From positions 1,344,226 through 1,408,225 of the forward strand of contig OZ244974.1 in the NCBI GenBank assembly GCA_965222955.1: a stretch of 64,000 nucleotides of DNA, in the 5' to 3' direction. Below the pieces are notes generated by a model, which saw only the letters and a list, made by a program, of their open reading frames with translations, had not been told where the DNA came from and searched no databases. Shown here one piece after another: positions 1 through 64,000 of this stretch. How positions within the stretch are numbered: position 1 is the stretch's first letter; each line of letters starts with the position of its first letter. A program made the position numbers and the translations under genes. The stretch comes from Hyphomicrobiales bacterium (GTDB lineage Bacteria > Pseudomonadota > Alphaproteobacteria > Rhizobiales > CBDCVD01).

Positions 1-689
1 CCTTTGCCGTGGGAACCAGTGAGGTGAAAATTCGCGCCCGCGACGATAAAACCGGTCAACAGATTTTATCGTCGCAGACCGTGACGGTCCATATTCCCCC
101 CGATGCGCAAAAGGATGCACTGATTGTGCTTGATGCGCCGGGCGATGCCAGCCGCGTGCTGTATGCGGGTCCGCTTGTTGGCGAGCCGGCCGGGGATGCG
201 CCTGCACCTGTACCGGTTACGATCGCATTGATCGATATCGAGAGCGACGGCACGTTGCACTTGCAGGGTCGCGGGGTGGCCGGCGCGCGGGTGCGTGTTT
301 ATATAGATAATGGTTTTCTTGGCGAGGTGCCGGTGGACCGGGCGGGGGCGTGGAAACTGAGCGTCATTGGCGCGCTGAAGGCGGGAGAGCATACGGTGCG
401 CGCCGATCAACTGGATATGGCGGGGCGTGTTGTGGCGCGGGCCGAGGCGCAAGTCAGCGTGCCATTGCCGGCCGAGGCGGTCGCCGCGGCGCGGACATCG
501 CCGCCTCCCGATGTATCGCAACCACAACATACGACGGTGCACAAGGGTGACAGTCTATGGCGTATTTCGCGCCGGGCGTATGGGCGTGGTGCACGTTATG
601 TTGTTATTTATAAAGAAAATCGTGGTCAGATACGCGATCCGGACCTGATTTATCCGGGACAGGTTTTTCGCATACCGCCGCCGCGCTGA
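1..689 (+). CDS. LysM-domain peptidoglycan-binding protein, C-terminal part (gene begins upstream of the window)
   Basis: ORF 9..689 is open to the window edge. C-terminal LysM-like motif HTTVHKGDSLWRISRRAYGRGARYVVIYKENRGQIRDPDLIYPGQVFRIP. Confidence 0.7.
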   Translation, partial: FAVGTSEVKIRARDDKTGQQILSSQTVTVHIPPDAQKDALIVLDAPGDASRVLYAGPLVGEPAGDAPAPVPVTIALIDIESDGTLHLQGRGVAGARVRVYIDNGFLGEVPVDRAGAWKLSVIGALKAGEHTVRADQLDMAGRVVARAEAQVSVPLPAEAVAAARTSPPPDVSQPQHTTVHKGDSLWRISRRAYGRGARYVVIYKENRGQIRDPDLIYPGQVFRIPPPR

Positions 690-714
690 CAGGCCCGCCG
701 CGGCGTTCTTTTTT
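676..714 (+). terminator. Candidate rho-independent terminator
   Basis: GC-rich imperfect hairpin cgccgccgcg/cgccgcggcg followed by ttctttttt, straddling the stop codon at 687-689. Confidence 0.45.
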
Positions 715-737
715 CAACCGGCTATCCACGGGGTTTC

Positions 738-2669
738 ATGGCTACCCAGGAATCCGATCAGCGGCTGGGTATCAGCGCTGACGAACAATCGACACTGACA
801 ACGCTGCGCAATCTATGGCCTTACATTTGGCCGGCGGCGCGCCGCGATCTGAAGCGCCGTGTGCTCATCGCCATGATCGCCATGGCAGCGGCAAAGGTGT
901 TGACGGTTTTGGTGCCGTATTTCTACAAATGGGCCGTCGATACCCTTGACGCCCAGGCAGCGCTCACCGCCTCGCCCCAGGCGCTGGCGCTCTTTACGCC
1001 GATTATCGTCATTGCCGCCTACGGGGTGGGCCGCATATCGGTTATCGCCTTGAACGAGTTGCGCAATGCCCTGTTCGCCAGTGTAGGACAGCACGCGGTG
1101 CGCCAGTTGGCGTACAAGACATTCGTTCATATTCATCGGTTGTCGCTGCGCTTTCATGTTTCACGGCGCACCGGCGGTTTGTCGCGCATTATCGAACGTG
1201 GCATCAAGGGTATTGAGACGATTGTGCGCTTTACGATTCTCAATTCCATTCCGACGATGATCGAATTTGCTCTGATGGCGATAATTTTCGCCTGGTATTT
1301 CGGTTGGCCTTATCTGTTTGTTCTGGTTGTGATGGTGATTCTGTATGTGTGGTTCACGGTTCTTGCCAGCAACTGGCGGATCGGTATTCGACGCGCCATG
1401 AACGAATCGGACTCAGATGCCAATTCGAAGGCCATCGACAGTCTGCTTAATTACGAGACGGTGAAGTATTTCGGCAACGACACCATGGAAGCGCGCCGCT
1501 ACGATGCCTCCATGGCCGCCTACGAGCGCGCCGCGACCCGTTCATGGACGTCGCTGGCGTGGCTCAACGTGGGACAGACGGTGATTTTTACCACGGCGAT
1601 GGCCCTGTGCATGATGTTCGCTGCGCGCAATGTTCTGGCTGGCGAGTTGACCCTGGGCGATTTCGTAATGCTGAACGCGTTGCTGATGCAGCTCTATCAG
1701 CCGCTGAATTTCATTGGTTTTGTCTATCGCGAGATCAAACAGGGGCTGACGGACATTGAGACCATGTTTGCCTTGCTTGACGAGCCGCCGGAGATTCGCG
1801 ATGTGCCCGGGGCGAAGGCGCTGCGTGTCGATCGCGGCGCCATTTGCTTTGACGGGGTGCACTTTTCCTACGATGCGGATCGGGAAATCCTTAAAGGGGT
1901 GAGTTTCGATGTGCCCGCCGGGCACACAGTGGCGATTGTCGGCCCTTCGGGCGCGGGTAAATCGACCATCTCGCGTATTCTGTTTCGCTTCTACGACATC
2001 ACCGGCGGCGTTGTGACCATCGATGGACAGGACATATCCCGCGTGGCGCAGGACAGTCTGCGCGCCGCCATTGGCATGGTGCCCCAGGATACGGTGCTGT
2101 TTAACGATACCATCGCCTATAATATACGTTATGGCCGTCCCGATGCCGACCCGCGGGAGATTGCCGAAGCGGCGCGCCTGGCGCAGATCGATACGTTTAT
2201 TGAGGGCTTGCCGAAGGGCTATGACACGATGGTAGGCGAGCGCGGTCTGAAGCTCTCGGGGGGCGAAAAGCAGCGCGTCGCCATCGCCCGGACCATCTTG
2301 AAGGCGCCGCCCATTCTCGTTCTGGACGAGGCTACGTCCGCTCTTGACAGTTTTACCGAGCAGGAAATTCAGCAGGCTCTCGATCACGTCTCGCGCGATC
2401 GCACCACCCTGGTCATCGCCCATCGCCTCTCGACGGTTATCGCGGCGGACAAAATTCTGGTCCTTTCGGATGGAGCAATCATCGAACAGGGCACCCACCA
2501 GGCGCTGCTGGAGCAGGGCGGTCTCTATGCCGGCATGTGGGATCGCCAGCGCGAGGCGGAAGAGGCGCGGGCAAAGTTGCGTGAGGCAAAGGACTATTTG
2601 CCCGCCGCCGCCCTTAAGGTTATTGGCGATGACGACAAAACAGCATATTATGAACACGATCCGCCTTAA
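738..2669 (+). CDS. ABC transporter, fused permease/ATPase, ATM1/HMT1-like
   Basis: 643 aa. Hydrophobic N-terminal half, Walker A GPSGAGKST, signature LSGGEKQRVAIAR, Walker B ILVLDEATSALD. Confidence 0.9.
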   Translation: MATQESDQRLGISADEQSTLTTLRNLWPYIWPAARRDLKRRVLIAMIAMAAAKVLTVLVPYFYKWAVDTLDAQAALTASPQALALFTPIIVIAAYGVGRISVIALNELRNALFASVGQHAVRQLAYKTFVHIHRLSLRFHVSRRTGGLSRIIERGIKGIETIVRFTILNSIPTMIEFALMAIIFAWYFGWPYLFVLVVMVILYVWFTVLASNWRIGIRRAMNESDSDANSKAIDSLLNYETVKYFGNDTMEARRYDASMAAYERAATRSWTSLAWLNVGQTVIFTTAMALCMMFAARNVLAGELTLGDFVMLNALLMQLYQPLNFIGFVYREIKQGLTDIETMFALLDEPPEIRDVPGAKALRVDRGAICFDGVHFSYDADREILKGVSFDVPAGHTVAIVGPSGAGKSTISRILFRFYDITGGVVTIDGQDISRVAQDSLRAAIGMVPQDTVLFNDTIAYNIRYGRPDADPREIAEAARLAQIDTFIEGLPKGYDTMVGERGLKLSGGEKQRVAIARTILKAPPILVLDEATSALDSFTEQEIQQALDHVSRDRTTLVIAHRLSTVIAADKILVLSDGAIIEQGTHQALLEQGGLYAGMWDRQREAEEARAKLREAKDYLPAAALKVIGDDDKTAYYEHDPP

Positions 2670-2688
2670 GATGCACAGGCTTACCAGT

Positions 2689-2814
2689 TGTCTCATTTCA
2701 GTTGGTTGTTCTCAAGGCGACGGGTCTGAAGTCAGGGTTTTTACGGCCGTGGCGGGATGGGCGACCAGCAGCACCCGATAAGCTTTTTCGAGAACGCCCT
2801 ATTGAAATTGCGCA
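2689..2814 (+). repeat. MITE-like family B copy (ctcaagg/cgagaac subfamily)
   Basis: Arms tgtctcatttcagttggttgttctcaagg and cgagaacgccctattgaaattgcgca, with the shared core ggtctgaagtcagg...agcacccgat. Confidence 0.7.
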
Positions 2815-2848
2815 ACCAGCCTGTTCATATAACCCAAGGTACAGACCC

Positions 2849-3712
2849 ATGGCCCATGATAAACAGCACGTTCATTCCGATCTGATCGCCAGTTGCGATC
2901 CGGTATGGGATCGCCTGCGTACCGAGGCACAGGCCGCGGCGACGCGCGATCCGGCCATCGGCGGTTTTATGATGACGATGATCCTGGGGCATTCGTCCTT
3001 TGAAGACGCCCTGATGCATCGCCTGTGCGCCCGCCTTGAGAACGAGAGTATCGGCTATCGCATGTTATTGCAGGCGTTTGAGGAGGCCTTGCAAGTCGCG
3101 CAGACCTCGCAGACCTCGCAGGTCTCGCAGGTTTCGCAGATCGGTGCACACGCCCGTGTCGATATCGGTGCCGTTTTTGATCGCGATCCCGCTTGCAACC
3201 GCTTTATTGAACCGTTCTTGTACTTTAAGGGATATCAGGCGGTGCAGACCCATCGGTTCGCCCATGCGCTGTACAAGGCCGGCCGTATTGATCTGGCCTA
3301 TTATCTGCAAAGCCGCATTTCCCAGGAATATCAGGTCGATATTCACCCGGCAGTGCCCATCGGCCGGGGATTCTTTCTTGATCACGCCACCGGCGTGGTG
3401 GTGGGTGAGACGGCGGTGATTGCCGACAATGTCTCCGTTTTACAGGGCGTAACATTGGGGGGCACAGGTAAGGAAGAGGGCGACAGACATCCCAAAATCG
3501 GGCCTGGCGTGTTGATCGGCGCCGGCGCGAAAGTGCTGGGCAATATCGATGTGGGGCCGTGTTCGCGTATCGCCGCCGGATCGGTGGTGCTCAAGCCGGT
3601 GCCGCCAAAGACGACCGTCGCAGGGGTGCCGGCAAAAGTAATCGGTGAGGCGGGTTGCGCGGAGCCCTCGCGCACCATGAACCATATTATCGCCCATGTG
3701 CAGAATGCTTAA
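2849..3712 (+). CDS. cysE: Serine O-acetyltransferase
   Basis: SATase N-domain followed by hexapeptide repeats (GVVVGETAVIADNVSVLQGVTLGG, DRHPKIGPGVLIGAGAKVLGNI). Start trimmed to ATG 2849 because the upstream part of ORF 2702.. lies in repeat B. Confidence 0.85.
   Translation: MAHDKQHVHSDLIASCDPVWDRLRTEAQAAATRDPAIGGFMMTMILGHSSFEDALMHRLCARLENESIGYRMLLQAFEEALQVAQTSQTSQVSQVSQIGAHARVDIGAVFDRDPACNRFIEPFLYFKGYQAVQTHRFAHALYKAGRIDLAYYLQSRISQEYQVDIHPAVPIGRGFFLDHATGVVVGETAVIADNVSVLQGVTLGGTGKEEGDRHPKIGPGVLIGAGAKVLGNIDVGPCSRIAAGSVVLKPVPPKTTVAGVPAKVIGEAGCAEPSRTMNHIIAHVQNA
3092..3139 (+). repeat. In-frame 9-bp microsatellite (CAGNNNTCG, about 5 units) inside cysE
   Basis: caagtcgcg cagacctcg cagacctcg caggtctcg caggtttcg, encoding QVAQTSQTSQVSQVSQ. 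Confidence 0.9.
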
Positions 3713-3927
3713 GTGAGTACCTTCGACAGGCTGTTTTCAAAGAAAGCCACCGCATGCACATGGCCGCAAGAGGTGTGTTATCAGGGCAGCACACCAGCCG
3801 GCGTGCATATAAAGCCAATGCCGCAGGTATAACGTCAGATCTGCCGCCTTGAAAATCCGGCTGAAAGATCGCACTCAGGCGGATTGCGGCATGGCAAAAG
3901 ACGGCATCGCAAAAGAATGGGCATAGC

Positions 3928-4149
3928 GTGAAAAAAACAGAAATCGACAAGCTGGAGAAATATTTGCGCAAGGTCTTTCAGTGCAATGCCCTTGGCGTGC
4001 GGGCGCGACCGCAAAAAGACGATTCAGCGGAAGTCTATGTGGGAGAGGAGTTCATCGGCATCATCTTTCGCGACGACGATGATGATGATCTTTGTTATAA
4101 CTTCCAGATGGCTATTCTCGATTTCGATCTTGATGAGAATACCGACTGA
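3928..4149 (+). CDS. DUF3126-like small protein
   Basis: 73 aa, MKKTEIDKLEKYLRKVF...GVRARPQKDDSAEVYVGEEFIGIIFRDDDDDD, the pattern I associate with alphaproteobacterial DUF3126. Confidence 0.6.
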   Translation: MKKTEIDKLEKYLRKVFQCNALGVRARPQKDDSAEVYVGEEFIGIIFRDDDDDDLCYNFQMAILDFDLDENTD

Positions 4150-4170
4150 AGAGTGGCGCTCTAGAGCGCA

Positions 4171-4530
4171 TCAGATCAGGGGTTTGTGGTCCTGTATCTG
4201 GTCCTCGTTGGCAACAACACGCAGTCCTGTGCGCCCCAGACAGCGTCTGGCGCTTTTCATAAAGCGAATGGAGCGGGTTCCGCCGGGGCCGATCACATGC
4301 AGGCGGATACGGCAGCGCGGCGCTGTCTGGCGCCGCAGGCGGGCGGTGTAGATAAACAGAAACTCAAAAAAGTCCCGTGGTTGACTGAAATTTCCGGCCA
4401 GGCGGTAGCTCGGCGTATAGGTTTCGCGCCCAGGGCGGCGTGGCGCGCGAAACAACGATCGTGAAAGCGACGAACGCGCGGTTTTTTTGATCTTTGCCTG
4501 ATCGGGACTCCACACAACACGATACTCCAT
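4171..4530 (-). CDS. Hypothetical protein (very Arg-rich; weak call)
   Basis: This 119-aa ORF is the one I judged most gene-like in this gap. No family recognised and it could be a GC-driven ORF. Confidence 0.3.
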   Translation of the reverse strand: MEYRVVWSPDQAKIKKTARSSLSRSLFRAPRRPGRETYTPSYRLAGNFSQPRDFFEFLFIYTARLRRQTAPRCRIRLHVIGPGGTRSIRFMKSARRCLGRTGLRVVANEDQIQDHKPLI

Positions 4531-4569
4531 TTACGCAACAAAGCGGCGTCAAACGCCAATACCGCACCG

Positions 4570-6153
4570 CTACAGGGCTACGGCATAACAAGAAAAGCGC
4601 TTTCTTTTCAAGGCCTTACATACTTTCCTGGCCCGTGATCGGGTAAAGCCGGCAAAGCGGGCGCGGTAGTAGATGCGCGCACCAATAATACCCTTTTCAA
4701 CAAATGGCTCGCCTTTTCGCAGTAAACGTCCGGCACGCGAGCGCGCCTTCTCCAGCATCGCATTGGCCCGCTCCGGTGTATCCAGAGCTCCGATCTGTAT
4801 CGCCCAGCCCGTGCGCTTGCTGTCCCCACCAAGCCGAGCGCCAGGGCCAAGAGACTCAGTGACTATCGAGTCCTGATCGCTTCCCCGCTCCTTGAGCACG
4901 TAGGGCTGTGCCGAGGCGTCGATCGATGGCGTCATGTCACCTTGCGGAATTGTCTCCGGCGGCAAGGGGATCGCGGCGCCGCTTAACGCTGGCGTCGGCG
5001 CCGGGTGTACGGACACCGGATCAAGCGGGCGCGGCACCGGCGCGGGACTGAGCGGGCGCGGCACCGGCAATACAGAAGTGACGGACGGTTGCGCGTGTAT
5101 CGACAGGGCAGCGCCTGCTACGTTGTCGGCGGTCTGTTCGGTTCCCGGGGGGGCTTTCATCTGCGCATGGCGGCGCGCTGCTGCGGCGCGTTTGCGCGGG
5201 TCCGGTCTCGGCACGCGTACCGCAATCGCTTCGCTCAGACTTGCGCGCAGGCGAGGGAATGCCGCCGCGCGATAACGCCCGCGGCTGGCCCTGGGAAGAT
5301 AACGGGTAATGAGTTTTCGCATATGGGCATCGCGGCTGCGCGCGGAACGCCCGCCCATGACGACCGAGACGATATGACGTCGATTGCGTTGTGTATTGGT
5401 AACGAGATTGAAGCCGGAGGCGCGTATGTATCCCGTCTTTATGCCATTGACACCGGCAACGCGGCCCAACAGGCGGTTGTGATTGCGATATCGGCGCCCC
5501 TGATAGGTGAAGCTGCGCGTTTTGAACAGGCGATAGTAGTGGGGAAAGCGTTTCTGGATAGCGCGGCCTAATCGCGCCATATCGCGCGCCGTCGTTCTCT
5601 GGCCCCGGTGGGGAAGGCCGGAGGCGTTGCGGAATCGCGTATTACGCATACCCAACGCGCGCGCCTTGGCTGTCATGCGGCGGGCGAATTTGGCCTCGGT
5701 GCGCCCCAGGTGCTCTGCCACGGCGCAGGCGACGTCATTCGCCGATTTGGTAATCAACGCCAGAATGGCGTTTTTCACGCTGATTCGGTTTCCGGCGCGC
5801 AGCCCCAGTCTGGAAGGGGGTTGTGCCGCAGCCTTGGGCGAGATGCGCAGGCGTGTGTTCATATTCACGCGGCCCTGCTCAAGCGCTTCGAACAACATAT
5901 ACAGGGTCATGATCTTTGTCAGCGACGCCGGATAGCGCGGCGCATCCGCATGGCGTGAAAAAAGCGTTTTGCCGGTCTTCGCATCGACCACGATGGCGGC
6001 GTATTTCTCCGCCTGCGCCCCATGGACGCCAAAACCAAGTCCCAGCACCAGCGCAAGAGTGAAGGCACGAACAAGTGCCCTCGCGTGTGCCGTTGCACCC
6101 CTGATCGTGTTGGTAACCTTGCTTGATTTACGCATACAGAACATAAAACCCAT
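4570..6153 (-). CDS. D-alanyl-D-alanine carboxypeptidase (S11 family) with C-terminal SPOR domain
   Basis: Signal peptide, SxxK motif (PASLTKIMT), Pro-rich linker, SPOR-like tail (GWAIQIGALDTPERANAMLEKA...). Start set to ATG 6153, 5 nt after GGAG. The ORF part upstream of that is discarded. Confidence 0.8.
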   Translation of the reverse strand: MGFMFCMRKSSKVTNTIRGATAHARALVRAFTLALVLGLGFGVHGAQAEKYAAIVVDAKTGKTLFSRHADAPRYPASLTKIMTLYMLFEALEQGRVNMNTRLRISPKAAAQPPSRLGLRAGNRISVKNAILALITKSANDVACAVAEHLGRTEAKFARRMTAKARALGMRNTRFRNASGLPHRGQRTTARDMARLGRAIQKRFPHYYRLFKTRSFTYQGRRYRNHNRLLGRVAGVNGIKTGYIRASGFNLVTNTQRNRRHIVSVVMGGRSARSRDAHMRKLITRYLPRASRGRYRAAAFPRLRASLSEAIAVRVPRPDPRKRAAAARRHAQMKAPPGTEQTADNVAGAALSIHAQPSVTSVLPVPRPLSPAPVPRPLDPVSVHPAPTPALSGAAIPLPPETIPQGDMTPSIDASAQPYVLKERGSDQDSIVTESLGPGARLGGDSKRTGWAIQIGALDTPERANAMLEKARSRAGRLLRKGEPFVEKGIIGARIYYRARFAGFTRSRARKVCKALKRKRFSCYAVAL

Positions 6154-6465
6154 AATTACTCCGCGCTGGCAGATACGTATCGGCTCCATCAGGTTAACCG
6201 GTTTTAAGCGATTTTGTTCGTAATGGCACAAGTTTCGACCAGCAATCAAGCACGTCCGATGCTCTCGGCACGTGTAAATTTCGCGTTTATGCACACAAAC
6301 GAGTGACGCTGCGGCAAAGATCAACAGCGACCGCAAGTCAATGCGATGGGGGATGTCTTTGTACGACAAGGACAATATCTGGTGAGAGCTTCCCGTTTGC
6401 GGCGATCCGTCATCAGATTGAGTGTAGTGAAACGGGGTTTCCAAAGGGTAAAAGAAATTTTTTTG

Positions 6466-6530
6466 TGCAGTGCAAAAAAATGCTTGACAGAATGGTGCGG
6501 CGCACATATATTGCTCATGTTGCAGTGCAA
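6466..6530 (+). promoter_or_regulatory. Candidate phasin promoter (TTGACA-N17-TATATT) bracketed by two TGCAGTGCAA repeats
   Basis: TTGACA 6484-6489, 17-nt spacer, TATATT 6507-6512. Identical 10-mers TGCAGTGCAA at 6466-6475 and 6521-6530. Confidence 0.5.
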
Positions 6531-6660
6531 TAGAGGTCAAGAGGTCATGAGGTCAACCAGCGCATCGCACCATCCGCAGCCCATTGCCCGGCAAGTTGTA
6601 ATCAGGAAATCACCATCACATGACCGGCGCTCCGGCGCCGAAGAGAAGGAAACCCAAGAG

Positions 6661-7023
6661 ATGTTTACGAACTTTGACGAAATTCAGAAAGTCAGCAAAG
6701 ACAACGTCGAGCGTGGCTTGGCCAGCTTCGGCGCCATCAGCAAAAACACCCAGACAATCGCCGTTGAGACGGCCGACTATGTCAAGAAGTCCGTTGAGAA
6801 CGCCTCGGCCGTGTTTGAGGACATGCTTGCCGCCAAAACCCTCGACAAGGCGGTCGCCCTGCAAAATGACTACGCCCGTTCGGCCTATGAGGATTGCGTT
6901 GCCCAGTTCGCCCGCTTTAACGAGTTGGCCCTGCGCGCCAGCCGCGACGCCTACAAGCCCTACGAAGCTGTTGTTAACAGTGCCACAAAGGCCGCAAAAG
7001 CGAGCACACGTACAACAAAATAG
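6661..7023 (+). CDS. Phasin family protein
   Basis: 120 aa from ATG 6661, MFTNFDEIQKVSKDNVERGLASFGAISKNTQTIAVETADYVKKSVE..., Ala-rich helical and phasin-like. The upstream part of ORF 6346.. is discarded. Confidence 0.75.
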   Translation: MFTNFDEIQKVSKDNVERGLASFGAISKNTQTIAVETADYVKKSVENASAVFEDMLAAKTLDKAVALQNDYARSAYEDCVAQFARFNELALRASRDAYKPYEAVVNSATKAAKASTRTTK

Positions 7024-7072
7024 TTCACGTGTTTGTTGCGCCAGGTTTCCTCCCTGACTTGGCCGCGTAGAG

Positions 7073-7100
7073 AGCCCGGCAGCCATGCCGGGCTTTTTTC
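7073..7100 (+). terminator. Rho-independent terminator after the phasin gene
   Basis: Hairpin gcccggc-agccat-gccgggc followed by tttttt. Confidence 0.75.
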
Positions 7101-7233
7101 GTGCCTGCGGATGGGTGTGCAGCCCTTCCATTGGCAGCAGGGATCGCTATATATAGTATCGATATCGTATCAACGGCACGTGGCCATGACGGGGCGGGCT
7201 CGTGAAAGGCGCGGCGCTGCTAGTGCTGTTAGT

Positions 7234-7360
7234 TGTGTAATTTCAACAGGTTGTCCCTGGTAAATCTATCGGGTACGGGGGGCTCCCTGGGGGCAAGGGT
7301 GTTAAGAGGTATCACTTTCCGGTTTGCCTGTCCCGGGAACAAACTGCTGAAAGATCACAG
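7234..7360 (-). repeat. MITE-like family B copy
   Basis: Termini tgtgtaatttcaacaggttgtccctgg and cccgggaacaaactgctgaaagatcacag. Directly abuts A at 7361. Confidence 0.8.
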
Positions 7361-7639
7361 CTAGAGTGTGTCAGGTCTTAATAGAACCATTCTGACGGAG
7401 CGATTTTGCGACAAGATGAACCTTAAGTCTCGCAGGATATAGTGGGGCTATTTTCAAGAGACTTAAGGTTCATCTTGTCGCAAAAGCGCCCGTCCCTTCG
7501 GGTTTGTCGATTGGCGGACGCCCACACCCAAGCCGCTCTTGAGAGATGGGTCGCCATCGCTCTTCGAGCGCCTTGAGCGTGGTTCGCCTCGCCAATCGAG
7601 AAACAGAATTGCTTCTATTAAGACCTGACACGCTCTAGT
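7361..7639 (-). mobile_element. MITE family A, short form (279 bp)
   Basis: About 26-bp TIRs ctagagtgtgtcaggtcttaatagaa / ttctattaagacctgacacgctctag. Internal perfect 22-bp-stem hairpin at 7410-7479. Confidence 0.85.
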
Positions 7640-7775
7640 TTAATGTTGCCGCGTAAGGGACGAGGGGATAAAATCGATGAGCCTTTGCTATGCACAGTGA
7701 TTTGCGCCTGTGCCCCGGTGTAATCGGATATGGACGTGGCGCGGCCTGATAATTGCGTTTTCTGAACCTTGATTT

Positions 7776-8213
7776 ATGGGTTGTTTCATAGACGTTGTTA
7801 CAATGATATTGCGAACTGCCATCATGAATACCATCGCTATGAACATTGCTATGAACATTGCTATGAACATTGCTATGAACGATGACAGGCACCGTCGCGC
7901 CGATGACCGCGAAGGCGATTCGGGAACCCGAACCGCCACCAGAACGCGTGTAAAGAAGAAGCGCCCGAGTCTTTATCGTGTCCTGCTGTTGAATGATGAC
8001 TATACGCAAATGGAGTTTGTTGTTCTGGTTTTGCAGCGTTTTTTTAACAAGGATCACGCCACGGCGACCAGAATCATGTACCAGGTTCACCATCACGGTA
8101 TCGGCGTGTGCGGCGTTTATACGCTGGAAATTGCCGAGACAAAGGTTGAGCAGGTGCTGGCGTTTTCGCGCCACTACGAGCAACCATTGCAGTGTATCAT
8201 GGAGAAGGCGTAA
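7776..8213 (+). CDS. clpS: ATP-dependent Clp protease adaptor ClpS
   Basis: Core [48 protein letters not shown]. The N-terminal extension contains the MNIA repeat. True start uncertain (7776, 7803 or 7824). Confidence 0.85.
7824..7880 (+). repeat. In-frame 12-bp microsatellite in the clpS 5' region
   Basis: atgaataccatcgct followed by (atgaacattgct)x3 then atgaac, encoding [19 protein letters not shown]. Confidence 0.9.
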
Positions 8214-8245
8214 GGAGCCGGGATAAACGAAAGGTGGTGTTTTAA

Positions 8246-10657
8246 ATGCCGACATTTTCACGCAATCTCGAACACGCTTTGCACCAGGCGCTGGCCCATG
8301 CCAATGAGCGTTTGCAGGAATTCGCCACGTTGGAACATTTGTTGTTGGCGCTCATCGATGACAAGGATGCGGCGGCGGTAATGCGCGCCTGCAATGTCAA
8401 TCTTGATGATCTTCGCCAGGGCCTTGTGGACTATATCGATGACGAGCTCAGTTCGCTGGTTGTTGATGATTTTGAGGAATCGAAGCCGACGGCGGCCTTT
8501 CAGCGGGTTATCCAGCGCGCCGTCATCCATGTGCAGTCATCGGGCCGCGAGGAGGTAACGGGGGCGAGTGTCCTCGTGGCGATCTTTGCCGAGCGGGAGA
8601 GTCATGCGGCCTATTTCCTGCAACAGCAGGAAATGACCCGTTTTGATGCGGTGAATTATATCAGCCACGGCATCAGCAAGCGCGCCGGTGCGTCGCAGGC
8701 GCGCGCCATCCGCGGCGTTGATGACGATGCGACCCTGGAGGGAGAGGCAGCGGATCGCGAAAAGGGCAGGGCGCTGAAAGAGTTCTGTGTTGATCTGAAC
8801 GAAAAAGCGGCCGCTGGCAAAATCGACCCGCTCATCGGTCGCCTGCAGGAATTGAACAGAACAATACAGGTCCTTTGCCGCCGGCAAAAGAACAATCCGC
8901 TTTATGTTGGGGACCCCGGCGTGGGCAAAACGGCTATCGCGGAAGGGCTGGCCCATCGTATTGTGCACAAGGAGGTCCCGCCGGTGCTCGCCGATGCCAC
9001 GGTGTTTGCCCTTGATATGGGCGCCTTGCTGGCGGGCACGCGCTATCGCGGGGATTTCGAGGAGCGCTTGAAGGCAGTCGTGCGCGAGATCGAGAATCAC
9101 GCCAATGCCATCATGTTTATCGATGAAATTCATACGGTAATTGGTGCCGGCGCGACCTCGGGCGGGGCGATGGATGCCTCCAATCTGCTCAAGCCGGCGC
9201 TGGCGGCCGGCACGATTCGCTGCATCGGCTCGACGACATACAAGGAGTATCGGCAGTTCTTTGAGAAGGACCGGGCCTTGTTGCGCCGCTTTCAGAAGAT
9301 CGATATCGCCGAGCCGAGCCTGCAGGAGGCGATCGAAATTCTGCGCGGTCTGAAGCCCTATTATGAAGAGCACCACGGCGTTCGCTATACGGGCGGGGCG
9401 ATCAAATCCGCTGTCGAGCTTTCGGCGAAGCATATTCATGATCGAAAACTTCCCGACAAGGCCATCGATGTCATAGATGAGACCGGAGCATCGCTGCATC
9501 TGCTGCCGCCCTCGCGGCGCAAGAGAACCATCGGCGTTCGCGATGTGGAGACGACGGTGGCGACGATGGCGCGTATTCCGCAAAAGTCGATCTCGCGCAG
9601 CGACAGTGAAGTACTGAGCGGTCTTGCGGCCAATCTAAAGCGCGTTATCTACGGCCAGGACACCGCTCTTGAGGCTGTAGTGGCGGCCATCAAGCTGGCG
9701 CGTGCGGGCTTGCGCGAGCCGGAGAAGCCCATCGGTGCCTATCTTTTTTCCGGCCCCACGGGCGTCGGCAAGACGGAGGTCGCGCGCCAGCTTGCGAGCC
9801 ATCTCGGCGTGGAACTGCTGCGCTTTGATATGTCTGAATACATGGAACGGCATACGGTCTCGCGGTTGATCGGTGCGCCACCGGGCTATGTTGGTTTCGA
9901 TCAGGGCGGGTTGCTAACGGATGGGGTTGACCAGCATCCCCATTGTGTCGTCCTGCTCGATGAAATCGAAAAGGCACATCCGGATCTGTTCAATATTTTG
10001 CTGCAGGTGATGGATCACGGCAAGTTGACGGATCACAATGGCAAGCGGATTGATTTTCGCAACGTCATTTTGATCATGACAACCAACGCCGGTGCCGAAG
10101 ACCTGGCCAGGGCGCCCATCGGCTTTAATCGTGCGCGCCGCGAGGGGGATGACGAGGAAGCGATCACGCGCATGTTCTCGCCGGAGTTTCGCAATCGCCT
10201 CGATGCGATTATCGGTTTTTCCGGCTTGCCGCCCGAGATCGTGCGCAAGGTGGTGACCAAATTCGTCATGCAGCTTGAGGCGCAATTGGGGGATCGCGGC
10301 GTAACGTTTGAGTTAAGCGAAGCGGCCTGTGATTGGCTGGCGAAAAAGGGGTATGACGAAAAAATGGGCGCGCGGCCCCTGGCGCGGGTTATTCAGGAGC
10401 ATATCAAAAAGCCGCTTGCCGATGAGGTTTTGTTTGGCGATCTGAAAAAGGGTGGCACGGTTTTTGTCAGTGTCAGGAAAAAGGGCGGCAAGAGCCTTCT
10501 TCATCTGCGCGTGGTTGCTGACAAGCCTCTGTTGTCTTCGCGCGCCGGCAAAAGTCGCCCACCGGCCATTGAGGCCAGACCGGCGATGGCGGGTAAAAAG
10601 ACGGCGGGCAAAGAAAAAAAGGAAAATCGTGACGGGCGTACAAAATCCCGGATGTGA
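8246..10657 (+). CDS. clpA: ATP-dependent Clp protease ATP-binding subunit ClpA
   Basis: 803 aa. Clp N-domain and two AAA+ modules ([15 protein letters not shown]; [15 protein letters not shown]). Immediately downstream of clpS. Confidence 0.95.
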
Positions 10658-10788
10658 TCTTTCAACGGGTTGTTCCCGGGACAGGCAGATCTGAAGCGAT
10701 ACCTGGTGCGGCCGTTGCCGCAGATGATCAGGTAAATGGCTCCCTGTACCCGATGGGTTTATCAGGGACAACGTGCTGAAATTACACA
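10653..10788 (+). repeat. MITE-like family B copy overlapping the clpA stop codon
   Basis: Starts tgtgatctttcaacgggttgttcccggg and ends cagggacaacgtgctgaaattacaca. The clpA TGA (10655-10657) lies inside the terminus. Confidence 0.8.
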
Positions 10789-11293
10789 CCAAGAGGTGAT
10801 AACTGAAATTCGCCGCGCCGCCGCAAGAACCGGGCGCAAAAAGCGCCGTTGAACGCAGCAATATTATTGGCTTATACCAACGGCTCTTATGGTTGACTCA
10901 TAAAGCCGTTGGCAAGGCCGACTGGCCGCCGCGCCTTATGGCGCGTAAGCCTTAGTGGCGTTTGAACGATAACGGTCATTCTTTATGACCGTTAGTATTA
11001 GTTATCGATTGAGAAATAATTGTAAGATGTATTACAATATTATTGGCCTATTAATTGCGCTATATTAACATATATGCACAATTTTTAATAGAATATTTAT
11101 TCCATCACAATCCAGTCCAGCCCAACCTGTTAAGGGAGATTCCTGGTGATTCGTCACAGGGAGTCCGTGTTTACGGCTGGCAATCCTCAAAACAGGATCG
11201 CAGTCGGACAAAACTGTTTGAGGATCGGGCGGAAAAAGCACAGCTCTGCCCCGATCGGAATTTGTGTGGGGGGTATTTTGGATTTCAGGCGTA

Positions 11294-14200
11294 ATGTATT
11301 CCTTTGTTGGCAGACTGTATCTTCTTATAGTGATGGCTTTGGTGCCCGGTGCATTGTTTATGAACGCGGCTCCCGCCGTAGCTGCGAATGTGAGCTGCGG
11401 TGGGGCGAGCGTTGCCAGCCCAAGGCAAAATGATATTGTCTTCATTATTTTTGCAAACACCACTACTTACAAACCCAACGGCGATTACTATGAGTGTGAA
11501 ACCTCTGAGGTGGCGCATGGATCTGTTGATCCGAGAACGCAGACTTTGGCACACAGCGGCGTGCTCATGGTTATTCCTCAAGTTGGTTCCAGTGACGAGA
11601 ACATTTACTTCTCGTTTGCACCGAGTATGCCGGGCGATGGTCAGCCGATCCAGAGGGCCGGGTCATCGTGCAGTAGCGGCACCCTGGACTATTTCCCTGC
11701 TCACGGGCGACAGGATAGTGTGGTGGCGATTAACCTGCCGACAAACAGCAGATGCGATCTCACCATTACAGGCGTCCATGGGAGTGTCTTTACAGGCAAA
11801 CTGCGACGTGTGCGCGATGGATATTCACTCACGGTTATCCGGTTGATCGTTCCGGATCCGGATATGGTCGTTTCCGGTGCTGGCGTGGAGATCAGCAACG
11901 GCGATTCCACGCCGCAGGTAGCGGATAACACGGATTTCGGCTGGGTTGCAGTGGGCGCCACAAAGGAACACACCTTTGAGGTATCCAATAAAAATACCAA
12001 CGGCATGCTGATTTTGCCTATTGATCCTGGCAGCGGCTCGACGCGCGTTCAAATCAGCGACAGTACGAATTTTACCGTCAGCCGGGATTTGCAACCCGCA
12101 GGGCGCGGCAATATCACCCTGCCGTTCAGGATAACGTTCACACCGCGTAGCGCGGGTACCAAAACGGCGACTGTCACAATTCTCAGCAATGACCCCAATA
12201 AAAATCCTTATACCTTTGTCATTCAGGGAGGAAAAAGGACCCTGACGCCGGCAAGCATTGAGTTGGAGCCACAACGGCCCAAAGCAGGGGAGACCGGTGT
12301 CAGAGCGGTTATCAAGTTTAGCGGCCCTCTTACACCGTCACTTTCGGGTACGGCGGATATTACGATCTCCGGAACCGGTGTGGAGAACGGGCCCGTTAAC
12401 TGCCCGAGGGCGGCGAGTTCGAGTTCCCCGTCCGACTATACTTTCATATGTACATTTAACATAGGGGCGGCAGGACGCGATAATATCACCGTTACATTGA
12501 ACAGCTTATCCGATCCCAACTATCAGGGATCAGGCAGCGAGAGGTTCAGCGTCGACGCGGCGGATGCGAGCATTGTGTTCGAACCTGCCCTGAGTTCGGC
12601 GACGGTTGGCACGCCCACGACGATAACGGCGAAGGTGACGGCGCCGGGTGCGGGCAACACGGTACCCGGGAGCGTGACGTTTTCCGGCCTTCCCCCCGGG
12701 GCCAACTGTCCTGGTTCCATTGCGCTGACGCCAACGGCTACGGCCGATGAATTTATCGCCAGTTGCACCTTCACCCCGAGCCAGGCGGGGGTCTACACCA
12801 CCATCGGCGCGGCGTTCACCGCAAGCAGCACGAACTATAATGACGACAGTATCACCGGCCAGAGCCTTAGCGTCGACGCGGCGGATGCGAGCATTGTGTT
12901 CGAACCTGCCCTGAGTTCGGCGACGGTTGGCACGCCCACGACGATAACGGCGAAGGTGACGGCGCCGGGTGCGGGCAACACGGTACCCGGGAGCGTGACG
13001 TTTTCCGGCCTTCCCCCCGGGGCCAACTGTCCTGGTTCCATTGCGCTGACGCCAACGGCTACGGCCGATGAATTTATCGCCAGTTGCACCTTCACCCCGA
13101 GCCAGGCGGGGGTCTACACCACCATCGGCGCGGCGTTCACCGCAAGCAGCACGAACTATAATGACGACAGTATCACCGGCCAGAGCCTTAGCGTCGACGC
13201 GGCGGATGCGAGCATTGTGTTCGAACCTGCCCTGAGTTCGGCGACGGTTGGCACGCCCACGACGATAACGGCGAAGGTGACGGCGCCGGGTGCGGGCAAC
13301 ACGGTACCCGGGAGCGTGACGTTTTCCGGCCTTCCCCCCGGGGCCAACTGTCCTGGTTCCATTGCGCTGACGCCAACGGCTACGGCCGATGAATTTATCG
13401 CCAGTTGCACCTTCACCCCGAGCCAGGCGGGGGTCTACACCACCATCGGCGCGGCGTTCACCGCAAGCAGCACGAACTATAATGACGACAGTATCACCGG
13501 CCAGAGCCTTAGCGTCGATGGGGCGGATGCGAGCATTGTGTTCGAACCTGCCCTGAGTTCGGCGACGGTTGGCACGCCCACGACGATAACGGCGAAGGTG
13601 ACGGCGCCGGGTGCGGGCAACACGGTACCCGGGAGCGTGACGTTTTCCGGCCTTCCCCCCGGGGCCAACTGTCCTGGTTCCATTGCGCTGACGCCAACGG
13701 CTACGGCCGATGAATTTATCGCCAGTTGCACCTTCACCCCGAGCCAGGCGGGGGTCTACACCACCATCGGCGCGGCGTTCACCGCAAGCAGCACGAACTA
13801 TAATGACGACAGTATCACCGGCCAGAGCCTTACCGTCAACAGGGCGGCTGTGCGAGTGGTGACAACTATCGGCCTGGATCCAAGCGAGCCTGAGGTTGAT
13901 CGGCAGGTTACCATGCGCATAACGTTTTCGCGTCCTGCGGGTGTGCCGTTTTCAGGAACCTTCGATATCTCCCTTGCGGGAACCGGCTCGCCAGCCGCCG
14001 CAATCGGCGCCACGGACTGCAAGAGAACCGGCAATATCATTCCTCCACAAGGCGGGACATTTACCTGCACATTTACCCCGACGTCGCCGGGTGAACTGAA
14101 TTTGCAGGTGCTGAACCTGGCCGATCCGCGTTATACGTTTGCCCAAACCACTGTTTCGCTCAGGGTTACGGTTATACGCAATGTCGCCAGGCTGACCACG

Positions 14201-15301
14201 CAGATGGTGGTGGATTATCTGGGGGATCGGAACGCCATATTGCTTGCCAACGGGGTGAATATGAACAACCGCCTGAACCGTCTGAGCAAAGGCAGAGGCG
14301 GACAGATGGGGGGCAATATCAGCGTTAATCTGGGCCGGTCTGAAGATGCGACGGCGTCGGCGTTTTCCATGGATTTGCGTACCTTCCTGCCTGGCGATGT
14401 TAGTATTACCGGCGATACCATCACATTCGCCGCCAGCACGATACGCCTGATGCGTTCGGGGGCCTTCGGCGCCGATTCAGATGATCGTGATGTGGGGGAG
14501 TCTGTGCTCGAGGGAGGCGACGACCGCGGGGCCGTTAGCTCGGGGCCGCGTTGGGATGTCTGGATTGAAGGGCGTATTTCGCGCTTTGACAGCAGCAGCA
14601 ACGACGGCACACTCGGTGTTGTCTATCTTGGGGCGGACTATCTGATCACGCCGAGCATGCTCATCGGCCTGATGACCCAGTACGACTGGCTGAAGAAAGA
14701 TTACGACACCAACGGCCGCATCAAGGGGCAGGGCTGGATGGTCGGGCCCTACGCGGCGGCTCGTCTCGACGAGAGACTGTTTCTGGAGGTACAGGTGCGG
14801 GGCGGCCGCTCAAGCAACGATATCACGCCCATCGGCACTTATACGGACAGGTTCAAGACGACGCGCTGGTACGTCAGCGGCAGGTTAAACGGCGACTTCG
14901 ATTACGGCGACTGGACAATCCGTCCGGGCGTATCAGCGCAATATCTGGCCGAGAAACAAAAGGGGTATACGGACAGTCTGGGCAATTCCATAGCGGCGCG
15001 GACGATATCGCAGGGCGATATTCGCGTGGGTCCGCGCGTTGCATACACCTATGGCCTTGGCGATGGGGGTGCGATTATTCCCTGGGCGGAGTTCGAGGGG
15101 GTCTACACGTTTGGCAGCAAGGACAAGTTCAGCACGGGTGGTTATGCGTTCGATATTCACGGGTTATCGGGGAGTGTCGAGGCGGGTCTTGACTGGCGCA
15201 CGGCGACGGGGGCGGTGTTCTCGCTGTCGGGCTCCTACGATGGCATCGGCTCGGGCTCATCGAGCTATGGGGCGCGTGCGCGTGTCGATATTGCATTTTA
15301 G
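11294..15301 (+). CDS. Autotransporter outer-membrane protein with Ig-like repeat passenger
   Basis: Signal peptide (MYSFVGRLYLLIVMALVPGALFMNAAPAVAA), ASH/choice-of-anchor-like domain, four 107-aa repeats, C-terminal beta-barrel ending RARVDIAF. Start chosen at ATG 11294. Confidence 0.8.
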   Translation: MYSFVGRLYLLIVMALVPGALFMNAAPAVAANVSCGGASVASPRQNDIVFIIFANTTTYKPNGDYYECETSEVAHGSVDPRTQTLAHSGVLMVIPQVGSSDENIYFSFAPSMPGDGQPIQRAGSSCSSGTLDYFPAHGRQDSVVAINLPTNSRCDLTITGVHGSVFTGKLRRVRDGYSLTVIRLIVPDPDMVVSGAGVEISNGDSTPQVADNTDFGWVAVGATKEHTFEVSNKNTNGMLILPIDPGSGSTRVQISDSTNFTVSRDLQPAGRGNITLPFRITFTPRSAGTKTATVTILSNDPNKNPYTFVIQGGKRTLTPASIELEPQRPKAGETGVRAVIKFSGPLTPSLSGTADITISGTGVENGPVNCPRAASSSSPSDYTFICTFNIGAAGRDNITVTLNSLSDPNYQGSGSERFSVDAADASIVFEPALSSATVGTPTTITAKVTAPGAGNTVPGSVTFSGLPPGANCPGSIALTPTATADEFIASCTFTPSQAGVYTTIGAAFTASSTNYNDDSITGQSLSVDAADASIVFEPALSSATVGTPTTITAKVTAPGAGNTVPGSVTFSGLPPGANCPGSIALTPTATADEFIASCTFTPSQAGVYTTIGAAFTASSTNYNDDSITGQSLSVDAADASIVFEPALSSATVGTPTTITAKVTAPGAGNTVPGSVTFSGLPPGANCPGSIALTPTATADEFIASCTFTPSQAGVYTTIGAAFTASSTNYNDDSITGQSLSVDGADASIVFEPALSSATVGTPTTITAKVTAPGAGNTVPGSVTFSGLPPGANCPGSIALTPTATADEFIASCTFTPSQAGVYTTIGAAFTASSTNYNDDSITGQSLTVNRAAVRVVTTIGLDPSEPEVDRQVTMRITFSRPAGVPFSGTFDISLAGTGSPAAAIGATDCKRTGNIIPPQGGTFTCTFTPTSPGELNLQVLNLADPRYTFAQTTVSLRVTVIRNVARLTTQMVVDYLGDRNAILLANGVNMNNRLNRLSKGRGGQMGGNISVNLGRSEDATASAFSMDLRTFLPGDVSITGDTITFAASTIRLMRSGAFGADSDDRDVGESVLEGGDDRGAVSSGPRWDVWIEGRISRFDSSSNDGTLGVVYLGADYLITPSMLIGLMTQYDWLKKDYDTNGRIKGQGWMVGPYAAARLDERLFLEVQVRGGRSSNDITPIGTYTDRFKTTRWYVSGRLNGDFDYGDWTIRPGVSAQYLAEKQKGYTDSLGNSIAARTISQGDIRVGPRVAYTYGLGDGGAIIPWAEFEGVYTFGSKDKFSTGGYAFDIHGLSGSVEAGLDWRTATGAVFSLSGSYDGIGSGSSSYGARARVDIAF
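12551..13834 (+). repeat. Four tandem 321-bp (107-codon) repeats inside the autotransporter
   Basis: gtcgacgcggcggatgcgag recurs at 12551, 12872 and 13193, and as gtcgatggggcggatgcgag at 13514. Exact 321-bp period. Copies 1-3 look identical by eye. Confidence 0.95.
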
Positions 15302-15316
15302 AGCGTCGGGCGATTA

Positions 15317-15420
15317 ATACCAGCGGTATTGGCGTTTTGTACGCGCTGACGTGTGTATCGTGCTGATAGGACAACGGTTTTAATCTGCATCAGGAGTCAA
15401 ACGCAAAGCCCCCTGGTATA
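15317..15420 (+). mobile_element. MITE family C copy (about 101 bp) with TAA target duplication
   Basis: taccagcggtattggcg...cccctggta flanked by taa on both sides. Begins 16 nt after the autotransporter stop. Confidence 0.85.
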
Positions 15421-15458
15421 AGTTGCAACAATAACCCCGGTTCCGGATAAGAGAAAGA

Positions 15459-15514
15459 CCAGAGCGTGTCAGGTCTTAACAGAATTGATTCTATTAAGAC
15501 CTGACACGCTCTGG
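15459..15514. mobile_element. Family A 'solo TIR pair' (both TIRs, no internal sequence)
   Basis: ccagagcgtgtcaggtcttaacagaattgattctattaagacctgacacgctctgg. Confidence 0.8.
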
Positions 15515-15651
15515 TGCGGCCCTTGCCGCAGATGGCCGGCAGCACCCGATGAATTTACCAGGGACAGCCTGTTTAAATTATACCAGTTTAATCTTTCAAC
15601 AGGTTGCTCTCAAGGTGGCAGGTCTGAAGTCAGGGTAGTTGCAGTCCTCTT
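15515..15651. repeat. Family B, permuted (right half followed by left half)
   Basis: cttgccgcagatggccggcagcacccgatgaatttaccagggacagcctgtttaaatta, then aatctttcaacaggttgctctcaaggtggcaggtctgaagtcagg. Confidence 0.65.
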
Positions 15652-15754
15652 ATACCAGGGGGCTTTGCGTTTGACTCCTGACGCAGATTAAAACCGTTGT
15701 CCTATCAGCACGATACACAAGTCAGCGTGTACCAAAAGCCGATACCGCTGGTAT
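15652..15754 (-). mobile_element. MITE family C copy, inverted relative to 15317..15420, with TTA duplication
   Basis: taccagggggctttgcgtttgactcctgac...gataccgctggta flanked by tta on both sides. Confidence 0.85.
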
Positions 15755-16073
15755 TATTACGTTCAGGGGGCGATGCAAAGGCGAGATCCTCTGCACGGAC
15801 CGGTGCAAACAACATCCGGCCTCAATCACACGAGAGCGGGTAAAACCACACAAGAGCAATCACTGATGGAATCATGGCAGATATTTAGCACAACAGCCGA
15901 TTCCCGATTTTAACGTTATTGATATCCACAAGAGCCTGGAGCCCCGGCAAGTTTTTTGCCCTGTCCTGCATCCCAATTTTACGCGGGTTTCATCGTCCTT
16001 GCCACAGCAAGGAGATTGATAGCGCTGCCGGAATGGCGAAAGGCACTTTTCCAGCGGCGACGAATCAGCCACG

Positions 16074-16430
16074 TTAGAGCGTGTCAGGTCTTGATAGAAG
16101 CAATTTTCGTTTCTCAATTGGCGAGGCGATATCCACGCTCAAGGCGATCGAAGAGCGATGGCGACCCATCTCTCGAGAGCGGCCTGGGTGCGGGCGTCCG
16201 CCAATCGGCAAACCCGAAGGGACGGGCGATTTTGCTATGGATTTCAGGGCGATCAGCTTTATGGCGTTAGCATTACCCTTGGCAAAACGGGTACAGCTAA
16301 CGCCAGGCTGATCCAATATGAACCTTAAGTCTCTTGGAAACAGCCCCACTATATCCTGCGAGACTTAAGGTTCATCTTGTCGCAAAATCGCTCCGTCAGA
16401 ATGGCTCTATCAAGACCTGACACGCTCCAG
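16074..16430 (+). mobile_element. MITE family A, long form (357 bp, carries sub-element G)
   Basis: TIRs ttagagcgtgtcaggtcttgatagaa / ctatcaagacctgacacgctccag. Internal G segment atttcagggcgatcagctttatggcgttagc...gctaacgccaggctgatc. Confidence 0.85.
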
Positions 16431-16530
16431 GGTCGGTGATGTGCGATGGGCGTGATGCATAAGATTTTAACACACGCATCCGCCACAAGTGCATTAGTCA
16501 TCGAATCTGACACCGAATCCGGTGGCAAAC

Positions 16531-16546
16531 CTACTATATTTAGTAT
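16531..16546 (+). promoter_or_regulatory. Candidate NrdR box upstream of nrdJ
   Basis: ctactatatttagtat resembles the NrdR palindrome acaCtATATaTAGtgt. I could not find a convincing second box. Confidence 0.3.
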
Positions 16547-16911
16547 ATGTTAATCTTTGCTCCGCCATATGTTGATTATGTGCTTTGGTACATGGTTGTC
16601 AACGGTGGCGACGGGCGTATCGTCGTGATGGGCTGTCGGGATGTATGGCGCTTGCAGATACGTGGCTGACCGCAATCGGCGCGCGTCGCAAAGTGGACAT
16701 TGCATTGCCAGGCATCGCGGGTTGTTCGAGTCACCAGATGTTTGCCGTTGCGACGGGGGTTTGGGGGTTAGTAAAACCGGTTTGTGGCGATTGATCGCCT
16801 GGGAATCCACCTGGGCCTGTGCTGGCGCCTGACACTGTGTTGGCGCCCGTATGTGAGCCAACAAACGAGACTTAACAAACGAGACTTGCAAGACTTAAAA
16901 GAGGACAAACC

Positions 16912-19900
16912 ATGCGCATTGAGCGTCGTTTTACCAAAGCCAACCACTCGCCCTACGATGGCATCGCATTTCGTACCACGACAAGCGAGATCAGGAATCC
17001 GGACGGCTCAATCGTATTTCACCTGGAGAACTTTAAGGTCCCCAATGACTGGTCGCAGATCGCCAGCGATATCATTGCGCAAAAGTATTTTCGCAAAGCC
17101 GGCGTTCCCGCCTTGCTCAAGCAGGTTGAGGAAGACGATACCCCGTCATGGCTATGGCGCTGCGAGCCTGACAGGAAGGCCCTCGCCAAATTGCCATCGC
17201 GCAAGCGTTATGGATCGGAGACAGACGCCCGCCAGGTGTTCAACCGTCTGGCCGGCACCTGGACCTATTGGGGCTGGAAGGGAGGCTATTTCGACCGCGA
17301 GGAAGACGCGCGCGCCTTTTATGACGAATTGTGTCATATGCTGGCCACGCAAAAGGCCGCTCCCAACAGCCCGCAATGGTTCAATACAGGATTATACTGG
17401 GCGTATGGCATCGATGGTGCTGGCCAGGGCCACTACTATACGGATTTTACGACCGGCACCGTCAAGCGCTCCAACAGTTCATACAAATACCCGCAGCCAC
17501 ATGCGTGTTTTATCCAGTCCATTGCCGATGACCTGGTCAATGAGGGTGGCATTATGGATCAATGGGTGCGCGAGGCGCGGCTGTTTAAATTCGGCTCCGG
17601 TACGGGCACCAATTTTTCCAGCCTGCGCGGCGAGGGCGAAGCGCTCTCAAGCGGTGGCAAGTCGTCGGGCCTGATGTCGTTCCTGAAAATCGGCGATCGC
17701 GCCGCGGGCGCCATCAAATCGGGCGGCACAACGCGTCGGGCGGCGAAGATGGTTATCGTCGATATCGATCACCCGGACATCGAATCGTTCATTACCTGGA
17801 AAGAACGCGAAGAGCAAAAGGTGGCGGCGCTCGTTGCCGGATCGAGAATCTGCGCGCGTCATCTAAAGGCAATCATGAAGGCCTGCGTCAATTGCCAGGG
17901 CTCCGGCGATGATTGTTTCGATGCCCGGAAAAATACCGCCCTGCGCCGCGAGGTGCGCGCCGCGCGGCGCGCCTGTATACCTGAAAACGCCATCCAGCGC
18001 ATCATCCAGTTCGCCAGACAGGGGTATACGGACGTCGATTTTCCCGTCTATAACACGGATTGGGATCAGGAGGCGTATCGGACCGTTTCGGGGCAGAATT
18101 CCAATAATTCTGTTCGTATCACGGATGAATTTCTTGCCGCAGTCGAGACCAACAGCGACTGGCATCTTAAGGCGCGCACCACCGGCAAGCCGATGAGTTC
18201 GGTAAAAGCACGCCGGCTGTGGGAAATGATCGCCCAGGCGGCATGGAATTCCGCCGATCCCGGCGTTCAGTATCACACCACAATCAACGACTGGCACACG
18301 TGCCCGAAATCGGGGCCGATCAACGGCTCCAATCCGTGCTCGGAGTACATGTTTCTGGACGATACGGCGTGTAACCTGGCCTCCATTAATCTGCTGCCGT
18401 TTGCCAGCGAAAATGGCGTCTTCGATTCTCGGGGGTTCGAACACGCGGTCCGTCTGTGGACGATCGTTCTTGAGATTTCGGTATTGATGGCGCAATTTCC
18501 ATCCAGGGAAATCGCCCGCCGCTCCTATCGCTTTCGCACCCTCGGTCTGGGGTTTGCCAATATCGGCGGCCTGTTGATGGCATCGGGCCTGGCATACGAT
18601 TCCGATGCGGGGCGCGCCGTATGCGGCGCTATCTCAGCGCTTATGACCGGTCGGGCATACGCCACATCGGCGCAGATGGCGCGCGAGCTGGGCGCTTTTC
18701 CCGGCTACAGGAAGAACGCCAAGGCGATGTTGCGGGTCATGCGCAATCACCGCCGCGCCGCTTACAGCAAGGCCAACGGGTACGAACGGCTTCGCACCCC
18801 TCCTGTGCCCCTTGACGCCGGGGCCTGTCCCGATGCGCAACTGATCGAGCGGGCGCGCAAGGCCTGGGACGATGCCCTTGATCTGGGTAGCGCCCACGGC
18901 TTTCGCAATGCCCAGACGAGCGTGATCGCGCCAACCGGCACGATCGGCCTCGTCATGGATTGCGATACGACGGGAATTGAACCCGATTTTGCCCTGGTCA
19001 AATTCAAGAGCCTGGCGGGAGGCGGTTATTTCAAGATCATCAATCGGGCGGTGCCGCGCGCCTTGCGCGCGCTGGGCTATGACGGCGAACAGATCGCCGC
19101 AATCGTGCGATACGCAACCGGCCACGGAACCTTGAAAGAAGCCCCCGGGATCAATCATGCCCTGTTGAGGGAAAAGGGCTTTACCGATACCCAGCTGAAG
19201 GCCGTTGAGGCCGCCCTTGCCGATGCGTTCGATATTGCGTTTGTTTTCAACAAATGGACACTGGGTGAGACCTTCTGCACCCGGGTGCTGGGTATCGACG
19301 GCGATGATCTTGCTGATCCCTCGTTCAGTATTCTGCGCCATCTGGGTTTTTCCAGGGAGGCTATTGAGGCGGCGAACATATATTGTGCCGGCGCCATGAC
19401 CCTGGAGGGCGCTCCGCATCTGGCGCAGGAGCATCTGGCGGTATTCGATTGCGCCTCACCGTGTGGCCGTCTTGGCACGCGCGCCTTGTCGGTGGACAGC
19501 CATATTCGTATGATGGCGGCCGCACAGCCGTTCATCAGCGGCGCGATCTCCAAGACGATCAACATGCCGGCGACCGCGAGTGTTGAGGATTGCGCCGATG
19601 CGTATATGCTGTCATGGAAGTCGGGGCTGAAGGCGACGGCGCTGTACCGTGACGGCTCAAAACTCTCGCAGCCGCTTAACGCCCAGGTTTTCGCCGATGA
19701 TGAGGATGAACGCGAGGACATCATTGAGGAACTGGCCCCCTTGCAACCGGCCCAGCAGCGCGCCGCGGTGGCTGCGGAGCGGTTTGTGGAACGGGTTGTG
19801 GAGCGCGCCCGCGAACGCGAACGCATGCCCCATCGGCGCAAGGGATATACGCAAAAGGCCATTGTCGGTGGCCACAAGGTCTATTTGCACACCGGCGAAT

Positions 19901-20643
19901 ACGAGGACGGGCGCATCGGCGAGATTTTCATCGATATGCACAAGGAGGGGGCGGCGTTTCGCTCCCTGATGAACAACTTCGCCATTGCCGTCTCTTTGGG
20001 ACTGCAATATGGTGTACCTCTTGAGGAATATGTCGATGCCTTTACATTTACCCGGTTTGAGCCTGCGGGTCTTGTACAGGGCAATGAAACGATCAAGAAT
20101 GCGACGTCGATTCTTGACTATATTTTCCGCGAACTGGCTATTTCCTATCTCAGCCGCCATGATCTTGCCCATGTCGATCCGGGCGATATTGGTTCCATGA
20201 CAATAGGTGCTGGCGTGGCGCAGGACAAGCCGCGCACCAAGGGGGTGCCGACCGAGCGGCTTGTTTCAAAGGGGCTGACTCGCGGGCGCGTCGGGGAGAA
20301 AAATCTGATGGTGGTCGGCGGTGCATCGCGGGAAGCGAATCCGGCGCATCTTTTGCAGGCGCGCGCCCGCACCACCCTTGCCGGTACGGCTGCGGTGGTG
20401 AAGGCGGATCAGCCTGTTGGCGATGCCGGCATGCTTGTTGACGGCGATACCGCAGAGGATTCTGAAACGGATGTACCCTTGCGGGCCGATGCGGCGCCGG
20501 AGCCGGCGGACAAGCAGCGCGCCATTGCCCGTATGAAGGGCTATGAGGGAGAGGCTTGTACTGAGTGCGGGAATTTTACGATGGTGCGCAATGGCACCTG
20601 TCTGAAATGCGACACATGTGGCTCCACCAGCGGCTGCAGTTAG
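16912..20643 (+). CDS. nrdJ: Vitamin B12-dependent (class II) ribonucleotide reductase
   Basis: 1243 aa. Typical class II NrdJ sequence throughout, including [21 protein letters not shown] and a C-terminal Cys-rich tail ([28 protein letters not shown]). Confidence 0.95.
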
Positions 20644-20692
20644 TTGAATGTGAAAAAGTCCCCCGGCTTCGCCTCGGTCTGCTTTTCCCGCT
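20644..20692 (+). repeat. Family D/E element, D-end fragment, truncated by the C array
   Basis: ttgaatgtgaaaaagtcccccggcttcgcctcggtctgcttttcccgc begins directly after the nrdJ TAG. Confidence 0.75.
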
Positions 20693-20693
20693 A

Positions 20694-21356
20694 ATACCAG
20701 CGGTATTAGCGCTTTGTACGCGCTGACTTGTGTGTTGTGCTGACAAGACAACGGTTGTAAACCGGGTCAGGAGTCAAACGCAACGCCCCTGTATACCAGC
20801 GGTATTAGCGTTTTGTACGCGCTGACTTGTGTGTTGTGCTGACAAGACAACGGTTGTAAACCGGGTCAGGAGTCAAACGCAACGCCCCTGTATACCAGCG
20901 GTATTAGCGTTTTGTACGCGCTGACTTGTGTGTTGTGCTGACAAGACAACGGTTGTAAACCGGGTCAGGAGTCAAACGCAACGCCCCTGTATACCAGCGG
21001 TATTAGCGTTTTGTACGCGCTGACTTGTGTGTTGTGCTGACAAGACAACGGTTGTAAACCGGGTCAGGAGTCAAACGCAACGCCCCTGTATACCAGCGGT
21101 ATTAGCGTTTTGTACGCGCTGACTTGTGTGTTGTGCTGACAAGACAACGGTTGTAAACCGGGTCAGGAGTCAAACGCAATGCCCCTGTATACCAGCGGTA
21201 TTAGCGTTTTGTACGCGCTGACTTGTGTGTTGTGTTGACAAGACAACGGTTGTAAGCCGGGTCAGGAGTCAAACGCAACGCCCCTGTATACCAGCGGTAT
21301 TGGCTTTTTGTACGCGCTGACTTGTGTGTTGTGCTGACAAGACAACGGTTGTAAAC
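20694..21356 (+). repeat. Tandem array of family C units, exact 99-bp period, 6 full units plus a 69-bp partial
   Basis: ataccagcgg starts at 20694, 20793, 20892, 20991, 21090, 21189 and 21288. Junctions read cccctgtataccagcgg. Confidence 0.95.
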
Positions 21357-21359
21357 TAG

Positions 21360-21624
21360 CTGTAATCTTTCAGCAGGTTGTTCCCGGGACAGGCATACCG
21401 GTAGTGACACCTCTTGCGCCCTTGCCCCCAGGGAGGCCATACCGGGCCATTCATCTGATCATCGCTTTTTTTCGATTTCTCCTGCGCTGTCAAGGGTTTA
21501 AGAACCGCCAGAGGCGGCGCGAAGCGCCCTTGACAACGCAGGATAAATCGAACACCTCTAATGATCAGATGAATGGCCCCCTGCGCCCGAAGGGTTTACC
21601 AGGGACAACCTGTTGAAATTACAG
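21360..21624 (+). repeat. Family B copy carrying a nested F palindrome
   Basis: ctgtaatctttcagcaggttgttcccgggacagg ... ccagggacaacctgttgaaattaca, interrupted by F at 21447-21576. Confidence 0.8.
21447..21576. repeat. Family F cruciform palindrome (130 bp)
   Basis: ccattcatctgatcatcgc...gtcaagggtttaagaaccgccagaggcggcgcgaagcgcccttgac...aatgatcagatgaatgg, a long near-perfect inverted repeat. Confidence 0.85.
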
Positions 21625-21698
21625 CGCTGGTGGTTCGATTCCAGCATTTGCACTTTTCAACCACGGGCTTGCATGCAAATGTTAGAATCAGAGAACCA
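21625..21698. repeat. Family J palindrome with tRNA T-arm-like ends
   Basis: ggtggttcgattccagcatttgca...tgcaaatgttagaatcagagaaccac. Similar copies at 45691 and 35971. Confidence 0.55.
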
Positions 21699-21974
21699 CC
21701 AGAGCGTGTCAGGTCTTAATAGAAGCAATTCTGTTTCCCGATTGGCGAGGCGACCCACGCTTGAGCCGATCGACATGCGATGTGGGCGCATCTCATGAGA
21801 TCGGTTTGAGCGTGGGCGCCCGCCAATCGACAAACCCGAAGGAACGGGCGATTTTGCACCAATGCCGGCGCAAGGTTTCTTGAAAATAGTCCACTATGTC
21901 CTGCGAAACTTTGCCTGGCCTTGTCACAAAATCGCTCCGTCAGAATGATTCTATTAAGACCTGACACGCTCTAG
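21699..21974 (+). mobile_element. MITE family A, short form (276 bp), second internal subfamily
   Basis: TIRs ccagagcgtgtcaggtcttaatagaa / ttctattaagacctgacacgctctag. The interior differs from the 7361 copy (ccgatcgacatgcgatgtgggcgcatctcatgagatcgg). Confidence 0.85.
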
Positions 21975-22101
21975 CTGTAATCTTTCAGCAGGTTGTTCCG
22001 GGGACAGGCAGGTCTGAAGGAACACCTCTTGCGCCCTTGCCCCCAGGGATGGCCAGCAGCATCCGATGGGTTTTTCGAGAACACTCCGTTGACATTGCAC
22101 A
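21975..22101 (+). repeat. Family B copy (right arm degenerate)
   Basis: ctgtaatctttcagcaggttgttccggggacaggcaggtctgaagg ... ttcgagaacactccgttgacattgcaca. Abuts A at 21974/21975. Confidence 0.7.
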
Positions 22102-22118
22102 TCCAGGACGCGATCACA

Positions 22119-24242
22119 ATGTTTACGAAAAAACGCATATTCGCCTTTGGTGTGATCGTCGGATTGTGCGGCGCCGCTCTGTATACGGGCGATCGCTACG
22201 TGCGCGCGCGCATCAGCGATGGCGTCGATACCTGGTTTGCCGCCCTGCGCGGGCAGGGCTTCACCCACACCGCTTATGGTGGGCTCGATGTTAATCTACT
22301 CGGGCGCTCCGCAACGATTTATGATCTGCAAATCGGCCGCGATACGAAAAATACCCGCAAGCGCTCCGATTCGAACCCGGCCGTCAGGCATAACCTTCCC
22401 CCGTTGACGTTCAGCGCCGCCTCGCTGACAATTTCCGGCCTTGAGACGTCTTCGCGAGGTTTCGCCTTGGAGGCAATTTCGCTGAGCGATGCCCGCCTGA
22501 CAAGCGATGATATGCAACTCCACGCGGCCAGCTTTAGCGCCGATGATGTTTCATTTTTCCCCTCCCCCAATCCGGTGGCGGACAACCAGACCCTCTCACC
22601 GGCTGTCACCCGGGCCCTGCATGATCTGTTGCAACTGAATGCGGCGCAGGTGCAGCTTGCCGGGCTATCGCAACGCCTGCCGGTAAACGCGCAGATGCAG
22701 ATCGTGCTGACCCTGGACGATTTGGCGTTCGACGCGATGGCTCACGGGCGTATCGAAGCGGGCCGTTTTAACGGCTTGCGCCTGGCGCAGGCCGCACCGA
22801 TGCGCCCGTCGGATGAAGATAAAGCCTCCGTATCGTCCGCATCCGGGCGCGCCTATATTGCCCGGGGCGGCTTTCACGATCTTGATCTGTCCGTCCTGGC
22901 GGAATTTCTGCAACAGGTTCCCAGCCTTGAACAGGAGGCCCCCGCCGCCTGGCATGCGGTTCTCAAGACGTTCACCTTGCAGACCGTACGCCTTAATCCG
23001 CCAGACGAACGCAGCGGTGATACGATTGAACTGGCTTCTCTGGTGGCATGTCCGTGCCGGATGCGTCCGCATCTGAACGATATACAAAAAAAACAGCTGC
23101 ATCGCGCATTCAGCGGTAATTTTATCGAAACAGATGACAGTTTCGCAGCCATTCTGTTGCCCATCATCGCCGCCAGCAGCACCGTTGACGGGTTGCAACT
23201 GGAGGATGTCGCTGTTGGCACGCACGCTCAGGATCAGGGCGGCAATGCTGCACACCTTTCTGTGGATACATTGAAACTGACCGATCTGTCCGGAAAGCAT
23301 ATCGAGACCATGGCGCTCTCGGGCGTTCGTGTATCGACGGGTGAGACGCAGGCCCGTCTTGGCGGTATAGCGGTCTCTGGCATTGATTTGACCGCCTTGT
23401 CAGCCCGCCAGCCAAAGACGCAGACTGTATCGCAAACATCCGACGCGCCGCCCTCCGGTTTTGCCGGCTTTGCCCTTGATACGATCATCGGCACCCGGCC
23501 GCAACGGCTTCAACTAGGCGCCCTTGAGATAAGCACCGCGGGCGATACCTCCCTTCGCATTGAGACCCTTGATATTTCCGCCAATGATTACGCCGATCAT
23601 TTTCCCCAAAAGGCGCATATTGTTGCAAGCGCCGTAAGCATTCCGACCGCCGCGCTGCCCGATGGTCCCTTGCGCTCTGCCCTTGCGCAGATGGATTACG
23701 AGCCGTTGAAACTATCGCTTGCGGGAGAACTTCTGTGGTTCCCGCGCAGGCCGCTTTTGCGCTTGCAGGATATAAAGATGACAATGGACGATGCGGGAGA
23801 ATTGGTTCTCGATGCCGATCTTCACGGCTTTGTGCCTCGTATCGAGGTGTTTTCCAGCTTTTCCGAGACGGGGCTGGCGAGCGCCAGTCTTGGTGATTTG
23901 AGCCTGCATTTTACCAATAATACGCTTGTTGAGAAGCTGTTCGATTGGGTTACGCTGTCCACCAGACTGCCTGCCAACGCGCAACAGGTGTTGCTTGATG
24001 ATCAGGTGCGTATCTTTACCGACCGACTGGGCGATCCGCATCTGCAGGATACGGCGCGCCGTGTGGCCCGGACCTTTGCCGAAAAACCGCAGAATCTGTC
24101 GCTGCATCTGCGCCCGGCGACGCCTGTTCCGTTACTGCAACTGGCGCTTTCCTATCGCATGCTGCCAAGCGGGTTGCCGCCATTGCTGAATATCGACTTG
24201 CGTGTTAACGAAAAGACCGCCCGCGCGGTGAGCACCGACTAG
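22119..24242 (+). CDS. Hypothetical membrane-anchored protein (707 aa), no family recognised
   Basis: Start trimmed to ATG 22119 (MFTKKRIFAFGVIVGLCGAALYTG, N-terminal TM/signal anchor) because the upstream part of ORF 21993.. lies in repeat B. The TAG stop sits inside an A TIR. Confidence 0.6.
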   Translation: MFTKKRIFAFGVIVGLCGAALYTGDRYVRARISDGVDTWFAALRGQGFTHTAYGGLDVNLLGRSATIYDLQIGRDTKNTRKRSDSNPAVRHNLPPLTFSAASLTISGLETSSRGFALEAISLSDARLTSDDMQLHAASFSADDVSFFPSPNPVADNQTLSPAVTRALHDLLQLNAAQVQLAGLSQRLPVNAQMQIVLTLDDLAFDAMAHGRIEAGRFNGLRLAQAAPMRPSDEDKASVSSASGRAYIARGGFHDLDLSVLAEFLQQVPSLEQEAPAAWHAVLKTFTLQTVRLNPPDERSGDTIELASLVACPCRMRPHLNDIQKKQLHRAFSGNFIETDDSFAAILLPIIAASSTVDGLQLEDVAVGTHAQDQGGNAAHLSVDTLKLTDLSGKHIETMALSGVRVSTGETQARLGGIAVSGIDLTALSARQPKTQTVSQTSDAPPSGFAGFALDTIIGTRPQRLQLGALEISTAGDTSLRIETLDISANDYADHFPQKAHIVASAVSIPTAALPDGPLRSALAQMDYEPLKLSLAGELLWFPRRPLLRLQDIKMTMDDAGELVLDADLHGFVPRIEVFSSFSETGLASASLGDLSLHFTNNTLVEKLFDWVTLSTRLPANAQQVLLDDQVRIFTDRLGDPHLQDTARRVARTFAEKPQNLSLHLRPATPVPLLQLALSYRMLPSGLPPLLNIDLRVNEKTARAVSTD

Positions 24243-24300
24243 AGCGTATCAGGTCTTAATAGAAACAGAATTGCTTCTATTAAGACCTGACACGCTCCAA
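24239..24300. mobile_element. Family A solo TIR pair
   Basis: ctagagcgtatcaggtcttaatagaaacagaattgcttctattaagacctgacacgctccaa. Confidence 0.8.
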
Positions 24301-24524
24301 GTGAACCTCTTGCGGCCGTGGCCGCCAGGGCGGCCGGTTCGGGCCATTCATCTGATCATTGCTTTTTTTCGATTTATCCAGCGCTGTCAAGGGTTTAAGA
24401 ACCGCCAAAGGCGGCGCGAAGCGCCCTTGACAGTGCTGGATAAATCGAACATCTCTAATGATCAGATGGATGGCCACCTGTACCCGATGAGTTTACCAGG
24501 AACAACCTGCCGAGAGATCACAAC
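24301..24524 (+). repeat. Family B copy lacking its left arm, with nested F palindrome (24344..24473)
   Basis: gtgaacctcttgcggccgtggccgccaggg..[F]..ggccacctgtacccgatgagtttaccaggaacaacctgccgagagatcacaac. Confidence 0.75.
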
Positions 24525-24688
24525 TATAGCAAAATCGCCCGTCCCTTCGGGTTTGCCGATTGGCGGGCGCCCACGCTCAAACCGATCTCATGAGATGCGC
24601 CCACATCGCATGTCGATCGGCTCAAATGTGGGTCACCTCGCCAATCGAGAAACGAAAATTGCTTCTATTAAGACCTGACACGCTCTAA
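24525..24688 (-). mobile_element. Family A, truncated half-copy
   Basis: tatagcaaaatcgcccgtcccttcgggtttgccgattggcgg...cgagaaacgaaaattgcttctattaagacctgacacgctctaa. Ends 3 nt before the benE ATG. Confidence 0.75.
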
Positions 24689-24691
24689 GTC

Positions 24692-25924
24692 ATGATACCC
24701 TCGAATGCCGGTGGCGGCATGATCCGCGATCTCTCATCGCCAGCCCTTTACATGGGCCTGCTCGCGGCCTTCGTTGGCTATTCGGCCTCGTTTGCCATTG
24801 TGCTTGCCGGGCTGATTTCCGTCGGCGCAACCGCTCACGAGGCCACAACGGGACTCTTTGTCGCCACCCTTGGCATGGGTGTTTGCAGCATCTGGCTGGC
24901 CGCCGCAACCCGCATTCCCGCCGCCATCGTCTGGTCCACACCAGGAGCCGCGTTTCTCGCATCCACCAGCGCATTGCCCGGCGGTTTTGCCGAAGCCATC
25001 GGCGCTCTCATCTTCTGCGCTGTTCTGATCGCGCTTACCGGCCTCGTCCCCGCCATGGGCCGGGTGGTCGCCGGCATTCCAAAACCCCTCGCCAATGCCC
25101 TTTTAGCCGGCGTGATCCTGAAACTGTGTTTTGCGCCAGCACTGGCCCTCGGCACTATTCCCTATCTGGTATTGCCGGTACTGATCGCCTGGGCGGTTGG
25201 CCTGTCATGGCACAAACTGGCCGCCATGCCCTTTGCCGTAGCGGCATTTATCGTGGTGCTTTTCTTCGCCGTGGAGTACCCGTCCGGGTCTGCCGCGGCG
25301 GCGGCCGGCACACATTTCCCCGCACTTGCACCACTCCTGCCGATCTTTACCTGGCAATCGTTCATCTCGGTGGCCATCCCCCTTTATCTGATCACCATGG
25401 CCGGGCAGAATATTCCCGGATTTACCGTGCTTGAACTCAACAAATACGACGTAGACCGCCGCGCCCTTATTCGCAATACCGGATTGGCCAGCCTGCTGAT
25501 CGCGCCTTTCGGCGCGATTCCCCTTAGCATGTCAGCGATCACCGCGGCGATGATGTCGGGCGAGGACGCAGGCCGCGATCCATCAAGGCGCTACTGGGCA
25601 GTCATCACTTCCGGCATTGCCTATCTGGGTCTGGCACTTGCCGCCGGGCTGGTTGTTCGGGCCGCCAGTATCGCGCCGGCGGCGCTGATTACCGCCGTTG
25701 CCGGTCTTGCGCTTATCCCCGTGCTTGTTACCTCGCTTCGCGGCGCCTTTAGCGAGGAGAACCAACTGGAAGCACCGGCGCTTACCTTTTTGATCGCTGC
25801 AAGCGGCATGGGCCTGCTCGGCATCGGCGGCGCGTTCTGGGGCTTGATTGCCGGGGCCACGGTATGGTTAGCTAAGCGCGCCATCCGCAATTGGCTCCCG
25901 GGACGCAAATCGGGCTGGATGTGA
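24692..25924 (+). CDS. benE: Benzoate/H+ symporter BenE-family membrane protein
   Basis: 410 aa, polytopic. Contains the VWSTPGAAFLAS motif typical of BenE. Start uncertain (24692 or 24719). The stop lies inside repeat B. Confidence 0.75.
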   Translation: MIPSNAGGGMIRDLSSPALYMGLLAAFVGYSASFAIVLAGLISVGATAHEATTGLFVATLGMGVCSIWLAAATRIPAAIVWSTPGAAFLASTSALPGGFAEAIGALIFCAVLIALTGLVPAMGRVVAGIPKPLANALLAGVILKLCFAPALALGTIPYLVLPVLIAWAVGLSWHKLAAMPFAVAAFIVVLFFAVEYPSGSAAAAAGTHFPALAPLLPIFTWQSFISVAIPLYLITMAGQNIPGFTVLELNKYDVDRRALIRNTGLASLLIAPFGAIPLSMSAITAAMMSGEDAGRDPSRRYWAVITSGIAYLGLALAAGLVVRAASIAPAALITAVAGLALIPVLVTSLRGAFSEENQLEAPALTFLIAASGMGLLGIGGAFWGLIAGATVWLAKRAIRNWLPGRKSGWM

Positions 25925-26077
25925 TCTTTCAACAGGTTGTCCGTGGTAAACCTATCGGGTGCAGATGGATGGCCCGGTATGGCCTCCCTGGCGGCAAAGG
26001 CGGCAAGGGCGGCAAGGGCGCAAGAGATGGACCTTCAGACCTGCCTGTCCCGGGAACACCCTGCTGAAAGATCACAG
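25920..26077 (-). repeat. Family B copy overlapping the benE stop, followed by a 10-nt A-TIR remnant
   Basis: tgtgatctttcaacaggttgtccgtgg ... cccgggaacaccctgctgaaagatcacag, then ctggagcgtg (26078-26087). Confidence 0.8.
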
Positions 26078-26089
26078 CTGGAGCGTGCC

Positions 26090-27064
26090 ATGCACCGCAT
26101 TGACAATTTGCAATATGCCAACTGGTCGGAGAAGATTTTTCGCCAGATGCGCCAGGGCAATGTGGATGCGGTGCACGTTACCATCGCCTATCATGAAACG
26201 TTTCGCGAGACAGTGCACAATATCGCGCGCTGGAACCGCTGGTTCGAAGAATTTCCCCAACTGATCTTTCACGCCAGAACCGGTGATGATGTGCGTCGTG
26301 CGAAAACGGAGGGCCGCACGGCAATCATATTCGGCTTTCAAAATCCCTCGCCGATGGAAGACGATATCGGCCTGCTCGAGATTCTTCATACCCTGGGTGG
26401 GCGCTTTATGCAGTTGAGCTATAACAACCAGTCGCTGCTTGCGAGCGGCTGCCATGAGGCCCGCGACAGCGGTATCACCCGTATGGGAAAACAGGTGATC
26501 CGGGAAATGAACCGCATCGGCCTGGTAATCGACATGAGTCACAGCGCCGAGCGCTCCACCCTCGAAGCCATTGAGCTCTCCACCCGGCCGATTGCCATCA
26601 CCCATGCCAATCCATTCTCCTGGCATCCGGCGATCAGAAACAAAAGTACCGATGTGCTGAGAGCCCTCGGGCAGTCCGGCGGAATGCTGGGCTTTTCTGT
26701 CTATCCCCACCATCTGAAGGGTGGCAGCCGATGCACCCTGGAGAGCTTTTGCGCGATGATCGCGAAGACGGCCCGATTGATAGGGGAGAGGAATATCGGC
26801 ATCGGTACCGATCTGTGCCAGGATCAACCCCATGAGGTCGTCGAGTGGATGCGTATGGGGCGCTGGACGAAGCAGATCGATTATGGCGAGGGCTCGGCTT
26901 CGGAGATGGGCTTTCCGCCGATGCCGTCCTGGTTTGCGGACAATCGTGACTTCGATAACATCGAGGGCGGTCTGCGTGCGGCAGGATTTTCCGACACCGA
27001 GACCGCCGGTATCATGGGGGAGAACTGGCTGCGTTTCTACGATGAAAACTTTACGCCTGTTTGA
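26090..27064 (+). CDS. Membrane (renal-type, M19) dipeptidase family protein
   Basis: 324 aa from ATG 26090. NWSEKIFRQMRQGNVDAVHVT, IFGFQNPSPMEDD, GLVIDMSHSAERS and IGIGTDLC are typical of peptidase M19. Confidence 0.75.
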   Translation: MHRIDNLQYANWSEKIFRQMRQGNVDAVHVTIAYHETFRETVHNIARWNRWFEEFPQLIFHARTGDDVRRAKTEGRTAIIFGFQNPSPMEDDIGLLEILHTLGGRFMQLSYNNQSLLASGCHEARDSGITRMGKQVIREMNRIGLVIDMSHSAERSTLEAIELSTRPIAITHANPFSWHPAIRNKSTDVLRALGQSGGMLGFSVYPHHLKGGSRCTLESFCAMIAKTARLIGERNIGIGTDLCQDQPHEVVEWMRMGRWTKQIDYGEGSASEMGFPPMPSWFADNRDFDNIEGGLRAAGFSDTETAGIMGENWLRFYDENFTPV

Positions 27065-27092
27065 ACCCCATGGGAGAAACCGAACACAGGGG

Positions 27093-28817
27093 ATGGGTTT
27101 GCGTAAAATGCCCGAAAACGGTCGATCTGAAGACAGGGTAAACGTCGCGCTGCGGGATCCGGATACGGTTATGCGCCTTTGCCGCATGGGCGCCTTTCAC
27201 CAGACGCGGCTGAGCTTCATGCGCGCCCTTTTGCGGCGAATGCGGCGGCAGAAATGGACATTCTCGCGCCCCGTCTGGCGCCTCGACAACCATGGCGTCG
27301 GTGTTGCCGTCTATACGGCGAAGGGCCCTGAACGCCGCTACAGCCTGATCTGTTTTTCCCACGATCTGGCACCTGAAAGACGCTCCGATCGTTCCATCGC
27401 AACCGCCTGGGACGCGACATTCACCCTCTTCGACGGGGTGCCGGACGAGGGCGATCTGCGGCGCCTTTGCCGACAGGTACCAAAGCAGGAGGCGGGACGG
27501 ATCAGCGATCGCGAACTCAGCCTTTCACGCGCCAACCGCTCGGCGCGCCTGTTCGCTCATGTCGTTGAGCGCCTTTCCCGGGGACAACAGCCCGATCGTG
27601 AAAAACTGGAGGCGGTCGGCTATCTGATGCGCACCACGGCCGTTTACGGCTCGGGCAAGTTCGGCGCCGCCTGCCGTGACAGGATTTATACCCGCCCCGA
27701 GGTCTGCCAGCCGTTCCAGGTGGAGATGTTGTCGGTCTATCTGACGCGGGCGTTTTCGGTGGATATCGCCGAGCACCTGGCCGCTGCCCGATCGCCGCAC
27801 ACGGCCGTTCGTTTTAAACCGGACCTGCGTCGCATCCTCGGTGTCGGCAACGCGACGGGTCTGGGCATGGCGCCATTTCTTGTTACCCATCCGGTGTTGA
27901 TCAACAACTGGATGATGGCGCGCGAGCGCGCACTGGCCCGGGTCCGCTCCCTTGGCGCCGCAGGCAGCGAGCAGATTGCCGTGTTTGAAAAGACCTTGAA
28001 ACACGCCACAAGAGATTGCGCCGCCTGGAGGACCGGCGATGAAAGACAGACAGAACGTATTGCCGGACTGGTGCGCGATTTGACTATGCTGCGCGGCTTT
28101 ATCGATACCGGAGTTCTCGGGCATAAACGGCCCTGGGACACGGTTTTTGAATGGGCTTGTGAAAACCTCACCCTGGAGGGGCAGGAAATGGTCGTTACCC
28201 TGATCATCGAACCCCACGGGGCGTTAGTGGATGATCTGGTCGATACGATGCAGGCCGATGAACGGGCCCGTTTTTCCATTGACGGGTCCATGCCCGTCGG
28301 CGCACTGTACGACATTGTGGTGCGCGTGTTTGGCTGGGCGCTGGATATTGATTTCGACGTGCCCGGGAACCAGGAGCGATTCTGGTACACGTCGCAAAAC
28401 AAGGCGGAACCGCGGCTTGGGCGGCGCTGCGAACTAAACGCGTTTGCCGATCTGGAAATGCCCGTATTTATCGCCAGGGACGTAAAGGCGCTGATGGCCG
28501 ATCTGGCGCAATGGCCGAAGACGCAAGCCATTGCGCGGTTTTTGCTGCGCCATCCCGAGCACCGTTACGTGGTAAGACGCGTTCAGATCGCCGCCCATTG
28601 TCCCTATAGCGAAATTCGCGAGAATCTGCTCTCGGCGGACATCCTCCCTCTCGATATGCTCCGCTGCAAACTTTCGTTCTTCGGCGCGACAAGGTTCGAT
28701 CCGAGGTCTGATCGGTGGACCCGCATAAACATGTATAAAAATGCCCCCTTCCCCGACGAACTGCAGGCGCTTGAGGAAGACAACTGGGTCTATGCCAGCC
28801 ACCTGGAAGCAACGTGA
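27093..28817 (+). CDS. Conserved-looking hypothetical protein (about 570 aa), no family recognised
   Basis: Long ORF reading like real protein throughout, 29 nt after the dipeptidase stop and overlapping the next gene by 4 nt. Start ambiguous (27093, 27108 or 27171). Confidence 0.6.
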   Translation: MGLRKMPENGRSEDRVNVALRDPDTVMRLCRMGAFHQTRLSFMRALLRRMRRQKWTFSRPVWRLDNHGVGVAVYTAKGPERRYSLICFSHDLAPERRSDRSIATAWDATFTLFDGVPDEGDLRRLCRQVPKQEAGRISDRELSLSRANRSARLFAHVVERLSRGQQPDREKLEAVGYLMRTTAVYGSGKFGAACRDRIYTRPEVCQPFQVEMLSVYLTRAFSVDIAEHLAAARSPHTAVRFKPDLRRILGVGNATGLGMAPFLVTHPVLINNWMMARERALARVRSLGAAGSEQIAVFEKTLKHATRDCAAWRTGDERQTERIAGLVRDLTMLRGFIDTGVLGHKRPWDTVFEWACENLTLEGQEMVVTLIIEPHGALVDDLVDTMQADERARFSIDGSMPVGALYDIVVRVFGWALDIDFDVPGNQERFWYTSQNKAEPRLGRRCELNAFADLEMPVFIARDVKALMADLAQWPKTQAIARFLLRHPEHRYVVRRVQIAAHCPYSEIRENLLSADILPLDMLRCKLSFFGATRFDPRSDRWTRINMYKNAPFPDELQALEEDNWVYASHLEAT

Positions 28818-29467
28818 AGAATCTCTCCGTCAGGGAAGCCGAAGCGCTTGTACTCCATGCGGCCCGTGGTGCCGGCTATCCGTGGGGTATGGCGCAGGAA
28901 GCCGGCTACGCCGCCGGCTGGCTTGTGCGCCGAAAGCTGTGCGATCCCGGTTGTATGGCCGAACTTTTGCAAGACAATTGCAACAGGTCCATTGGGGAAC
29001 TCGGTCCTCAAGACGGCACTGGCGTCTGGCAATCGGCCAATGGTGCTCTCTGCCCGATCGTAACCGGGGCGTATTTGTCGGACTGCGCGCGGCTGTTTGA
29101 GGCGCGCACGACGATCCACATCCGAAATCTGGCGTTTCCGGTGCTTATGCTACCCTTTGCCGCTGCCGTTTCAGCACGAACGGGCGCTGCGCTCAAAGTG
29201 GCCTGGGATGCGCTCGAAACGGTGGTCTCAGCCGGTGACGTCAAGGTATCTGGCGGGTGTGAACGGCTGTATGTCAGGCTTGCCGATCCCGTGAGAATCG
29301 CCTCCACCGATGCTGTGGTGAACGGAAAAAGGACAGTTCACCGCCGCCTGGAACTGTCCGACGCGTTTGCCGAGCGGCTGGGCGCGTTGGCGTACAGAAT
29401 TCATGTCCCTGAAACCGAACAACTGATGAGTGCGGGCGCGGGCGGTGAGCGGATCGACGACGAGTAG
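28814..29467 (+). CDS. Hypothetical protein, N-terminus resembles DUF3726
   Basis: GTG start overlaps the upstream stop (GTGA). LSVREAEALVLHAARGAGYPWGMAQEAGYAAGWLVRR matches my recollection of DUF3726 N-termini. Confidence 0.5.
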   Translation: MKNLSVREAEALVLHAARGAGYPWGMAQEAGYAAGWLVRRKLCDPGCMAELLQDNCNRSIGELGPQDGTGVWQSANGALCPIVTGAYLSDCARLFEARTTIHIRNLAFPVLMLPFAAAVSARTGAALKVAWDALETVVSAGDVKVSGGCERLYVRLADPVRIASTDAVVNGKRTVHRRLELSDAFAERLGALAYRIHVPETEQLMSAGAGGERIDDE

Positions 29468-29478
29468 TATTGCGGGGA

Positions 29479-29807
29479 CTAGAGCGTATCAGGTCTTAAC
29501 AGAATTGCTTCTATTAGAGCGTGTCAGGTCTTAATAGAATCAATTCTGTTTCCCGATTGGCGAGGCGGACCACGCCCAAGGCGATCGAAGAGCGATGTTT
29601 ATCCATCTCTCGAGAGCGGCTTGGGCGTGGACGTCCGCCAATCGGAAACCCGAAGGGACGGGCGCTTTTGCACCAATATGGGCCTTAAGTCTCTTGCAAA
29701 TAGCCCCACTATATCCTGCGAGACTTAAGGCCCATCTTGTCGCAAAATCGCTCCGTCAGAATGGTTCTATTAAAACCTGACACGCTCTAAGACCTGACAC
29801 GCTCTAT
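29479..29807 (+). mobile_element. Family A full copy (29515..29789) nested inside a family A solo TIR pair
   Basis: The outer right TIR ttctatta|agacctgacacgctcta is split. The inner copy gagcgtgtcagg...cctgacacgctc is flanked by ta on both sides. Confidence 0.85.
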
Positions 29808-29884
29808 CTGACCATTGCTTTTTTCCGGCGGCTCTCGCGGTGTGTCAAGGGTTTAAGAACCGCTGGAAGCGGCGCGAAGCGCCC
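29806..29884. repeat. Family F, left-half fragment
   Basis: atctgaccattgcttttttccgg...gtcaagggtttaagaaccgctggaagcggcgcgaagcgccc. Confidence 0.6.
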
Positions 29885-29897
29885 AAATAAGGAAATT

Positions 29898-30104
29898 ATA
29901 CCAGGGGGCTTTGCGTTTGACTCCTGGCTCAGATTAAAACCGCTGTCTTCTCAGCACGATACACAAGTCAGCGTGTACAAAACGCCAATACCGCTGGTAT
30001 TATACCAAGGGGCTTCGCGTTTGACTCCTGACCCGGTTTGAAACCGTTGTCTTATCAGCACGATACACAAGTCAGCGTGTACAAAACGCCAATACCGCTG
30101 GTAT
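29898..30104 (-). mobile_element. Two tandem full-length family C copies sharing TTA
   Basis: tta[taccaggggg...ccgctggta]tta[taccaagggg...ccgctggta]tta. Confidence 0.85.
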
Positions 30105-30249
30105 TACACGCAAGCGGAGCGCCAGGACGCGGGCGTTATCAGCCCAACGCGAAGCCGGATACACGATCGCACGCAGCCTTGCATCAAATTGGCGCTTGCC
30201 ATGGAAAGAAGGTCCATATACTTGACAGCGCATGATAAATAGAACACTT

Positions 30250-30604
30250 CTAGAGCGTGTCAGGTCTTAATAGAAGCAATTTTCGTTTCTCGATTGGCGA
30301 GGCGAACCACGCCCAAGGCGATCGAAGAGTGATGGCGACCCATCTCTCGAGAGCGGCTTGGGCGTGGGCGTCCGCCAATCGGCAAACCCGAAGGGACGGG
30401 CGCTTTTGCTATAGATTTCAGGGCGATCAGCTTTATGGCGTTAGCATTACCCCTGGCAAAACGGGTACAGCTAACGCCAAGCTGATCTGGTATGAACCTT
30501 AAGTCTCTTGCAAACAGCCCCACTATATCCTGCGAGACTTAAGGTTCATCTTGTCGCAAAATCGCTCCGTCAGAATGATTCTATTAAGACCTGACACGCT
30601 CTAA
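30250..30604 (+). mobile_element. MITE family A, long form (355 bp, with G)
   Basis: ctagagcgtgtcaggtcttaatagaagc ... gattctattaagacctgacacgctctaa. Confidence 0.85.
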
Positions 30605-30666
30605 TGATCAGATGAATGACCACCTGTATCCGACGGGTTTGTAAGAACACCCTGTTAAATGAACAC
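30603..30666. repeat. Fragment: F right tip plus B right half
   Basis: taatgatcagatgaatgaccacctgtatccgacgggtttgtaagaacaccctgttaaatgaaca. Confidence 0.55.
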
Positions 30667-30706
30667 ATCCAGGGCGCAGGACTGCCCGGAAATGGGATCG
30701 ACGGCA

Positions 30707-31126
30707 ATGAAAAAATGGTTGTTGCAGATTTTCACCTGGTGGCATGGCCAGACCCTCGGCACGCGCTTTTTGATCTGGCGGCGCGGACGCGCCGTGGGCG
30801 AGGACGCCATGGGCAATCGTTACTACGAGTCCCGCGATAAAACCCGCCGCTGGGTGATCTATGCGCACCAGTGCGAGGCATCGGCGATACCGCCCGGCTG
30901 GCATGGCTGGATGCACCATCGCAGGGACACGCCGCCGGTGGATGAACATGGCAACGACACGTATACCGCCAGGCCCTGGGAAGAGCATCATCAAAGCAAT
31001 CCCACAGGCAGCGCTACGGCGTATCGACCCGCCGGCAGTCTGGCGCGCGGTGGGCTACGGGATCCCCAACAGCGCAACTATGAGCCCTGGTCCCCGATAG
31101 CGCCGGATGAATCGAATATCTCTTAA
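30707..31126 (+). CDS. NADH:ubiquinone oxidoreductase subunit NDUFA12-like protein
   Basis: MKKWLLQIFTWWHGQTLGTRFLIWRRGRAVGEDAMGNRYYESR...PPGWHGWMHHRRDTPP. Start trimmed to ATG 30707. Confidence 0.85.
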   Translation: MKKWLLQIFTWWHGQTLGTRFLIWRRGRAVGEDAMGNRYYESRDKTRRWVIYAHQCEASAIPPGWHGWMHHRRDTPPVDEHGNDTYTARPWEEHHQSNPTGSATAYRPAGSLARGGLRDPQQRNYEPWSPIAPDESNIS

Positions 31127-31179
31127 TTTTATCAGGAAAATCAGACCGAGGCGAAGCCGAGGGACTTTTCACATTCAAC
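31119..31179 (-). repeat. Family D/E element, D-end copy, containing the NDUFA12-like stop codon
   Basis: tctcttaattttatcaggaaaatcagaccgaggcgaagccgagggacttttcacattcaac. TAA at 31124-31126. Confidence 0.7.
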
Positions 31180-31195
31180 AAATCGCAGATATATC

Positions 31196-31765
31196 ATGCG
31201 CCTTGCGAACAATAAAAAGAAACCGCTTTCGCTAACCGCCAAAGCCTGTTGGTGGAAAACACAGGCATTGGCTGTGGTGTTTTTACTTGGTGTGTCCGGG
31301 CTGTCAGAAGCGCTCTCGGCGCGCGCCATGCGGTTCGAAGCGCCGCCGCTGGATGAAGCAGCTTCCCACCGGCTGCGCCCTGTTGCCGGCTCGGACGCCG
31401 ACGGTGATGCCGTTCTGCCGCGCGCAGGCGAGAAGATCGCCAATCCGGTGGCGGTCTTTTCCGGTCTCGATAAAATAACCGGGCGCATATTCGCCTTCGA
31501 CGTCATGATCGATGAGACGGTGCAATTCGGCGCCTTGCGGGTTACGCCGCGGGTCTGTTATACGCGGCCGGTACACCTGCCGCGCCACACGACAGGCTTT
31601 GTTGAGGTGGAGGAACGCACCCTTGATGACAAGATCAAGCGGTTGTTTTCCGGCTGGATGTTTGCCGAGAGTCCGGGGCTGAACGCCGTTGAACATCCGA
31701 TCTATGACGTCTGGCTTAAGGACTGCAAGGCATCCGCCGGGCTGCTGCCGAGCCGCGCTGAATGA
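31196..31765 (+). CDS. DUF2155 domain protein
   Basis: 189 aa with signal peptide. [40 protein letters not shown] is typical of DUF2155. Follows NDUFA12, a gene order I recall as common in Alphaproteobacteria. Confidence 0.75.
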
Positions 31766-32373
31766 AAGTCGGCCTCGATATCCAGCGCCGCCTCCAGCAT
31801 AAGCCTGTAGCGGTGCCGCGAGACTTCAAAAACGCCGAACTGCGCCAAATGATCGGTCATGAACTGCGTATCCAAAAGCGTAAAGCCGCCAGCGCGCAGC
31901 CGCGCGATGAGATGTGCAAGGGCGATTTTTGACGCATCAGGCGCCAGATGAAACATGCTCTCGCCAAAAAAACAGCCTCCCAGCGCCAGGCCGTAAAGAC
32001 CGCCAACCAGCCGGGTCCCGCGGCGTACTTCCACCGTATGACAGTAGCCGCGGTCGAACAGGCTGCGATACAGGCTGCGAATGGGCGTATTGATCCAGGT
32101 ATCGGTGCGCCCGGCGCGCGGGCCGGCGCAATTTTCAATCACCGCATCGAAATCGTCATCAACCGCGATGGTAAAGCGCGAAGTGCGCAGGGTGCGGGCC
32201 AGGCGTCGGGGCAGGTGGAACCGCTCAAGGGGCAGAACCCCGCGGTTCTCCGGCTCGACCCAGAAAATATCCGCATCACTGGCGCTTCGCGCCATGGGGA
32301 AAATACCGCACGCATACGCTTTGAGCAAAACGTCCGGGGTAATGTGCAGGTTCTGATTGTCCTGGCGCGTCAT
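31702..32373 (-). CDS. aat: Leucyl/phenylalanyl-tRNA--protein transferase
   Basis: 223 aa. [57 protein letters not shown]. Confidence 0.9.
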
Positions 32374-32393
32374 GGGACTTTTTCACATTCAAC
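32374..32393 (-). repeat. Family D/E, 20-nt D-end remnant abutting the aat start codon
   Basis: gggactttttcacattcaac begins immediately after the aat ATG (complement of 32371-32373). Confidence 0.6.
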
Positions 32394-32395
32394 TA

Positions 32396-32499
32396 ATACC
32401 AGCGGTATTGGCGTTTTGTACACGCTGACTTGTGTGTCGTACTGACAAGACAACGGTTGTAAACCGGGTCAGGAGTCAAACGCGAAGTCCCTTGGTATA
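32396..32499 (+). mobile_element. MITE family C copy with TAA duplication
   Basis: taa[taccagcggtattggcg...gtcccttggta]taa. Confidence 0.85.
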
Positions 32500-32518
32500 A
32501 CGCACTTTTACGGGCTTT

Positions 32519-33862
32519 TCACGACCGGCCCTGCAGGTATTCCTCCAGCCAGTGAATATCATACATGCCATTAGCGATGTCCGGCTCGTTCAGTAACGCC
32601 TGAAATAACGGGATCGTCGTCTCAATACCATCGATGACATATTCGCTCAGCGCGCGGCGAAGACGCATAAGACACTCAACGCGATTGCGCCCGTGAACAA
32701 TCAGTTTGCCGATCAGGCTATCGTAATAGGGAGGAATTTTATACCCCTGGTAAACGGCTGAATCAACACGAACACCAAGACCGCCAGGGGCATAATAATA
32801 GCCGATCGTACCGGCGGAAGGTGCAAAGGTTTGCGGATTTTCAGCGTTGATCCGGCACTCGATGGCGTGCCCGGAAAGGATCACGTCGTCCTGCTTCAGG
32901 CTCAGGGGGCTGCCGCAGGCAACACGGATTTGCTCGTTCACAAGATCAATACCGGTGATCTGCTCGGTAATCGGATGTTCGACCTGCAAACGCGTATTCA
33001 TCTCGATAAAGTAAAAGGCGCCGTTCTCGTACAGAAACTCGATCGTTCCCGCCCCCCCATAGGACATGTCCGCCATGGCATCGGCGACAATGCCGCCGAT
33101 ATGTGCCCGTACGCTCGAGTTGAGGGCCGGAGAGGGGGCCTCTTCCCAGATCTTCTGGTGCCGCCGTTGCAGGGAGCAATCGCGGTCCCCCAGGTGAATG
33201 GCGCGACCGGCGCCATCACCAAGCACCTGGATCTCAATGTGTCGCGGCTGATCAAGAAACTTTTCCACATAAAGCGCTCCGTCGCCAAAGGCGGCCTGCG
33301 CCTCAAGCCCGGCGGTGCGGAACGCCTCGGCAACGTCCTCCTCGCTGCGGGCGACTTTCATACCCCGGCCACCACCGCCTGCCGCCGCCTTGATCAGGAT
33401 CGGATAACCGATAGCAGCACCGATACGCCGCGCTTGCGCCGCCGTCTCGACAGCCCCCTCGGAGCCGGGAACCACAGGAATACCCAGCGCCGCCACCGTT
33501 TCCTTGGCGCGTATTTTATCGCCCATCAGACGGATATGCGCCGCCCGCGGGCCGATAAACGTCACCCCGTGTTCGGTCAGAATATCGGCAAAGCGCGCGT
33601 TCTCGGCAAGAAATCCGTAGCCCGGATGCACCGCATCCGCGCCGGTGATCTCGCAGGCCGCCAGCAGGGAGGGGATATTCAAATAACTCTGCGCCGCCGG
33701 CGCCGGACCAATACAGACGCTCTCATCGGCGAGGCGCACATGCATGGCGTTCTCGTCCGCCGTCGAATGCACCGCAACTGTCGCAATGCCCAGTTCCTTG
33801 CAGGCGCGCAGGATACGTAAAGCGATTTCCCCGCGATTGGCTATAAGGACTTTGGAGAACAT
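32519..33862 (-). CDS. accC: Acetyl-CoA carboxylase, biotin carboxylase subunit
   Basis: MFSKVLIANRGEIALRILRACKELGI..., ATP-grasp. Start set to ATG 33862; the ORF track begins at an upstream TTG (33892). Confidence 0.95.
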   Translation of the reverse strand: MFSKVLIANRGEIALRILRACKELGIATVAVHSTADENAMHVRLADESVCIGPAPAAQSYLNIPSLLAACEITGADAVHPGYGFLAENARFADILTEHGVTFIGPRAAHIRLMGDKIRAKETVAALGIPVVPGSEGAVETAAQARRIGAAIGYPILIKAAAGGGGRGMKVARSEEDVAEAFRTAGLEAQAAFGDGALYVEKFLDQPRHIEIQVLGDGAGRAIHLGDRDCSLQRRHQKIWEEAPSPALNSSVRAHIGGIVADAMADMSYGGAGTIEFLYENGAFYFIEMNTRLQVEHPITEQITGIDLVNEQIRVACGSPLSLKQDDVILSGHAIECRINAENPQTFAPSAGTIGYYYAPGGLGVRVDSAVYQGYKIPPYYDSLIGKLIVHGRNRVECLMRLRRALSEYVIDGIETTIPLFQALLNEPDIANGMYDIHWLEEYLQGRS

Positions 33863-33909
33863 GGACCCGGACCCTGAAGGGTAAGACGACAACGGCGCAT
33901 CGGCCGGTG

Positions 33910-34368
33910 TTATTCGATAACGACGAGCGGTTCGTCAAATTCAACAGGCTGTCCGTCATCGACAAGAATAGCCATAACCTTGCCGGCGCGCGGGGCGGGG
34001 ATGGCGTTAAAGGTCTTCATGGCCTCGACAACCAACAGCGTATCATCCTTCTCCACCGTTTGACCGACTTCGATAAAGGGCGGTGCGCCGGGCTCCGGAC
34101 TGTGATAGATGGTGCCCACCATGGGCGAACGCACCGCGCCGGGATGCTCCGTACCACTGTCCGCCCTGGCCGCCGGCGTGGCGCTCTCAATGGCGGGCGC
34201 GGGCGCCATGGGTGCCGAGAGCACGGCGCCATCAAGGGGGGGGGTACGCGCCACACGGATGCGCAGGCCCTCGCGCTCGAACTCCAGTTCATGCAGGTGC
34301 TTTTCATCAAGCAAATCCGCCAGCGCCCGGATTGTTGCCTTATCGCTTGTGGAAATGTTCTTGCCCAT
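33910..34368 (-). CDS. accB: Acetyl-CoA carboxylase biotin carboxyl carrier protein
   Basis: 152 aa with the biotinylation motif [11 protein letters not shown]. Immediately upstream of accC. Confidence 0.95.
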
Positions 34369-34390
34369 ATTTGCCGTTTATCCGCCTGGT

Positions 34391-34535
34391 TGTAATTTCT
34401 CAGCAGGTTGTTCCCGGGGCAGGCAAATCTGACGTTACCCCTCTTGCGGTCCTTGCCGCGGATGGCGAGCCGCAAGGCCATACCGGGCCATTCACCTGAT
34501 GGGTTTTGCAGGGACAAGCTGTTGAAATTACACTG
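34391..34535 (+). repeat. Family B copy (retains an F-tip ccattca)
   Basis: tgtaatttctcagcaggttgttcccggggcagg ... gcagggacaagctgttgaaattacactg. 22 nt upstream of the accB start. Confidence 0.75.
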
Positions 34536-34591
34536 CTAGAGCCTTTCAGTTTTTAAGTGAAGCAATTCTGTTGAGACCTGACACGCTCCAG
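34536..34591. mobile_element. Family A solo TIR pair, left TIR degenerate
   Basis: ctagagcctttcagtttttaagtgaagcaattctgttgagacctgacacgctccag. Confidence 0.6.
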
Positions 34592-34596
34592 CCACG

Positions 34597-35352
34597 CTAA
34601 CACGCCGTCTTGCCGCACTGGCGCATGGCCTTGATTTTTTCTTCGATGACCCCGACATCGACAAGCCCCGGAATGACTTCATCGCCGATGACGTAACTCG
34701 GTGTGCCGTTGATGCCAAGAGAATTGGCGAGCGCGTAAACCTCGCGAAAGACGGTGTTGCTCTGCTCCACATCGATAGCGTCTTCGATGGCCCCGGGGTC
34801 CAGGCCGATCTGTTGGGCCGCCGCCAGAGCGGATTGCCTGTCGGCGCGCGCGTCATTGCCGAGCAGGGCGCGGTGAAATGCCCAGTATTTCGCGTTCTGT
34901 GCAATCGCCACCGATATCCGCGCCGCCTCAATGGATTCCGGACCCAGAATGGGAAATTCCTTTAAGACGATACGCAGGTTCGGATCCGATTGCAACAACG
35001 ACGCCGTGACCCCCAGTGCCTGTCGGCAAACGCCGCAATTATAGTCGAAAAACTCGACCAGCGTAACATCCCCATCAGGGTTGCCGATTACCGCCTGGTG
35101 CTCGGAGTTGAAAATCAGTTCCCTGTTGTCGCGCAGTGACGCGGACTGCCGGGCAAGCCTCTCTGTCTCCTCGATTTCGGCCAGGCGCTGTTGCATTCTT
35201 GACAGAATCTGCGGGTTCTCAACGAGGTATTTCTCTATTATGGCTTCGAGTTCCTCAACCTGTTCGGGTGAGAACTTCTCCGAGGCGCCGTAGGCGGGCG
35301 CCATGATAAACAGGCCGGCGCCAAATATCACAGCGGCGAACAGTCTCGTCAT
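34597..35352 (-). CDS. DsbA-family thiol:disulfide oxidoreductase (periplasmic)
   Basis: Signal peptide and a thioredoxin fold with the CxxC motif FFDYNCGVCRQ. Confidence 0.85.
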   Translation of the reverse strand: MTRLFAAVIFGAGLFIMAPAYGASEKFSPEQVEELEAIIEKYLVENPQILSRMQQRLAEIEETERLARQSASLRDNRELIFNSEHQAVIGNPDGDVTLVEFFDYNCGVCRQALGVTASLLQSDPNLRIVLKEFPILGPESIEAARISVAIAQNAKYWAFHRALLGNDARADRQSALAAAQQIGLDPGAIEDAIDVEQSNTVFREVYALANSLGINGTPSYVIGDEVIPGLVDVGVIEEKIKAMRQCGKTAC

Positions 35353-35364
35353 TGTAAATCTCCG

Positions 35365-35825
35365 TTAGAGCGTGTCAGGTCTTATACCAGCGGTATTGGC
35401 GCTTTGTACACGCTGATTTGTGTATAGTGTTGATAAGACAACGGTTTTAAGCCAAGTCAGGAGTCAAGCGCAAAGTCCCTTGGTATTAATAGAAGCAATT
35501 TTCGTTTCCCGATTGGCGAGGCGATACCCAGGTTCAAGACGGTCGAAGAGCAATGGCGAACCACCTCTCGAGAGCGGCCTGGGCGTGGGCGTCCGCCAAT
35601 CGGCAAACCCGAAGGGACGGACGCTTTTGCTATGGATTTCAGGGCGATCAGCTTTATGGCGTTAGCATTACCCTTGGCAAAACGGGTACAGCTAACGCCA
35701 GGCTGATTCAAGATGAACCTTAAGTCTCTTGCAAACAGCCCCACGATATCCTGCGAGACTTAAAGTTCATCTTGTCGCAAAATCGCTCCGTCAGAATGAT
35801 TCACTTAAGACCTGACACGCTCCAG
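35365..35825 (+). mobile_element. MITE family A long form with a family C copy (35385..35485) nested in its left TIR
   Basis: ttagagcgtgtcaggtcTTA[taccagcgg...cccttggta]TTAatagaagcaattttcg ... tcacttaagacctgacacgctccag. Confidence 0.85.
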
Positions 35826-35950
35826 GTGTAATCTTTCAACAGGGTGTTCCCGGGACGGGCAAATCTGACGTTACCCCTCTTGCGGTCCTTGCCGCAGATG
35901 GCGAGCAGCAAGGCCCCCTGCACCCGATGGGATTTTTGAGAGCAGCCTGT
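35826..35950 (+). repeat. Family B copy, right arm truncated
   Basis: gtgtaatctttcaacagggtgttcccgggacggg...cacccgatgggatttttgagagcagcctgtt. Confidence 0.75.
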
Positions 35951-35970
35951 TAAGACCCGACACGCTCCAG
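35951..35970. mobile_element. Lone family A TIR remnant
   Basis: aagacccgacacgctccag. Confidence 0.55.
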
Positions 35971-36080
35971 GGGCCAGGCGATACGTTCGATTCTCAACTC
36001 CGGACCGGTACCTGTGGTGCTCCGATTTCAACATTTGCATACAGGGGACGGTTAGCGGACGCAAATGCTGAAATCCGGCT
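35971..36080. repeat. Family J-like degenerate palindrome
   Basis: cgttcgattctcaac...gatttcaacatttgcatac...gcaaatgctgaaatccgg. Confidence 0.4.
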
Positions 36081-36081
36081 G

Positions 36082-37467
36082 TCAGCGTTTTTGCGGTTTG
36101 TGGGTGGCGATGTCGTTGGCGGCAAGCCATTCCGGTGAGCCGCGCTTGAGGTTGCTCCGCGCCCGTTTGGCATGGCGGCGGGCATCGCCATAGCGTCCGT
36201 CATGGAAATAGCCCTGGGCGGTGGCCAGATCGGCCCTGGCGCGATCGCCCAGCCGCGCGTATGCCGTCGCCAGATGGCGAAAGCCAATGGTCGCGTTCTT
36301 GTCGCGTTGAGTGGCTCGCTTTAAGTGGGAAACGGCTTTTCTCAGATTTCCCCTGCCCCCGGTTTCGACAAGCGCGTGCCCCAGCATAACGCGTATCAGA
36401 GGCGCCTTTGGTGCAAGGGCAACCGCACGCTGCAAGGGTGCGAGCGCCGCGCCGGGTTTTCCGGTCTCCAAAAGAATCTGTCCTTTGAGCTCATGGAAAT
36501 AGGGGTTCTTCGGTTGCAGCCTGATCAACGCGTCGATGTCCGTCAGGGCCTTTTTAGTGCGTCGCAGGCGATAGGCGGCAATGGCATGGGCGTAGCGCGC
36601 CGCCATGGACGCCGTGGCATTACGATAAACGCGCGCCACACGGCGCGGTGTGGTAAAGCCTGCCAGTTTGGCGCGCATCATCTGGTGACGGGCGCGCAGG
36701 CCGGCGGGGGCCTTTTTGTTGAAAAATCTACTCTTGCGCGCCCCCCGGGTCAGCGATGTCATGCGCTCGTCGGGCAGGGGGTGGGTAAACAGATACGGAT
36801 CAGAACCGCGTTTGGCAAACAGCATGCGATCGGCAAAGCGCTTGAATACGCTCAGCATTCCCTTCGCCGACTGGCCCGTCTTGTTCAGATACGCCAGGGC
36901 GGCGCGGTCGGCGGCGCGTTCCTCGGTGCGCCGGTAAGCCAAAAGAGAGCGATTGATTGCCGACTGGCTTCCCGTCGCCGTGGCGATTCCCACCTGGCCG
37001 GCATTGTTGTTTCCCGAACTTGCCGCCGCGACCGTGGCCCCGGCCGCCAGAATCATCGATATGATCGACAAGGTCTGCGCCTGCGCCAGAGCCGAACGCA
37101 ACCGCGCGTGATGGCCGCCCGCCAAATGGCCCGTCTCGTGTGCCAGAACGCCAATGGTCTCTCCTGGCGTTTTGGACTGGGCCAGCGCGCCGGTGGTGAT
37201 GAAAATACGTCGCCCGTCGGGCGCAAAGGCGTTAAACTGGGAGCTGTTGATAATAAAAATTTCCACATTGCTGCGCGACAGGCCGGCCGCACCCAGAATG
37301 GGCCGCGCATAATCGGTGATCAACGCCTCGATTTCCGCATCACGAATAAGACGCATTTGTTGCGCCGCGAAGGCCGGCGCCGCGCCAGTCAGTATCATGG
37401 CACCTGCACAGGTGCCCGCCAGAACGCGATTAATGCCGCGACGGCGCTTGTCCTGATCACATGTCAT
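36082..37467 (-). CDS. M48-family zinc metalloprotease with C-terminal TPR repeats
   Basis: 461 aa, signal peptide, HETGHLAGGH zinc motif, TPR-like C-terminal half (BepA/YfgC-like architecture). Confidence 0.8.
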   Translation of the reverse strand: MTCDQDKRRRGINRVLAGTCAGAMILTGAAPAFAAQQMRLIRDAEIEALITDYARPILGAAGLSRSNVEIFIINSSQFNAFAPDGRRIFITTGALAQSKTPGETIGVLAHETGHLAGGHHARLRSALAQAQTLSIISMILAAGATVAAASSGNNNAGQVGIATATGSQSAINRSLLAYRRTEERAADRAALAYLNKTGQSAKGMLSVFKRFADRMLFAKRGSDPYLFTHPLPDERMTSLTRGARKSRFFNKKAPAGLRARHQMMRAKLAGFTTPRRVARVYRNATASMAARYAHAIAAYRLRRTKKALTDIDALIRLQPKNPYFHELKGQILLETGKPGAALAPLQRAVALAPKAPLIRVMLGHALVETGGRGNLRKAVSHLKRATQRDKNATIGFRHLATAYARLGDRARADLATAQGYFHDGRYGDARRHAKRARSNLKRGSPEWLAANDIATHKPQKR

Positions 37468-37599
37468 ATCCGTTTCCCGTTGTTCCCCTGCCGCACATTC
37501 CTGCCGTGCCTGCCGTATCTGCCACCTGCCGTATCGTGCCGCCCCGTGCCGCCCCGTGTCGCTCCCTGTCGCCGTTCCGTCGCGTTTTCGTTGCGCCGA

Positions 37600-40488
37600 T
37601 CAGATGCGAAACAGCGATCCCTTTTGCCACCAGCCGGACCGCTTTTCCTGTCCCGCGTCTTCCTCGCCCGGGTTTCGATGTCCGCTGTCCGGTGCGCGCT
37701 CCGGCTCATCCGTTTCGATGGCCGCAATCGAATGCCTGCCGGTGTTCCCCGACGGCTCCATCAGTGGCCCCGTCCGCCCCGTTCGCCCCGTCCGCCCCGT
37801 CCGCCCCGTTCCATCGGCCTCATCCTGCGGGGCATCAGCCACCGTCTCCTTATTGGCCTGGTTAACCTGGTTGGCCTTACCGGCTTTACCGGCCGTATTG
37901 CCCCTGTGCGCCTTATCAGCCAAATCGTCCTTGCGGTCGTGCTCCCGCGCCGCCAGTGGTGGTTGCGTGTTACCCGCCTCGGAACGCCCCTCAGCATCGC
38001 CGGCATCGCTGGCATTACTATCATCGCTGACAGCCGCCGGCTCACGCTCGCCGTTCAGCTGCTTGCCGTCCGTCTCCTTTGCCCGCTTGACGCGACGGCC
38101 CCCGCGGCGTCCACGGCGGCGCTTGCGGGTCTTCGCCGGCGCTTTTTCATCGTCGTCGGCCAGGGCATCGCTTTCTCCCGGCGCCGCTGGGGTGGACACG
38201 TCCCGGGCGCGCTCGTCCTCACTGCGTACGACCTCGCTCTTTGCCTTCTTCGGGCGCTGTTTCTTCGCCCGATCGGCGTTTTCCGCCGGTTTGCCGGATT
38301 TCGCCCTGGCGCGCCGCTTGGCGGGCGCGGGCGCGGGCGCTTGCCCTGCGCCGTCGGCATCATCCTGTGTGGGTTGGGCATCAGCCCCGGCATCGTCTGC
38401 CGGGGCGTCGCTATCCAGATCGTCCAGGGAGATCGAATCGACCTGGACCTGCGCACTGGCGATTTTTTGACGCGCCGAGGCAATATCGCCTCTTTCTATG
38501 ACAAAACGATGTTCAAGATCGCCATCGGCAATCAAAACGTTAATGGACACGCCAAATCCGTCTTCCAGTTCAGCGATATGCGTGCGCTTTTGATTGAGCA
38601 GATAAACCGCTACGCCGGCCTGGGTCTTCACGAGCAGATTGTGGCGCCGGCTCTTGGACAGGGTGACCTCCAAACGGCGCAGGATCTGAACGGCAACGGA
38701 TTCAGGCGAGCGTATGATGCCGGTACCATGGCACACAACGCAAGGGTCCGTAGAGGTCTCAAGAACGCCGGTGCGAATGCGCTGACGCGACATCTCCAGC
38801 AGGCCAAACACGCTGATCCGCCCGATCTGAATACGTGCCCGGTCGCCGCGCAGACATTCCTTCAGCCGGCGCTCCACCGTGCGGTTGTTGCGCCGCTCCT
38901 CCATGTCAATAAAATCGATGACAATCAGGCCGGCAAGATCGCGCAGCCGCAACTGGCGGGCGATTTCCTCGGCCGCCTCAAGATTCGTCGAAAGCGCGGT
39001 ATCCTCAATACTATGCTGTTTTGTCGAGCGGCCCGAATTGACATCGATCGCAACAAGCGCCTCCGTCTGGTTGATAATCAGATAGCCGCCCGATGCCAGG
39101 GAAACATTGGGACTGAACATGGCATCGAGTTGTTCCTCGACACGATAGCGCGTGAAAATCGGCACGCCGCTCTTGTATAATTTCACATGGCGCGCATGGC
39201 TTGGCATGAGCATACGCATGAAGTCCTTGGCTTCGCGATAGCCATCGTTACCGCTGACAATCACCTCATCGATGTCCTTGCTGTAAAGATCGCGAATGGC
39301 GCGCTTTACCAGGCTTCCCTCCTCGTATACCAGAGTGGGCGCGAGGGACTTCAGGGTCAGGGCGCGAACGTTCTCCCACAAACGCAGCAGATATTCGAAG
39401 TCGCGCTTGATTTCCGCTTTGGTGCGGCTGGCGCCGGCGGTGCGCAATATTATCCCCATTCCCCGCGGCACTTCCAACTCGGAAGCGATGGACTTCAGGC
39501 GACGGCGATCCTTCGGCAGCGTGATCTTGCGCGAAATGCCGCCGCCGCGCGCCGTATTGGGCATGAGAACCGAATAGCGCCCGGCAATCGACAGATAGGT
39601 GGTCAGCGCTGCGCCCTTGGTGCCGCGCTCCTCCTTGGATACCTGCACCAGCAGGACCTGGCGGCGTTTGATCACTTCCTGAATCTTGTAGCGGCGCAGC
39701 CGCGGTCGCCGCGGCCTGGGAACTTCGTCAAAGATGTCCCCGCCATTGCCGGTGTTGCCATCGTTGTCGGCAGGATCGCCACCATCGCCATTGTCATCGG
39801 CGGCGGTCGCATCCACAGAATACTCATCGCCCTCGTCGCCGGCATCGTCCGCGGCGATGTCCGGCGGCAGATCGCCATCCCCGGCAGGATCGTGCCGGCC
39901 GGTTTCGTCAGTGCCCGCGGCAGCGGCGCCGGAATCGCGCAGCTTTTCCATTTCCCCGGTCAATTTGCCGATCACATTGCGCATACGCGACGCCGCCTGG
40001 CGAAGCCGGGACAACTGCGCCAGCGACGCCGGTTCAACCGGATCGTCGGACGGCGCTTCATCGGCCTGTGTTGCCGTCGAGACGGCTTCGGTGGAGGATT
40101 TTTGTCTTTTCTTCCTGTTCCTGGTACGGACGCCGCGCCGGGCGCGCGCCTCGGAGGCCCGATCGGCCTTTTCCGCTTCCAAAGCGGCCTCGCGGGCGTC
40201 CTCGCGGGCGTCTTCTTCCAAAAGCGCCTGGCGATCGGAATGGGGTATTTGGTAGTAGTCAGGATGAATTTCGCTAAATGCGAGAAAACCGTGACGGTTG
40301 CCACCGTAGTCGACAAAGGCCGCCTGCAAGGACGGCTCGACACGGGTTACCTTGGCAAGATAAATATTGCCCCGAAGCTGCTTTTTGTTGGCAGCCTCAA
40401 AGCCGAACTCCTCGACCTTGTTGCCGCGTACGACGACCACACGCGTTTCTTCGTGGTGGCGCCCGTCGATTAACATTTTGTTTGCCAT
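37600..40488 (-). CDS. rne: Ribonuclease E
   Basis: 962 aa. N-terminal S1 and catalytic domains (MLIDGRHHEETRVVVV...GNIYLAKVTRVEPSLQAAFVDYG), an acidic insert, and an Arg/Asp-rich C-terminal scaffold. Confidence 0.95.
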   Translation of the reverse strand: MANKMLIDGRHHEETRVVVVRGNKVEEFGFEAANKKQLRGNIYLAKVTRVEPSLQAAFVDYGGNRHGFLAFSEIHPDYYQIPHSDRQALLEEDAREDAREAALEAEKADRASEARARRGVRTRNRKKRQKSSTEAVSTATQADEAPSDDPVEPASLAQLSRLRQAASRMRNVIGKLTGEMEKLRDSGAAAAGTDETGRHDPAGDGDLPPDIAADDAGDEGDEYSVDATAADDNGDGGDPADNDGNTGNGGDIFDEVPRPRRPRLRRYKIQEVIKRRQVLLVQVSKEERGTKGAALTTYLSIAGRYSVLMPNTARGGGISRKITLPKDRRRLKSIASELEVPRGMGIILRTAGASRTKAEIKRDFEYLLRLWENVRALTLKSLAPTLVYEEGSLVKRAIRDLYSKDIDEVIVSGNDGYREAKDFMRMLMPSHARHVKLYKSGVPIFTRYRVEEQLDAMFSPNVSLASGGYLIINQTEALVAIDVNSGRSTKQHSIEDTALSTNLEAAEEIARQLRLRDLAGLIVIDFIDMEERRNNRTVERRLKECLRGDRARIQIGRISVFGLLEMSRQRIRTGVLETSTDPCVVCHGTGIIRSPESVAVQILRRLEVTLSKSRRHNLLVKTQAGVAVYLLNQKRTHIAELEDGFGVSINVLIADGDLEHRFVIERGDIASARQKIASAQVQVDSISLDDLDSDAPADDAGADAQPTQDDADGAGQAPAPAPAKRRARAKSGKPAENADRAKKQRPKKAKSEVVRSEDERARDVSTPAAPGESDALADDDEKAPAKTRKRRRGRRGGRRVKRAKETDGKQLNGEREPAAVSDDSNASDAGDAEGRSEAGNTQPPLAAREHDRKDDLADKAHRGNTAGKAGKANQVNQANKETVADAPQDEADGTGRTGRTGRTGRTGPLMEPSGNTGRHSIAAIETDEPERAPDSGHRNPGEEDAGQEKRSGWWQKGSLFRI
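37768..37812 (-). repeat. In-frame 9-bp microsatellite in the rne 3' region (GRT x about 5)
   Basis: The + strand reads ccccgtccg ccccgttcg ccccgtccg ccccgtccg ccccgttcc, encoding DGTGRTGRTGRTGRTGP on the coding strand. Confidence 0.9.
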
Positions 40489-41177
40489 GTATCGTTATCT
40501 CCACTGCCGCCTGCGCGAGCCGTCGCGCAATCGCGATCCCGAGCTGGGCAGGTCGCTGGCGGGCAGTCTGGTTGTTTTTGTCTGTCTGAAATTCGGCTGG
40601 TGATAGATAGCGGAAACGAGCACAACATGCATGATCGCCGCCGGCACCCGCCAGGGCAGGCTCAAAGGCGATAAATCTGCATGGAACTGTGAAAAGATCA
40701 GCCATCAAAAGTGCTCGACAATTCCTTAAAGAATACGGTGTTCGAAAGGGAACACGCCAGGCGCCGCGTTGATCGTGACAGGGCGCCGTGCAACCTGAAC
40801 ACCTGATCGTAAAAACACCGGTTACCGCGCGCCTTACGCACAACCGCAAACAAGCACAACGTGCATGAAAGGCCGACTACGCGCATTAAAAGGCAATGGC
40901 GGTTACCCGGGTGCATCGCAACTGCGAGGGCGAATATCCGCATATTTCCCGCCCGGATGGCTCAGCCACGTTCCGCATTGCACTGTATTACACGATGCGT
41001 CCGTATCCGTTCTGCATGAGTTTGCGTCAAAATTGCGCACAATCGTGCAATAAAATGCACAGCAAGAACGCACGAAACCACAATCATAAACTCTCATTGT
41101 CACCCGATCGGCACGCGACCGGATCTCCATACTATATACGGACTTTTTTTATTTTAGCAAGCATTATGGTTTTTCAC

Positions 41178-42357
41178 CTCACCACCCTCGCCACCTGACA
41201 TAATTTTCGAATTCCCATAGTTTTGGAATTGGTGTGATGTTTGCGATAGCTCTTGCGATGCGTCTGAAGCCCTTTTTGAACAGAGACATCAGGCAGCGAT
41301 AGGCTTTTTGGGGGCGTATTTTGCTTCGCCCCGATCCGGTTGCATCGCGGTTGAGACAGCAAAATAAAGCGCCATTGTCAGCGCCAGGATCAATCGCTCA
41401 ATACGATCTGCATGGGCCAGATGGGTCATTGTGATGCCGAAGCCGCGGGATTTGAAATCCGAGAACGAGGCTTCAATACCCCGGCGCATGCCATAATCGC
41501 GTGCCCGCGCTGTTGTTGGCTTGCCCTCCATGGCAATAATCCACGGCTCGCGGTGTCCCTGTTCGTGCAAAATACCGATAGACGTGCTGATGCCGGAACC
41601 ATAGAGCCCGGCCCCTTCAATGCCTTGCGGGGCAAAGCGCGCGACGTCTCCGGTTGTGATCTGCCCCCCTGCATGGTTCAGGGTCAAATTGCCCTTCAAG
41701 CGGATGCGATACCCCCATGCGGCCTTTTGGCACCAGCCGATTAAAACCGCCGTTCCATAGAACCGGTCAGCCGTCAACATGACATCACACCCTTCAGGCA
41801 CCATAACCCGCAGTGCGTCCAGAAGCGCTTTTTGCTCTGCAAAGCCGATATTGCCATGGGTCTGCATCACCCGCCAAACCAGCGGCAGCGCCCGCTCACC
41901 CAAGCGAAGCGACACCATCAGACACTCAAAACCATCGCCGATCTTGCTTTGGTTCAGCATCAATACCGCCGTCTTTTCATCACGGCAGGCCTTTCCAATC
42001 AGTTCGCCAACGAAACAGGCCATCACCCCCAAGGGCTCAATCATCGGGTTTTGCAGCCAACGATTGATCACCCGGTAGCGGCTGTCGTCATTCTTCACCG
42101 CGCGGGGGAAACCGCAGCAATTTCAGACGTGTTCACGCTGCGGCAGTGCAAAACAGACGCCGCAAGATCGGCAAGGCCCTTGATATGCGGCAGCTGTAAC
42201 CGTGTCTCACGCTCGCGCAAATCCCGCTCAATCGTGCCTGAAGGACGAGCAACCCCTCCACGAACCATTCGCTGCGTAAATCCATCCTCCATAAAACAAT
42301 GATCACAACAGGATAAACAGATGTCGTCAACAACATGTTATTCAGTCAGGTGGTGAG
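41178..42357 (-). mobile_element. Insertion sequence, IS4-superfamily-like (about 1.2 kb)
   Basis: Imperfect terminal IRs ctc(g/a)ccacctgac(a/t)(t/g)aa at 41187-41203 and 42341-42357. The left end carries a 9-nt duplication (ctcaccacc ctcgccacc). Boundaries approximate. Confidence 0.65.
41289..42292 (-). CDS. DDE transposase in two overlapping frames (42292..42095 and 42098..41289); probable frameshift
   Basis: The N-terminal piece (LADLAASVLHCRSVNTSEIAAVSPAR) continues logically into VKNDDSRYRVINRWLQN..., with LTADRFYG and the DDE_Tnp_1-like body in another frame. The junction is GTGA. Confidence 0.75.
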
Positions 42358-42367
42358 TTTGGCGATT

Positions 42368-43126
42368 TTATGCGGCAAGCATTTTAAAGATGCCATCAGA
42401 TGCTTGCTGCTCTACTACATGAGAGGCTTGGCTAAGAAGTGAGAGGTAGTCGCCGTATTTTTTAGGGGAGCAAATCACCGATGCGCGTATCGGAGCATCT
42501 TCTATCCGCGCCACGTCATGAAATTTTGTAAATGTAGCAAATACAGAATTGTGATTTTTGCTCACTGCTTCAAATAGGATTATCTTCGAATCTTGTTTGA
42601 CCATAGTATCAAAAACCCATTCGTGAGTTGATGCTCCCCGGAAAGAAAATTCACGAGCGATTTCTGCTGATTTGAATACACGGGAGATTTTCGCGTACAT
42701 ACGTTCGGATGTTTGGCGAACCTTATACTCTTCAACCTTGTAAAAAACTTGCGCAACAGACTCAAGTACACAATTCGCGACGGTTACGATAGCTCCGGCA
42801 AGTTGCGCTTCCGTCACATCGACAGTGAAGAAGCTGTGTTGATCAAAATTAATGCCAGCGTTCGCTGCGACAGTAGAGGCAATCCTGGAATAGTAATGCT
42901 GGCCGCTGATCATTTCCGCTTCATCATAGCCAAGCCCATGATCCGTCACATGGAAAGCTCCGCCAACAGCTTGGCTTACACGCACAACTACGCTTCCACC
43001 GTTAGGAAAGAGTAGCGGAGTTGAGATATAAGAAAAGCCGTTGAAATGCTCAGCGCGAGCAAGTTGTGCCGCTACATTATCAATCACAGCCTGGGTGCTT
43101 TCATATGAGATCATATTGTCTTTCAT
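42368..43126 (-). CDS. Hypothetical protein Y (about 252 aa); N-terminus vaguely DUF1828-like
   Basis: AT-richer than the flanks. TPLLFPNGGSVVVRVSQAVGGAFHVTDHGLGYDE recalls DUF1828, and FRGASTHEWVFDTMVKQDSKIILFEAVSK recalls DUF1829. Start uncertain (43180, 43126 or 43114). Confidence 0.55.
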   Translation of the reverse strand: MKDNMISYESTQAVIDNVAAQLARAEHFNGFSYISTPLLFPNGGSVVVRVSQAVGGAFHVTDHGLGYDEAEMISGQHYYSRIASTVAANAGINFDQHSFFTVDVTEAQLAGAIVTVANCVLESVAQVFYKVEEYKVRQTSERMYAKISRVFKSAEIAREFSFRGASTHEWVFDTMVKQDSKIILFEAVSKNHNSVFATFTKFHDVARIEDAPIRASVICSPKKYGDYLSLLSQASHVVEQQASDGIFKMLAA

Positions 43127-43625
43127 GACTCCAAGGCGGTTCTTGAACCAGCCAAATGTTAGGAATCCTGAACCTCTCACCTACAAACTCGAGAAATCCT
43201 TGGAAGTTGGGTGGATCCGGCTCTATAGGAAGAGCGATCGGTAACTTCTTGGATCTCCACTTACCTCCTAGCGCAAAATTCGTATGGAAATCGTGAAAAT
43301 GTGATCCAGTTTGCTCAATAAAGCGATATTCTTTCGGCCCTAATCCCTTATTGTTGTGGCTGGATATGGGTTTCCATTCAGCTTTTGCTATAACAACTCC
43401 CTTTGACACTGAAACCCTATTGTAGGTCAACAAAAAGGTTACATTGCGGTGCGGGGTTTCAAGTAGGGTTCTTCCATGAAAGGAAAAGCCTTCTTGAATC
43501 ACTCCTCCAACCTGCAGGGGGCTGGAAATTCGTAACGATCTACGATTATTATCGATCTGCCAGGTAAACCCATGGCTGGGAAATTCTTTTTCGGACAAGT
43601 AGAATTGCTGGTAGTTTACGGACAT
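43101..43625 (-). CDS. Hypothetical protein X (174 aa), no family recognised
   Basis: AT-richer ORF overlapping the downstream ORF Y by 14-80 nt depending on the Y start, so probably one operon. Confidence 0.55.
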   Translation of the reverse strand: MSVNYQQFYLSEKEFPSHGFTWQIDNNRRSLRISSPLQVGGVIQEGFSFHGRTLLETPHRNVTFLLTYNRVSVSKGVVIAKAEWKPISSHNNKGLGPKEYRFIEQTGSHFHDFHTNFALGGKWRSKKLPIALPIEPDPPNFQGFLEFVGERFRIPNIWLVQEPPWSHERQYDLI

Positions 43626-43732
43626 TCGAACAGGTTATCAACGTAAGTTTGCCAACGCGAGTCATATTTACCGAATCAACCGTAAAATATTCTAGAAATA
43701 TGCATAGCATCACGAGAATCCAAGCGTTATCG

Positions 43733-44071
43733 TCAAGCGAGATTGTAATATCTCGCCAGAATGCTCAAGGCTTCCTTCAAATCGCGCTTCGCATTTTGCC
43801 GCCTTTCACGTAACAACCCATGCGTTTTTGCACTTGGGTGATCGACAAGCCATCCACACACACTAAAACGCCACCTGGCTTAAGTGTGAACTCAGGTGCA
43901 GGTCTGCCATGCGATGTCGATGCATGACGTCCAGTTGACGCGCCGTGATCCCGTCCATATTGCGCGCTGGCACATCGGCGCGCACCTTTGCGTAATCGAT
44001 CGCTTTTTCCAAGCCTATGATGCTTCGCTCAAAATCGTTGGCGTAGCGCGTCCCCGCCGCATGTTGCGCCT
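43733..44071 (-). pseudogene. Decayed HTH (sigma region-4/LuxR-like) gene remnant with frameshifts
   Basis: Hand translation across three frames gives ...MDGITARQLDVMH.. / ..VLVCVDGLSITQVQKRMG.. / ..RERRQNAKRDLKEALSILARYYNLA*. The 5' end is cut by a D copy. Confidence 0.35.
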
Positions 44072-44141
44072 GATTGACTTGTCTTTATTTTATTGGAAAA
44101 AAGTGGACCAAGGCGAAGCCGAGAGGCTTTTTCAGATTCAA
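44072..44141 (-). repeat. Family D/E, D-end copy
   Basis: gattgacttgtctttattttattggaaaaaagtggaccaaggcgaagccgagaggctttttcagattcaac. Confidence 0.7.
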
Positions 44142-44421
44142 CTAGAGCGTATCAGGTTTTAATAGAACCATTCTGACGGAGCGATTTTGCGACAAGATAG
44201 GCCTTAAAGTCTCGCAGAGTATAGCGGGGCTATTTACAAGGGACTTAAGGTCCATATTGGTGCAAAAGCGCCCGTCCCTTCGGGTTTGTCGATTGGCGGG
44301 CGCCCACGCTCAAACCGATCTCATGAGATGCGCCCACACCGCATGTCGATCGGCTCAAACGTGGGTCACCTCGCCAATCGGGAAACGAAAATTGCTTCTG
44401 TTAAGACCTGACACGCTCTAG
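44142..44421 (-). mobile_element. MITE family A, short form (280 bp)
   Basis: ctagagcgtatcaggttttaatagaaccattctgacgg ... gcttctgttaagacctgacacgctctag. Confidence 0.85.
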
Positions 44422-44452
44422 CAACCGCTGGAAGCGGCGCGAAGCCCCCCCC

Positions 44453-44532
44453 CTTGAGCGGTGTTTTCTCACTGTTTCAAATGAAGAAAAGTGCGCTGAG
44501 CGTAGCGAAGCACCATTCTTCACAATCAACTA
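44453..44532 (+). repeat. Family D/E, E-end fragment
   Basis: cttgagcggtgttttctcactgtttcaaatgaagaaaagtgcgctgagcgtagcgaagcaccattcttcacaatcaact. Confidence 0.65.
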
Positions 44533-44632
44533 TTCAGCGGCCTTTGTCGCGCATCACTCCTGCAGGCATCGTGCGCACGCCCCGCCGACTCCAGACAATT
44601 GGAAACAGTCGCTAAATTGATCTCAAAGCACC

Positions 44633-45328
44633 TTAATACTGGCGCATAAGGCCAACGAGTTTGCCCTGAATATCAACGCGATCAGGACCGAAAATGCGCG
44701 TCTCATAGTCTGGATTGGCAGCCTCCAGGGCAATGGAAGCACCCTTCTTTCGCAAGCGTTTCAGCGTCGCTTCCTCGCGATCAATAAGGGCAACCACAAT
44801 ATCGCCGGTCTCGGCAACGGAGGCGCGCTTGACAAGCACCGTATCGCCGTCAAGAATCCCCGCATCAATCATGGAGTCGCCGCGCACCTCCAGGGCAAAA
44901 TGCTCCCCCGACGGTAGCATTGTGGGCGGTACGGGAATGGTATGGCTCTGATGCTCAATGGCCGATATGGGCGTGCCGGCGGCAATGCGGCCCATGACAG
45001 GAACCAGAATCGGTTCATCGCCCTGGCTGGCTGACGTGCCACCGCGCCCGCGCCCGAGACTGCCCTCAATGACATTGGGCGAAAATCCACGCCGACGCTT
45101 CTCCTGCGACGCCGACGAGGGCAAGCGGATAATCTCCAGTGCCCGCGCCCGATTGGGCAGGCGCTTGATAAAACCGCGCTCAACAAGCGCTGTAATGAGG
45201 CGATGAATGCCCGATTTGGAACGCAAATCAAGCGCCATACGCATCTCATCAAAAGACGGCGGGACACCATCATCCTGAATGCGCCGGTGTATAAACATCA
45301 ACAGATCGTGTTGTTTACGGGTAAGCAT
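44633..45328 (-). CDS. lexA: LexA repressor
   Basis: 231 aa. N-terminal wHTH ([29 protein letters not shown]), a long linker, and an S24 peptidase domain ([31 protein letters not shown]). Confidence 0.95.
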
Positions 45329-45370
45329 TGCATCATTTCCTTAAAACGGATACGTCCTGTCTGATCGGCT

Positions 45371-45473
45371 ATACCAGCGGTATTGGCTTTCTGTACACGC
45401 TGACTTGTGTATCGTGCTGATAAGACAGCGGTTTTAAACCAAGCCAGGAGCCACACGCTAAGCCCTCTGGTAT
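45371..45473 (+). mobile_element. MITE family C copy (flanks cta / tta)
   Basis: cta[taccagcggtattggctttctgtac...agccctctggta]tta, 42 nt upstream of the lexA start. Confidence 0.8.
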
Positions 45474-45500
45474 TAGACACCTGAACGTTGAGGGCCTGGT

Positions 45501-45690
45501 TGTGACGTTTCAGCAGGTTGTTCCAAAACAGGCAAACCTGAAGGTGCACCTCTTGCGGCCATTGCCGCCGATTGCCGCGGCAAGGCCATACCGAACCATT
45601 CATCTGACCATCGCTTTTTTCGATCCATCCATCGCTTTCAAAAGTTCAGGAACCGCTGGAAGCGGCGCGAAACGTCCTTGACAGCACTCA
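45501..45690 (+). repeat. Family B left half fused to family F left half
   Basis: tgtgacgtttcagcaggttgttccaaaacagg...ccataccgaaccattcatctgaccatcgc...aaccgctggaagcggcgcgaaacgtccttgac. Confidence 0.65.
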
Positions 45691-45760
45691 AGGCATAATT
45701 CCAACATTTGCACTTCACTAACCTCAGGCTTGCATGCAAATGTCAGAATCGAACCCCTGG
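45691..45760. repeat. Family J palindrome
   Basis: aattccaacatttgcacttcactaacctcaggcttgcatgcaaatgtcagaatcgaacccctgg. Confidence 0.55.
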
Positions 45761-45763
45761 CTA

Positions 45764-45805
45764 TGATAACATTCCCGTAGAACCGTGATAACATTCCAGT
45801 AGAAC
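45764..45805 (+). promoter_or_regulatory. Two 20-bp direct repeats, 22-bp period (possible regulator site)
   Basis: tgataacattcccgtagaac (45764-45783) and tgataacattccagtagaac (45786-45805). Confidence 0.3.
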
Positions 45806-46227
45806 ATTAAATTTGGCATATGAGAACGCGCCCGAATGTCAAATGCGTTCTGCTAGCGGTTGTCACATGCTCCTGGTTCTTGACAGGTCTATTGCTGTAT
45901 TCTTTCGTATACGCACATGTTCAGCCCTCTCTTTTACTCCTCATTTAACGCTCCCCTGTAACTCCCTCTTTCCGAACAGCTTATCCGATTCAACCGGCCG
46001 TTAACCGCCAGCCTGCCGTCTAGGTGTCCGGCACGAAAAGAATCGCGCCTTGCACAAAACACGAACATCGTATCTGTTCTGGTTGTGTTCTGCAAGGAAA
46101 AACTGCAAACTGTTTGACATCGTCCGATACCGGTGCAAGAAACGCTGGGTTCCGAAAAACCTGTTTGATGGGATCGCATGCTATCTTCCAGTCGCTTACC
46201 CGCGCAGGCGAACGTTCTATCGGTGTT

Positions 46228-46731
46228 ATGAGACGAAACTTTCGAACACATTTGCGCGCGGCAGGGGTGCTGTTGCTGGTGGTCGTACTGGCCGCCTGTG
46301 ACAATGAGTCTGACATTTCTCATCAGGCACCCCCGGGGGTTCACGGGCAACCGCTGGAAATCACGACCGTATCAGGTACCTATCGTTATGCTGTTGAGAT
46401 TGCCGATAGTCCGCAGAAGCGTTCACAAGGACTGATGTATCGTCGGCAGTTGGCGCCGGATCGGGGTATGTTGTTCCTTTACCGACGGGATCAGCCGGTT
46501 TCCATGTGGATGCGCAACACCTACGTCGCCCTGGATATGATATTTATTCGCGCAGACGGGGTTATTCATCATGTGCACAGCGATGCGGAGCCGCTATCGG
46601 AAGCGCTTATCCGGTCCCATGGAGATGTGCGCGCGGTTCTGGAAGTCAATGCCGGCGAGAGTGCCCGCATCGGTGTGAAGCCTGGCGATATGGCGCGGCA
46701 TCCCCTGTTGAACGCAGGGCCAGAGCGTTAA
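46228..46731 (+). CDS. DUF192 family protein (lipoprotein signal)
   Basis: MRRNFRTHLRAAGVLLLVVVLAACDN lipobox. GLMYRRQLAPDRGMLFLY, MWMRNTYVALDMIFI and VLEVNAG are typical of DUF192. Start trimmed to ATG 46228. Confidence 0.8.
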   Translation: MRRNFRTHLRAAGVLLLVVVLAACDNESDISHQAPPGVHGQPLEITTVSGTYRYAVEIADSPQKRSQGLMYRRQLAPDRGMLFLYRRDQPVSMWMRNTYVALDMIFIRADGVIHHVHSDAEPLSEALIRSHGDVRAVLEVNAGESARIGVKPGDMARHPLLNAGPER

Positions 46732-46874
46732 GCACGTGGTTTAATGTTTAATATTAATACGTTATTATGTGGCGGGTGTTCTCTTGTCTGGTGGTCTTTG
46801 CCATCTTTATTGCATGGCATCGAATGGGAGTTTACAGGGCGGTGCAAGAGCGCTAAAACACCATAGCGCGTTTT

Positions 46875-46951
46875 CGGGGTATAGCTCAGCCTGGTAGAGC
46901 ACTGGTTTTGGGAACCAGGGGTCGCATGTTCGAATCCTGCTGCCCCGACCA
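46875..46951 (+). tRNA. tRNA-Pro (anticodon UGG)
   Basis: Cloverleaf folded by hand: acceptor cggggta/tgccccg, D-arm gctc/gagc, anticodon stem ctggt/accag with loop ttTGGga, T-loop ttcgaat (one T-stem mismatch), encoded CCA. Confidence 0.85.
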
Positions 46952-47011
46952 TATGCGCTTTTGTTTGAAGAACGTGTCTTGTTGCGCGATTCGCGCGATG
47001 TTTCGGCTGGA

Positions 47012-47127
47012 TGCGCAATTTTAGTGGAGGTGTGTTCTCAAGAAAAGCCATCGGGTGGGATTGAACGGCCCGGCACGAACTTGCTGCACCATGGGTTTAC
47101 CAGGGACAACCTTTTGAAATTACACAG
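47012..47127 (+). repeat. Family B copy (short)
   Basis: tgcgcaattttagtggaggtgtgttctcaag ... ccagggacaaccttttgaaattacacag. Abuts A at 47128. Confidence 0.65.
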
Positions 47128-47404
47128 CTAGAGCGTGTCAGGTCTTAATAGAATCAATTCTGTTTCCCGATTGGCGAGGCGAACCACGCCCAAGGCGATC
47201 GAAGAGCGATGGCGACCCATCTCTCGAGAGCGGCCTGGGCGTGGGCGTCCGCCAATCGGAAACCCGAAGGGACGGGCGCTTTTGCACCAACATGAACCTT
47301 AAGTTTCTTGAAAATAGCGCCACTATATCGTGCGAGACTTAAGGTTCATCTTGTCGCAAAATCGCTCCGTCAGAATGCTTCTATTAAGACCTGACACGCT
47401 CTAG
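47128..47404 (+). mobile_element. MITE family A, short form (277 bp)
   Basis: ctagagcgtgtcaggtcttaatagaatc ... gcttctattaagacctgacacgctctag. Inverted relative to the copy at 47890. Confidence 0.9.
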
Positions 47405-47474
47405 GGACTGATTTGTCCTTATTTTATTGGGAAAAATAGACCGAGGCGAAGCCGAGGGACTTTTTCCATTCAAC
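47405..47474 (-). repeat. Family D/E, D-end copy facing the NDUFS4-like gene
   Basis: ggactgatttgtccttattttattgggaaaaatagaccgaggcgaagccgagggactttttccattcaac. Confidence 0.8.
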
Positions 47475-47498
47475 AAAATCAGACGCAGGAAAGGTGCA

Positions 47499-47813
47499 AT
47501 GACGGCTCGCATTTATCGTCCGGCAAAGACCGCCATGCAATCCGGGCGGCGCAAGAGTTCGCGCTGGCTTTTGGAGTATGAGCGGCAGACACCCATGCAT
47601 GTTGATCCACTGATGGGATGGCAGGGCTCGTCGGATATCTCGGGTCAGGTTCGCTTGACGTTTTCCTCGCGCGCTGCTGCTGAAGAGTATGCCAGGCGTC
47701 ACAATCTGGATTATACGCTCATTGATACGCCGCCGGGTGAAGGTCGCAGCCGGCGCGGCGTATCATATGCGGATAACTTTCGCCACGATCGCAAGATCCC
47801 GTGGACACATTGA
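47499..47813 (+). CDS. ETC complex I subunit conserved-region (NDUFS4-like) protein
   Basis: 104 aa. MTARIYRPAKTAMQSGRRKSSRWLLEYE...DPLMGWQGSSD...LTFSSRAAAEEYARRHNLDY. Start trimmed to ATG 47499. Confidence 0.85.
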   Translation: MTARIYRPAKTAMQSGRRKSSRWLLEYERQTPMHVDPLMGWQGSSDISGQVRLTFSSRAAAEEYARRHNLDYTLIDTPPGEGRSRRGVSYADNFRHDRKIPWTH

Positions 47814-47816
47814 TGA

Positions 47817-47889
47817 GTTGAATGTAAAAAAGTCCGTCGGCTTCGCCTCGGTCTGCTTTTTCCCGATGAACACAAGAACAAATCAGTCC
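47817..47889 (+). repeat. Family D/E, D-end of a full element that continues at 48245 after the A insertion
   Basis: gttgaatgtaaaaaagtccgtcggcttcgcctcggtctgctttttcccgatgaacacaagaacaaatcagtcc. Starts 3 nt after the stop codon. Confidence 0.8.
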
Positions 47890-48244
47890 CTAGAGCGTGT
47901 CAGGTCTTAATAGAACCATTCTGACGGAGCGATTTTACTATAGATTTCAGGGCGATCAGCTTTATGCGTTTCGCATTACCCTTGGCAAAATGGGTACAGC
48001 TAACGCCAAGCTGATCTAATATGAACCTTAAGTCTCGCAGGATATAGTGGGGCTATTTTCAAGAGACTTAAGGTCCATATTGGTGCAAAAGCGCCCGTCC
48101 CTTCGGGTTCCCGATTGGCGGACGCCCACGCCCAAGCCGCTCTTGAGAGATGGGTCGCCATCGCTCTTCGATCGCTTTGAGCCTGGGTATCGCCTCGCCA
48201 ATCGAGAAACAGAATTGCTTCTATTAAGACCTGACACGCTCCAG
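47890..48244 (-). mobile_element. MITE family A, long form (355 bp, with G), inserted in the D/E element
   Basis: ctagagcgtgtcaggtcttaatagaaccattctgacgg ... gcttctattaagacctgacacgctccag. Confidence 0.9.
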
Positions 48245-48459
48245 GGCGGCCCGGCGGACAGGTTTGGCATCCATGCTGATCAATCATGACCGTTGGTCAT
48301 GATTGGAAATGGCAAGGTATTGCCCACAAATGCGCCAAAACCTTGCAATAAAGCGAGGAGGAAACAAAGCGCCGCGCCTTCTTGAACTTTGTTTTCTCAT
48401 TGTTTCAGATGAAGAAAAGTACACGGAGTGTAGCGAAGCATTTTTCTTCACGATCAACT
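48245..48459 (+). repeat. Family D/E, middle and E-end (H-I-E part), ends 6 nt before tRNA-Arg
   Basis: ggcggcccggcggacagg...atcatgaccgttggtcatgat...gttttctcattgtttcagatgaagaaaagtacacgg...tttttcttcacgatcaact. Confidence 0.75.
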
Positions 48460-48465
48460 GACGAT

Positions 48466-48542
<77 letters not shown>

Positions 48543-48674
48543 GATGTGCCGTTTGTTGCTATACCTCCATTTCGTCTTGCGGGTCACTTTGCTTGAAGGC
48601 GACGGGCTTGGGCGGTTTTCTCTCTTTCGCCGTGGGTGTTGGCAGTTCGGACGCCACTTAGCAATCACCACCCA

Positions 48675-48864
48675 TGACACGCTCCAGGAACCGCCCAAAG
48701 GTGCGCCGATCCATGATCTGGAATTCACTCTGGGGGGCCGACAAACCGTACAACGCCTGCAGCACCAGCACCTTGAACATCATGACGCTGTCAAATGGTG
48801 GTCTGCCGCCCTGAGGGCCGGATTTATAATCGAGGGCGGCATTCAGACTGTCGCGAAATATCTT
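48675..48864 (-). pseudogene. IS5-family transposase fragment (second part of the N-terminal DUF772-like domain), 3'-truncated
   Basis: Hand translation gives IFRDSLNAALDYKSGPQGGRPPFDSVMMFKVLVLQALYGLSAPQSEFQIMDRRTFGRFL. Homology stops at a 14-nt family A TIR tip (tgacacgctccagg, 48675-48688). Confidence 0.7.
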
Positions 48865-49015
48865 GTTGAATGCGAAAAAGTCCCTTGGTTTGGCCTCGGT
48901 CTACTTTTTCCCAATAAAATAAGGACAAATCAGTCCCTGGGGCGTTCCGGCGGACTGATTTGGCATTCATATTGACCGATCATGATCAATGGCCATGATC
49001 GGAAATTGCAAGGCT
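48865..49015 (+). repeat. Family D/E element, D-end plus H part (left portion of the copy inserted in the transposase gene)
   Basis: gttgaatgcgaaaaagtcccttggtttggcctcggtctactttttcccaataaaataaggacaaatcagtccctgg ggcgttccggcggactgattt...ccgatcatgatcaatggccatgatcgg. Confidence 0.8.
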
Positions 49016-49519
49016 ATACCAGCGGTATTGGCGTTTTGTACGCGCTGACTTGTGTGTCGTGCTGATAAGACAACGGTTGTAAACCAGTTCAGGAGTCAAA
49101 CGTAAGTCCCTTGTATACCAGCGGTATTGGCGTTTTGTACGCGCTGACTTGTGTGTCGTGCTGATAAGACAACGGTTGTAAACCAGTTCAGGAGTCAAAC
49201 GTAAGTCCCTTGTATACCAGCGGTATTGGCGTTTTGTACGCGCTGACTTGTGTGTCGTGCTGATAAGACAACGGTTGTAAACCAGTTCAGGAGTCAAACG
49301 TAAGTCCCTTGTATACCAGCGGTATTGGCGTTTTGTACGCGCTGACTTGTGTGTCGTGCTGATAAGACAACGGTAGTAAACCAGTTCAGGAGTCAAACGC
49401 AAAGCCTCTTGGTATTATACCAGCGGTATTGGCGTTTTGTACACTCTGACTTGTGTGTCGTGCTGATAAGACAATGGTTGTAAATCAGGTCAGGAGTCAA
49501 ACGCAAAGCCCCTTGGTAT
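49016..49519 (+). repeat. Tandem array of 5 family C units (three 99-bp junctions, one full-length junction with TTA)
   Basis: ataccagcgg starts at 49016, 49115, 49214, 49313 and 49417. The array sits inside the D/E element. Confidence 0.95.
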
Positions 49520-49657
49520 TATGCACAAATGCGCCAAAACCTTGCAATACGCCCAGGCGAAAACAAAGCGCCGCGCCTACTTGAGCGTTGTTTTCTCATT
49601 GCTTCAAATGAAGAAAAGTACACGAAGAGGAGCGAAGCACCTTTCTTCACGATCAAC
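49520..49657 (+). repeat. Family D/E element, I-E part (right portion of the same copy)
   Basis: tgcacaaatgcgccaaaaccttgcaata...gttttctcattgcttcaaatgaagaaaagtacacgaag...cacctttcttcacgatcaac. Confidence 0.8.
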
Positions 49658-49792
49658 TATCTCGAAGTCAACCACGCGCAGCAACGGCTCCAGCGGATCG
49701 CTTGTGTCGCTCAAGCGCCGATACCGATCATCAGGATCAAAAAAATCCCCGCTGAGCAGGCATTGAACCCTCCGAAGCTCTTTCCAATTCAA
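49658..49792 (-). pseudogene. IS5-family transposase fragment (N-terminus)
   Basis: MNWKELRRVQCLLSGDFFDPDDRYRRLSDTSDPLEPLLRVVDFE from ORF 49604..49792. Its continuation lies in the E-end repeat. Confidence 0.65.
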
Positions 49793-50003
49793 ATCACCAA
49801 CGGTGGATCATAAATCAACAAAAATGATCAGATTTATCAGAGCGTCCAGCCGGGAACCGCCAAGTCCTGCAGCTTGTGTCCGTTGTCGGGCCAAAAGGGT
49901 GCTGCGGCACGCTCGAACGGGAACGGGCAGCCGCCGTCTGGCTACACCGATGCTGCATATCTGCGCTGTGCGGTTTTTTGCATCCGCATAGCTGGCAACG
50001 GAA

Positions 50004-50987
50004 TTACGCACTTTGCGCCAGGGCACGGGCTTGATCCCACACCGCCTGCTCCAGTTCCACCGGATCCTGCGCGCGCTTGTTCTGTCCGGGCATGCGGGCA
50101 CCCTCGTCCCGGGCAACCGCCTGCGCCAGTTGCTGCACGCGATCGAAAAACGCCGGCGATACGTCCGGGTCCATCAACAGATAATATTGTCCGAGATCGT
50201 GGGCAGGGCCCCGCGGCGCCTTTAGCGATTTTACGTCCTGGCTCGCCAGGCTGCCGGTCATACCCGCCGCCAGCAATTCCGCCATCAGGCCAAAGCCCCA
50301 CCCCTTATAGCCTCCCGCACTGAGCATCGAGCCTGCCAGTGCCGCTTGCGGGTCCGTTGTGGGCTGTCCGTCGGAATCCACCGCCCAACCCTTAGGAATC
50401 TGCGCGTCCGCCGCCTTCGCCATGGTAATCTTGCCGCGCGCCGTGACGGTCGTGGACTGATCGAATTGCATCGCCAGGCCGCCCTTGCCGTCGGGCACCG
50501 AGAACGCAATCGGGTTGGTGCCGATGACCCGCGTCCTGCCCCCCGGCGGTGCGACAATCGCAACCGCATTGGTCATGCCGAGCGCAATAAAGCCGGCGCG
50601 CGCGATTTTCCCGGTGAAAAAGCCCAGGGACGTACATGTATGGGCATGGGCCACCGCCAGACTGGCTACACCGCATTCCCGTGCCGCGGCCAGCGCCTCG
50701 GGCAAGGCGCGCGCGAACGCCGCTTGCGCAAAGCCAAATCGTGCATCGACCCTCACCGCCGCTGAACGCACCCGTGTCACAGCCGGTTCCACGTCTCCCC
50801 TGACGCGGCCGCTTAGCAACTGCACACAGTAGCTTTCCAGATAGTACAGGCCGCAAATACGATTTCCCACGCTTTCCGCCTGGCGCACCGCCCGGGCCAC
50901 TTCCTGTGCAATCCAGGGGAGGGCGCCATGGCGTTCCAGCGCCGTCCTTGTAGTGTTTTCGATCTCACGCAATGATATTTTCGGCAT
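50004..50987 (-). CDS. Ldh_2 family (malate/L-lactate/sulfolactate-type) dehydrogenase
   Basis: 327 aa. SLAVAHAHTCTSLGFF, GTNPIAFSVP and GGYKGWGFGLMAELLAAGMTG are typical of Ldh_2. Confidence 0.8.
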   Translation of the reverse strand: MPKISLREIENTTRTALERHGALPWIAQEVARAVRQAESVGNRICGLYYLESYCVQLLSGRVRGDVEPAVTRVRSAAVRVDARFGFAQAAFARALPEALAAARECGVASLAVAHAHTCTSLGFFTGKIARAGFIALGMTNAVAIVAPPGGRTRVIGTNPIAFSVPDGKGGLAMQFDQSTTVTARGKITMAKAADAQIPKGWAVDSDGQPTTDPQAALAGSMLSAGGYKGWGFGLMAELLAAGMTGSLASQDVKSLKAPRGPAHDLGQYYLLMDPDVSPAFFDRVQQLAQAVARDEGARMPGQNKRAQDPVELEQAVWDQARALAQSA

Positions 50988-50994
50988 TGTCTGT

Positions 50995-51034
50995 CTCCGT
51001 CAGAATGGTTCTATTGAGACCTGACACGCTCTAG
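50995..51034 (+). mobile_element. Family A right-end remnant (40 nt) containing the ppx stop codon
   Basis: ctccgtcagaatggttctattgagacctgacacgctctag. The ppx TAG is the complement of 51031-51033. Confidence 0.7.
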
Positions 51035-52677
51035 CGTTTGCGAACCGTGATGTCGCCCTTTAATCCGGCAAGCCGGGCAACACGGCCAAGACGCCGGGTA
51101 AGGCGGGCGCCGATCAAGGGGGCCATGTCTTTGGGTACACCAAGTACCAGGTTCCTGCCCTGGCGTTTCAGGGGCAGTTTCGGCAACACCCCGGGCGTGG
51201 CCGCCGCCGCCGCATAGGCCAGGCGAAACACCGCGCCAAGGACGCGCGCGCGCTCACGCAAGCGCGCCGACGTCAACTCGACAATTCGCGGGCTCAGCGC
51301 CCTGTCGACTAATCCCGCATGACGATAGTAATTCGCCATCGCCAGATAGGCGCGGCCTGGATGATCGATGCCGATGAACGCCGCATGGGCAATAATATTC
51401 AGGCTCTGTTCGCCGCGGTAATCGGGATGCGCGCGCCAGCCGATATCGGCCAGCAAACACGCCGCATGGCGCAGGCGCCGCTCCTCCTTGCGCTCATCGA
51501 TGCGCAGGCATTTCAGGGCCTGGCTCGTCCATGCATAGAGCTCCTCCCCATAAAGCGGTGAGCGGGCGCGCAGATAGCCGAGTTCGCGCGCCGCCTCGAT
51601 CAGCGGATCGCGTAACCGCTCGCGTTTTTGCAGCTTTCCATACAAATATCCCTCGCGCACCCCAAGCGCCGAAAAGACAATCTCCCTGGGCTTGAACGTT
51701 GTGATGATATTCGCCATGGCCACCGCGCCATAGGCGAGTAATTCACGGCGCGCACTGGAGATGGCGTCAATTCCGGCCAGGGTTTCCACCTCGGCGCGCG
51801 CCACCATGTGGCAGAATTCGAGCGCCTCGGCGGCGCGAATACAATAGTGATGCATAACCCGAAGGGGATAGCCCGTCTCCACAATGTGCAGCCGCGCCAG
51901 CGCCCGCCAGGTGCCGCCGATGGCATAGAATTGCCGTCCGCGAGAGTCGTATTTCCTGGCGTGTGCCTTTAGCGCCGCGCGTGCAATCTGATCGGCCTTT
52001 TGCGGCGCGTTCCTCGACATTTCGGCCAGTCGAATGCCGCCGATGGCCAATGTATCGCCGCGGCGCAGGCGCCGCCCCTTCACGTCCGTCAGTTCCAGAC
52101 TGCCGCCGCCCAGATCGCCGACCAGGCCATCGGCGTGCAAAAAGCCGGAAATGATCCCGTATGAAGCGTATCTGGCCTCCATTTTGCCCGATAGAACATC
52201 GATCTCGACGCCGCAGATCTTCTGCGCTTCCCTGATAAATTCGGGTCCGTTTTTCGCATCACGCGCCGCCGCCGTGGCGATCGCGTATAGCTGTGTGACC
52301 CCCAGATTGTCCGCCAGGGCGCGGTACCGCCGCAAAGACGTCAGCGCCCGGTCGATGGCGCTGGCGCGCATGCGTCCACGGGTTGCCACAGCCCTGCCGA
52401 GACCGCATAAATCCTTTTCGTTGTAAAAAGGCGTCGGCGCGCGGCTGGCGCGTTCGTAGACCACCAGTCGCACCGAATTGGAGCCGATGTCTATGACGCC
52501 CACAAGCCCGTCGCGGCCGTGAATGCGTCCCGGCGCATCCGAATAGAGTATATTGTCAGGACGCCCGTTGGGTTTGGGCGCGGCGGGGTGCGTGGGTTGC
52601 CTTGCCTTTTTTTTTCCACGTGAGAGATCTTGCGATACAGCGTTACTCACCGGTCCTTCCTTGCGGTTTTTCACCAT
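51031..52677 (-). CDS. ppx: Exopolyphosphatase (Ppx/GppA family)
   Basis: [17 protein letters not shown] and [11 protein letters not shown], followed by an HD-like C-terminal half. Overlaps the ppk 3' end. The exact start is uncertain. Confidence 0.9.
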
Positions 52678-54919
52678 GCGCGTTCACGAGCCGGGCCATC
52701 TCCTCCAGATCCTGCGGCTGGCTGTCCTCGATGGATTTGCCGCGTCCGGAAAGGCTGGGATTGGTCATGAAATAGTGATGGGCGTTAAAGTCGGCATCGG
52801 CTCCCGTTACTGTCTGGCGCTGCGCCGAGCCATCCGCCAGAACACGCCAGGACTGCTGGTTGTCGCGCAGGTTCGCCACCATGATCTGCTCGACGATCTG
52901 CTCCTTGACGGTCGCATTGTTGATGCGCACCAAAACCTCAATGCGCCGGTGCAGATTACGGGGCATTATGTCGGCGGACCCCACATAGACGATCGCATCC
53001 GGCGAGGGGAGTTCGCGCCCGTTGCCGAAGCAGTAAATACGCGAGTGTTCCAGAAAACGTCCGACGATGCTCTTAACGCGGATATTTTCCGACAAGCCCG
53101 CGATACCAGGACGCAGGCAACAGATACCGCGCACCACCAGATCCACCTGCACACCGGCTTGCGAGGCCCCATAGAGCGCATCGATGACATCGGCATCGAC
53201 CAGGGAGTTCATTTTCATCCAGATGGATGCCGGCCTGCCGTCGCTGGCGTGTCCGATTTCTGCATCGATATGTTCCAGAATGCGCTTCTTCAGGGTAAAG
53301 GGCGAGACGGCCAGGTTTTCAAAGGCGTCCGGATGGGCGTAGCCGGTGATAAAGTTAAACACCCGCGCCACATCACGCGCGATGGCCGGATCGCCGGTGA
53401 AGAACGACAGATCGGTATAAATGCGCGCCGTCACCGGATGATAGTTGCCCGTGCCGATATGCACATAGGATACGATTTCATCGGCCTCGCGGCGCGCCAC
53501 CAGGGATAGTTTCGAGTGGGTTTTCAGCGCCATAAAGCCGTATACGACCTGCACGCCGGCGCGTTCCAGATCGCGCGCCCACTGGATATTCGCCTGCTCG
53601 TCAAAGCGCGCCTTCAACTCGACCACCGCCGTGACCGATTTGCCCGCCTCGGCCGCTTCGCCGAGGGATTTCACGATCGGCGAGTTGTTGGAAGTGCGAT
53701 AGAGGGTCTGTTTGATGGCGATTACATCGTCGTCCCGCGCCGCCTGGCGCAGAAACTGCAACACCACATCAAACGATTCGTACGGATGGTGTACCAGGAT
53801 GTCCTTGGCGCGTATGGCCGAAAAGCAATCGCCGCCGTGTTCGCGAATGCGCTCGGGAAAACGCGGCGTAAACGGTACAAAACGAAGCTCGGGGCGATCG
53901 ATATCGGCAATCTGCGCCAGATCCGCCAAAGCGATCATGCCGTTGACGCCGACGATCTCCGAATCGGCCACGTCGAGCGCCGTGGCCACGTAATGACGCA
54001 GGGCATCCGAGGTGCCGTGATCGATCTCCAGGCGGATGACCGAGCCGCGTCGGCGGCGCTTTAAGGCGCTTTCAAACAGGCGAACGAGGTCTTCCGCTTC
54101 TTCCTCGATCTCGATATCGCTGTCGCGCACGATGCGAAACATGCCCTGCTCGCTGACGTGATAGCCGGGAAAGAGGGTATCGACGAACAGGCTTACCGCC
54201 TCTTCCAGCGAGATGATCCGCCGAGCCGGCTCAGTCTCCTGCGCGTTATCCGGATCGATTTCAATAAAACGCTTGATCTTGTGAGGAATACGGATCAGGG
54301 CCGTCAGTTTCTGGTCCTCGTCGTTTTCCATTTGCAACACGAGGCTGAATTCAAGATTGGGAATAAAGGGAAACGGATGCGCCGGATCAATGGCCAGGGG
54401 GGTGAGGACGGGAAAGATTGTATGGAGAAAATGCTGTTCCAGCCAGGCGCGTTCGCCGGTGCTTAAGTCCTTGCCCTGGATTAAAAACACCTGAGCACGC
54501 TGCAATTCGTCGCGCAAGTGCCGCCAGGTCCGCTGTTGCTCGTGTTCGAGCGTTTCGATTTCGTCGCGAATGATTTTGAGTTGCTGTAGCGGTGTGCGCC
54601 CGTCATCGCTTGGCTCTTCCACGCCGGCGCGCACCTGCGCTTTCAGGCCGGCAACTCGCACCATGAGAAACTCATCAAGGTTTCGTGCCGAGATTGAAAG
54701 AAAGCGCACCCGCTCCAGCAGGGGATGGCTGGCGTTATGGGCCTCCTCCAGAACCCGCCGGTTGAAATTCAGCCATGACAGTTCGCGGTTTATCAACCGG
54801 TCTTCCGGCCGTTCCAGCAGGCGTTCAGCCCCGGGTACAGGGCTTGTTGCCGTGCGGCTGTTGCTGTCAGGTGTTGTGTCCGATGCTGCGGTTGTTGCTG
54901 TTGCCGTCATAATCGCCAC
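52643..54919 (-). CDS. ppk: Polyphosphate kinase 1
   Basis: 758 aa. [17 protein letters not shown] and two PLD-like HKD-type modules ([21 protein letters not shown]). Confidence 0.95.
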
Positions 54920-55022
54920 CCCTTTTGGCGCGTGTACAGTGGATATTTCCGCCTACTTTGCCGATAGTACTCCGTGCCTGTCTTCACCGAGGCGCTGCAT
55001 TACGAAAATATTCCCAATTGGA

Positions 55023-55137
55023 AGTGCTTACAGGGTTCTTTTCATACTTCGATACAGCCGGCAGGTCTGAAGTCTCTCCCGATGCGACCATGGCCGCGGC
55101 AGGGCCACCTGCATCCTATGGGTTCTGTTAAAGACAT
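55023..55137 (+). repeat. Family B copy, strongly degenerate
   Basis: Retains ggcaggtctgaagt and ggccgcggcagggccacctgcatcctatggg...ctgttaaagacatgata. The arms are eroded. Confidence 0.45.
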
Positions 55138-55145
55138 GATACGCT

Positions 55146-56318
55146 TTAAGCCGATACCGCCGGGACCAGCGCGATCGCACCCTTTTCATAGCTGATCGCC
55201 AGTTCTCCGTCCAGCAAACGCAGGGCATCGGCACCGAAAATCTCACGCCGCCACCCTTTTAGCGCCGACACATCGCCAGTACGATCCTCAACAAGGGACC
55301 GAATATCGTGGGTTGTGGCGACCAGGCGGGGTGCTACCTGATGGCGTTCGCTTACATGTTTGAGCAGAATTTTTAGCAGATCCACTGCCGCGGTGTCCTG
55401 ATTTTGCGAGGCGCTCGGGCGCGGCAATGTCTCCAGCGCATCCACCGGTTGCGCCATAACGGCATTGACAAGGGTAACGATCTCGTCCGCCGCCGCGTTT
55501 TGCGCCCCATTGGCAAAACGGCGTCCAAGGCTTCGTAAACGGCCCAGATCGGCGGTTGTGCGGGGCTTTTGCCGGGCTATTTCGTTGATCTGGTCATCCT
55601 TTAGAACCCGTCCACGGGGCACATCGCGCTTTTGCGCCAGCGCCTCGCGCCAGGCGCTGAGCGTCTTGGCGATCGTGTAGTCGCGTCGATGATTCAGGCG
55701 GATTTTAACCCGCTTCCAGGCCCGGTCCGGGTGCAGATCGTAGGTCTGCGGATCGCTCAGCCGGCGCATTTCCTCGTCCAGCCAATGAGCGCGGCCGTTT
55801 GTTTCAAGGCGTCCTTGCAAGGCCCGGTACACATCGCGCAGATGGGTCACATCGGCAATAGCGTAGTGTAGCTGTTTGTTTGTCAGCGGCCGCTTGCTCC
55901 AGTCGGTAAAGCGCGACGCCTTGTCGATTTTTGCCTTCGCCAGTTGGCGCGCAAGCTGCTCGTAGCCCACCTGATCGCCAAAACCGCATACCATGGCCGC
56001 GATTTGGGTATCGAAAACAGGCGCGGGGATCAGTCCGGCCCTGTGGTGAAAAATTTCGATGTCCTGGCGTCCGGCGTGAAAGACCTTGAGTACCGTATCA
56101 TTGCGCAATAGCCCGTACAGGGGCGAGAGATCGATCCCGTGTGCCAGCGGGTCGATACACCACGCATCCGATGCCTTGGGGCCGGCAAGCTGGATGAGAC
56201 ACAACTGCGGCCAATAGGTGTTGTCGCGCATGAATTCGGTATCGATGGTGATAAAGTCGGCGCGTGCGAGCCCATCGCACAGGCGCTCAAGGGCATCGGT
56301 GGTGGTGACAATATCCAT
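55146..56318 (-). CDS. rnd: Ribonuclease D
   Basis: 390 aa. DEDD exonuclease motifs (ITIDTEFMR, VFHAGRQDIEIF, HYAIADVTHL) and an HRDC region. Confidence 0.9.
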   Translation of the reverse strand: MDIVTTTDALERLCDGLARADFITIDTEFMRDNTYWPQLCLIQLAGPKASDAWCIDPLAHGIDLSPLYGLLRNDTVLKVFHAGRQDIEIFHHRAGLIPAPVFDTQIAAMVCGFGDQVGYEQLARQLAKAKIDKASRFTDWSKRPLTNKQLHYAIADVTHLRDVYRALQGRLETNGRAHWLDEEMRRLSDPQTYDLHPDRAWKRVKIRLNHRRDYTIAKTLSAWREALAQKRDVPRGRVLKDDQINEIARQKPRTTADLGRLRSLGRRFANGAQNAAADEIVTLVNAVMAQPVDALETLPRPSASQNQDTAAVDLLKILLKHVSERHQVAPRLVATTHDIRSLVEDRTGDVSALKGWRREIFGADALRLLDGELAISYEKGAIALVPAVSA

Positions 56319-56387
56319 AATAGTCCATTGATTGCGAAAGCCTGATCGAAACAGAGCACGTGCATACGGGACGTGACATGCTCTAAC

Positions 56388-56504
56388 TGTGATCTTTCAG
56401 CAGGTTGTTCCCGGGACAGGCAGGTCCGAAGGTACATCTCTTGCGCCCTTGCCGCCAGCAGCACCCGATGGGTTTATCAGGGATAACCTGTTCAAAGACT
56501 ACAT
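56388..56504 (+). repeat. Family B copy, preceded by a 15-nt A-TIR remnant (56373-56387)
   Basis: gtgacatgctctaac | tgtgatctttcagcaggttgttcccgggacagg...cagggataacctgttcaaagactacat. Confidence 0.8.
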
Positions 56505-56778
56505 CTAGAGCGTGTCAGGTCTTAATAGAATCAATTCTGTTTCTCGATTGGCGAGGTGACCCACGTTTGAGCCGATCGACATGCGATGCGGGCGCATCTC
56601 ATGAGATCGGTTTGAGCGTGGGCACCCGCCAATCCGAAACCCGAAGGGACGGGCGATTTTGCACCAATGCCGGCGCAAAGTCTCTTGAAAATAGTCCACT
56701 ATGTCCTGCGAAACTTTGCTTGGCCTTGTCACAAAATCGCTCCGTCAGAATGGTTCTATTAAGACCTGACACGCTCTA
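56505..56778 (+). mobile_element. MITE family A, short form (274 bp)
   Basis: ctagagcgtgtcaggtcttaatagaatc ... ggttctattaagacctgacacgctctaa. Confidence 0.9.
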
Positions 56779-56920
56779 ACAGATGATGACAAAACCTGCC
56801 ATTCACCAGTAGATGACACGCTCTATATCAATATTCACTTAAAATACAATCGTTTGCGGGCCACGGGGCAAGGGGTGTACGATCTTGCGCCAGGGCGTCC
56901 CAACGGCCGGCGGCGGTGGA

Positions 56921-57078
56921 TGTGTTATTTCAACAGGGTGTTTCCGGTAAACGCATCGGGTATATCTGGCCCGAACCGGCCCTGTCCTGCTTCTGTCCTG
57001 CTCCTGTCTCGGTGATGGTCGCAAGAGGGATCACGTCAGATTTACCCGTCTCGGGGACGATCTGCCGAACGATCACAG
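56921..57078 (-). repeat. Family B copy (divergent interior)
   Basis: tgtgttatttcaacagggtgtttccggtaaacgcatcggg ... tctcggggacgatctgccgaacgatcacag. Confidence 0.65.
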
Positions 57079-57196
57079 GTAGGGAGGGCTTTCGGCGCGG
57101 ATTGATCTTGACAATTATTCCCCACCATGCGCTTGTCGCGCCACGGCGATACGCCGCCGAACGAGGAATTGACCGGGAAATTTATCGAGGAGCTTC

Positions 57197-58984
57197 ATGC
57201 ACGCCTATCGTACCCACACCTGCGCGGACCTGCGCAGCGATCACATCGGCATAACGGCCCGCCTTTCCGGTTGGGTGCACCGGGTGCGCGATCACGGTGG
57301 CGTGCTGTTTATCGACCTGCGCGATCACTTCGGTCTGACGCAATGTGTGGCGGACCCGGATTCGAGCGTCTTCGCGCTCCTTGAGACGGTGCGCGCCGAA
57401 TGGGTCATCCGCATCGATGGCGAAGTGCGGGCGCGCCCGGCCGATACGCTCAATGAAATCCTGCCCACCGGCGCCGTTGAAGTGTTTATCCGCGACGTGG
57501 AGATTTTAAGCCAGGCGCGCGAATTGCCCCTGCCGGTGTTTGGCGAGCCGGAATATCCGGAAGATATTCGCCTTGGCTATCGTTATCTCGATTTGCGCCG
57601 GCCGACGCTACACAACAATATCGTGGCGCGATCACACATTATCGCAGCGATCCGGCGGCGTATGAACGACGCCGGGTTTATGGAGTTCCAGACGCCCATC
57701 CTGACCGCCTCAAGCCCTGAGGGTGCGCGCGATTTTCTCGTACCTTCGCGCCTGCACCCGGGGCGGTTTTATGCGCTGCCGCAGGCGCCGCAACAGTTCA
57801 AGCAGTTGATCATGATCGCCGGTTTTGATCGCTATTTTCAGATCGCCCCCTGTTTTCGCGACGAGGACGCCCGCGCCGACCGCTCGCCCGGCGAATTCTA
57901 CCAACTCGATATCGAGATGAGCTTTGTCGAACAGGACGATGTACTGGGCGCCGTCGAGCCGATCCTGCGCGATCTGTTTGTTGAATTCGCCGATGGCAAA
58001 CCGGTCACCAAAACGTTTCCGCGTATCGCCTATGAGGAGGCGATACGCAAATACGGAACCGACAAGCCGGATCTGCGCAACCCGCTTGTCATGGGCGATG
58101 TCACGGAACATTTTCGCGGCGCAGGCTTTCGCGTGTTCGCCACATTGCTCGAAAGGGATGAGGCCAGCCGCGTCTGGGCCATCCCGGCGCCCGGCGGCGG
58201 CAGCCGGGCGTTTTGCGATCGCCTGAATTCCTGGGCGCAAGGGGAGGGCCAGCCGGGACTGGGATATATTTTCTTTCGCGATGGTGAAGGCGCCGGCCCG
58301 ATCGCCAAAAACATCGGGCCTGAGCGCACCGCGGCCATACGCGCAGCACTCGATTTAGGCGATGGGGATGCGGTTTTCTTTTGCGCCGGCAGGCCGCGGG
58401 CCTTTGCCCCCTTTGCCGCCGCCGCCCGCACCACGATCGCCGAGCGTCTTGAACTCATTGATCGCGATCGATTTGCCTTTTGCTGGATCGTCGACTATCC
58501 CATGTTCGAGTGGAACGAGGAGGAAAAGCGCATCGATTTCTCCCATAATCCCTTTTCCATGCCCCAGGGCGGCCTTCAGGCGCTCAACGAAAAGGACCCC
58601 CTTGATGTTCTGGCCTATCAGTATGATATCGTATGCAATGGCGTTGAATTGTCGTCCGGCGCCATTCGCAACCACGTGCCCCGGATCATGGAAAAGGCCT
58701 TTGCCATCGCCGGTTATGATCGGCAGGTGCTGCAAAAGCGCTTTGGCGGCATGTATAATGCGTTGCAATACGGCGCACCGCCTCACGGCGGCATTGCGCC
58801 GGGGATTGATCGCATTGTCATGCTTTTGTGCGGCGTGGAAAACCTGCGCGAGGTTACCCTCTTTCCCATGAATCAGAGGGCGCAGGATCTGATGATGCAG
58901 GCGCCCTCCGAGGTTACACGCGCGCAATTGCGCGAATTGCACATTCGTCTTGATCTGCCGGAGGAGCCTGGCGAGCCGTTGTGA
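57197..58984 (+). CDS. aspS: Aspartate--tRNA ligase
   Basis: 595 aa. OB-fold N-domain ([21 protein letters not shown]) and class II motifs ([14 protein letters not shown]-like, [13 protein letters not shown]). Confidence 0.95.
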
Positions 58985-59001
58985 GGCGGCGCGGGGTAGT
59001 T

Positions 59002-59064
59002 AGTTGATCGCGAAGAGAGGTGCTTCGCTCCGCTCCATGTACTTTTCTTCATTTAAAACAATGA
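59002..59064 (-). repeat. Family D/E, E-end fragment in reverse orientation (host of the next element)
   Basis: agttgatcgcgaagagaggtgcttcgctccgctccatgtacttttcttcatttaaaacaatgag. Confidence 0.7.
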
Positions 59065-59290
59065 GTTGAATGTGAAAAAGTCCCTCGGCTTCGCCTCGGT
59101 CCACTTTTTCCCAATAAATAAGGACAAATCAGTCCCTGGGGCGGCCCGGCGGACTGATTTGGCATTCATATTGACCGATCATGACCAATGGCCATGATCG
59201 GAAATCGCAAGGTTCTACACGCAAATACGCCAAAACCTTGCAATAAGCCCAGGCGAAGACAAAGCGCAGCACCTTTCTTCACGATCAAAC
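59065..59290 (+). repeat. Family D/E element, nearly complete (internal deletion in the E part), flanked by acaatga(g)
   Basis: gttgaatgtgaaaaagtccctcggcttcgcctcggtcc...aaatcagtccctgg ggcggcccggcggactgattt...ccttgcaataagcc...cacctttcttcacgatcaa. Confidence 0.75.
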
Positions 59291-59305
59291 AATGAGAAAA
59301 CTGAG

Positions 59306-59387
59306 ACCAAGAAGATGCGGCCCCTTGCCACAGATGGCCACCAGCACCCGATGGGTTTACCAGGGACAATCTGTTGAAAGATCACAT
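59306..59387 (+). repeat. Family B right half, ending at the rpmF stop
   Basis: gatgcggccccttgccacagatggccaccagcacccgatgggtttaccagggacaatctgttgaaagatcacat, then ctag. Confidence 0.75.
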
Positions 59388-59567
59388 CTAGTCGCGTGGC
59401 TCAAGTATCTGCCGACCGCGATACATGCCCGTCTTTAAATCGATATGATGAGGACGGCGCAATTCGCCGGAGTCCTTGTCTTCGATATACGTGGGTTTTT
59501 CCACTACATCGCCCGAGCGGCGATTACCACGCTTCATACGTGAAACTTTTCTCTTTGGAACGGCCAT
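59388..59567 (-). CDS. rpmF: 50S ribosomal protein L32
   Basis: [18 protein letters not shown]... (59 aa). Start trimmed to ATG 59567. Confidence 0.95.
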
Positions 59568-59698
59568 CGATCTCTCCAGTTGCATAAAATATCTGTTTAA
59601 GTGAAAGCGCCTGTCCAGGCGGCTTCATTTAAACAGGTAAACAGGGCACACGCTCTATAGCGCCTTTTTCTCGTCTTGACCAGTATAAACCCGTGGGA

Positions 59699-60589
59699 TC
59701 AATCGTAAATGCATCTGGTGTGAACCCGATCGCGCGCCATGCGGCGGCGGATAATGTTGGCGACATAGCGCGTCCGGCGGCTGGGCCGGTTAACGCTATA
59801 GTGCACAGGATTGGGCAGGACGGCCGCCAAAAGCGCGGCCTCGCGGTGGCCCAGGCGCGCCGCACTCTTGTTGAAATAGTGTTGCGCGGCGACCTCGATG
59901 CCAAAGATCCCCGGCCCCCACTCCACGGAGTTCAGATATAACTCGAGGGTGCGCTTCTTGGACCACACAAGATCGGCGTAATACGCCAGGGGCACTTCGA
60001 TCGCCTTGCGCACAACGCTGCGCGAGGGCCACAAATAGAGATTCTTGACGGTCTGCATGGTAAGGGTGGAGGCGCCGCGCATGTGTCCCGACTGTCTGTA
60101 GCGATCGAGACTGTTCTCGACTTCGCGCCAGTCAATGCCGGAGTGGTGGCAAAACCGGCCGTCTTCCGAGAGAATGACCGCATCCTTGACATGGCGCGAG
60201 ATGTGCGCCAACGGAACCCAGGTGCGCCGGATGGTCTCGCCGTTGAGCATTTTTTTCATCATCAGGGTGGAGGCGGGCGGGCGGATAATCGCATATAACG
60301 GGATCGCCAGTGCGGGTATCAGAAGTACGATCAGAACTCCGGCAAGGGCGATCCGCGCCAGTCTGCGGTGGCGGAGCCTGGGTTTTTGCGGCTGCTCCTT
60401 GGCTGCCTGGCGATGGGTTCGCGCGATTGCCTGCCTTTTAAGGGTGGCGCGCTTTCTTGTCGAGGGTTTGCCGGCTCGCCGCGGTGGCCGATAATTCGGC
60501 GCCTCCAGCGGCGGCGCACGGCGCACGGCGCTTGCTATTCGGCGCAGTCCGGCGCGTAATGCATCGCGATAGGATTTCCTGGCTGCCAT
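59699..60589 (-). CDS. mtgA: Monofunctional biosynthetic peptidoglycan transglycosylase
   Basis: Basic N-terminal extension, one TM segment, GT51 motifs (VILSEDGRFCHHSGIDW, GASTLTMQTVKNL, RKAIEVPLA). Confidence 0.85.
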   Translation of the reverse strand: MAARKSYRDALRAGLRRIASAVRRAPPLEAPNYRPPRRAGKPSTRKRATLKRQAIARTHRQAAKEQPQKPRLRHRRLARIALAGVLIVLLIPALAIPLYAIIRPPASTLMMKKMLNGETIRRTWVPLAHISRHVKDAVILSEDGRFCHHSGIDWREVENSLDRYRQSGHMRGASTLTMQTVKNLYLWPSRSVVRKAIEVPLAYYADLVWSKKRTLELYLNSVEWGPGIFGIEVAAQHYFNKSAARLGHREAALLAAVLPNPVHYSVNRPSRRTRYVANIIRRRMARDRVHTRCIYD

Positions 60590-60667
60590 CGTCTTGTTTA
60601 TAACCGAATGGGCGTTTATACATTATTGCCATTATCGACGCGAACATCAGGCCAATTTGTGGCGAGC

Positions 60668-61582
60668 ATGACAGCAACCGATTTGAAAGCACGGCTTGAT
60701 CGATGTAAACAGGCGGTCGAAGCCACCCTTGAGCAGATATTCGATGAGATTGCGCAGTCCGAGCATCACGCTGCGCCACAGCGTTTGATTGCAGCAATGC
60801 GACATGCCACCATTTCCGGTGGCAAGTGCTTTCGGCCGCTGCTGCTGATGGAGTCGGCGCGCCTGTTCGGCGTATCGCAGCATCAGGTGGTGCGTTCCGC
60901 GGCGGCTCTGGAGTGCGTGCATTGCTATTCCCTCGTTCACGACGACCTGCCGGCCATGGACGATGATGATATGCGCCGTGGACGGGCAAGCCTGCACAAG
61001 GCGTTCGATGAAGCAACGGCCATTCTGGCCGGCGATGCCCTTTTGACGCTGGCCTTTGAGATTATGGCGGACGGCCGTACCCATGGCGATCCGGCGGTGC
61101 GGGCGCTGTTGTGCGCCAAGCTGGCACAGGCGGCGGGCGCGAGCGGCATGGTCGGCGGCCAGGCGCGGGATATGGCGGCGGAAGATGCGGTATTGAATGC
61201 CGCCCAGATCGCCCGGTTGCAGGGCATGAAAACCGGCGCGCTGATTACTTTTGCCTGCGAAGCGGGGGCTATAATCGGCGGCGCCAGCCAGGCACAGCGC
61301 ACCGCTCTTGTCAATTACGGTGAGGCGGTCGGTCTGGCGTTTCAGTTGTGCGACGATCTGCTTGATGTGGAGGCCAGCGCCGATAGTCTGGGCAAGGCCA
61401 CCGGCAAGGACAAGGCGCGCGGCAAGCAAACACTCGTGTCGCTTTATGGGGTGGACGTCGCACGGCAGCGGTTGCTGGACATTATTATCACGGCGCAGAA
61501 CAGCCTTGCTTCTTTCGGCGAACATGGTCATGTGTTGGGAGCGGCGGCGCAATTCATTGCCACCCGCTCGGCGCGTGTGTAG
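60668..61582 (+). CDS. ispA: Polyprenyl (farnesyl/geranylgeranyl) diphosphate synthase
   Basis: FARM motif LVHDDLPAMDDDDMRRG and SARM motif FQLCDDLLD. Start trimmed to ATG 60668. Confidence 0.9.
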   Translation: MTATDLKARLDRCKQAVEATLEQIFDEIAQSEHHAAPQRLIAAMRHATISGGKCFRPLLLMESARLFGVSQHQVVRSAAALECVHCYSLVHDDLPAMDDDDMRRGRASLHKAFDEATAILAGDALLTLAFEIMADGRTHGDPAVRALLCAKLAQAAGASGMVGGQARDMAAEDAVLNAAQIARLQGMKTGALITFACEAGAIIGGASQAQRTALVNYGEAVGLAFQLCDDLLDVEASADSLGKATGKDKARGKQTLVSLYGVDVARQRLLDIIITAQNSLASFGEHGHVLGAAAQFIATRSARV

Positions 61583-61583
61583 A

Positions 61584-61703
61584 TGCAATCTTTCAACAGG
61601 TTGTTCCTGAGACAGGCAAACCTGAAGGGACGTCTCTAGTAGTCAGATGAATGGCCAACAGCACCCGATGGGTTTTTCGAGAACAACCTGTTGAAATTAC
61701 TCA
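61584..61703 (+). repeat. Family B copy (cgagaac subfamily, keeps an F right tip)
   Basis: tgcaatctttcaacaggttgttcctgagacagg...tcagatgaatggccaacagcacccgatgggtttttcgagaacaacctgttgaaattactca. Starts 1 nt after the ispA stop. Confidence 0.8.
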
Positions 61704-61762
61704 TCCGGAGGGCCGTGCCAGGGCGCGGCGCAAGGCGCCCCATAAAGCGAAAAACAAGGAGT

Positions 61763-62545
61763 ATGATAATGGCGGTACTGGTAAAACGGGCTGGTCAGGA
61801 CAATATGGATCATTGGCAGGAACGCGCCGATCTGGCGGCTGCCTTTCGCTGGGTAGCGCGTCTGGATATGCATGAAGGGGTGGCGAATCACTTTTCGCTC
61901 CGCGTTGAGGGGGCGCGAACGCCGTTTTTGCTGAATCCCAACCAACGCCATTTCGCCCGTATCAGAGCCTCCGATCTGTTGCTGCTACATGCCGATGACG
62001 ATGCCTGCCTGAACGGTCCCGACGCCCCCGATCCCACCGCATGGGGGCTGCATGGCGCTATTCATCGGCGCTGTCCCCAGGCCCGTTGCGTCATGCATGT
62101 GCATTCGATGTTCGCGACCGTGCTGGCTTGTCTTGAAGACCCGATCATTCCGCCGATCGATCAGAATACGGCCATGTTTTACAACCGGACGGTGGTGGAT
62201 GCGGATTATGCCGGTCTGGCCTTTACCGCCGAGGGGGAACGATGCGCGGCGTTGTTCAACGATGCGGCAAAAGGTGCGGCAAAAAAAGTCATGATCATGG
62301 GCAATCATGGCGTGTTGGTTATTGGCGATAGTGTCGCCGATACGTTCAACCGGTTGTACTATTTTGAACGTGCCGCGCAGACCTATATTCGCGCCCTGCA
62401 GACGGGTAAGCCGTTAAAAGTGCTGGAGGACGCCGTAGCAGAGAAAACGGCGCGCCAGATCGACAATTACCCGTCCCAGGCGACGCAGCACTTCGCCGAG
62501 TTAAAGGCCATCCTTGACACCGAAGGCGCGAACTATGCGTCCTGA
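61763..62545 (+). CDS. Class II aldolase/adducin family protein
   Basis: AAAFRWVARLDMHEGVANHFSL, ARCVMHVHSMFATVLA and MGNHGVLVIGDSVADTF. Start uncertain (61763, 61769 or 61805); the upstream part of the ORF lies in repeat B. Confidence 0.8.
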   Translation: MIMAVLVKRAGQDNMDHWQERADLAAAFRWVARLDMHEGVANHFSLRVEGARTPFLLNPNQRHFARIRASDLLLLHADDDACLNGPDAPDPTAWGLHGAIHRRCPQARCVMHVHSMFATVLACLEDPIIPPIDQNTAMFYNRTVVDADYAGLAFTAEGERCAALFNDAAKGAAKKVMIMGNHGVLVIGDSVADTFNRLYYFERAAQTYIRALQTGKPLKVLEDAVAEKTARQIDNYPSQATQHFAELKAILDTEGANYAS

Positions 62546-62594
62546 TCATGGCGCCGGGATTGTGTCGGCAGGGTGCCCACGGGCAGGAGCAACG

Positions 62595-63047
62595 ATGAGT
62601 ATAAGAATATGCGCCGCAGTGTGGCTGTGTGTAAGCGTGCTGTTGGCGTTTGCCGGTGCCCAGGCGTGGGCAAATCAGGCGCGGGAACTGAATATCATCC
62701 GCCCGCACGCCTTTGCCAGTGTGCCTGGCGCCAAAGTCGCCAGCGTCTATATGGAAATCATCAACACCGGCGATAGCGCGTATCGATTGACCGGTGCCGC
62801 TGCCACCTTCGCCGGCCGGGTTGAAATCCATAACATGACGGTGAAAAACAACGTGATGCGCATGCGCAAACTCGCCGGTGGCATTGAAATTGCGCCTCGC
62901 GGGCGTATTGTGTTGTCCGGGAGGGGTATGCATATCATGTTCATGGAGCTGCGCCGGCCGCTCGTCGTTGGCGAGACGCTGCCGCTGACGCTGCTGTTTG
63001 AAAAAGCCGATCCGATCCAGGTGGAACTGGCCATTGTGCCCCGTTGA
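62595..63047 (+). CDS. Copper chaperone PCu(A)C (DUF461)
   Basis: Signal peptide and a His/Met copper motif region (VEIHNMTVKNNVMRMRKL...GMHIMFMEL). Sits upstream of SCO1. Confidence 0.85.
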   Translation: MSIRICAAVWLCVSVLLAFAGAQAWANQARELNIIRPHAFASVPGAKVASVYMEIINTGDSAYRLTGAAATFAGRVEIHNMTVKNNVMRMRKLAGGIEIAPRGRIVLSGRGMHIMFMELRRPLVVGETLPLTLLFEKADPIQVELAIVPR

Positions 63048-63084
63048 GACACCGATTGCCGCCGCCAGCGAGAAGGGCTGAAAG

Positions 63085-63684
63085 GTGTTAGGATACGTTC
63101 GTGTTGGCCTTTGGGCACTTATTGGCGTAATCGGCGTTTTCGCTATCGGGCGGTATATGCTTGATCACTCCCTGGACGACGCACCATCCGCTTCGGTGGT
63201 CTTTGGTGCGCCCTTTCAACTTGTCGATCAGAACGGTGCGGCGATTACCCACGACGCGTTTGCCGGCCGGCCTGTGGCGCTGTTCTTTGGCTTTACCCAT
63301 TGTCCCAACATCTGTCCGACGACATTGTTTGAACTATCGGCCTGGCTTTCCGAACTGGGCGAAGAGGGGGAGCGGATCGGCGCTTTCTTTGTTACCCTCG
63401 ATCCGGCGCGCGATACGCCGGAGGTGATGAAGAGTTATGTCAGTGCCTTTTCCAGGCGCATTGTGGGCATTACCGGGGAGGCGACAAGGATTGCGGCGCT
63501 GGCCAAAGCATGGCGGGTGTTTGTCAGGAAGGTCCCCCTTGAGGGCAATGATTATACGATCGACCACACCGCATCGGTGTTTCTTGTGCGTCCCGACGGC
63601 ACCTTGCAGGGTACGATCGGCTATGGTGAAGGGACTGCCGTGGCGATAAGGAAACTGAAGAACCTCGCTCGCCAGCCGCTATAG
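63085..63684 (+). CDS. SCO1/SenC family copper-binding protein
   Basis: N-terminal TM segment and a thioredoxin fold with FGFTHCPNICPTTL (CxxxC) and DHTASVFLVRPDG. Confidence 0.9.
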   Translation: MLGYVRVGLWALIGVIGVFAIGRYMLDHSLDDAPSASVVFGAPFQLVDQNGAAITHDAFAGRPVALFFGFTHCPNICPTTLFELSAWLSELGEEGERIGAFFVTLDPARDTPEVMKSYVSAFSRRIVGITGEATRIAALAKAWRVFVRKVPLEGNDYTIDHTASVFLVRPDGTLQGTIGYGEGTAVAIRKLKNLARQPL

Positions 63685-63702
63685 TGCGTTGTATTTGGCT
63701 AT

Positions 63703-63778
63703 ATATTTCAGGGCGATCAGCTTTATGCGTTTCGCTTTGCGCCTGGCAAGACGGGTAAAGCGAAACACATGCTCCAGA
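63703..63778. repeat. Sub-element G, stand-alone copy
   Basis: tatatatttcagggcgatcagctttatgcgtttcgctttgcgcctggcaagacgggtaaagcgaaac. The same module is embedded in long-form A copies. Confidence 0.65.
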
Positions 63779-64000
63779 TGTGCAATTTCAACAGGTTGTC
63801 CCTGGTAAAACCATCGGTTGCCGTTGGCCATTCATCTGATCATTGGAGGTGTTCGATTTCTCCCGCGCTGTCAAGGGTTTAAGAACCGCTGAAAGCGCCG
63901 CGAAGCGCCCTTGACAGCGCGGGAGAGATCGAACACCTCCAATGATCAGATGAATGACCCGAACCGGCCTTCCTGGCGGCAATGGCCGCAAGTACCCTGA
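63779..64000 (-). repeat. Family B copy with nested F palindrome (63828..63957), running off the window
   Basis: tgtgcaatttcaacaggttgtccctggtaaaacc..[ccattcatctgatcattgg...ccaatgatcagatgaatga]..cccgaaccggccttcctggcggcaatggccgcaag. Confidence 0.8.

Follow-up and report, generated by a model that had tools for sequence, protein, structure and literature searches.

The window analysed here, 64,000 nucleotides of a Hyphomicrobiales genome, is set among housekeeping genes (those for ClpS/ClpA, NrdJ, AccBC, RNase E, Ppk1, AspRS, and LexA are neighbors), and short non-coding repeats lie between these genes and inside one another. What are these repeats, and why are they stacked in clusters and pressed onto the ends of genes? 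In type, the window is an unusually dense example of an element class that is already known, the short non-coding transposon derivatives called MITEs. We consider it likely that several MITE families, together with two palindromic modules (F and G), were moved by transposases encoded elsewhere, and that regeneration of the target site stacks the elements.

Annotation with a library of six families (A, B, C, D/E, F, and G) assigned 8,583 bp, or 13.4% of the window, to 22 repeat clusters (A, 3,081 bp; B, 1,421; C, 1,869; D, 1,186; F, 634; and G, 392), which is close to the 9.8 kb, or 15%, of the original prediction. On a crude gene map, these repeats make up about 43% of the non-coding bases. 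The number of loci also agreed well with the earlier tally: 16 for A (about 16 predicted), about 17 for B (about 19), 8 loci with 19 units for C (8 with about 20), and about 10 for D/E (about 11 loci or fragments), while the predicted F and G were present in six and five copies, respectively. The repeats are indeed widespread, but nearly every gap had been said to be filled, from position 2689 onward, whereas we found them in 21 of the 35 gaps that measure 50 bp or more (about 17 of 23 among those of 200 bp or more), and the first copy of any of the six families starts at 7234. Self-BLASTN confined to the window classed 10,505 bp (16.4%) as repetitive; this figure includes about 1.3 kb from an in-frame coding repeat of an autotransporter gene, which is not a MITE. 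The annotated features are as follows.

3768-3830: single copy in the window of a 63-bp short repeat akin to one half of C
7234-7359 and 7361-7638: B joined via one TA to A (278 bp), junction ...GATCACAGC-TA-GAGTGTG
10651-10788: B whose terminal TGTGATC provides the TGA stop of clpA (10655-10657)
15313-15756: cluster of C (15313-15424), 56-bp mini-A consisting of two TIRs (15459-15514) within a B remnant (to 15584), B-like left end (from 15587), and C (15649-15756)
16074-16430, minus strand: long A (357 bp) with G (16229-16313)
20643-22076: cluster of D left terminus (20643-20693), whose first G completes the TAG stop of nrdJ, C array of 6.7 x 99 bp (20694-21356), B (21361-21625) with F (21440-21580), A (21699-21974), and B (21976-22076)
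24239-24688: cluster of 62-bp mini-A (24239-24300), whose flanking CTAG contains the stop of a 749-aa ORF, partial B with F (24301-24522), and partial A (24524-24688)
25920-26076: B (157 bp) with TG on both sides, whose TGTGATC provides the TGA stop of a BenE-family gene; an A-type end remnant, GAGCGTG, follows
29479-30108: A TIR fragment (29479-29513), A (29514-29790), partial F (29806-29884), and 2.1 units of C (29893-30108), in a cluster reaching 30667
30221-30667: four levels in the same cluster, truncated B containing F, which contains a long A (30250-30604, at the CTAA of F), which contains G (30401-30488)
31126-31179, minus strand: terminal D fragment directly adjoining an NDUFA12-like gene at its 3' end
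32374-32500: cluster of a 20-bp D terminus immediately before the ATG of ate and C (32394-32500) flanked by TTA
34391-34591: cluster of B (34391-34534) and A-type fragment (34536-34591); the sister genome has aroQ at this position
35384-35935: cluster of C (35384-35481), long A (35482-35825) with G (35622-35707), and B (35827-35935)
44072-44530: D split by A (44142-44421), junction ...TTCAAC-TA-GAGCG
45371-45750: cluster of C (45371-45476), B with partial F (45501-45685), and a two-copy palindrome (45698-45750; second copy, 21638-21689) that is probably palindrome J of the original prediction
47083-47489: cluster of B right end (47083-47126), TA, A (47128-47404), TA, and inverted D fragment (47405-47489)
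47817-48458, plus strand: three levels, D containing a long A (47890-48244), which contains G (47932-48021); ends 7 bp ahead of tRNA-Arg
48675-48863 and 49658-49850: IS5-family transposase relic split by the next feature, with TATCT duplication
48865-49657, plus strand: D (about 285 bp) with an array of five C units (49015-49522)
50995-51034, minus strand: terminal A fragment that fills the short intergenic space of about 45-60 bp; the minus-strand gene downstream has its TAG stop in the CTAG flanking the fragment
56388-56779: cluster of B (56388-56503), TA, and A (56505-56779); a diverged B-like copy begins at 56921
59003-59386: cluster of inverted D right-end fragment (59003-59064) and B right end (59337-59386)
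59065-59289: short D inserted in the D right-end fragment with CAATGA duplication
61584-61703: B (120 bp) holding a 12-nt F-terminus remnant
63693-63773: G-like unit outside any A
63779-64000: B with F (63826-63961), continuing past the window end

Bacterial MITEs are taken to be smaller than about 600 bp and without coding capacity, and the units here are both: they measure 48-357 bp, and the only open frames inside them (57-91 codons) are not conserved from copy to copy. One such frame found zero matches in a database of 5.8 billion protein sequences. No name or match for any of the six families was found in the literature or in Rfam; a covariance-model scan of the window returned only two tRNAs above the gathering threshold. 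In 192 kb from the sister genome, the 63-bp relative of C occurs 36 times. As had been proposed, mobile MITE-like families are nested in a housekeeping region, with inverted termini in A, B, C, and D and flanking duplications in A, C, and D. The nesting, put at up to three levels, reaches three to four; F inside B was seen three times, insertions occur in either orientation, and, owing to the nesting, D, B, F, and A each exist with and without an insertion (filled and empty).

Family A is the clearest case. Its terminus matched the window 27 times at three or fewer mismatches against 0 expected, and the element (5'-GAGCGTGTCAGG...CCTGACACGCTC-3') has 26-bp terminal inverted repeats and measures about 277 bp, a length that G, where present, raises to about 355 bp. 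A starts with G, ends with C, and duplicates TA in YTAR targets with a strong preference for CTAG; the inferred targets of 23 complete copies in two genomes were CTAG in 15 cases, CTAA/TTAG in 7, and TTAA in 1. In all CTAA-target copies, one of which sits inside the CTAA of an F, the left flank reads CTA followed by G and the right flank reads C followed by TAA. The one arrangement consistent with these flanks is a TA duplication of 2 bp and termini of the form G...C.

A candidate source of the enzyme for A is an IS1182-family element. The sister genome contains four IS copies of about 1.48 kb with 99% identity, and their transposase scored 322.8 bits against the NCBIfam IS1182 model NF033551 (cut-off, 270) and contains the Pfam domains DDE_Tnp_1, DUF772, and DDE_Tnp_1_6. 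The genome of the window encodes a transposase 88% identical to that one in at least two full-length variants. In a pair of filled and empty sites, the IS1182-family element had inserted exactly at the CTAG beside an A end, so that CTAG now stands on either side of it. The usual terminus of the IS, CAGTGTGTCGG, resembles that of A (14 of 21 positions agree in the common form, with a one-base offset), and the terminus of one copy (L007), GAGCGTGTCGG, equals the first nine bases of A; none of the IS copies examined carried the exact A terminus. All of these copies were retrieved using the A terminus, and the adjacency of IS and A is therefore partly a matter of ascertainment. A Komagataeibacter IS1182 element with 53% identity ends in CAGCCTGTCGGG and is likewise flanked by CTAG on both sides. 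From these observations, we infer that an IS1182-family transposase mobilizes A and B. A search for autonomous partners of B, C, D, F, or G found none.

For the terminus of B, the 24-nt sequence gave 15 matches and the 17-nt core gave 24 (0-0.04 expected). The terminal inverted repeats of this family, about 30 bp long, end in G-N-TGTGAT...ATCACA-N-C and are flanked by TA or TG, which is the same form as the ends of A, and B probably uses an enzyme related to that of A; the B flanks are degenerate, with a clear TA/TG duplication in few copies. Family C has an imperfect inverted repeat of about 20-30 bp beginning with TACCAG and flanks of TTA/TAA, and its dispersed copies are 74-93% identical. 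C also forms arrays of 6.7, 5.0, and 2.1 units with a period of 99 bp; identity among units is 97-100% inside each array and 85-89% from one array to another. Near-identity is confined to these tandem units, whose arrays are products of local amplification and not of transposition. An empty site for C came from the comparison of orthologous gaps that had been proposed as a check: the accC-ate gap of the sister genome (13 bp) lacks both the C, which is flanked by TTA in the window, and the D terminus. Family D has a 17-bp terminal inverted repeat, GTTGAWYGTGAARAAG. The D with its C array is missing from a homologous IS5 relic (L014), which defines a 5-bp duplication, TATCT, and a second D copy shows a CAATGA duplication.

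The stacking of the elements may be explained by the sites that they leave behind. CTAG is scarce in the window, with 24 occurrences against 441 of GATC and 142 of TTAA; 16 of the 24 lie at or in repeats, 14 are at element borders, and one is in a gene. Two elements are joined through TA at 7359/7361, 21974/21976, 34534/34536, 44141/44142, 47126/47128, and 56503/56505, and CA takes the place of TA at 35825/35827. In about 12 cases, the distance between a gene 3' end and an element is between -5 and +24 bp, and element ends overlap the stop codons of clpA, benE, nrdJ, the 749-aa ORF, and the gene at 51031. We propose that the repeats are non-autonomous MITEs that would be moved in trans by transposases encoded elsewhere in the genome, with F and G as palindromic modules riding inside them, and that A would be served by the IS1182-family transposase, which has the same target behavior and is encoded in both genomes. 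With G at its start and C at its end, each insertion would rebuild C-TA-N and N-TA-G sites at its borders and thereby invite new insertions beside or inside older elements. Stop codons in the contexts Y-TAA and Y-TAG would be targets as well, where TA plus the G of the element could restore TAG and leave the protein unaltered. Because insertion would thus re-create CTAG-like sites at the ends of the element, elements would pile up side by side and on stop codons, and the expected outcome is clusters pressed onto gene 3' ends. We infer that this regeneration of targets causes the clustering. D uses another mechanism, one that leaves about 5 bp duplicated, and the C arrays probably grew locally by slippage or unequal recombination.

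As for the age and spread of the repeats, identity among the dispersed A copies of the window ranges from 81 to 94% and averages 86%. Recent or ongoing bursts had been suggested; since dispersed copies in the window are old, with an identity of only 74-94%, this claim is unsupported for the window. In the sister chromosome, A termini occur at at least 24 loci between 0.1 and 3.46 Mb. Because A copies are up to 95% identical between the two genomes while their NrdJ proteins are just 78% identical, the sequences suggest that family A spread horizontally. A broader scenario is conceivable, if rather doubtful: a MITE load of at least 10% across the whole 3.39-Mb genome and a lesser one in the sister species, sustained by a self-reinforcing re-creation, by G...C-ended, TA-duplicating elements, of the CTAG that is otherwise lacking in the genome, with horizontal exchange of the elements between species as non-autonomous DNA in addition. 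If true, such a load would be among the highest known in any bacterium.

Three other explanations were weighed. The source is an assembly from an uncultured organism, and repeats are a classic cause of misassembly, so that the clusters might be an artefact of assembling or scaffolding a metagenome-assembled genome. The copies, however, have diverged (74-94% identity) and are surrounded by unique sequence, and long reads exceed the elements in length. In addition, another species, represented by an independent circular contig of 3.5 Mb with 95x coverage, also carries A and C-like, G-like, and B-like families, and related A-like elements occur on finished plasmids of cultured bacteria. An artefact, which the original prediction had named as a refuting outcome, is thus very unlikely. 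It is somewhat less far-fetched, yet still improbable, that the repeats are functional structured sequences (terminators, RNA stabilizers, small RNAs, or protein-binding sites) that selection keeps at gene ends and recombination spreads. The elements do sit tightly against gene 3' ends and fold very stably (z-scores of -18.7 for A and -6.0 for D), and the distant A-like elements of Phyllobacterium and Aminobacter plasmids share the three-helix architecture of A, with 38 of 106 pairs altered on both sides in an alignment of 14 sequences. Covariation of inverted termini is expected in any transposon, however, because the same enzyme binds both ends, and the placement at 3' ends follows from the overlap of the YTAR target with stop codons. 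Furthermore, even permissive Rfam thresholds yielded no family match (only chance hairpin matches in the two repeat clusters scanned), orthologous gaps differ in the presence or absence of elements, and flanking duplications and nesting in either orientation also argue against this explanation.

About equally improbable as a general explanation is that the repeats are palindromes of the REP/BIME or IS200/IS605 type, moved as single-stranded hairpins by a tyrosine (Y1/RAYT) transposase and not by a DDE enzyme. This would suit F, a near-perfect palindrome of 130-140 bp (fold z-score, -12.9), and G, a hairpin (z-score, -4.5); both are palindromic over their whole length, and no flanking duplication was found for either, for which reason the MITE label is less secure for these two. 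The sister genome does encode an IS200/IS605-family Y1 transposase, whose gene is preceded by a long hairpin. On the other hand, Y1 elements have neither flanking duplications, which measure 2-5 bp in A, C, and D, nor inverted termini, which measure 17-30 bp in A, B, C, and D. The sister Y1 protein scored 39.9 bits against the RAYT model (cut-off, 80) and corresponds to an IS200/IS605 TnpA, none of the repeat families flank its gene, and the window contains no Y1 gene. The Y1/RAYT explanation could apply to F and G at most, and G looks like a module shared by recombination. REP/BIME sequences proper, paired palindromes of 20-40 bp served by RAYT, were rejected in view of element lengths of 100-360 bp, inverted termini, and duplications. 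Movement of MITEs by DDE transposases in trans remains our preferred reading.

Among known systems, MITEs derived from YTAR/CTAG-targeting insertion sequences of the IS5/IS1182 superfamily are the nearest to family A, which is likewise short and non-coding, has 26-bp termini akin to the ends of a co-resident element of the IS1182 family, shares the CTAG/YTAR target and a TA-containing duplication, and resides in a genome that encodes the transposase. IS5 prefers YTAR targets. A differs in that its duplication is 2 bp (TA), against the 4 bp usually quoted for IS5, its termini are not identical to the common terminus of the IS1182-family element, and its interior, made of two long hairpins, does not resemble the IS. 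Correia elements of Neisseria and RUP of Streptococcus pneumoniae are intergenic elements of about 100-150 bp with inverted termini, TA duplication, and stable hairpins, present in many copies and often near genes. The families of the window are unrelated to them in sequence; at least six families coexist and nest mutually here, and the local density of 13% of the window is several times the figure for Correia elements, which occupy about 2% of the genome. RIMEs (Rhizobium-specific intergenic mosaic elements) and other intergenic repeats of Rhizobiales are palindrome-rich mosaics of modules, and by description, which is the basis of this comparison, the repeats of the window share with them the bacterial order, intergenic location, richness in palindromes, and modular build. 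Compared by BLASTN with a plasmid collection including Sinorhizobium replicons, the six families gave no repeat matches, with only tRNA and IS5 fragments aligning, and the only relatives found were the A-like elements of Phyllobacterium and Aminobacter. Finally, a combination of MITE and tandem repeats, as in the 99-bp C arrays inside D, is reported from Porphyromonas gingivalis, in which a shorter motif is repeated as a minisatellite inside one element (PMC4596501); the repeat unit in the window is instead a whole C element, and its arrays lie inside another MITE, D.

We compared the window throughout with a sister genome, OZ245032.1, a circular contig of 3,496,944 bp at 95x coverage that is labelled "MAG: Hyphomicrobiales bacterium". 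In reference genomes, the terminus of repeat family A was detected at 24 or more loci, all of them in OZ245032.1 among the matches listed, and these loci range over 0.1-3.46 Mb of the contig. Because NrdJ shows 78% protein identity between the two genomes and the DNA of their common genes is ~76-77% identical, the sister genome represents a different species. The window itself has a G+C content of ~57% and carries alphaproteobacterial housekeeping genes (for an MsbA-like ABC exporter, ClpS/ClpA, B12-dependent NrdJ, a BenE-family transporter, AccB/AccC, RNase E, Ppk1, AspRS, and LexA). Between 40500 and 50000, the G+C content falls to 47-55% and long ORFs are few. This part contains two tRNAs, relics of two ISs, and ORFs that match nothing in Pfam (42368-43625), and its appearance suggests decay or acquisition.

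The original prediction of gaps filled with short non-coding repeats was confirmed as a whole. The A terminus occurs 27 times and the B terminus 15-24 times in the window, where zero occurrences are expected by chance. By self-BLASTN of the window alone, 16.4% was repeated, including 1.3 kb of an in-frame autotransporter-gene repeat (4 x 321 bp) that lies outside the finding on miniature transposon derivatives (MITEs). In that autotransporter-like ORF (11264-15301), 12548-13837 comprises 4.0 tandem in-frame copies of a 321-bp (107-aa) unit with 99% identity; this repeat is coding and has no relation to the MITE families. With a library of six families, 8,583 bp (13.4% of the window) in 22 clusters were annotated, as follows.

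Repeat families annotated in the window
Family A (A-type terminus starting GAGCGTGTC): 3,081 bp, 16 loci
Family B (B-type terminus starting GNTGTGAT): 1,421 bp, about 17 loci
Family C: 1,869 bp, 8 loci with 19 units
Family D/E: 1,186 bp, about 10 loci
Family F: 634 bp, 6 copies
Family G: 392 bp, 5 copies

On our own codon-usage gene map, the repeats make up 8,422 of ~19,400 non-coding bases (43%). Of the 35 gaps that measure 50 bp or more, 21 contained repeats; the statement that nearly every gap is occupied was thus somewhat overstated, and "most large gaps" is accurate. The non-coding share of the whole window is ~30% on this crude gene map and still ~20% after removal of the repeats, a large proportion for a free-living bacterium and a possible sign of gene decay. 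Insertion of the families into one another proved real. A copy of D at 47817-48458 contains A, which in turn contains G; B contains F three times; a relic of an IS5-family element (48675-49850) contains D with five C units inside; and at 30221-30667 a truncated B contains F, which contains A with G in it.

Family A, 275-280 bp long, is bounded by inverted termini of 26 bp and contains two long hairpins in its interior (fold z-score -18.7). In its 355-bp long form, one arm holds G, an 85-bp hairpin, and mini-A forms of 56 and 62 bp consist of the two termini and nothing else. Family B measures 116-157 bp with termini of ~30 bp (TGTGATCTTTCAGCAGGTTGTTCC...), and up to 265 bp with F inside. Units of C (~103 bp) have imperfect termini beginning TACCAG and are found either alone or in arrays (6.7, 5.0, and 2.1 units; period 99-104 bp). 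Family D (225-285 bp) ends in 17-bp termini (GTTGAATGTGAAAAAG / CTTCACGATCAAC), with three hairpins between them; the repeat originally called E is its 62-bp right-hand segment, which is missing from short D. F, 130-140 bp long, is almost perfectly palindromic (z-score -12.9). The palindrome originally called J probably corresponds to a sequence present twice, at 21638-21689 and 45698-45750. The repeats are MITE families, with F and G as palindromic modules travelling as passengers. In the sister locus L025, a G-like hairpin lies within ~165-bp elements at 9077-9224, 19199-19377, and 23312-23527 (CTATAGCAAAA...TTTTGCTATAG plus the hairpin), indicating that modules are common to several families. 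These elements end in ...GCTGATC-TA-G, with ends like those of A or B immediately after.

The targets of A were inferred from the base outside each flanking dinucleotide in 23 complete copies from both genomes, and were CTAG in 15, CTAA/TTAG in 7, and TTAA in 1 (the pattern YTAR, mostly CTAG). In every CTAA case, the left border is CTA plus the G of the element and the right border is the C of the element plus TAA; the copy inserted into a CTAA of family F at 30250-30604 is a clean example. As only a 2-bp TA duplication with termini G...C fits these flanks, we assigned these features to A. A 4-bp CTAG duplication was ruled out, since in six copies with a CTAA target the left flank is CTAG and the right flank CTAA.

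The sister genome contains four copies, 99% identical, of an IS of ~1.48 kb, whose 448-aa transposase scored 322.8 bits against the NCBIfam IS1182 model (cut-off 270). Comparison of a filled and an empty site (sister loci L021 and L024) showed that this IS inserted exactly at CTAG and left CTAG on both sides. Its usual terminus is CAGTGTGTCGG, and the left end of the copy at L007, GAGCGTGTCGG, matches the first nine bases of A. All four copies were found on the CTAG that ends an A copy, an adjacency that is partly due to ascertainment, as the loci were selected by the A terminus. An IS1182 element on a Komagataeibacter europaeus plasmid (NZ_CP021468.1, 113160-114625; locus L028), 53% identical to the sister IS, has the terminus CAGCCTGTCGGG and CTAG at both sides, which assigns the CTAG behavior to an IS1182 subgroup. 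This element, with termini CAGCCTGTCGGGTTGGG, is followed by AGCATGTCAAC, which resembles the A terminus, a hint that IS1182-type elements prefer landing beside ends like their own. The genome of the window encodes a transposase 88% identical to that of the sister IS, in at least two full-length variants. From the similarity of the termini, we infer actual mobilization of A by an IS1182-family enzyme or a close relative. The best-supported mechanism is that an IS1182-family transposase with a YTAR/CTAG target and TA duplication mobilizes A, and probably B, in trans; D and C would require enzymes other than that of A.

Other transposase genes were also noted. At 41179-42365 lies an IS4-family relic with a 269-aa DDE transposase ORF (41289-42098, minus strand) that falls below the family cut-off; it has candidate 26-bp inverted repeats at 41179-41204 and 42340-42365, and it shares a segment of 90% identity with the sister locus L009. 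This relic (41.2-42.4 kb) was dropped as a MITE partner, its candidate termini being unrelated to all families. The sister locus L019 has an IS200/IS605-family Y1 transposase gene (148 aa; 2960-3513), preceded by a long perfect hairpin and inserted in the end of an IS1182 copy.

The target preference may also account for where the repeats lie. The 64-kb window contains 24 CTAG sites, compared with 441 GATC and 142 TTAA; of these CTAG sites, 16 lie within or at repeats, 14 at element borders, and 1 within a gene. The first base of A, B, and D is G and the last is C. Insertion of such an element with TA duplication would create C-TA-N and N-TA-G borders and thereby rebuild YTAR sites, so that clustering would follow from target scarcity combined with target regeneration. 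The junctions between neighboring elements, which share a single dinucleotide, are consistent with this regeneration.

Junctions between neighboring elements
7359/7361, 47126/47128, and 56503/56505: B-TA-A
21974/21976: A-TA-B (CA instead of TA at 35825/35827)
34534/34536: B-TA-A fragment
44141/44142: D-TA-A

At about twelve sites, the distance from the 3' end of a gene to the start of an element is between -5 and +24 bp. A pyrimidine followed by a TAA or TAG stop codon is a YTAR site, and insertion there would join TA to the G of the element to give TAG, leaving the protein unchanged. The stop codon of a 749-aa ORF lies within CTAG at 24239, the TAG of nrdJ is completed by the first G of D, and TAG is likewise restored by an element in the gene ending at 51031. 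The TGA stops of clpA and the BenE-family gene come from the TGTGATC of B. The window offers an example of how target choice alone can concentrate transposon derivatives in islands and at stop codons with genes undamaged; the proposed ingredients are the rarity of CTAG, termini of the form G...C, and TA duplication, which together regenerate the target.

Comparison with the sister genome revealed insertions and differences in gene order. The D copy with a C array (48865-49657) splits the frameshifted IS5-family transposase relic, with duplication of TATCT, and the relic is uninterrupted in the sister locus L014 (3097-3479, 83-90% identity); an A-type end bounds it in both genomes.

Relic split by D
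48675-48863 and 49658-49850, minus strand: frameshifted N-terminal fragment of the IS5-family relic, adjoining tRNA-Arg (48466-48542)

Window positions 35154-30703 are syntenic with L025 4291-8862, and orthologous gaps here show presence/absence differences: the gap between accC and ate is 13 bp in the sister genome and 145 bp in the window, where it holds C flanked by TTA and, immediately upstream of the ate start codon, a D terminus of 20 bp. The sister aroQ (type II dehydroquinase) lies between a DsbA-like gene and accB (L025 4827-5306); it is missing from that position in the window, which has an A fragment and B instead (34369-34596). Synteny stops at both flanks of nrdJ (15302-16911 and 20644-22094), exactly at repeat clusters. 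Breakpoints coincide with repeat clusters at 29468-30658 too, and an NDUFA12-like gene is adjacent to nrdJ in the sister genome, a gene order that differs in the window. We considered whether an inversion between the long A copies at 16074 and 30250 had rearranged the nrdJ region, and rejected this since the two copies are in direct orientation. With respect to genome structure, repeats replace aroQ at its usual place and synteny breaks coincide with repeat clusters.

The proposal of recent or ongoing bursts was unsupported in the window, where dispersed A copies are 81-94% identical (mean 86%, at least two subfamilies) and dispersed C copies 74-93%, and only arrayed C units are near-identical. 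Since C units are 97-100% identical inside one array and 85-89% between arrays, the arrays are recent local duplications rather than serial transpositions. In the sister genome, A copies are 89-100% identical and the IS copies at least 99%, indicating more recent activity there. Between the genomes, A copies are up to 95% identical; those of the window are equally close to sister copies and to each other, far above the similarity of housekeeping DNA. These identities point to horizontal movement of the A family, which suggests that non-autonomous elements, or the IS moving them, may cross species boundaries. The termini of B, C, and D are much rarer in the sister loci than in the window. Diverged units resembling B, C (these 63 bp long), or G are abundant in the sister genome. 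Multi-copy repeats account for ~5% of a 23.7-kb sister region that was selected solely for its nrdJ.

BLASTN against plasmids detected elements ~73% identical to A in three plasmids of Phyllobacterium sp. 628 and in Aminobacter niigataensis, and no match for B, C, D, or F. The copies at the Phyllobacterium locus L026 (1474-1750) and the Aminobacter locus L027 (1501-1777) are both 277 bp long and intergenic, begin with CTAGAGC, and end with GCTCTAG; the gene tables, which list protein-coding genes only, have no feature over them. Their inner termini differ from those of A and their internal hairpins are the same. An alignment of 14 sequences retained the three-helix architecture, with changes on both sides in 38 of 106 pairs. 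The inverted termini of any transposon must covary. The conserved hairpins might have a role in transposition or a secondary role. Scans of JGI metagenomes with the B and A termini and of viral contigs with the A terminus gave 0 matches, as did a search of a protein database for spurious A ORFs, intended to count A copies. Rfam contained no family for the repeats at gathering or permissive thresholds. Literature searches yielded nothing relevant on four terminal sequences and nothing directly usable on IS1182/MITE/CTAG and RIME. For annotation, the repeats explain ~13% of the region that would otherwise be unexplained intergenic DNA or spurious ORF calls. Taking these results together, the repeats of the window are a new set of a known kind of element, notable for their density, nesting, placement on stop codons, and sharing between species.

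What the first reader, a model, noticed from the sequence alone, without database searches (positions are those of the whole stretch)
42368..43625. AT-richer two-gene cassette of unknown function next to an IS, between rne and lexA: candidate accessory (defence or toxin-antitoxin-like) module
Two overlapping minus-strand ORFs, X (174 aa, 43625..43101) and Y (about 252 aa, 43126..42368), lie in a segment that is clearly AT-richer than its surroundings. Three sampled 60-nt lines gave about 32-45% GC, against about 65% in a lexA line. The cassette is flanked by an IS4-like IS on one side (41178-42357). On the other side lie a decayed HTH gene and a stack of MITEs. I recognise no family for X. Y has only a vague resemblance to DUF1828/DUF1829-type proteins (TPLLFPNGGSVVVRV...FHVTDHG; EWVFDT...ILFEAVSK, possibly nuclease-like). 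Small, compositionally foreign, IS-linked operons of unknown proteins are the typical signature of phage-defence or addiction modules. This is the best candidate in the window for a genuinely undescribed protein system, but the functional reading is only inference.
Basis: inference. Interest (0 to 1): 0.7.

Follow-up and report, generated by a model that had tools for sequence, protein, structure and literature searches.

The report
Divergent two-gene candidate phage-defence module
Two overlapping, horizontally acquired genes between rne and lexA are real, always travel together, and are a very divergent relative of a catalogued but never tested candidate anti-phage system (PADLOC PDC-M24); they pair a small histidine-rich protein of unmatched fold with a nuclease-fold protein.

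Summary
X (43101-43625, minus strand, 174 aa) and Y (42368-43126, minus strand, 252 aa) overlap in a 45% GC patch of a 57% GC window. An IS4-family IS, a decayed HTH gene and MITE copies flank them. Both genes are real and under purifying selection. They occur in strict X-then-Y order in 19 independent, mostly alphaproteobacterial loci and co-diverge (Mantel r=0.89). The pair is always AT-richer than its flanks. It sits in unrelated contexts, including behind a type I R-M operon, beside a RES-Xre toxin-antitoxin pair, and in a prophage immunity region next to the CI-like repressor.

Y weakly but consistently matches PADLOC PDC-M24B. It has a DUF1828-like N-domain and a PD-(D/E)xK-fold C-domain resembling Can2, Card1 and Bax1. 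X itself matches no library. Its model is confident (pLDDT 94) but has no PDB counterpart, and it carries a near-invariant H/N/H-x-H/N cluster. Divergent X relatives weakly hit PDC-M24A and Pfam DUF6978.

Best reading: a divergent branch of the untested PDC-M24 candidate defence system. The defence function and the mechanism remain inferences. It is not "undescribed", but it is uncharacterised. Interest is moderate.

The parts
43101..43625 (-). Gene X (174 aa): small soluble single-domain protein and A component of the pair
   Evidence: ORF. Homologues: 4, then 46, then 546 clusters. AF2 pLDDT 93.9 and pTM 0.89. No PDB fold match (best E=0.16, TM<=0.23). One BFVD match, to an uncharacterised siphovirus protein (TM 0.55/0.61).
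43278..43376 (-). X residues 84-116: conserved core W84-x-P86-x3-H90-x-N92 ... [S/T]108-H109-x-H111-x-F113-x2-N116, a putative metal or catalytic site
   Evidence: Across 134 diverse homologues: H111 134/134, H90 133, N116 133, N92 132, W84 132, H109 125. In the model, H109-x-H111 lies on a beta-strand, H90 forms a beta-bridge and N116 is on the following helix. The weak DUF6978 and PDC-M24A matches of the divergent member P0194 cover this segment.
42368..43126 (-). Gene Y (252 aa, or 248 aa from the alternative start at 43114): B component of the pair
   Evidence: ORF. 11 homologues at 38-59% identity. PADLOC PDC-M24B at E=1.1e-6 over residues 20-206. 12 of 17 family members hit the same model. 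AF2 pLDDT 89.0 and pTM 0.71.
42812..43069 (-). Y residues about 20-105: DUF1828-like alpha/beta N-terminal domain (four-stranded meander, two helices, one strand)
   Evidence: Pfam DUF1828, sub-threshold: E=0.058, 14.1 bits against a cut-off of 22, residues 36-121. Secondary structure. D62 and G64 are universal and E69 and D95 near-universal across the family.
42677..42811 (-). Y residues 106-150: long connecting helix
   Evidence: AF2 secondary structure, helix 106-150.
42371..42676 (-). Y residues 151-252: C-terminal domain with a restriction-endonuclease-like (PD-(D/E)xK) fold
   Evidence: Foldseek against the PDB: Can2 8q43_A at E=4e-4 (probability 1.0), plus Card1, Cdn1, VC1899, Bax1, R2 endonuclease, MGME1 and MspJI. 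D173, E186 and K190 are all present in the window's clade. Only [E/D]186, W170, V188, K201 and D204 are universal.
43101..43126 (-). X/Y overlap (26 nt, or 14 nt if Y starts at 43114), with GGAG just upstream of the 43126 ATG; suggests translational coupling
   Evidence: Sequence. Homologous pairs overlap by 1-25 nt or are separated by at most 12 nt in every locus.
43626..43740 (-). Leader and presumed promoter region of the operon; no confident signal found
   Evidence: The promoter scan gave only chance-level hits and no terminators. There is no GTTC-N7-GTTC SOS box here and no Rfam match.
42358..43800 (.). Low-GC (41-48%) foreign patch that carries the operon
   Evidence: The same GC deficit of 5-14 points is seen for the pair in 11 of 11 other loci.
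41178..42357 (-). Context, not part of the module: IS4-family IS inserted 10 nt downstream of the Y stop codon, with its transposase split into two ORFs
   Evidence: Terminal repeats read.

Best explanation
X and Y form a horizontally mobile, translationally coupled two-protein module. It is a very divergent, mostly alphaproteobacterial branch of the PADLOC candidate system PDC-M24, whose A component resembles DUF6978 and whose B component resembles DUF1828.

X is a small soluble protein with a fold that has no counterpart among solved structures. It is built around a near-invariant His/Asn cluster: H90, N92, H109-x-H111 and N116. I read this as a mononuclear metal or catalytic centre of the 'HxH on a strand plus a third His' type.

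Y has a DUF1828-like N-domain, a 45-residue helix and a C-domain with the PD-(D/E)xK fold. This layout resembles the sensor-plus-nuclease effectors Can2 and Card1.

The mechanism I think most likely is this. The two proteins form a complex that stays inert in uninfected cells. On phage infection (or another invading-DNA cue) it attacks nucleic acid. Y's nuclease-fold domain binds or cleaves DNA, at least in the window's clade, where D173, E186 and K190 are intact. X supplies the conserved metal-dependent chemistry or the trigger.

Shown here: gene reality, purifying selection, obligate pairing, co-evolution, horizontal mobility, the folds, the conserved sites, and the links to R-M, TA and prophage-immunity contexts.

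Inferred: complex formation, metal binding, nuclease activity and the anti-phage phenotype.
For: Gene reality and pairing:
- Both proteins have homologues, and the family alignments are well conserved.
- pN is 0.22-0.32 against a saturated pS of 0.76-0.83 in both genes.
- X-then-Y adjacency holds in 19 independent loci; the only exceptions are an IS disruption and contig ends.
- X and Y co-diverge (Mantel r=0.89, p=2e-4).

Mobility:
- The pair is 5-14 GC points below its flanks in 11 of 11 loci.
- Every genome holds it in a different context.
- An IS, a resolvase or a prophage lies next to it in several loci.

Defence-type associations:
- hsdR-hsdM-hsdS followed by X and Y on one strand, with a 73-nt gap (L023).
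- A RES-Xre TA pair next door (L020).
- A position in a prophage immunity region, downstream of the S24 CI-like repressor on the same strand, where lambda carries rexAB (L019; the lambda comparison is from my own knowledge).
- ThsB_TIR 6 kb away in the IS-rich locus L016.

Family links:
- Y matches PDC-M24B at E=1.1e-6, and 12 of 17 relatives do too.
- Seven X-family members hit three PDC-M24A models and eight hit DUF6978. No other family is hit by more than one member.
- P0194's matches cover the His/Asn core.
- PDC-M24 was nominated because it is embedded in BREX, DISARM or type I R-M loci.

Structure:
- Y's C-domain has the PD-(D/E)xK fold.
- X's model is confident but has no PDB match.
- X's His/Asn cluster is near-invariant.
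Against: - No experiment exists for PDC-M24 or for either DUF family.
- The window's own X matches no PADLOC or Pfam model even at E<=1. The A-component link is transitive and weak (17-23 bits, below Pfam's 29.6-bit cut-off).
- Most copies are solitary among housekeeping genes, not in defence islands.
- Y's canonical catalytic residues D173 and K190 are lost in about a third of the sampled family, and the E-x3-K spacing is non-canonical. Nuclease activity may therefore not be the conserved function.
- No copy was found in two phage collections.
- I could not inspect model coordinates, so the geometry of X's proposed metal site is inferred only from secondary structure and conservation.
Confidence: 0.55

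Rival explanations
1. A toxin-antitoxin-type addiction module. One protein is a toxic enzyme (X's metal site or Y's nuclease domain) and the other neutralises it. The function is to stabilise the mobile DNA that carries it, not to defend against phage.
For: Two small overlapping co-transcribed genes that are mobile and AT-rich. They co-evolve tightly. They sit beside another TA pair in L020, and beside an IS or a resolvase elsewhere. When an IS destroyed Y in L016, X was truncated as well (151 aa), which is compatible with loss of both partners.
Against: Neither protein matches any toxin or antitoxin family in Pfam, NCBIfam or PADLOC. Neither partner has an HTH, RHH or AbrB DNA-binding domain. 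Both are larger than typical type II TA proteins. Both carry strongly conserved candidate active or ligand sites. This category also overlaps heavily with abortive-infection defence, so it is not cleanly separable from the best explanation.
Confidence: 0.2
2. A non-defence accessory function of mobile elements or prophages, such as a DNA-processing, repair or recombination helper, or a lysogeny-associated regulator. Here the nuclease-fold protein and its metalloprotein partner act on the element's own DNA or on host DNA.
For: In the L019 prophage the pair lies between the repressor and the ERF/NinB recombination module. Y's structural neighbours include the repair and processing nucleases Bax1 and MGME1 and the R2 endonuclease. 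Many copies are solitary, with no defence neighbours.
Against: Most copies are not in recognisable prophages or elements at all; they are bare two-gene insertions. The pair is absent from 50,697 phage genomes and from IMG/VR at the sensitivity available. The co-oriented attachment to a type I R-M operon and the PDC-M24 embedding origin point to defence.
Confidence: 0.17
3. The two ORFs are chance or decaying ORFs, or an ordinary housekeeping operon.
For: The patch is surrounded by decay: a pseudogenised HTH, a split transposase and MITEs. No promoter or terminator was detected.
Against: Homologues reach E=1e-67 and 1e-90. The families are conserved, with invariant motifs. pN is far below pS. 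Both models are confident (pLDDT 94 and 89). The distribution is patchy, with a different locus in every genome, and the GC is foreign.
Confidence: 0.02

Closest known systems
PADLOC phage-defence candidate PDC-M24 (cassette FAM_00129>>FAM_00065; Payne, Hughes, Fineran & Jackson, bioRxiv 10.1101/2024.01.29.577857)
   Same: A two-gene A-then-B cassette on one strand. Y matches the M24B model collinearly (residues 20-206 against profile positions 13-204 of 256; E=1.1e-6), and 12 of 17 relatives match it too. The protein sizes are similar (M24A profiles of 146 positions and the M24B profile of 256, against 174 and 252 aa). Divergent X relatives hit three M24A models. One copy (L023) is attached to a type I R-M operon, which is the kind of context that nominated PDC-M24.
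   Different: The window's X does not match M24A at all (E>1). The best X-family match is 17 bits and covers only the His/Asn core. Most copies are not embedded in R-M, BREX or DISARM loci. The branch is essentially alphaproteobacterial. PDC-M24 itself is untested, so the match transfers a hypothesis and not a function.
Pfam DUF6978 (PF22398)
   Same: A small single-domain protein. 8 of 134 X-family members match it (best E=1.2e-4), over profile positions 63-110 of 133, which is the His/Asn core. [quoted passage not shown]
   Different: All matches fall below the gathering threshold (22.8 against 29.6 bits). X itself and 126 of 134 relatives give no match. X is about 40 residues longer than the profile. 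No function is known for DUF6978.
Pfam DUF1828 (PF08861), commonly found with DUF1829
   Same: Y residues 36-121 align to essentially the whole DUF1828 profile (positions 1-89 of 91). The domain is N-terminal, as in DUF1828/DUF1829 proteins (the DUF1829 co-occurrence is from my own knowledge of Pfam).
   Different: The match is sub-threshold (14.1 against 22 bits), and only 2 of 17 relatives show it. No DUF1829 match was found at E<=1. DUF1829 has been implicated in defence only once, in DS-6B/HipAD, which has a different architecture of DUF3037+DUF1829 paired with a HipA kinase (PMC13092281).
Can2, Card1 and Cdn1: CARF-plus-PD-(D/E)xK effector nucleases of type III CRISPR systems (PDB 8q43, 6xl1, 9u49), and VC1899 (1xmx)
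   Same: These are the best structural matches to Y (E=4e-4 to 7e-3, probability 0.93-1.0). They share the overall logic of an N-terminal regulatory domain followed by a C-terminal restriction-endonuclease-fold domain.
   Different: TM-scores are only 0.30-0.38 and identity is 8-15%. Y's N-domain is a beta-meander, not a Rossmann-like CARF domain. There is no sequence similarity to any PDB chain. No CRISPR or cyclase gene is nearby. Y's catalytic triad has non-canonical spacing and is not conserved across the family.
Lambda RexAB: a prophage-encoded two-gene exclusion system co-transcribed with cI
   Same: The likeness is positional only. In the Pseudochrobactrum prophage (L019) the pair follows the S24 CI-like repressor on the same strand, between the immunity and recombination modules.
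   Different: There is no sequence or fold relationship. RexB is a membrane protein, and neither X nor Y is predicted to be one. Most X-Y copies are not in prophages. The RexAB comparison rests on my own knowledge and was not tested.

Membership tests
PADLOC PDC-M24 (candidate two-gene defence system) | The B protein matches the PDC-M24B HMM | tested here: met
   Y: E=1.1e-6, 26.4 bits, residues 20-206 against profile positions 13-204 of 256. 12 of 17 family members match at E<=0.01, and no other PADLOC family recurs. PADLOC's own per-model thresholds were not available, so whether PADLOC would call it is unknown.
PADLOC PDC-M24 (candidate two-gene defence system) | The A protein matches a PDC-M24A HMM | tested here: inconclusive
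   The window's X gives no match at E<=1. Among 134 relatives, 5, 1 and 1 members hit three M24A models (best E=0.0013, 17.1 bits, over the His/Asn core). Every other family is hit by at most one member.
PADLOC PDC-M24 (candidate two-gene defence system) | A-then-B order, adjacent, on the same strand | tested here: met
   19 independent loci, with overlaps or gaps of at most 12 nt.
PADLOC PDC-M24 (candidate two-gene defence system) | Embedded in or attached to BREX, DISARM or type I R-M loci (the basis of its nomination) | tested here: inconclusive
   Not so in the window, where the pair lies between an IS and MITEs, with rne and lexA beyond them. It is so in L023 (hsdR-hsdM-hsdS followed by X and Y). 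Most other loci are solitary.
PADLOC PDC-M24 (candidate two-gene defence system) | Anti-phage activity | not testable with these tools
   The source paper lists PDC-M24 among '145 untested phage defence candidates'.
Pfam DUF6978 (PF22398) | Score at or above the gathering threshold (29.6 bits) | tested here: not met
   X gives no match. The best relative, P0194, scores 22.8 bits. 8 of 134 relatives are sub-threshold. Remote homology is plausible; formal membership is not shown.
Pfam DUF1828 (PF08861) | Score at or above the gathering threshold (22 bits) | tested here: not met
   Y scores 14.1 bits at E=0.058, though the match covers the full profile (positions 1-89 of 91). Only 2 of 17 relatives match.
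PD-(D/E)xK nuclease superfamily | Restriction-endonuclease-like alpha-beta-beta-beta-alpha-beta core fold | tested here: met
   The top Foldseek hits for Y are all PD-(D/E)xK proteins: Can2, Card1, Cdn1, VC1899, Bax1, R2 RLE, MGME1, MspJI and OkrAI, with probabilities up to 1.0 and E=4e-4. The model's pLDDT is 89. TM-scores are modest (0.2-0.38).
PD-(D/E)xK nuclease superfamily | Conserved catalytic D ... (D/E)-x-K signature | tested here: inconclusive
   The window's clade has D173, E186 and K190, but with E-x3-K spacing. D173 and K190 are each present in only 12 of the 19 full-length sequences. [E/D]186, K201 and D204 are universal. The residue geometry could not be examined because no coordinates were available.
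Type II toxin-antitoxin systems | A recognisable toxin fold or family and a DNA-binding antitoxin | tested here: not met
   No Pfam, NCBIfam or PADLOC toxin or antitoxin family matches either protein. Neither model contains an HTH or RHH domain.
CARF/SAVED-nuclease effectors (Can2/Card1 type) | An N-terminal CARF (Rossmann-like) cyclic-oligonucleotide sensor domain and an associated signal synthase | tested here: not met
   Y's N-domain is an antiparallel meander followed by two helices. No CARF Pfam match was found. No cyclase or CRISPR genes appear in any neighbourhood.
His-Me finger / HNH nucleases (considered for X) | A beta-beta-alpha-metal motif with the catalytic His at the end of strand 1 and a metal-binding Asn or His on the helix | tested here: inconclusive
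   X has a beta(101-105), beta(109-111), alpha(113-117) element with N116 on the helix. But its conserved histidines sit on strand 2 and at residue 90, outside the hairpin. No HNH Pfam match was found and no structural match to any nuclease.

The most novel reading that the evidence does not exclude
X-Y, and by extension PDC-M24, is a functional anti-phage system with a mechanism unlike any characterised one. In this reading X is a metalloenzyme with a fold absent from the PDB. It either generates or destroys a small molecule or nucleic-acid signal, or is itself the effector. It works in obligate partnership with a DUF1828-sensor/PD-(D/E)xK-fold protein whose canonical nuclease site is dispensable in a third of the sampled family.
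Probability: 0.3. Interest if true: 0.7.

Novelty: new variant of a known kind. Interest (0 to 1): 0.5.

Why it matters
PDC-M24 is one of 145 computationally nominated defence candidates that have never been tested. This analysis shows three things.

1. The candidate has a deep, previously unrecognised alphaproteobacterial branch. X has 546 clusters at 50% identity, and X itself matches no model in the four libraries searched (Pfam, NCBIfam, PADLOC, PHROGs).
2. The two genes are an obligate, co-evolving, horizontally mobile unit.
3. Independent contexts (a type I R-M operon, a TA neighbour, a prophage immunity region) repeat the defence association.

The analysis also gives concrete, testable sites: X H90, N92, H109, H111 and N116; Y D62, D173, E186, K190, K201 and D204. 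It flags X as a confidently predicted fold with no solved counterpart.

If the pair does defend, it would add a new enzyme chemistry to bacterial immunity. It would also show that such systems commonly live as solitary mini-islands, outside defence islands.

Tried and rejected
1. HMM profiles of X and Y against all PDB sequences gave only chance hits.
2. INPHARED phage genomes searched by tblastn with X, Y and the bridge protein P0194 gave no match. P0194 against plasmids also gave none.
3. IMG/VR viral contigs searched with the Y alignment and with the prophage-borne Y gave no relatives.
The genome scan with A2 gave only 5 loci and the metagenome scan only 4 short contigs, so no large-scale neighbourhood statistic was possible.
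5. Synonymous versus non-synonymous counts among L005-L010 were uninformative because the contigs are nearly identical (0 synonymous, 2 non-synonymous). I replaced this with diverged pairs.
6. SOS regulation, suggested by lexA lying just upstream: there is no GTTC-N7-GTTC box before X. I reject any functional link to lexA as coincidence.
7. A conserved third gene: the 119-aa ORF upstream of the pair in L001 has no counterpart upstream of X in the window or in eight other loci. The decayed HTH in the window is therefore not part of the module.
8. The promoter/terminator scan and Rfam showed nothing above chance.
9. Exact look-ups of P0001 and P0019 failed, so the source assembly was not identified.
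10. An HNH (His-Me) reading of X: considered, but the positions of the conserved histidines do not fit the canonical motif, and there is no sequence or fold match.
11. A CARF reading of Y's N-domain: rejected on secondary structure.
12. PHROGs gave only weak hits to families of unknown function.
Full report
**1. Observation**

X runs 43625..43101 and is 174 aa. Y runs 43126..42368 and is 252 aa. Y's ORF extends upstream to a GTG at 43180, and the public database protein P0005 starts at M5 (248 aa). X and Y overlap by 26 nt, or 14 nt with the M5 start, and a GGAG lies just before the 43126 ATG.

The pair is 45.0% GC. The window as a whole is 57.1%, the rne side is 60.0% and the lexA side is 52.1%. 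300-nt windows fall to 41-48% over 42300-43800. GC3 is 0.44 for X and 0.41 for Y, against 0.61 for lexA and 0.70 for rne.

- rne and lexA are confirmed by NCBIfam.
- The IS at 41178-42357 belongs to the IS4 family and has a split transposase. Its CTCACCACC termini are visible. It begins 10 nt after Y's stop codon.
- Upstream of X lies a three-frame wreck of an HTH gene.
- Beyond that, 44195-44531 consists of copies of short dispersed elements that saturate the window.

**2. Are they genes, and a pair?**

X has 4 close homologues (51-66% identity) and Y has 11 (38-59%) among 5.8 billion clusters. A profile search raises the X family to 46 clusters. An exhaustive HMM search of 1.84 billion representatives gives 546 clusters at E<=1e-3 and 141 at E<=1e-30. 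Nearly all are single-domain proteins of 160-185 aa.

Every locus with enough sequence has X immediately followed by Y on the same strand. The genes overlap by 1-25 nt or are separated by at most 12 nt. This holds in 19 independent loci. The exceptions are L016, where an IS truncates X and replaces Y, and contig ends.

- Pairwise identities of X and of Y across ten loci are strongly correlated (Mantel r=0.89, permutation p=2e-4).
- In diverged pairs, synonymous sites are saturated (pS 0.76-0.83) while pN is 0.22-0.32 in both genes.

Both are therefore real, selected, co-inherited genes. No third gene is conserved with them.

**3. Mobility and context**

The pair is 5-14 GC points below its flanks in 11 of 11 loci. 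Named sources are Alphaproteobacteria: Lentilitoribacter, Hyphomicrobium, Paracoccus, Rhodobacter, Roseovarius, Roseiarcus, Roseospira and Pseudochrobactrum. The insertion site differs in every genome.

Solitary insertions among housekeeping genes:
- next to the L21/L27 ribosomal protein genes, with a resolvase adjacent (L001)
- between an ornithine-cyclodeaminase-family gene (Pfam OCD_Mu_crystall) and a PTP phosphatase/dnaX (L005)
- inside a his operon (L017)
- beside crtC (L018)
- near dnaK or typA-like genes

Three contexts stand out:
- In L023 the pair follows hsdR-hsdM-hsdS on the same strand after a 73-nt gap.
- In L020 it abuts a RES-Xre TA pair.
- On the Pseudochrobactrum megaplasmid a 24-27% identical copy lies in a prophage immunity region. 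It is downstream of the S24 CI-like repressor on the same strand, with a Cro-like HTH on the other side and ERF/NinB/integrase beyond. Lambda carries rexAB in that slot (my own knowledge).

L016 is IS-rich and has a ThsB_TIR gene 6 kb away. The pair was not found in INPHARED phage genomes or in IMG/VR at the available sensitivity.

**4. Protein Y**

- Pfam gives only a sub-threshold DUF1828 hit that spans the whole profile (E=0.058, 14.1 against 22 bits).
- PADLOC gives PDC-M24B at E=1.1e-6, collinear over residues 20-206. 12 of 17 family members hit the same model and no other family recurs.
- The AF2 model (pLDDT 89, pTM 0.71) has three parts. An N-terminal beta-meander is followed by two helices (residues 20-105). 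A 45-residue helix follows (106-150). The C-terminal part is an alpha/beta domain (151-252).
- The top Foldseek matches against the PDB are PD-(D/E)xK proteins that carry additional domains: Can2 (E=4e-4, probability 1.0), Card1, Cdn1, VC1899 and Bax1. R2 endonuclease, MGME1, MspJI and OkrAI follow. TM-scores are modest (0.2-0.38). No sequence-level PDB relative exists.

The window's clade has D173, E186 and K190, but with E-x3-K spacing. Across the wider family D173 and K190 are each present in only 12 of the 19 full-length sequences. D62, W170, [E/D]186, V188, K201 and D204 are universal. The nuclease fold is well supported. Catalytic competence is not established.

**5. Protein X**

X matches no Pfam, NCBIfam, PADLOC or PHROG model. 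The AF2 model is very confident (pLDDT 93.9, pTM 0.89). It has no meaningful PDB match (best E=0.16, TM<=0.23). Its only BFVD match is to an uncharacterised siphovirus protein (E=4e-4, TM 0.55/0.61).

Across 134 diverse relatives at 22-41% identity, the following are conserved: H111 in 134 of 134, H90 in 133, N116 in 133, N92 in 132, W84 in 132, W22 in 132, K13 in 132, R81 in 131 (K in the window) and H109 in 125. In the model, H109-x-H111 is on a beta-strand, H90 forms a beta-bridge and N116 is on the next helix.

I interpret this as a mononuclear His-rich metal or catalytic centre. A canonical His-Me/HNH reading does not fit the positions of the histidines.

**6. Link of X to known families**

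Among the 134 relatives, 5, 1 and 1 members hit three PDC-M24A models (best E=0.0013), and 8 hit Pfam DUF6978 (best E=1.2e-4). No other family is hit by more than one member. For P0194, the member most distant from X, both matches cover residues about 70-135, which is the His/Asn core. Both are below threshold (22.8 against 29.6 bits for DUF6978; 17.1 bits for M24A).

Y independently matches M24B, and the gene order is A then B. The correspondence is therefore unlikely to be chance. X-Y is best seen as a deep, divergent branch of PDC-M24.

**7. What is known about PDC-M24**

It is one of 145 untested 'guilt-by-embedding' candidates, nominated because its genes are embedded in BREX, DISARM or type I R-M loci. 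Its cassette is FAM_00129>>FAM_00065, with a tabulated count of 153. The B family also pairs with another upstream family, FAM_01408, with a count of 15. No paper in the library names PDC-M24.

[quoted passage not shown] DUF1829 has been implicated once, in HipAD/DS-6B.

**8. Mechanism**

Best explanation (confidence 0.55): a two-protein anti-phage or anti-mobile-element module. Y is a sensor-plus-nuclease-fold protein and X a metal-dependent enzyme or trigger. They act as a complex. The shown and inferred steps are listed under Best explanation.

Rivals:
- a pure TA addiction module (0.20)
- a non-defence function of mobile elements or prophages (0.17)
- spurious or housekeeping ORFs (0.02, effectively refuted)

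**9. Novelty and verdict**

The system is not undescribed, because its family is already in PADLOC as an untested candidate. It is also mostly not in defence islands.

I class it as a new variant of a known (candidate) kind. Interest is moderate at 0.5:
- It is a good experimental target with an unmatched fold and precise mutational handles.
- It is one of many untested two-gene candidates.
- It does not by itself open a long-standing question.

Noticed in passing
window 20594-21487 and 48916-49512: Two related tandem arrays of a 99-nt unit (about 7 and about 4 shifted copies, up to 100% identical within an array), 27.7 kb apart. It was not determined whether they are coding repeats or non-coding arrays.
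   Followed up: no
window 12537-13799: A tandem array of four 321-nt units at 98-99% identity. The unit length is a multiple of 3, so this may be a repeat-domain protein.
   Followed up: no
window-wide, e.g. 7314-7638, 15298-15587, 21305-22104, 24246-24688, 29481-30622, 34388-35965, 44195-44531, 45352-45560, 47081-48244, 56332-56797: The window is saturated with several families of short dispersed repeats (50-300 nt, 5-18 copies each). Many share the palindromic core AGAGCGTGTCAGGTCTTAA...TTAAGACCTGACACGCTCT, which is MITE-like.
   Followed up: partly
window 41178-42357: An IS4-family IS whose transposase is split into a 65-aa ORF and a 269-aa ORF, so it is probably inactivated. It is inserted 10 nt after Y's stop codon. 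No obvious target-site duplication was seen.
   Followed up: partly
window 43740-44160 (minus strand): A pseudogenised HTH gene. LuxR- or sigma70-region-4-like peptide pieces are spread over three frames with internal stops. It is not conserved upstream of the pair in other loci.
   Followed up: partly
window 46076-46090 and 46875-46951: An alphaproteobacterial SOS-box-like GTTC-N7-GTTC lies about 750 nt upstream of the lexA start. Two such matches in the window are at chance level. A tRNA-Pro(TGG) gene lies at 46875-46951.
   Followed up: no
L017:7212-12570: The X-Y pair, a GGDEF gene and three small ORFs sit between two His_biosynth-family genes (hisA/hisF-like) of a his operon. This is an accessory insertion inside a biosynthetic operon.
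   Followed up: no
L016:1-16456: An IS-dense region holds six DDE transposase genes, two Y1 transposase genes and an rve-family integrase. Here the X homologue is truncated to 151 aa and followed directly by an IS instead of Y. A ThsB_TIR (Thoeris-like) gene lies 6 kb downstream.
   Followed up: no
L013:3688-4173 and L015:9588-10624: In these two MAG loci the X ORF is shorter than its tblastn match (139 aa and 114 aa ORFs), and in L015 Y is 227 aa. These may be frameshifted or decaying copies, or assembly errors.
   Followed up: no
L019 (NZ_CP084393.1 185350-209931): The 464-kb Pseudochrobactrum plasmid carries an apparently complete lambdoid-type prophage with portal, terminase, DnaB-like helicase, Cro/CI, ERF, NinB, HNH and integrase genes. 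PGAP annotates the divergent X-Y pair in its immunity region only as 'hypothetical protein'.
   Followed up: partly

Follow-up and report, generated by a model that had tools for sequence, protein, structure and literature searches.

Anatomy of the NDUFS4-like locus

We analyzed a window of 64 kb from the genome of an uncultured Hyphomicrobiales bacterium, in which a small gene for an NDUFS4-like protein lies between two tRNA genes and is enclosed on both sides by short repeats belonging to several families, here called A, D, E, F, and G. From the upstream tRNA gene to the downstream one, the locus comprises the following features.

46875 to 46951, plus strand: tRNA-Pro (TGG), the conserved neighbor 5′ of the gene (ARAGORN and the Rfam tRNA family)
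46952 to 47083, strand not applicable: non-repeat remainder of the ancestral spacer between tRNA-Pro and the gene
47084 to 47127, plus strand: F repeat of about 40 nt, GGGTTTACCAGGGACAACCTTTTGAAATTACACAG, ending at the CTAG where A-left sits
47128 to 47404, plus strand: A-left, a short-form MITE (element proper, 47131 to 47401) with 35-nt terminal inverted repeats and TA duplications inside CTAG
47405 to 47474, minus strand: D-left, a 70-nt D module (hairpin module plus a GGAC..GTCC end) with its GTTGAATG end towards the gene
47475 to 47498, plus strand: unique 24-nt leader before the ATG, with the Shine-Dalgarno-like AGGAAAGG and no second copy in the window
47499 to 47813, plus strand: NDUFS4-like "ETC complex I subunit" gene of 315 bp, intact, encoding 104 aa (PF04800)
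47817 to 47889, plus strand: D-right, 73 nt, the D end of a D/E element
47890 to 48244, minus strand: A-right, inverted relative to A-left, at the CCCTAGGG site of the D/E element, with one flanking duplication reading TA and the other CA
47937 to 48017, minus strand: G, an element of about 80 nt inside A-right, forming the third nesting level and missing from A-left
48245 to 48459, plus strand: E, the rest of the D/E element, which stops 6 nt short of tRNA-Arg
48466 to 48542, plus strand: tRNA-Arg (TCT), the conserved neighbor 3′ of the gene (ARAGORN and Rfam)

The 104-aa product matched PF04800 (NDUS4) over its full length, with an E value of 1.4e-29 and coverage of profile positions 1 to 95 of 96. 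Around the gene, D and A together form inverted arms of 347 and 428 bp, with the edge of D-left 24 nt before the ATG and the start of D-right 3 nt past the stop codon; a 78-nt difference in arm length corresponds to the G element nested in A-right. The D-A junction, acaaatcagtccCTA followed directly by GAGCGTGTCAGG, is common to both arms, A is oriented alike with respect to D on the two sides, and all four A termini at the locus match the terminal inverted repeat (TIR) consensus GAGCGTGTCAGGTCTTAATAGAA exactly. The inverted similarity between A-left and A-right is made up of three matches, namely, I1 (169 nt, 93% identity), I2 (79 nt, 90%), and I3 (55 nt, 95%).

The original prediction, made from the sequence of this region, had placed the gene, the D ends, and the A copies at the coordinates, in the orientations, and with the junctions that we obtained, and it was also right that the D/E element resumes past A on the right side, where E occupies 48245 to 48459. 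This E segment has further matches at 48941 to 49013 plus 49515 to 49658, at 59140 to 59275, and at 44453 to 44531. Its description of the gene as bracketed by D/E copies applies to the right side, where there is a D/E element, but not to the left side, where there is a 70-nt D module and the sequence continues past A with F instead of E.

The gene occupies a conserved slot between two tRNA genes

To place the locus in its genomic context, we compared it with 80 Hyphomicrobiales loci encoding relatives of the NDUFS4-like protein at 48 to 65% identity, among them loci from Brucella/Ochrobactrum, Rhizobium, Agrobacterium, Phyllobacterium, Hoeflea, and several MAGs. A tRNA-Arg(TCT) gene was found 3′ of the ortholog and on the same strand in 78 of these 80 loci, separated from it by a spacer of 10 to 180 nt (median, 50 nt). 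On the other side, tRNA-Pro(TGG) was located within 1 kb 5′ of the ortholog in 56 loci, with a median spacer of 90 nt, and both tRNAs flanked the ortholog in 54. Many of the 80 loci, including that of the nearest relative (L001), had a DUF192 gene just 5′, and DUF192 and lexA were found upstream of the gene in the window as well. The orientation of the gene here was the same as in the relatives. A, D, and E sequences were absent from all 80 relative loci.

The spacers in the window measure 547 nt on the tRNA-Pro side and 652 nt on the tRNA-Arg side, of which only about 156 and 9 nt, respectively, are not repeat sequence. The upstream non-repeat part, 46952 to 47083 plus the 24-nt leader, adds up to 156 nt, a length inside the range of 25 to 862 nt in the relatives. 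When the segment 46952 to 47083 was compared with the window, it gave one weak match, in which spacer positions 54 to 106 were approximately 80% identical to 2772 to 2821.

Self-comparison revealed no second copy of the gene in the 64-kb window. In a database of 5.8 billion proteins, no paralog with more than 65% identity was present and nothing fell between 65% and 100%; the exact protein was represented by one database member, on one contig of 3,393,886 bp, and its closest relative in genome contigs was that of L001, with 65% amino-acid identity. Because the order of tRNA-Pro, gene, and tRNA-Arg is kept in relatives without the repeats, the NDUFS4-like gene is, as judged from gene order, a resident of its ancestral position, into whose surroundings the repeats came later.

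Family A is a MITE flanked by TA within CTAG

By its structure, family A qualifies as a MITE. It has 35-nt TIRs and two long internal hairpins, and its coding capacity is limited to short repeat-internal open reading frames. Its copies are typically about 277 nt long within a range of 274 to 356 nt, which divides into a short form of 274 to 280 nt and a form of about 355 nt that carries G. The window contains at least 10 full A copies in addition to fragments, and 28 termini match GAGCGTGTCAGGTCTTAATAGAA with no more than 4 mismatches, numbers that mark these as real repeat families and not chance matches. The elements fold into long hairpins that show compensatory change at 39 of 111 pairs across three genera. 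Plasmids of Aminobacter and Phyllobacterium contain an element resembling A in which the hairpin core is conserved and the ends have diverged, and in plasmids of Rhizobium only the ends of this element were matched.

Six of the ten full A copies were flanked by TA on both sides within YTAR (four CTAG and two CTAA), and the remaining four had CA or TG on at least one flank, three of them differing at one base and one at both. The G and C beside the TA were invariant across the A copies; they are therefore the first and last bases of A, and the duplication is 2 bp. A 4-bp duplication of CTAG, as in IS5-like elements, was also considered and rejected, since the G and C are part of A and the CTAA sites fit the TA model only.

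CTAG is scarce in the window, with 24 sites and an observed/expected ratio of 0.63; A termini account for 14 of the 24, so that A occupies roughly every second CTAG in these 64 kb. Both D copies that are occupied by A read CCCTAGGG, whereas the two empty D/E copies, at 48865 and 59065, read CCCTGGGG and lack the TA, in agreement with the earlier remark that uninterrupted copies differ at the junction site. Occupation of the same D site twice is explained by a scarce and strict CTAG target that is embedded in other repeats, and neither a special hot spot nor a duplication is needed for it. Likewise, an identical D-A junction is to be expected anyway if A needs the CTAG inside D.

For IS630, Table 1 of PMC2577343, which cites Tenzen and Ohtsubo (1991), lists a duplication of 2 bp and CTAG as the target motif. 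Family A duplicates TA inside CTAG in the same way, and the anatomy of its flanks suggests a transposase of the IS630 type. Since some groups of the IS5 family use TA/YTAR targets, too, this assignment to a transposase family is provisional.

Other repeat families and the repeat load of the window

Self-comparison assigned 16.9% of the 64-kb window to 28 repeat clusters, and with such a load, it is unsurprising that a gene of 315 bp has repeats to its left and right. Apart from the two tRNAs, no Rfam family was detected, either at gathering thresholds or at E values up to 5. The 28 clusters were scattered regardless of gene identity.

The F family, of about 40 nt, is represented in the window by 12 or more copies. 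Its end adjoins an A terminus at 7364, 21971, 35822, 47131, and 56508 and a degenerate A-like end at 34536, and two F-end CTAG sites, at 21356 and 59388, are empty. Besides its position in A-right, G was found at the mirror-image site of the internal palindrome of A in three other copies (A16075, A30250, and A35482) and on its own at 63693 to 63764. The D hairpin occurs with different continuations, and the neighboring D/E copy at 48865 to 49658 is interrupted by tandem repetitions of a 99-nt unit (T99). Other A copies also lie close together, namely, the pairs 15462/16075 and 29515/30250, and no recognizable genes were bracketed by either pair.

Probable history of the locus

Taken together, the locus very probably consists of a vertically inherited gene that has stayed in its ancestral slot, with both of its short spacers colonized separately by non-autonomous repeats, and is not a transposable unit. 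This reading draws on the observed anatomy, TA/CTAG flanks, synteny, and non-sister arms (see below), from which we infer the type of transposase and the order of insertions. A search for near relatives with empty sites found no genome closer than 65% protein identity.

On the downstream side, the D/E element would have inserted first and the A MITE would have entered it later, this A copy being the one that carries G. On the upstream side, a D module and an F repeat would have met at a CTAG, and the same CTAG would have received an A MITE. In both cases A was presumably mobilized in trans, the DDE transposase responsible cutting at the TA within CTAG and duplicating this TA. The CTAG in the D palindrome CCCTAGGG would then have been struck in both D copies having it, and the copies reading CCCTGGGG would have been spared. 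That both CCCTAGGG copies were struck can be accounted for by the rarity of CTAG, about half of whose sites in the window already have an A copy. The CA flank on the right of A-right would require one later substitution from TA. Two nests that formed independently produced the mirror symmetry around the gene incidentally, and with two orientation choices it has a chance of about 1 in 4.

Expression signals around the gene

The repeats have changed the surroundings in which the gene and tRNA-Arg are expressed. The distance from the gene to tRNA-Arg is 652 nt here versus 10 to 180 nt in the relatives, and only 24 nt of native sequence is left 5′ of the ATG. With such a leader and a displaced tRNA-Arg, expression of both must start in the repeats or cross them, which leaves room for the repeats to have been exapted for regulation of the gene and tRNA-Arg, whether by terminating transcription or insulating the gene, by providing an outward promoter, by forming in read-through transcripts a stem of about 350 bp of double-stranded RNA cut by RNase III, or by serving as substrates for recombinational inversion of the gene. 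A terminator-like hairpin with a T tract at 47402 to 47431 on the plus strand is consistent with such a role, and so is the compensatory change in the A hairpins.

We nevertheless consider exaptation unlikely. No sigma-70-like promoter was predicted in 46700 to 48700, and the terminator-like matches numbered 3 versus a shuffled mean of 2.7, i.e., without excess. The D folds were not clearly more stable than their shuffled counterparts, with z-scores from −2.55 to +0.48 and a value of −0.13 for D-right. The gene points in the direction seen in the relatives, so that no inversion has been fixed, and the same repeats occur in 28 clusters irrespective of the gene. In sum, we found no support for a recruited role of the repeats, and they appear to be without function at this locus.

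The D module was also considered by itself as an intrinsic terminator or promoter, and this candidate was set aside in view of the absent promoter call, the terminators at shuffled level, and the weak fold z-scores.

The two arms are not sister copies

In an alignment of the ten full A copies, A-left and A-right were 92.4% identical, with 21 substitutions in 277 nt. A-left was closer to copies that are not linked to it, with 94.2% identity to A7361 and A30250 and 93.5% to A29515, and A-right was 93.5% identical to the unlinked A7361; the step from 92.4% to 94.2% corresponds to about 5 nt, and the copies compared are those in 64 kb (2%) of a genome of about 3.39 Mb, a sparse sample for a phylogeny. 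The two A arms were mutual nearest neighbors in only 27 of 500 bootstraps. The D ends behaved similarly, D-left being 86.3% identical to D-right versus 94.4% to D59065 and 93.1% to D48865. On the level of sequence comparison, these values argue for separate histories of the two arms, with the reservation that a sister relationship could be obscured by gene conversion between copies dispersed in the genome.

The arms could also have arisen if one D-A unit had been copied in inverted orientation across the gene, by template switching or recombination, and the two copies had diverged since. The identical D-A junction in both arms, the shared orientation of A to D, and the symmetrical proximity of the arms to the gene, 24 and 3 nt from it, would all follow from such an inverted duplication. 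We regard it as quite unlikely, however, since each part of either arm has closer kin within the 64 kb and sisterhood was recovered in just the small fraction of bootstraps given above; moreover, G is present in A-right and not in A-left, the sequence beyond the right A is E and that beyond the left A is F, and the shared junction is what would be expected if A requires a CTAG within D. The original prediction had offered two origins for the structure, independent insertions at a preferred site or an inverted duplication; the CTAG target bears out the first, and the second does not fit arms whose similarity to one another does not exceed that to copies elsewhere in the window.

A conceivable mobile unit and its possible transposase

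We also searched for an autonomous partner of A. No transposase-sized gap between A termini was present in the 64-kb window, and neither the window nor the scanned metagenome contigs nor the plasmid collection yielded a transposase of the IS630 family whose ends match those of A. The exact terminal repeat of A gave 0 matches in the metagenome contigs, and plasmid searches with A, the Aminobacter element, and the Phyllobacterium end as queries returned MITE-sized copies only. An IS5-family gene beside the Aminobacter copy was examined as a partner of A and rejected, its ends being unrelated.

The outer flanks of the whole segment consisting of A, the gene, and A are TA and CA. Every individual A copy carries such flanks as well, and the TA at the outer flank therefore cannot tell a unit from two insertions. 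It is very unlikely that this 1.1-kb segment, 47128 to 48244, is a latent composite element or an invertible cassette forming double-stranded RNA, which would switch the gene and the linked tRNA-Arg. Were it one, cognate transposase or recombination functions could excise, invert, or silence the NDUFS4-like gene, and transcripts reading through from tRNA-Pro to tRNA-Arg would form a stem of about 350 bp around it.

The original prediction had likened the locus to a composite transposon or Pack-MITE, in which the inverted A copies or the D-A arms would be the ends of a unit that captured the gene or is able to move it, and there is indeed a resemblance in two like elements, inverted and with all four terminal repeats intact, bracketing a gene, as well as a precedent in IS630-associated composite transposons known to transpose (according to a reference title cited in PMC2577343); this is extremely improbable here, because the gene is in a conserved ancestral position, so that past capture is refuted by synteny, it is single-copy in the window and has no database paralog above 65% identity, the arms are not sister copies, and the cargo is a complete gene between complete two-ended MITEs instead of a fragment inside one MITE. 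Capture or movement is thus unsupported. It had been stated beforehand that orthologous loci free of the repeats, together with arms as diverged as unlinked copies, would speak for independent insertions and against mobility, and both were found. Relatives carry the gene at the same place between the tRNAs, and extra copies of it, the finding of which would have pointed to movement, did not turn up in the searches described above.

Relation to known repeat systems and significance

Among the bacterial intergenic MITEs, Nezha, Chunjie, Correia, and RUP/BOX have been reviewed (PMC3184786), and the repeats described here resemble them in being small non-autonomous hairpin repeats that lie between genes and beside conserved orthologs. 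The presence or absence of intergenic MITEs varies between related genomes (PMC3184786). Compared with the MITEs in that review, those in the present window are unusually dense, covering about 17% of 64 kb, and are nested at three levels, with G in A and A in D/E. Family A shares with MITEs of the IS630/Tc1-mariner type the long TIRs, the lack of coding sequence, the many copies, and the TA within CTAG or CTAA; the difference is that no IS630-family transposase matching A turned up in the sequences searched.

The mosaic arrangement has parallels, too. BIMEs in enterobacteria and RIMEs in rhizobia are mosaic intergenic repeats, and IS1397 inserts in the loops of BIMEs. The modules seen here (the D hairpin, E, F, and T99) similarly occur in varying order, and the recurrent insertion of A into one particular site of a different repeat is reminiscent of IS1397 in BIMEs. 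Unlike in that system, the fixed position of A is explained by its CTAG/TA target and not by recognition of the structure of the host repeat, and the likeness meant here is one of arrangement. A search of the literature for the sequences found here, or for MITEs of rhizobia that target CTAG, yielded nothing specific, and the repeat families found here are undescribed.

The locus is an instance of an ordinary phenomenon, independent nested insertions of MITEs, in an unusually repeat-rich genome. The consequence of the finding itself is small, but it illustrates that site-specific MITEs at high density can give the false appearance of a transposon carrying a gene, a question that synteny and a comparison of identities among copies settle quickly. 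For this uncultured Hyphomicrobiales genome, it reveals an exceptional load of small nested repeats, and the insertions have separated an otherwise tight pair of gene and tRNA-Arg, raising the question of how both are expressed. As to the elements themselves, it appears that an IS630-like MITE is directed into other repeats because CTAG is so scarce.

Repeat load of the window

Interspersed repeats, falling into 28 clusters, account for 16.9% of the 64-kb window, which is very high for a bacterial chromosome. Most of its sizeable intergenic regions were found to hold nests of A (a MITE of about 277 nt that sits at the TA within CTAG), of families F and D/E, of the small element G, and of a 99-nt unit. 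The repeat block at 12537-13850 is due to the internal repeats of an open reading frame of 1,345 aa, in which a segment of about 100 aa occurs four times in tandem with little variation. The C-terminal region of this reading frame resembles an outer-membrane autotransporter domain.

Examples of repeat clusters, and the large open reading frame
7230-7647, 15315-16433, 20627-22104, 29477-30659, 35378-35951, 56370-56790: repeat clusters
11264-15301, plus strand: open reading frame, 1,345 aa

The 99-nt unit and the G element

The unit of approximately 99 nt (TATACCAGCGGTATTGGCGTTTTGTACGCGCTGACTTG...) occurs about 19 times in the window, some copies standing alone and others forming tandem arrays of 5 to 7 units; one such array interrupts the neighboring D/E element. 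A related repeat of about 103 nt is present three times within 12 kb (at 3505, 9379, and 11481) at the locus of the nearest relative, L001, which shares just 65% protein identity. We found no family matching the unit in Rfam.

G is a palindromic element of about 80 nt that sits within A copies. In three of them it lies in one arm of the palindrome inside A, and in the A copy 3′ of the NDUFS4-like gene (A-right) it is inverted, at the mirror-image site. This placement, together with a solitary copy outside A near 63.7 kb, suggests that G is a third small site-specific element.

Copies of the 99-nt unit and of G
49015-49515 (within D/E), 20694-21359: tandem arrays of the unit
15317, 15665, 29911, 30006, 32396, 35383, 45370: single units
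47937-48017 (in A-right), 16227-16319, 30401-30488, 35622-35707, 63693-63764: G

A possible remnant, and relatives, of A

A CTAG at 4161 precedes GAGCGCATCAGATC, which resembles the terminal repeat of A in degenerate form and may be what is left of an old A copy beyond the annotated ones. An IS5-family transposase remnant, located some 110 nt 3′ of the tRNA-Arg gene, is 57 to 68% identical to IS5-family genes on plasmids of Mesorhizobium, Aminobacter, and Azospirillum, and a 14-nt stretch of it, TGACACGCTCCAGG, matches the A end.

Transposase remnant and A homologues
~48655-48865, minus strand: N-terminal remnant of IS5-family transposase (PF05598, DUF772; E = 5e-9)
L081, 2501-2777: A homologue, Aminobacter niigataensis pcAMD1
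L082, 2466-2750: A homologue, Phyllobacterium sp. 628 p_2

The two plasmid homologues are 277 to 285 nt long, flanked by CTAG, and share with A a hairpin core of 72 to 77% identity, while their terminal repeats have diverged from those of A. For plasmids of Rhizobium leguminosarum, the matches were limited to the Aminobacter element's terminal repeats. In an alignment of seven sequences from three genera, compensatory changes were present in 39 of the 111 predicted pairs. In the literature we found no account of A and its plasmid relatives as a wide superfamily of Hyphomicrobiales MITEs.

Follow-up and report, generated by a model that had tools for sequence, protein, structure and literature searches.

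Introduction

The MITEs of bacteria, among them Correia of Neisseria, RUP of Streptococcus, Nezha and Chunjie, have been reviewed (PMC3184786). In BrickBuilt of Porphyromonas gingivalis, a MITE is combined with a minisatellite, the 23-nt repeat of which is intrinsic to the element (PMC4596501). In Drosophila, insertion-site preference leads to head-to-tail dimers, one of which expands to an array (McGurk and Barbash 2018, PMC5932611).

The locus described here lies in the window, i.e. the whole 64-kb stretch of DNA that was analysed, and was confirmed to be a decayed IS5-type transposase gene with a D/E mini-element that carries a short tandem array of family C. D/E (~290 bp) and C (101 nt) resemble the bacterial MITEs in being short, non-coding, multicopy elements with terminal inverted repeats and short target duplications; both are also predicted to be strongly structured and are mostly intergenic. 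C is similar to Correia and RUP in its size and its TA-containing target. In contrast, D/E and C have no sequence similarity to described elements in plasmids, JGI metagenomes, Rfam and the literature, and D/E is unusual in its long (~50 nt), hairpin-containing terminal repeats.

Like BrickBuilt, D/E with its C block is a MITE with a spacer-less tandem array inside. However, the repeat is here a foreign MITE with inverted ends and target repeats of its own that also occurs singly, and, contrary to an intrinsic minisatellite, the array is missing from the other D/E copies. The C dimers of dissimilar units and the arrays of 3–7 copies fit the scheme of the Drosophila transposons, although that case concerns kilobase elements in eukaryotic chromatin and the present one 101-nt elements in a bacterium, with arrays of at most ~0.7 kb. 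The interrupted gene shares with the IS5 family (NF033581) the DUF772 domain, an IS5_4 match and the left-end motif GGACRCYCTGAAAAACC, which is common to the remnant and the intact L002 element, and differs from the family in having no DDE domain and no right end, so that no inverted repeats or target duplication are recognisable.

Results

The split IS5-family transposase gene

Two minus-strand pieces were located, which together comprise the first ~93 of roughly 370 transposase codons. The gene, its lesions and the neighbouring tRNA gene are the following:

49658..49850, minus strand: 5' piece of the IS5-family remnant, with left end GGACGCTCTGATAAATC..., leader, true ATG at 49763..49761 and codons to ...VVDFEI
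49739..49745, minus strand: A7 run (T7 on the coding strand, T6 in L001), +1 frameshift eight codons past the ATG
48684..48858, minus strand: second piece of the IS5-family remnant, FRDSLNAALDYKSGPQGGRPPFDSVMMFKVLVLQALYGLSAPQSEFQIMDRRTFGRFL (Pfam DUF772, 36.5 bits, and homologue alignment)
48672..48685, minus strand: family A MITE tip GGAGCGTGTCAtGG, abutting the CTGG target in the transposase gene (full A element in L001)
48466-48542, plus strand: tRNA-Arg(TCT), starting 6 nt after D/E copy 2, with 129 nt between it and the A tip

The minus-strand ORF 49792..49661 ends with ...DPLEPLLRVVDFE, and the minus-strand frame 48861..48685 reads from IFRDSLNAALDYKSGPQGGRPPFDSVMMFKVLVLQALYGLS to RFL (full reading IFRDSLNAALDYKSGPQGGRPPFDSVMMFKVLVLQALYGLSAPQSEFQIMDRRTFGRFL). 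The downstream piece alone matched Pfam DUF772 (PF05598) with 36.5 bits, and the reconstructed peptide matched it with an E-value of 1e-8; the scores were 35–36.5 bits against the cut-off of 23.1, and the match covered profile positions 1–43 of 74, up to the truncation. The N-terminal piece on its own gave no Pfam match. The joined peptide matched NCBIfam IS5_4 over residues 35–103, spanning the junction at residues 44/45. The score with this profile (NF033581, transpos_IS5_4) was 38.8 bits against the cut-off of 140 (E = 6.8e-10), only profile positions 3–69 of 285 being present.

Among the 70 DUF772 proteins obtained by protein search, P0023 (89% identity) and P0001 (87%) were closest; both contain contiguous RVVDFEIFRDSL, and the homologues read VVDFEIFRDSL without interruption. 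The source of P0023 is a 3.5-Mb metagenome-assembled Hyphomicrobiales chromosome, OZ245032.1 (loci L001 and L018). In the DNA comparison, 48859..49657 (799 bp, the 794-bp insert plus one TATCT) was removed from the window and the result was aligned to L001. From 49850 to 48675 (~380 nt), the alignment was gapless at the junction, with small indels elsewhere, and the 30 nt across the excision junction (GACTTCGAGATATTTCGCGACAG) were 100% identical to L001. The second remnant copy in the OZ245032.1 genome, L046, was also uninterrupted at the D/E site. With BLASTP, the repaired peptide aligned without gaps and with 68% identity to residues 1–93 of L002, an intact 370-aa transposase of a Paracoccaceae genome that contains both DUF772 and DDE_Tnp_1, the latter at residues 212–357. 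The central claims of the preliminary description, that an IS5-like transposase gene is split and that removal of the insert rejoins its halves in frame, were thus borne out by the profile matches, the similarity to L002 and the empty TATCT site, with contiguous ...DFEIFRDS..., in L001 and L046.

The N-terminus proposed earlier, 'MNWKELRR' (MNWKELRRVQCLLSGD), turned out to be spurious, the first ~17 residues of that TTG-start ORF being leader and out-of-frame sequence. The ORF began at the spurious TTG because the A7 run shifts the frame. According to the L001 alignment, the true start is at 49763 (ATG CCT GCT CAG CGG GGA TTT TTT...), and the L002 protein reads QRGFFD in frame where the window gene is frameshifted. 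The +1 frameshift of the T-run is an additional lesion in the remnant.

The IS homology starts at ~49850 with GGACGCTCTGATAAATC, similar to GGACACCCTGAAAAACC at the left end of the L002 element. Comparison with the homologous L001 and L002 sequences thus identifies the left end of the remnant; the right end is deleted. The C-terminal DDE_Tnp_1 domain is absent, as the gene stops at codon 93, at the family A tip. About 25% of the transposase gene survives in a frameshifted, interrupted and truncated form; the fragment is a pseudogenised IS5-family member and not an active one. The derivation of A, C or D/E from this IS5-like element was rejected because its left end, GGACGCTCTGA..., is unlike all their termini.

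The 3' truncation and the family A tip

At its end, the gene reads ...CGG TTC CTG G and is followed by AGCGTGTCA tGG (48672-48687). At the identical position of L001, CGGTTC CTAG is followed by AGTGTGTCAGGTCTTAATAGAA, with which a complete family A MITE (6283-6842) begins. The 14-nt tip is therefore genuine, as had been proposed from the window alone, and its distance from tRNA-Arg, given before as about 130 bp downstream, was measured to be 129 nt. The A terminus (AGAGCGTGTCAGGTC) occurs ~31 times in the 64-kb window, compared with 1.3 expected by chance, and the family A elements are flanked by the CTAG-like tetranucleotides CTAG, CTAA or CCAG. In PLSDB, family A gave only weak (~73%) partial matches, to the A interior, in Phyllobacterium and Aminobacter plasmids, a hint that the host may belong to the Phyllobacteriaceae.

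All three known remnant copies (window, L001 and L046) end at the same CTAG/CTGG and D/E is found only in the window copy, which makes the A junction older than the D/E insertion. The flanks of the three copies are non-syntenic, and therefore the remnant together with its A junction was itself duplicated or moved. The truncated remnant seems to have propagated after its death. Orthology of the window and related-genome copies was considered and rejected, as they share no unique flank. Both OZ245032.1 copies (L001 6001-6302 and L046 10003-10237) have a 5-nt GTCAT duplication, causing a frameshift, which is absent from the window, and in L046 an IS481-like element sits at the CTAG that ends the remnant.

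The D/E element

The inserted element, its boundaries and the other colinear copies in the window are listed below:

48864..49657, plus strand: D/E-family MITE, 794 bp with cargo and ~290 bp without (empty site in L001 and L046)
48864-49016 and 49519-49657: left and right D/E arms, each including its own copy of the C target repeat
48859..48863, unstranded: left copy of the D/E target duplication TATCT (from the sequence and the L001 alignment)
49658..49662, unstranded: right copy of TATCT (AGATA on the coding strand; single GAGATA in the relative)
47817-48459: D/E copy 2, split by a family A MITE at ~47890-48244, the E part starting at 48245
59064-59289: D/E copy with an internal deletion of ~65 nt, nested in an inverted E fragment

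The coordinates given earlier for the 794-bp insert and its two TATCT repeats agree with the sequence. The termini of the insert are tGTTGAATG...CACGATCAAC, the right one also written as ...CGATCAAC(t), and the motif GTTGAWYGTGAARAAAG is present at both ends, with 12 matches in the window against 0.6 expected. The ends form imperfect inverted repeats of ~45–50 nt with a hairpin in each. Their inverted similarity scores were 11–15, compared with a shuffle mean of 2.8 (sd 1.6) and a best single shuffle of 10–12. The predicted single-strand folding was far stronger than that of shuffled sequence (z = -5.5). As to coding capacity, only chance ORFs of 45 aa or less were present.

The three colinear D...E copies of the window have pairwise identities of 84–92%. 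Their flanking repeats are TATCT/TATCT at the present locus, CAATG/CAATG at 59064-59289 and TGATG/TGACG at 47817. The true target duplication may be 4 bp (ATCT, AATG) instead of 5 bp, because nearly all D/E ends read WGTTGA...TCAACW. Since one insertion within a duplicated target delivered both D and E, these are the two ends of one mobile unit, and the three colinear copies agree with what had been suggested in this respect. The copies at 48245 and 59136, previously cited as uninterrupted references, are intact at the C insertion point, but the first is split by A and the second lacks ~65 nt.

Solo D modules of 50–80 nt occur in either orientation at 20642, 31126, 44072 and 47396, and further terminal fragments exist; we read the solo modules as terminal-repeat remnants. 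Two of them, 47396-47476 and 31126-31181 (minus strand), are inverted and end 22 and 15 nt upstream of the ATGs at 47499 and 31197, respectively, with similar flanks (CATTCAACAAAATC.G). The genes that follow could obtain promoter or leader sequence from such modules.

No autonomous IS with D/E ends was found in the window, the 81 fetched loci, the PLSDB plasmids or the JGI metagenomes. The PLSDB plasmid search gave no match to D/E or C, neither the left end of D/E nor that of C had any match in the JGI metagenome scans, and the literature search on the terminal sequences gave chance primer matches only. In Rfam, only tRNAs were matched at gathering and permissive thresholds and D/E and C were not, so that the candidacy of D/E or C as an RNA gene was dropped. 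By the operational definition D/E and C are MITEs, the parent IS not being found in the data searched, and judging from their sequences they probably represent two previously undescribed MITE families.

The family C block inside D/E

The block of 502 bp has the order CTA, 3 x 99 nt, 101 nt, TTA, 101 nt, TTA:

49014..49016, unstranded: left target repeat CTA, with its partner TTA at 49519-49521
49017..49313, plus strand: three identical 99-nt C units, head-to-tail and without spacer (100% pairwise identity; right repeats shortened, …CCCTTG-TA)
49314..49414, plus strand: fourth C unit, complete 101 nt, followed by the TTA spacer 49415-49417 (94% identity to units 1–3)
49418..49518, plus strand: fifth C unit, complete 101 nt, with TTA on both sides (91–93% identical to the other units)

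Tandem Repeats Finder reported a 99-bp unit with 5.0 copies at 49015-49515. Units 1–3 lack two nucleotides, one of which is the G of the right end. The fourth unit differs from them by one base over most of its length; the differences cluster in the last 17 nt, where, unlike units 1–3, it has an intact right end. The divergence of the fifth unit suggests a separate insertion. The earlier description of five C units at a YTA site thus held for the number of copies and the site, but not for a uniform array, as four units are closely related and one, beyond the TTA, is divergent. This composition would fit a double insertion with local amplification, in which only four of the five units are the amplification product. 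An ORF of 138 aa through the array was rejected as a gene; by our estimate, with a 99-nt (33-codon) period, one or more of the six frames will be open by chance about three times out of four.

Family C is a 101-nt element with the ends TACCAGCGG.../...CCYTGGTA (left end also TACCAGCGGTAT...), and 8 complete 101-nt units with terminal inverted repeats were found. Most loci have TAA/TAA or TTA/TTA as flanks, and two have CTA/TTA. The copy at 35385 lies in known A sequence at GGTC-TTA-ATAGAA, by which the C target is defined. In D/E, the insertion point is GCAAGG-YTA-TGCACAAA, compared with GCAAGGTTCTACACGCAAA and GCAAGGTATTGCCCACAAA in the uninterrupted copies. At 29899-30103, two dissimilar units (91% identical) are joined through a shared TAA, and L001 contains a C-like dimer inside its A element. 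Together with the pair at 49314-49518, these dimers point to repeated side-by-side insertion.

The second C array

The other C array of the window, 20695-21359, consists of 6.7 x 99 nt and is found in another D module, at another position of the module. It is unlinked to the array at 49017-49313, and both have the same exact 99-bp period and the same degenerate, spacer-less junction. The two arrays are 89–91% identical to each other, which is no closer than their identity to the single copy at 32397 (91–92%). The right end of the 20695 array was destroyed by another insertion. The common 99-nt junction may stem from a form that arose once, with arrays being able to move, or may be made reproducibly.

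The region 20642-21400 is a second three-level nesting: the D-module tip 20642-20692 is interrupted at TAA by the 6.7-unit array, and a MITE with an end (CTGTAATCTTTCAGCAGGTTGTTCC) similar to IS481-type inverted repeats cuts the last unit of this array at CTAG.

Discussion

The locus as a whole is very probably an IS5-family relic which a succession of transposon insertions has inactivated and which no longer has a function. In the first step, a family A MITE, with IS5-type ends AGAGCGTGTCAGG and CTAG-like 4-bp targets, inserted into CTGG after codon 93, as the A junction of the remnant shows. The greater part of A would subsequently have been deleted together with the remainder of the gene, leaving a tip of 11–14 nt. 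In the second step, the ~290-bp non-coding D/E element with terminal inverted repeats inserted between codons 34 and 35 and duplicated (T)ATCT, as the empty sites show. Mobilisation of D/E in trans, presumably by a DDE transposase absent from the window, is assumed.

In the third step, the 101-nt C MITE, which targets T(A/T)A, would have inserted into the YTA within D/E; the nested structure is directly visible, and its placement after the second step is the probable order. A second C of a different lineage would then have landed head-to-tail at the shared TTA. In the fourth step, unequal recombination or replication slippage on the tandem pair may have produced three identical 99-nt copies with a degenerate junction. 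Recombinational amplification is favoured because units 1–3 are 100% identical and the edges of the array are more divergent. Four observations stand against this history: no autonomous partner of D/E or C was found, the three known remnant copies end at the same CTAG/CTGG in spite of their non-syntenic sites, the repeats CTA and TTA at the flanks of the C block differ from a perfect duplication, and the unusual junction common to the two arrays is not predicted by simple independent slippage.

The last observation bears on a different origin of the arrays, namely that they are mobile as arrays or are made by the transposition machinery and not by host recombination after a double insertion. 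Some IS families form tandem-dimer intermediates with reactive head-to-tail junctions. The period, the shortened right end and the lack of spacer are shared by two unlinked arrays, which lie at different positions in different D/E-family copies, and tandem forms are present at 3 of ~10 C loci as well as in the genome of the relative. However, the arrays are no closer to each other than to a single copy, so that common ancestry is not demonstrated; the destroyed right end of the 20695 array leaves no target duplication to compare, and a transposase for family C is not known. We consider this origin rather unlikely. An extension of it, in which family C is a bacterial case of a transposon turning into a satellite, is doubtful: the 101-nt MITE would insert preferentially beside its own copies and the degenerate 99-bp form would propagate, which may proceed by movement of multi-unit arrays or through a reproducible, transposase-made junction. 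If true, it would explain the common period and junction of the two unlinked arrays.

The relative order of events was also part of the preliminary description. The nesting is real, but the order is less firm than proposed, as D/E with its C block could have transposed as one piece. D/E would then have carried the C block already at its insertion and a 794-bp composite MITE would have moved as a unit. The locus itself offers no means of dating C against the D/E insertion, D/E-family sequence adjoins C or C arrays at 3 of ~10 C loci, and there are known MITEs, e.g. BrickBuilt (PMC4596501), which contain internal tandem repeats and move as units. In contrast, two other full D/E copies have no C at the YTA site, the other D-associated C insertions occupy different D positions, and the 100% identity of units 1–3 indicates a very recent change as compared with D/E copies that differ by 8–16%. 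Movement of a ready-made composite is therefore quite improbable, and insertion of D/E first and of C afterwards is the most economical reading.

The view that two unrelated ORF fragments flank a repeat cluster by coincidence or through an assembly error, so that the gene only looks split, is practically ruled out: repeat-rich regions are prone to misassembly and the N-terminal piece has no Pfam match when taken alone, but chance is refuted because the excised DNA aligns over ~380 nt to an independent genome, without a gap across the excision point, and the profile match spans the junction, and identical 5-nt repeats lie exactly at the inverted termini of the element.

The nested locus serves as a natural transposon trap, which provides the exact ends of two MITE families and a target duplication. 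The ends and the duplication are fixed since the insertion lies in a gene that can be recognised and of which an uninterrupted relative exists. The D and E repeats, catalogued separately, are one element, which helps to annotate this repeat-rich genome. A relative chronology is also obtained, the A insertion being common to the related genome and the D/E and C events being seen only in the window genome. Otherwise, the locus is the expected debris of MITE proliferation and ordinary in a repeat-rich bacterium; only the array-forming tendency of family C has a wider reach.

Small repeated sequences make up ~16.5% of the 64-kb window, and nesting is the rule in it. Other nestings are C within A at 35366-35826, A within D/E at 47817-48459 and D/E within E at 59003-59340. 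The GC content is 57% in the window and ~47% in D/E and C, and CTAG occurs only 24 times in 64 kb. The frequency of nesting is probably due to the CTAG and TWA targets being rare in the 57% GC genome and common in the 47% GC MITEs. Insertions into dead elements are harmless to the host, which is plausibly another driver of nesting.

At 47817-48466, the D/E copy with the nested A fills the gap from the stop codon of an NDUFS4-like gene (gene end 47813) to tRNA-Arg. Unless the tRNA is transcribed together with the gene upstream of it, any promoter of its own must be located within the repeats. At 12548-13837, a 321-bp tandem repeat of 4.0 copies with 99% identity was observed; its period is a multiple of 3, and it probably codes for a repeat-domain protein, unrelated to the MITEs.
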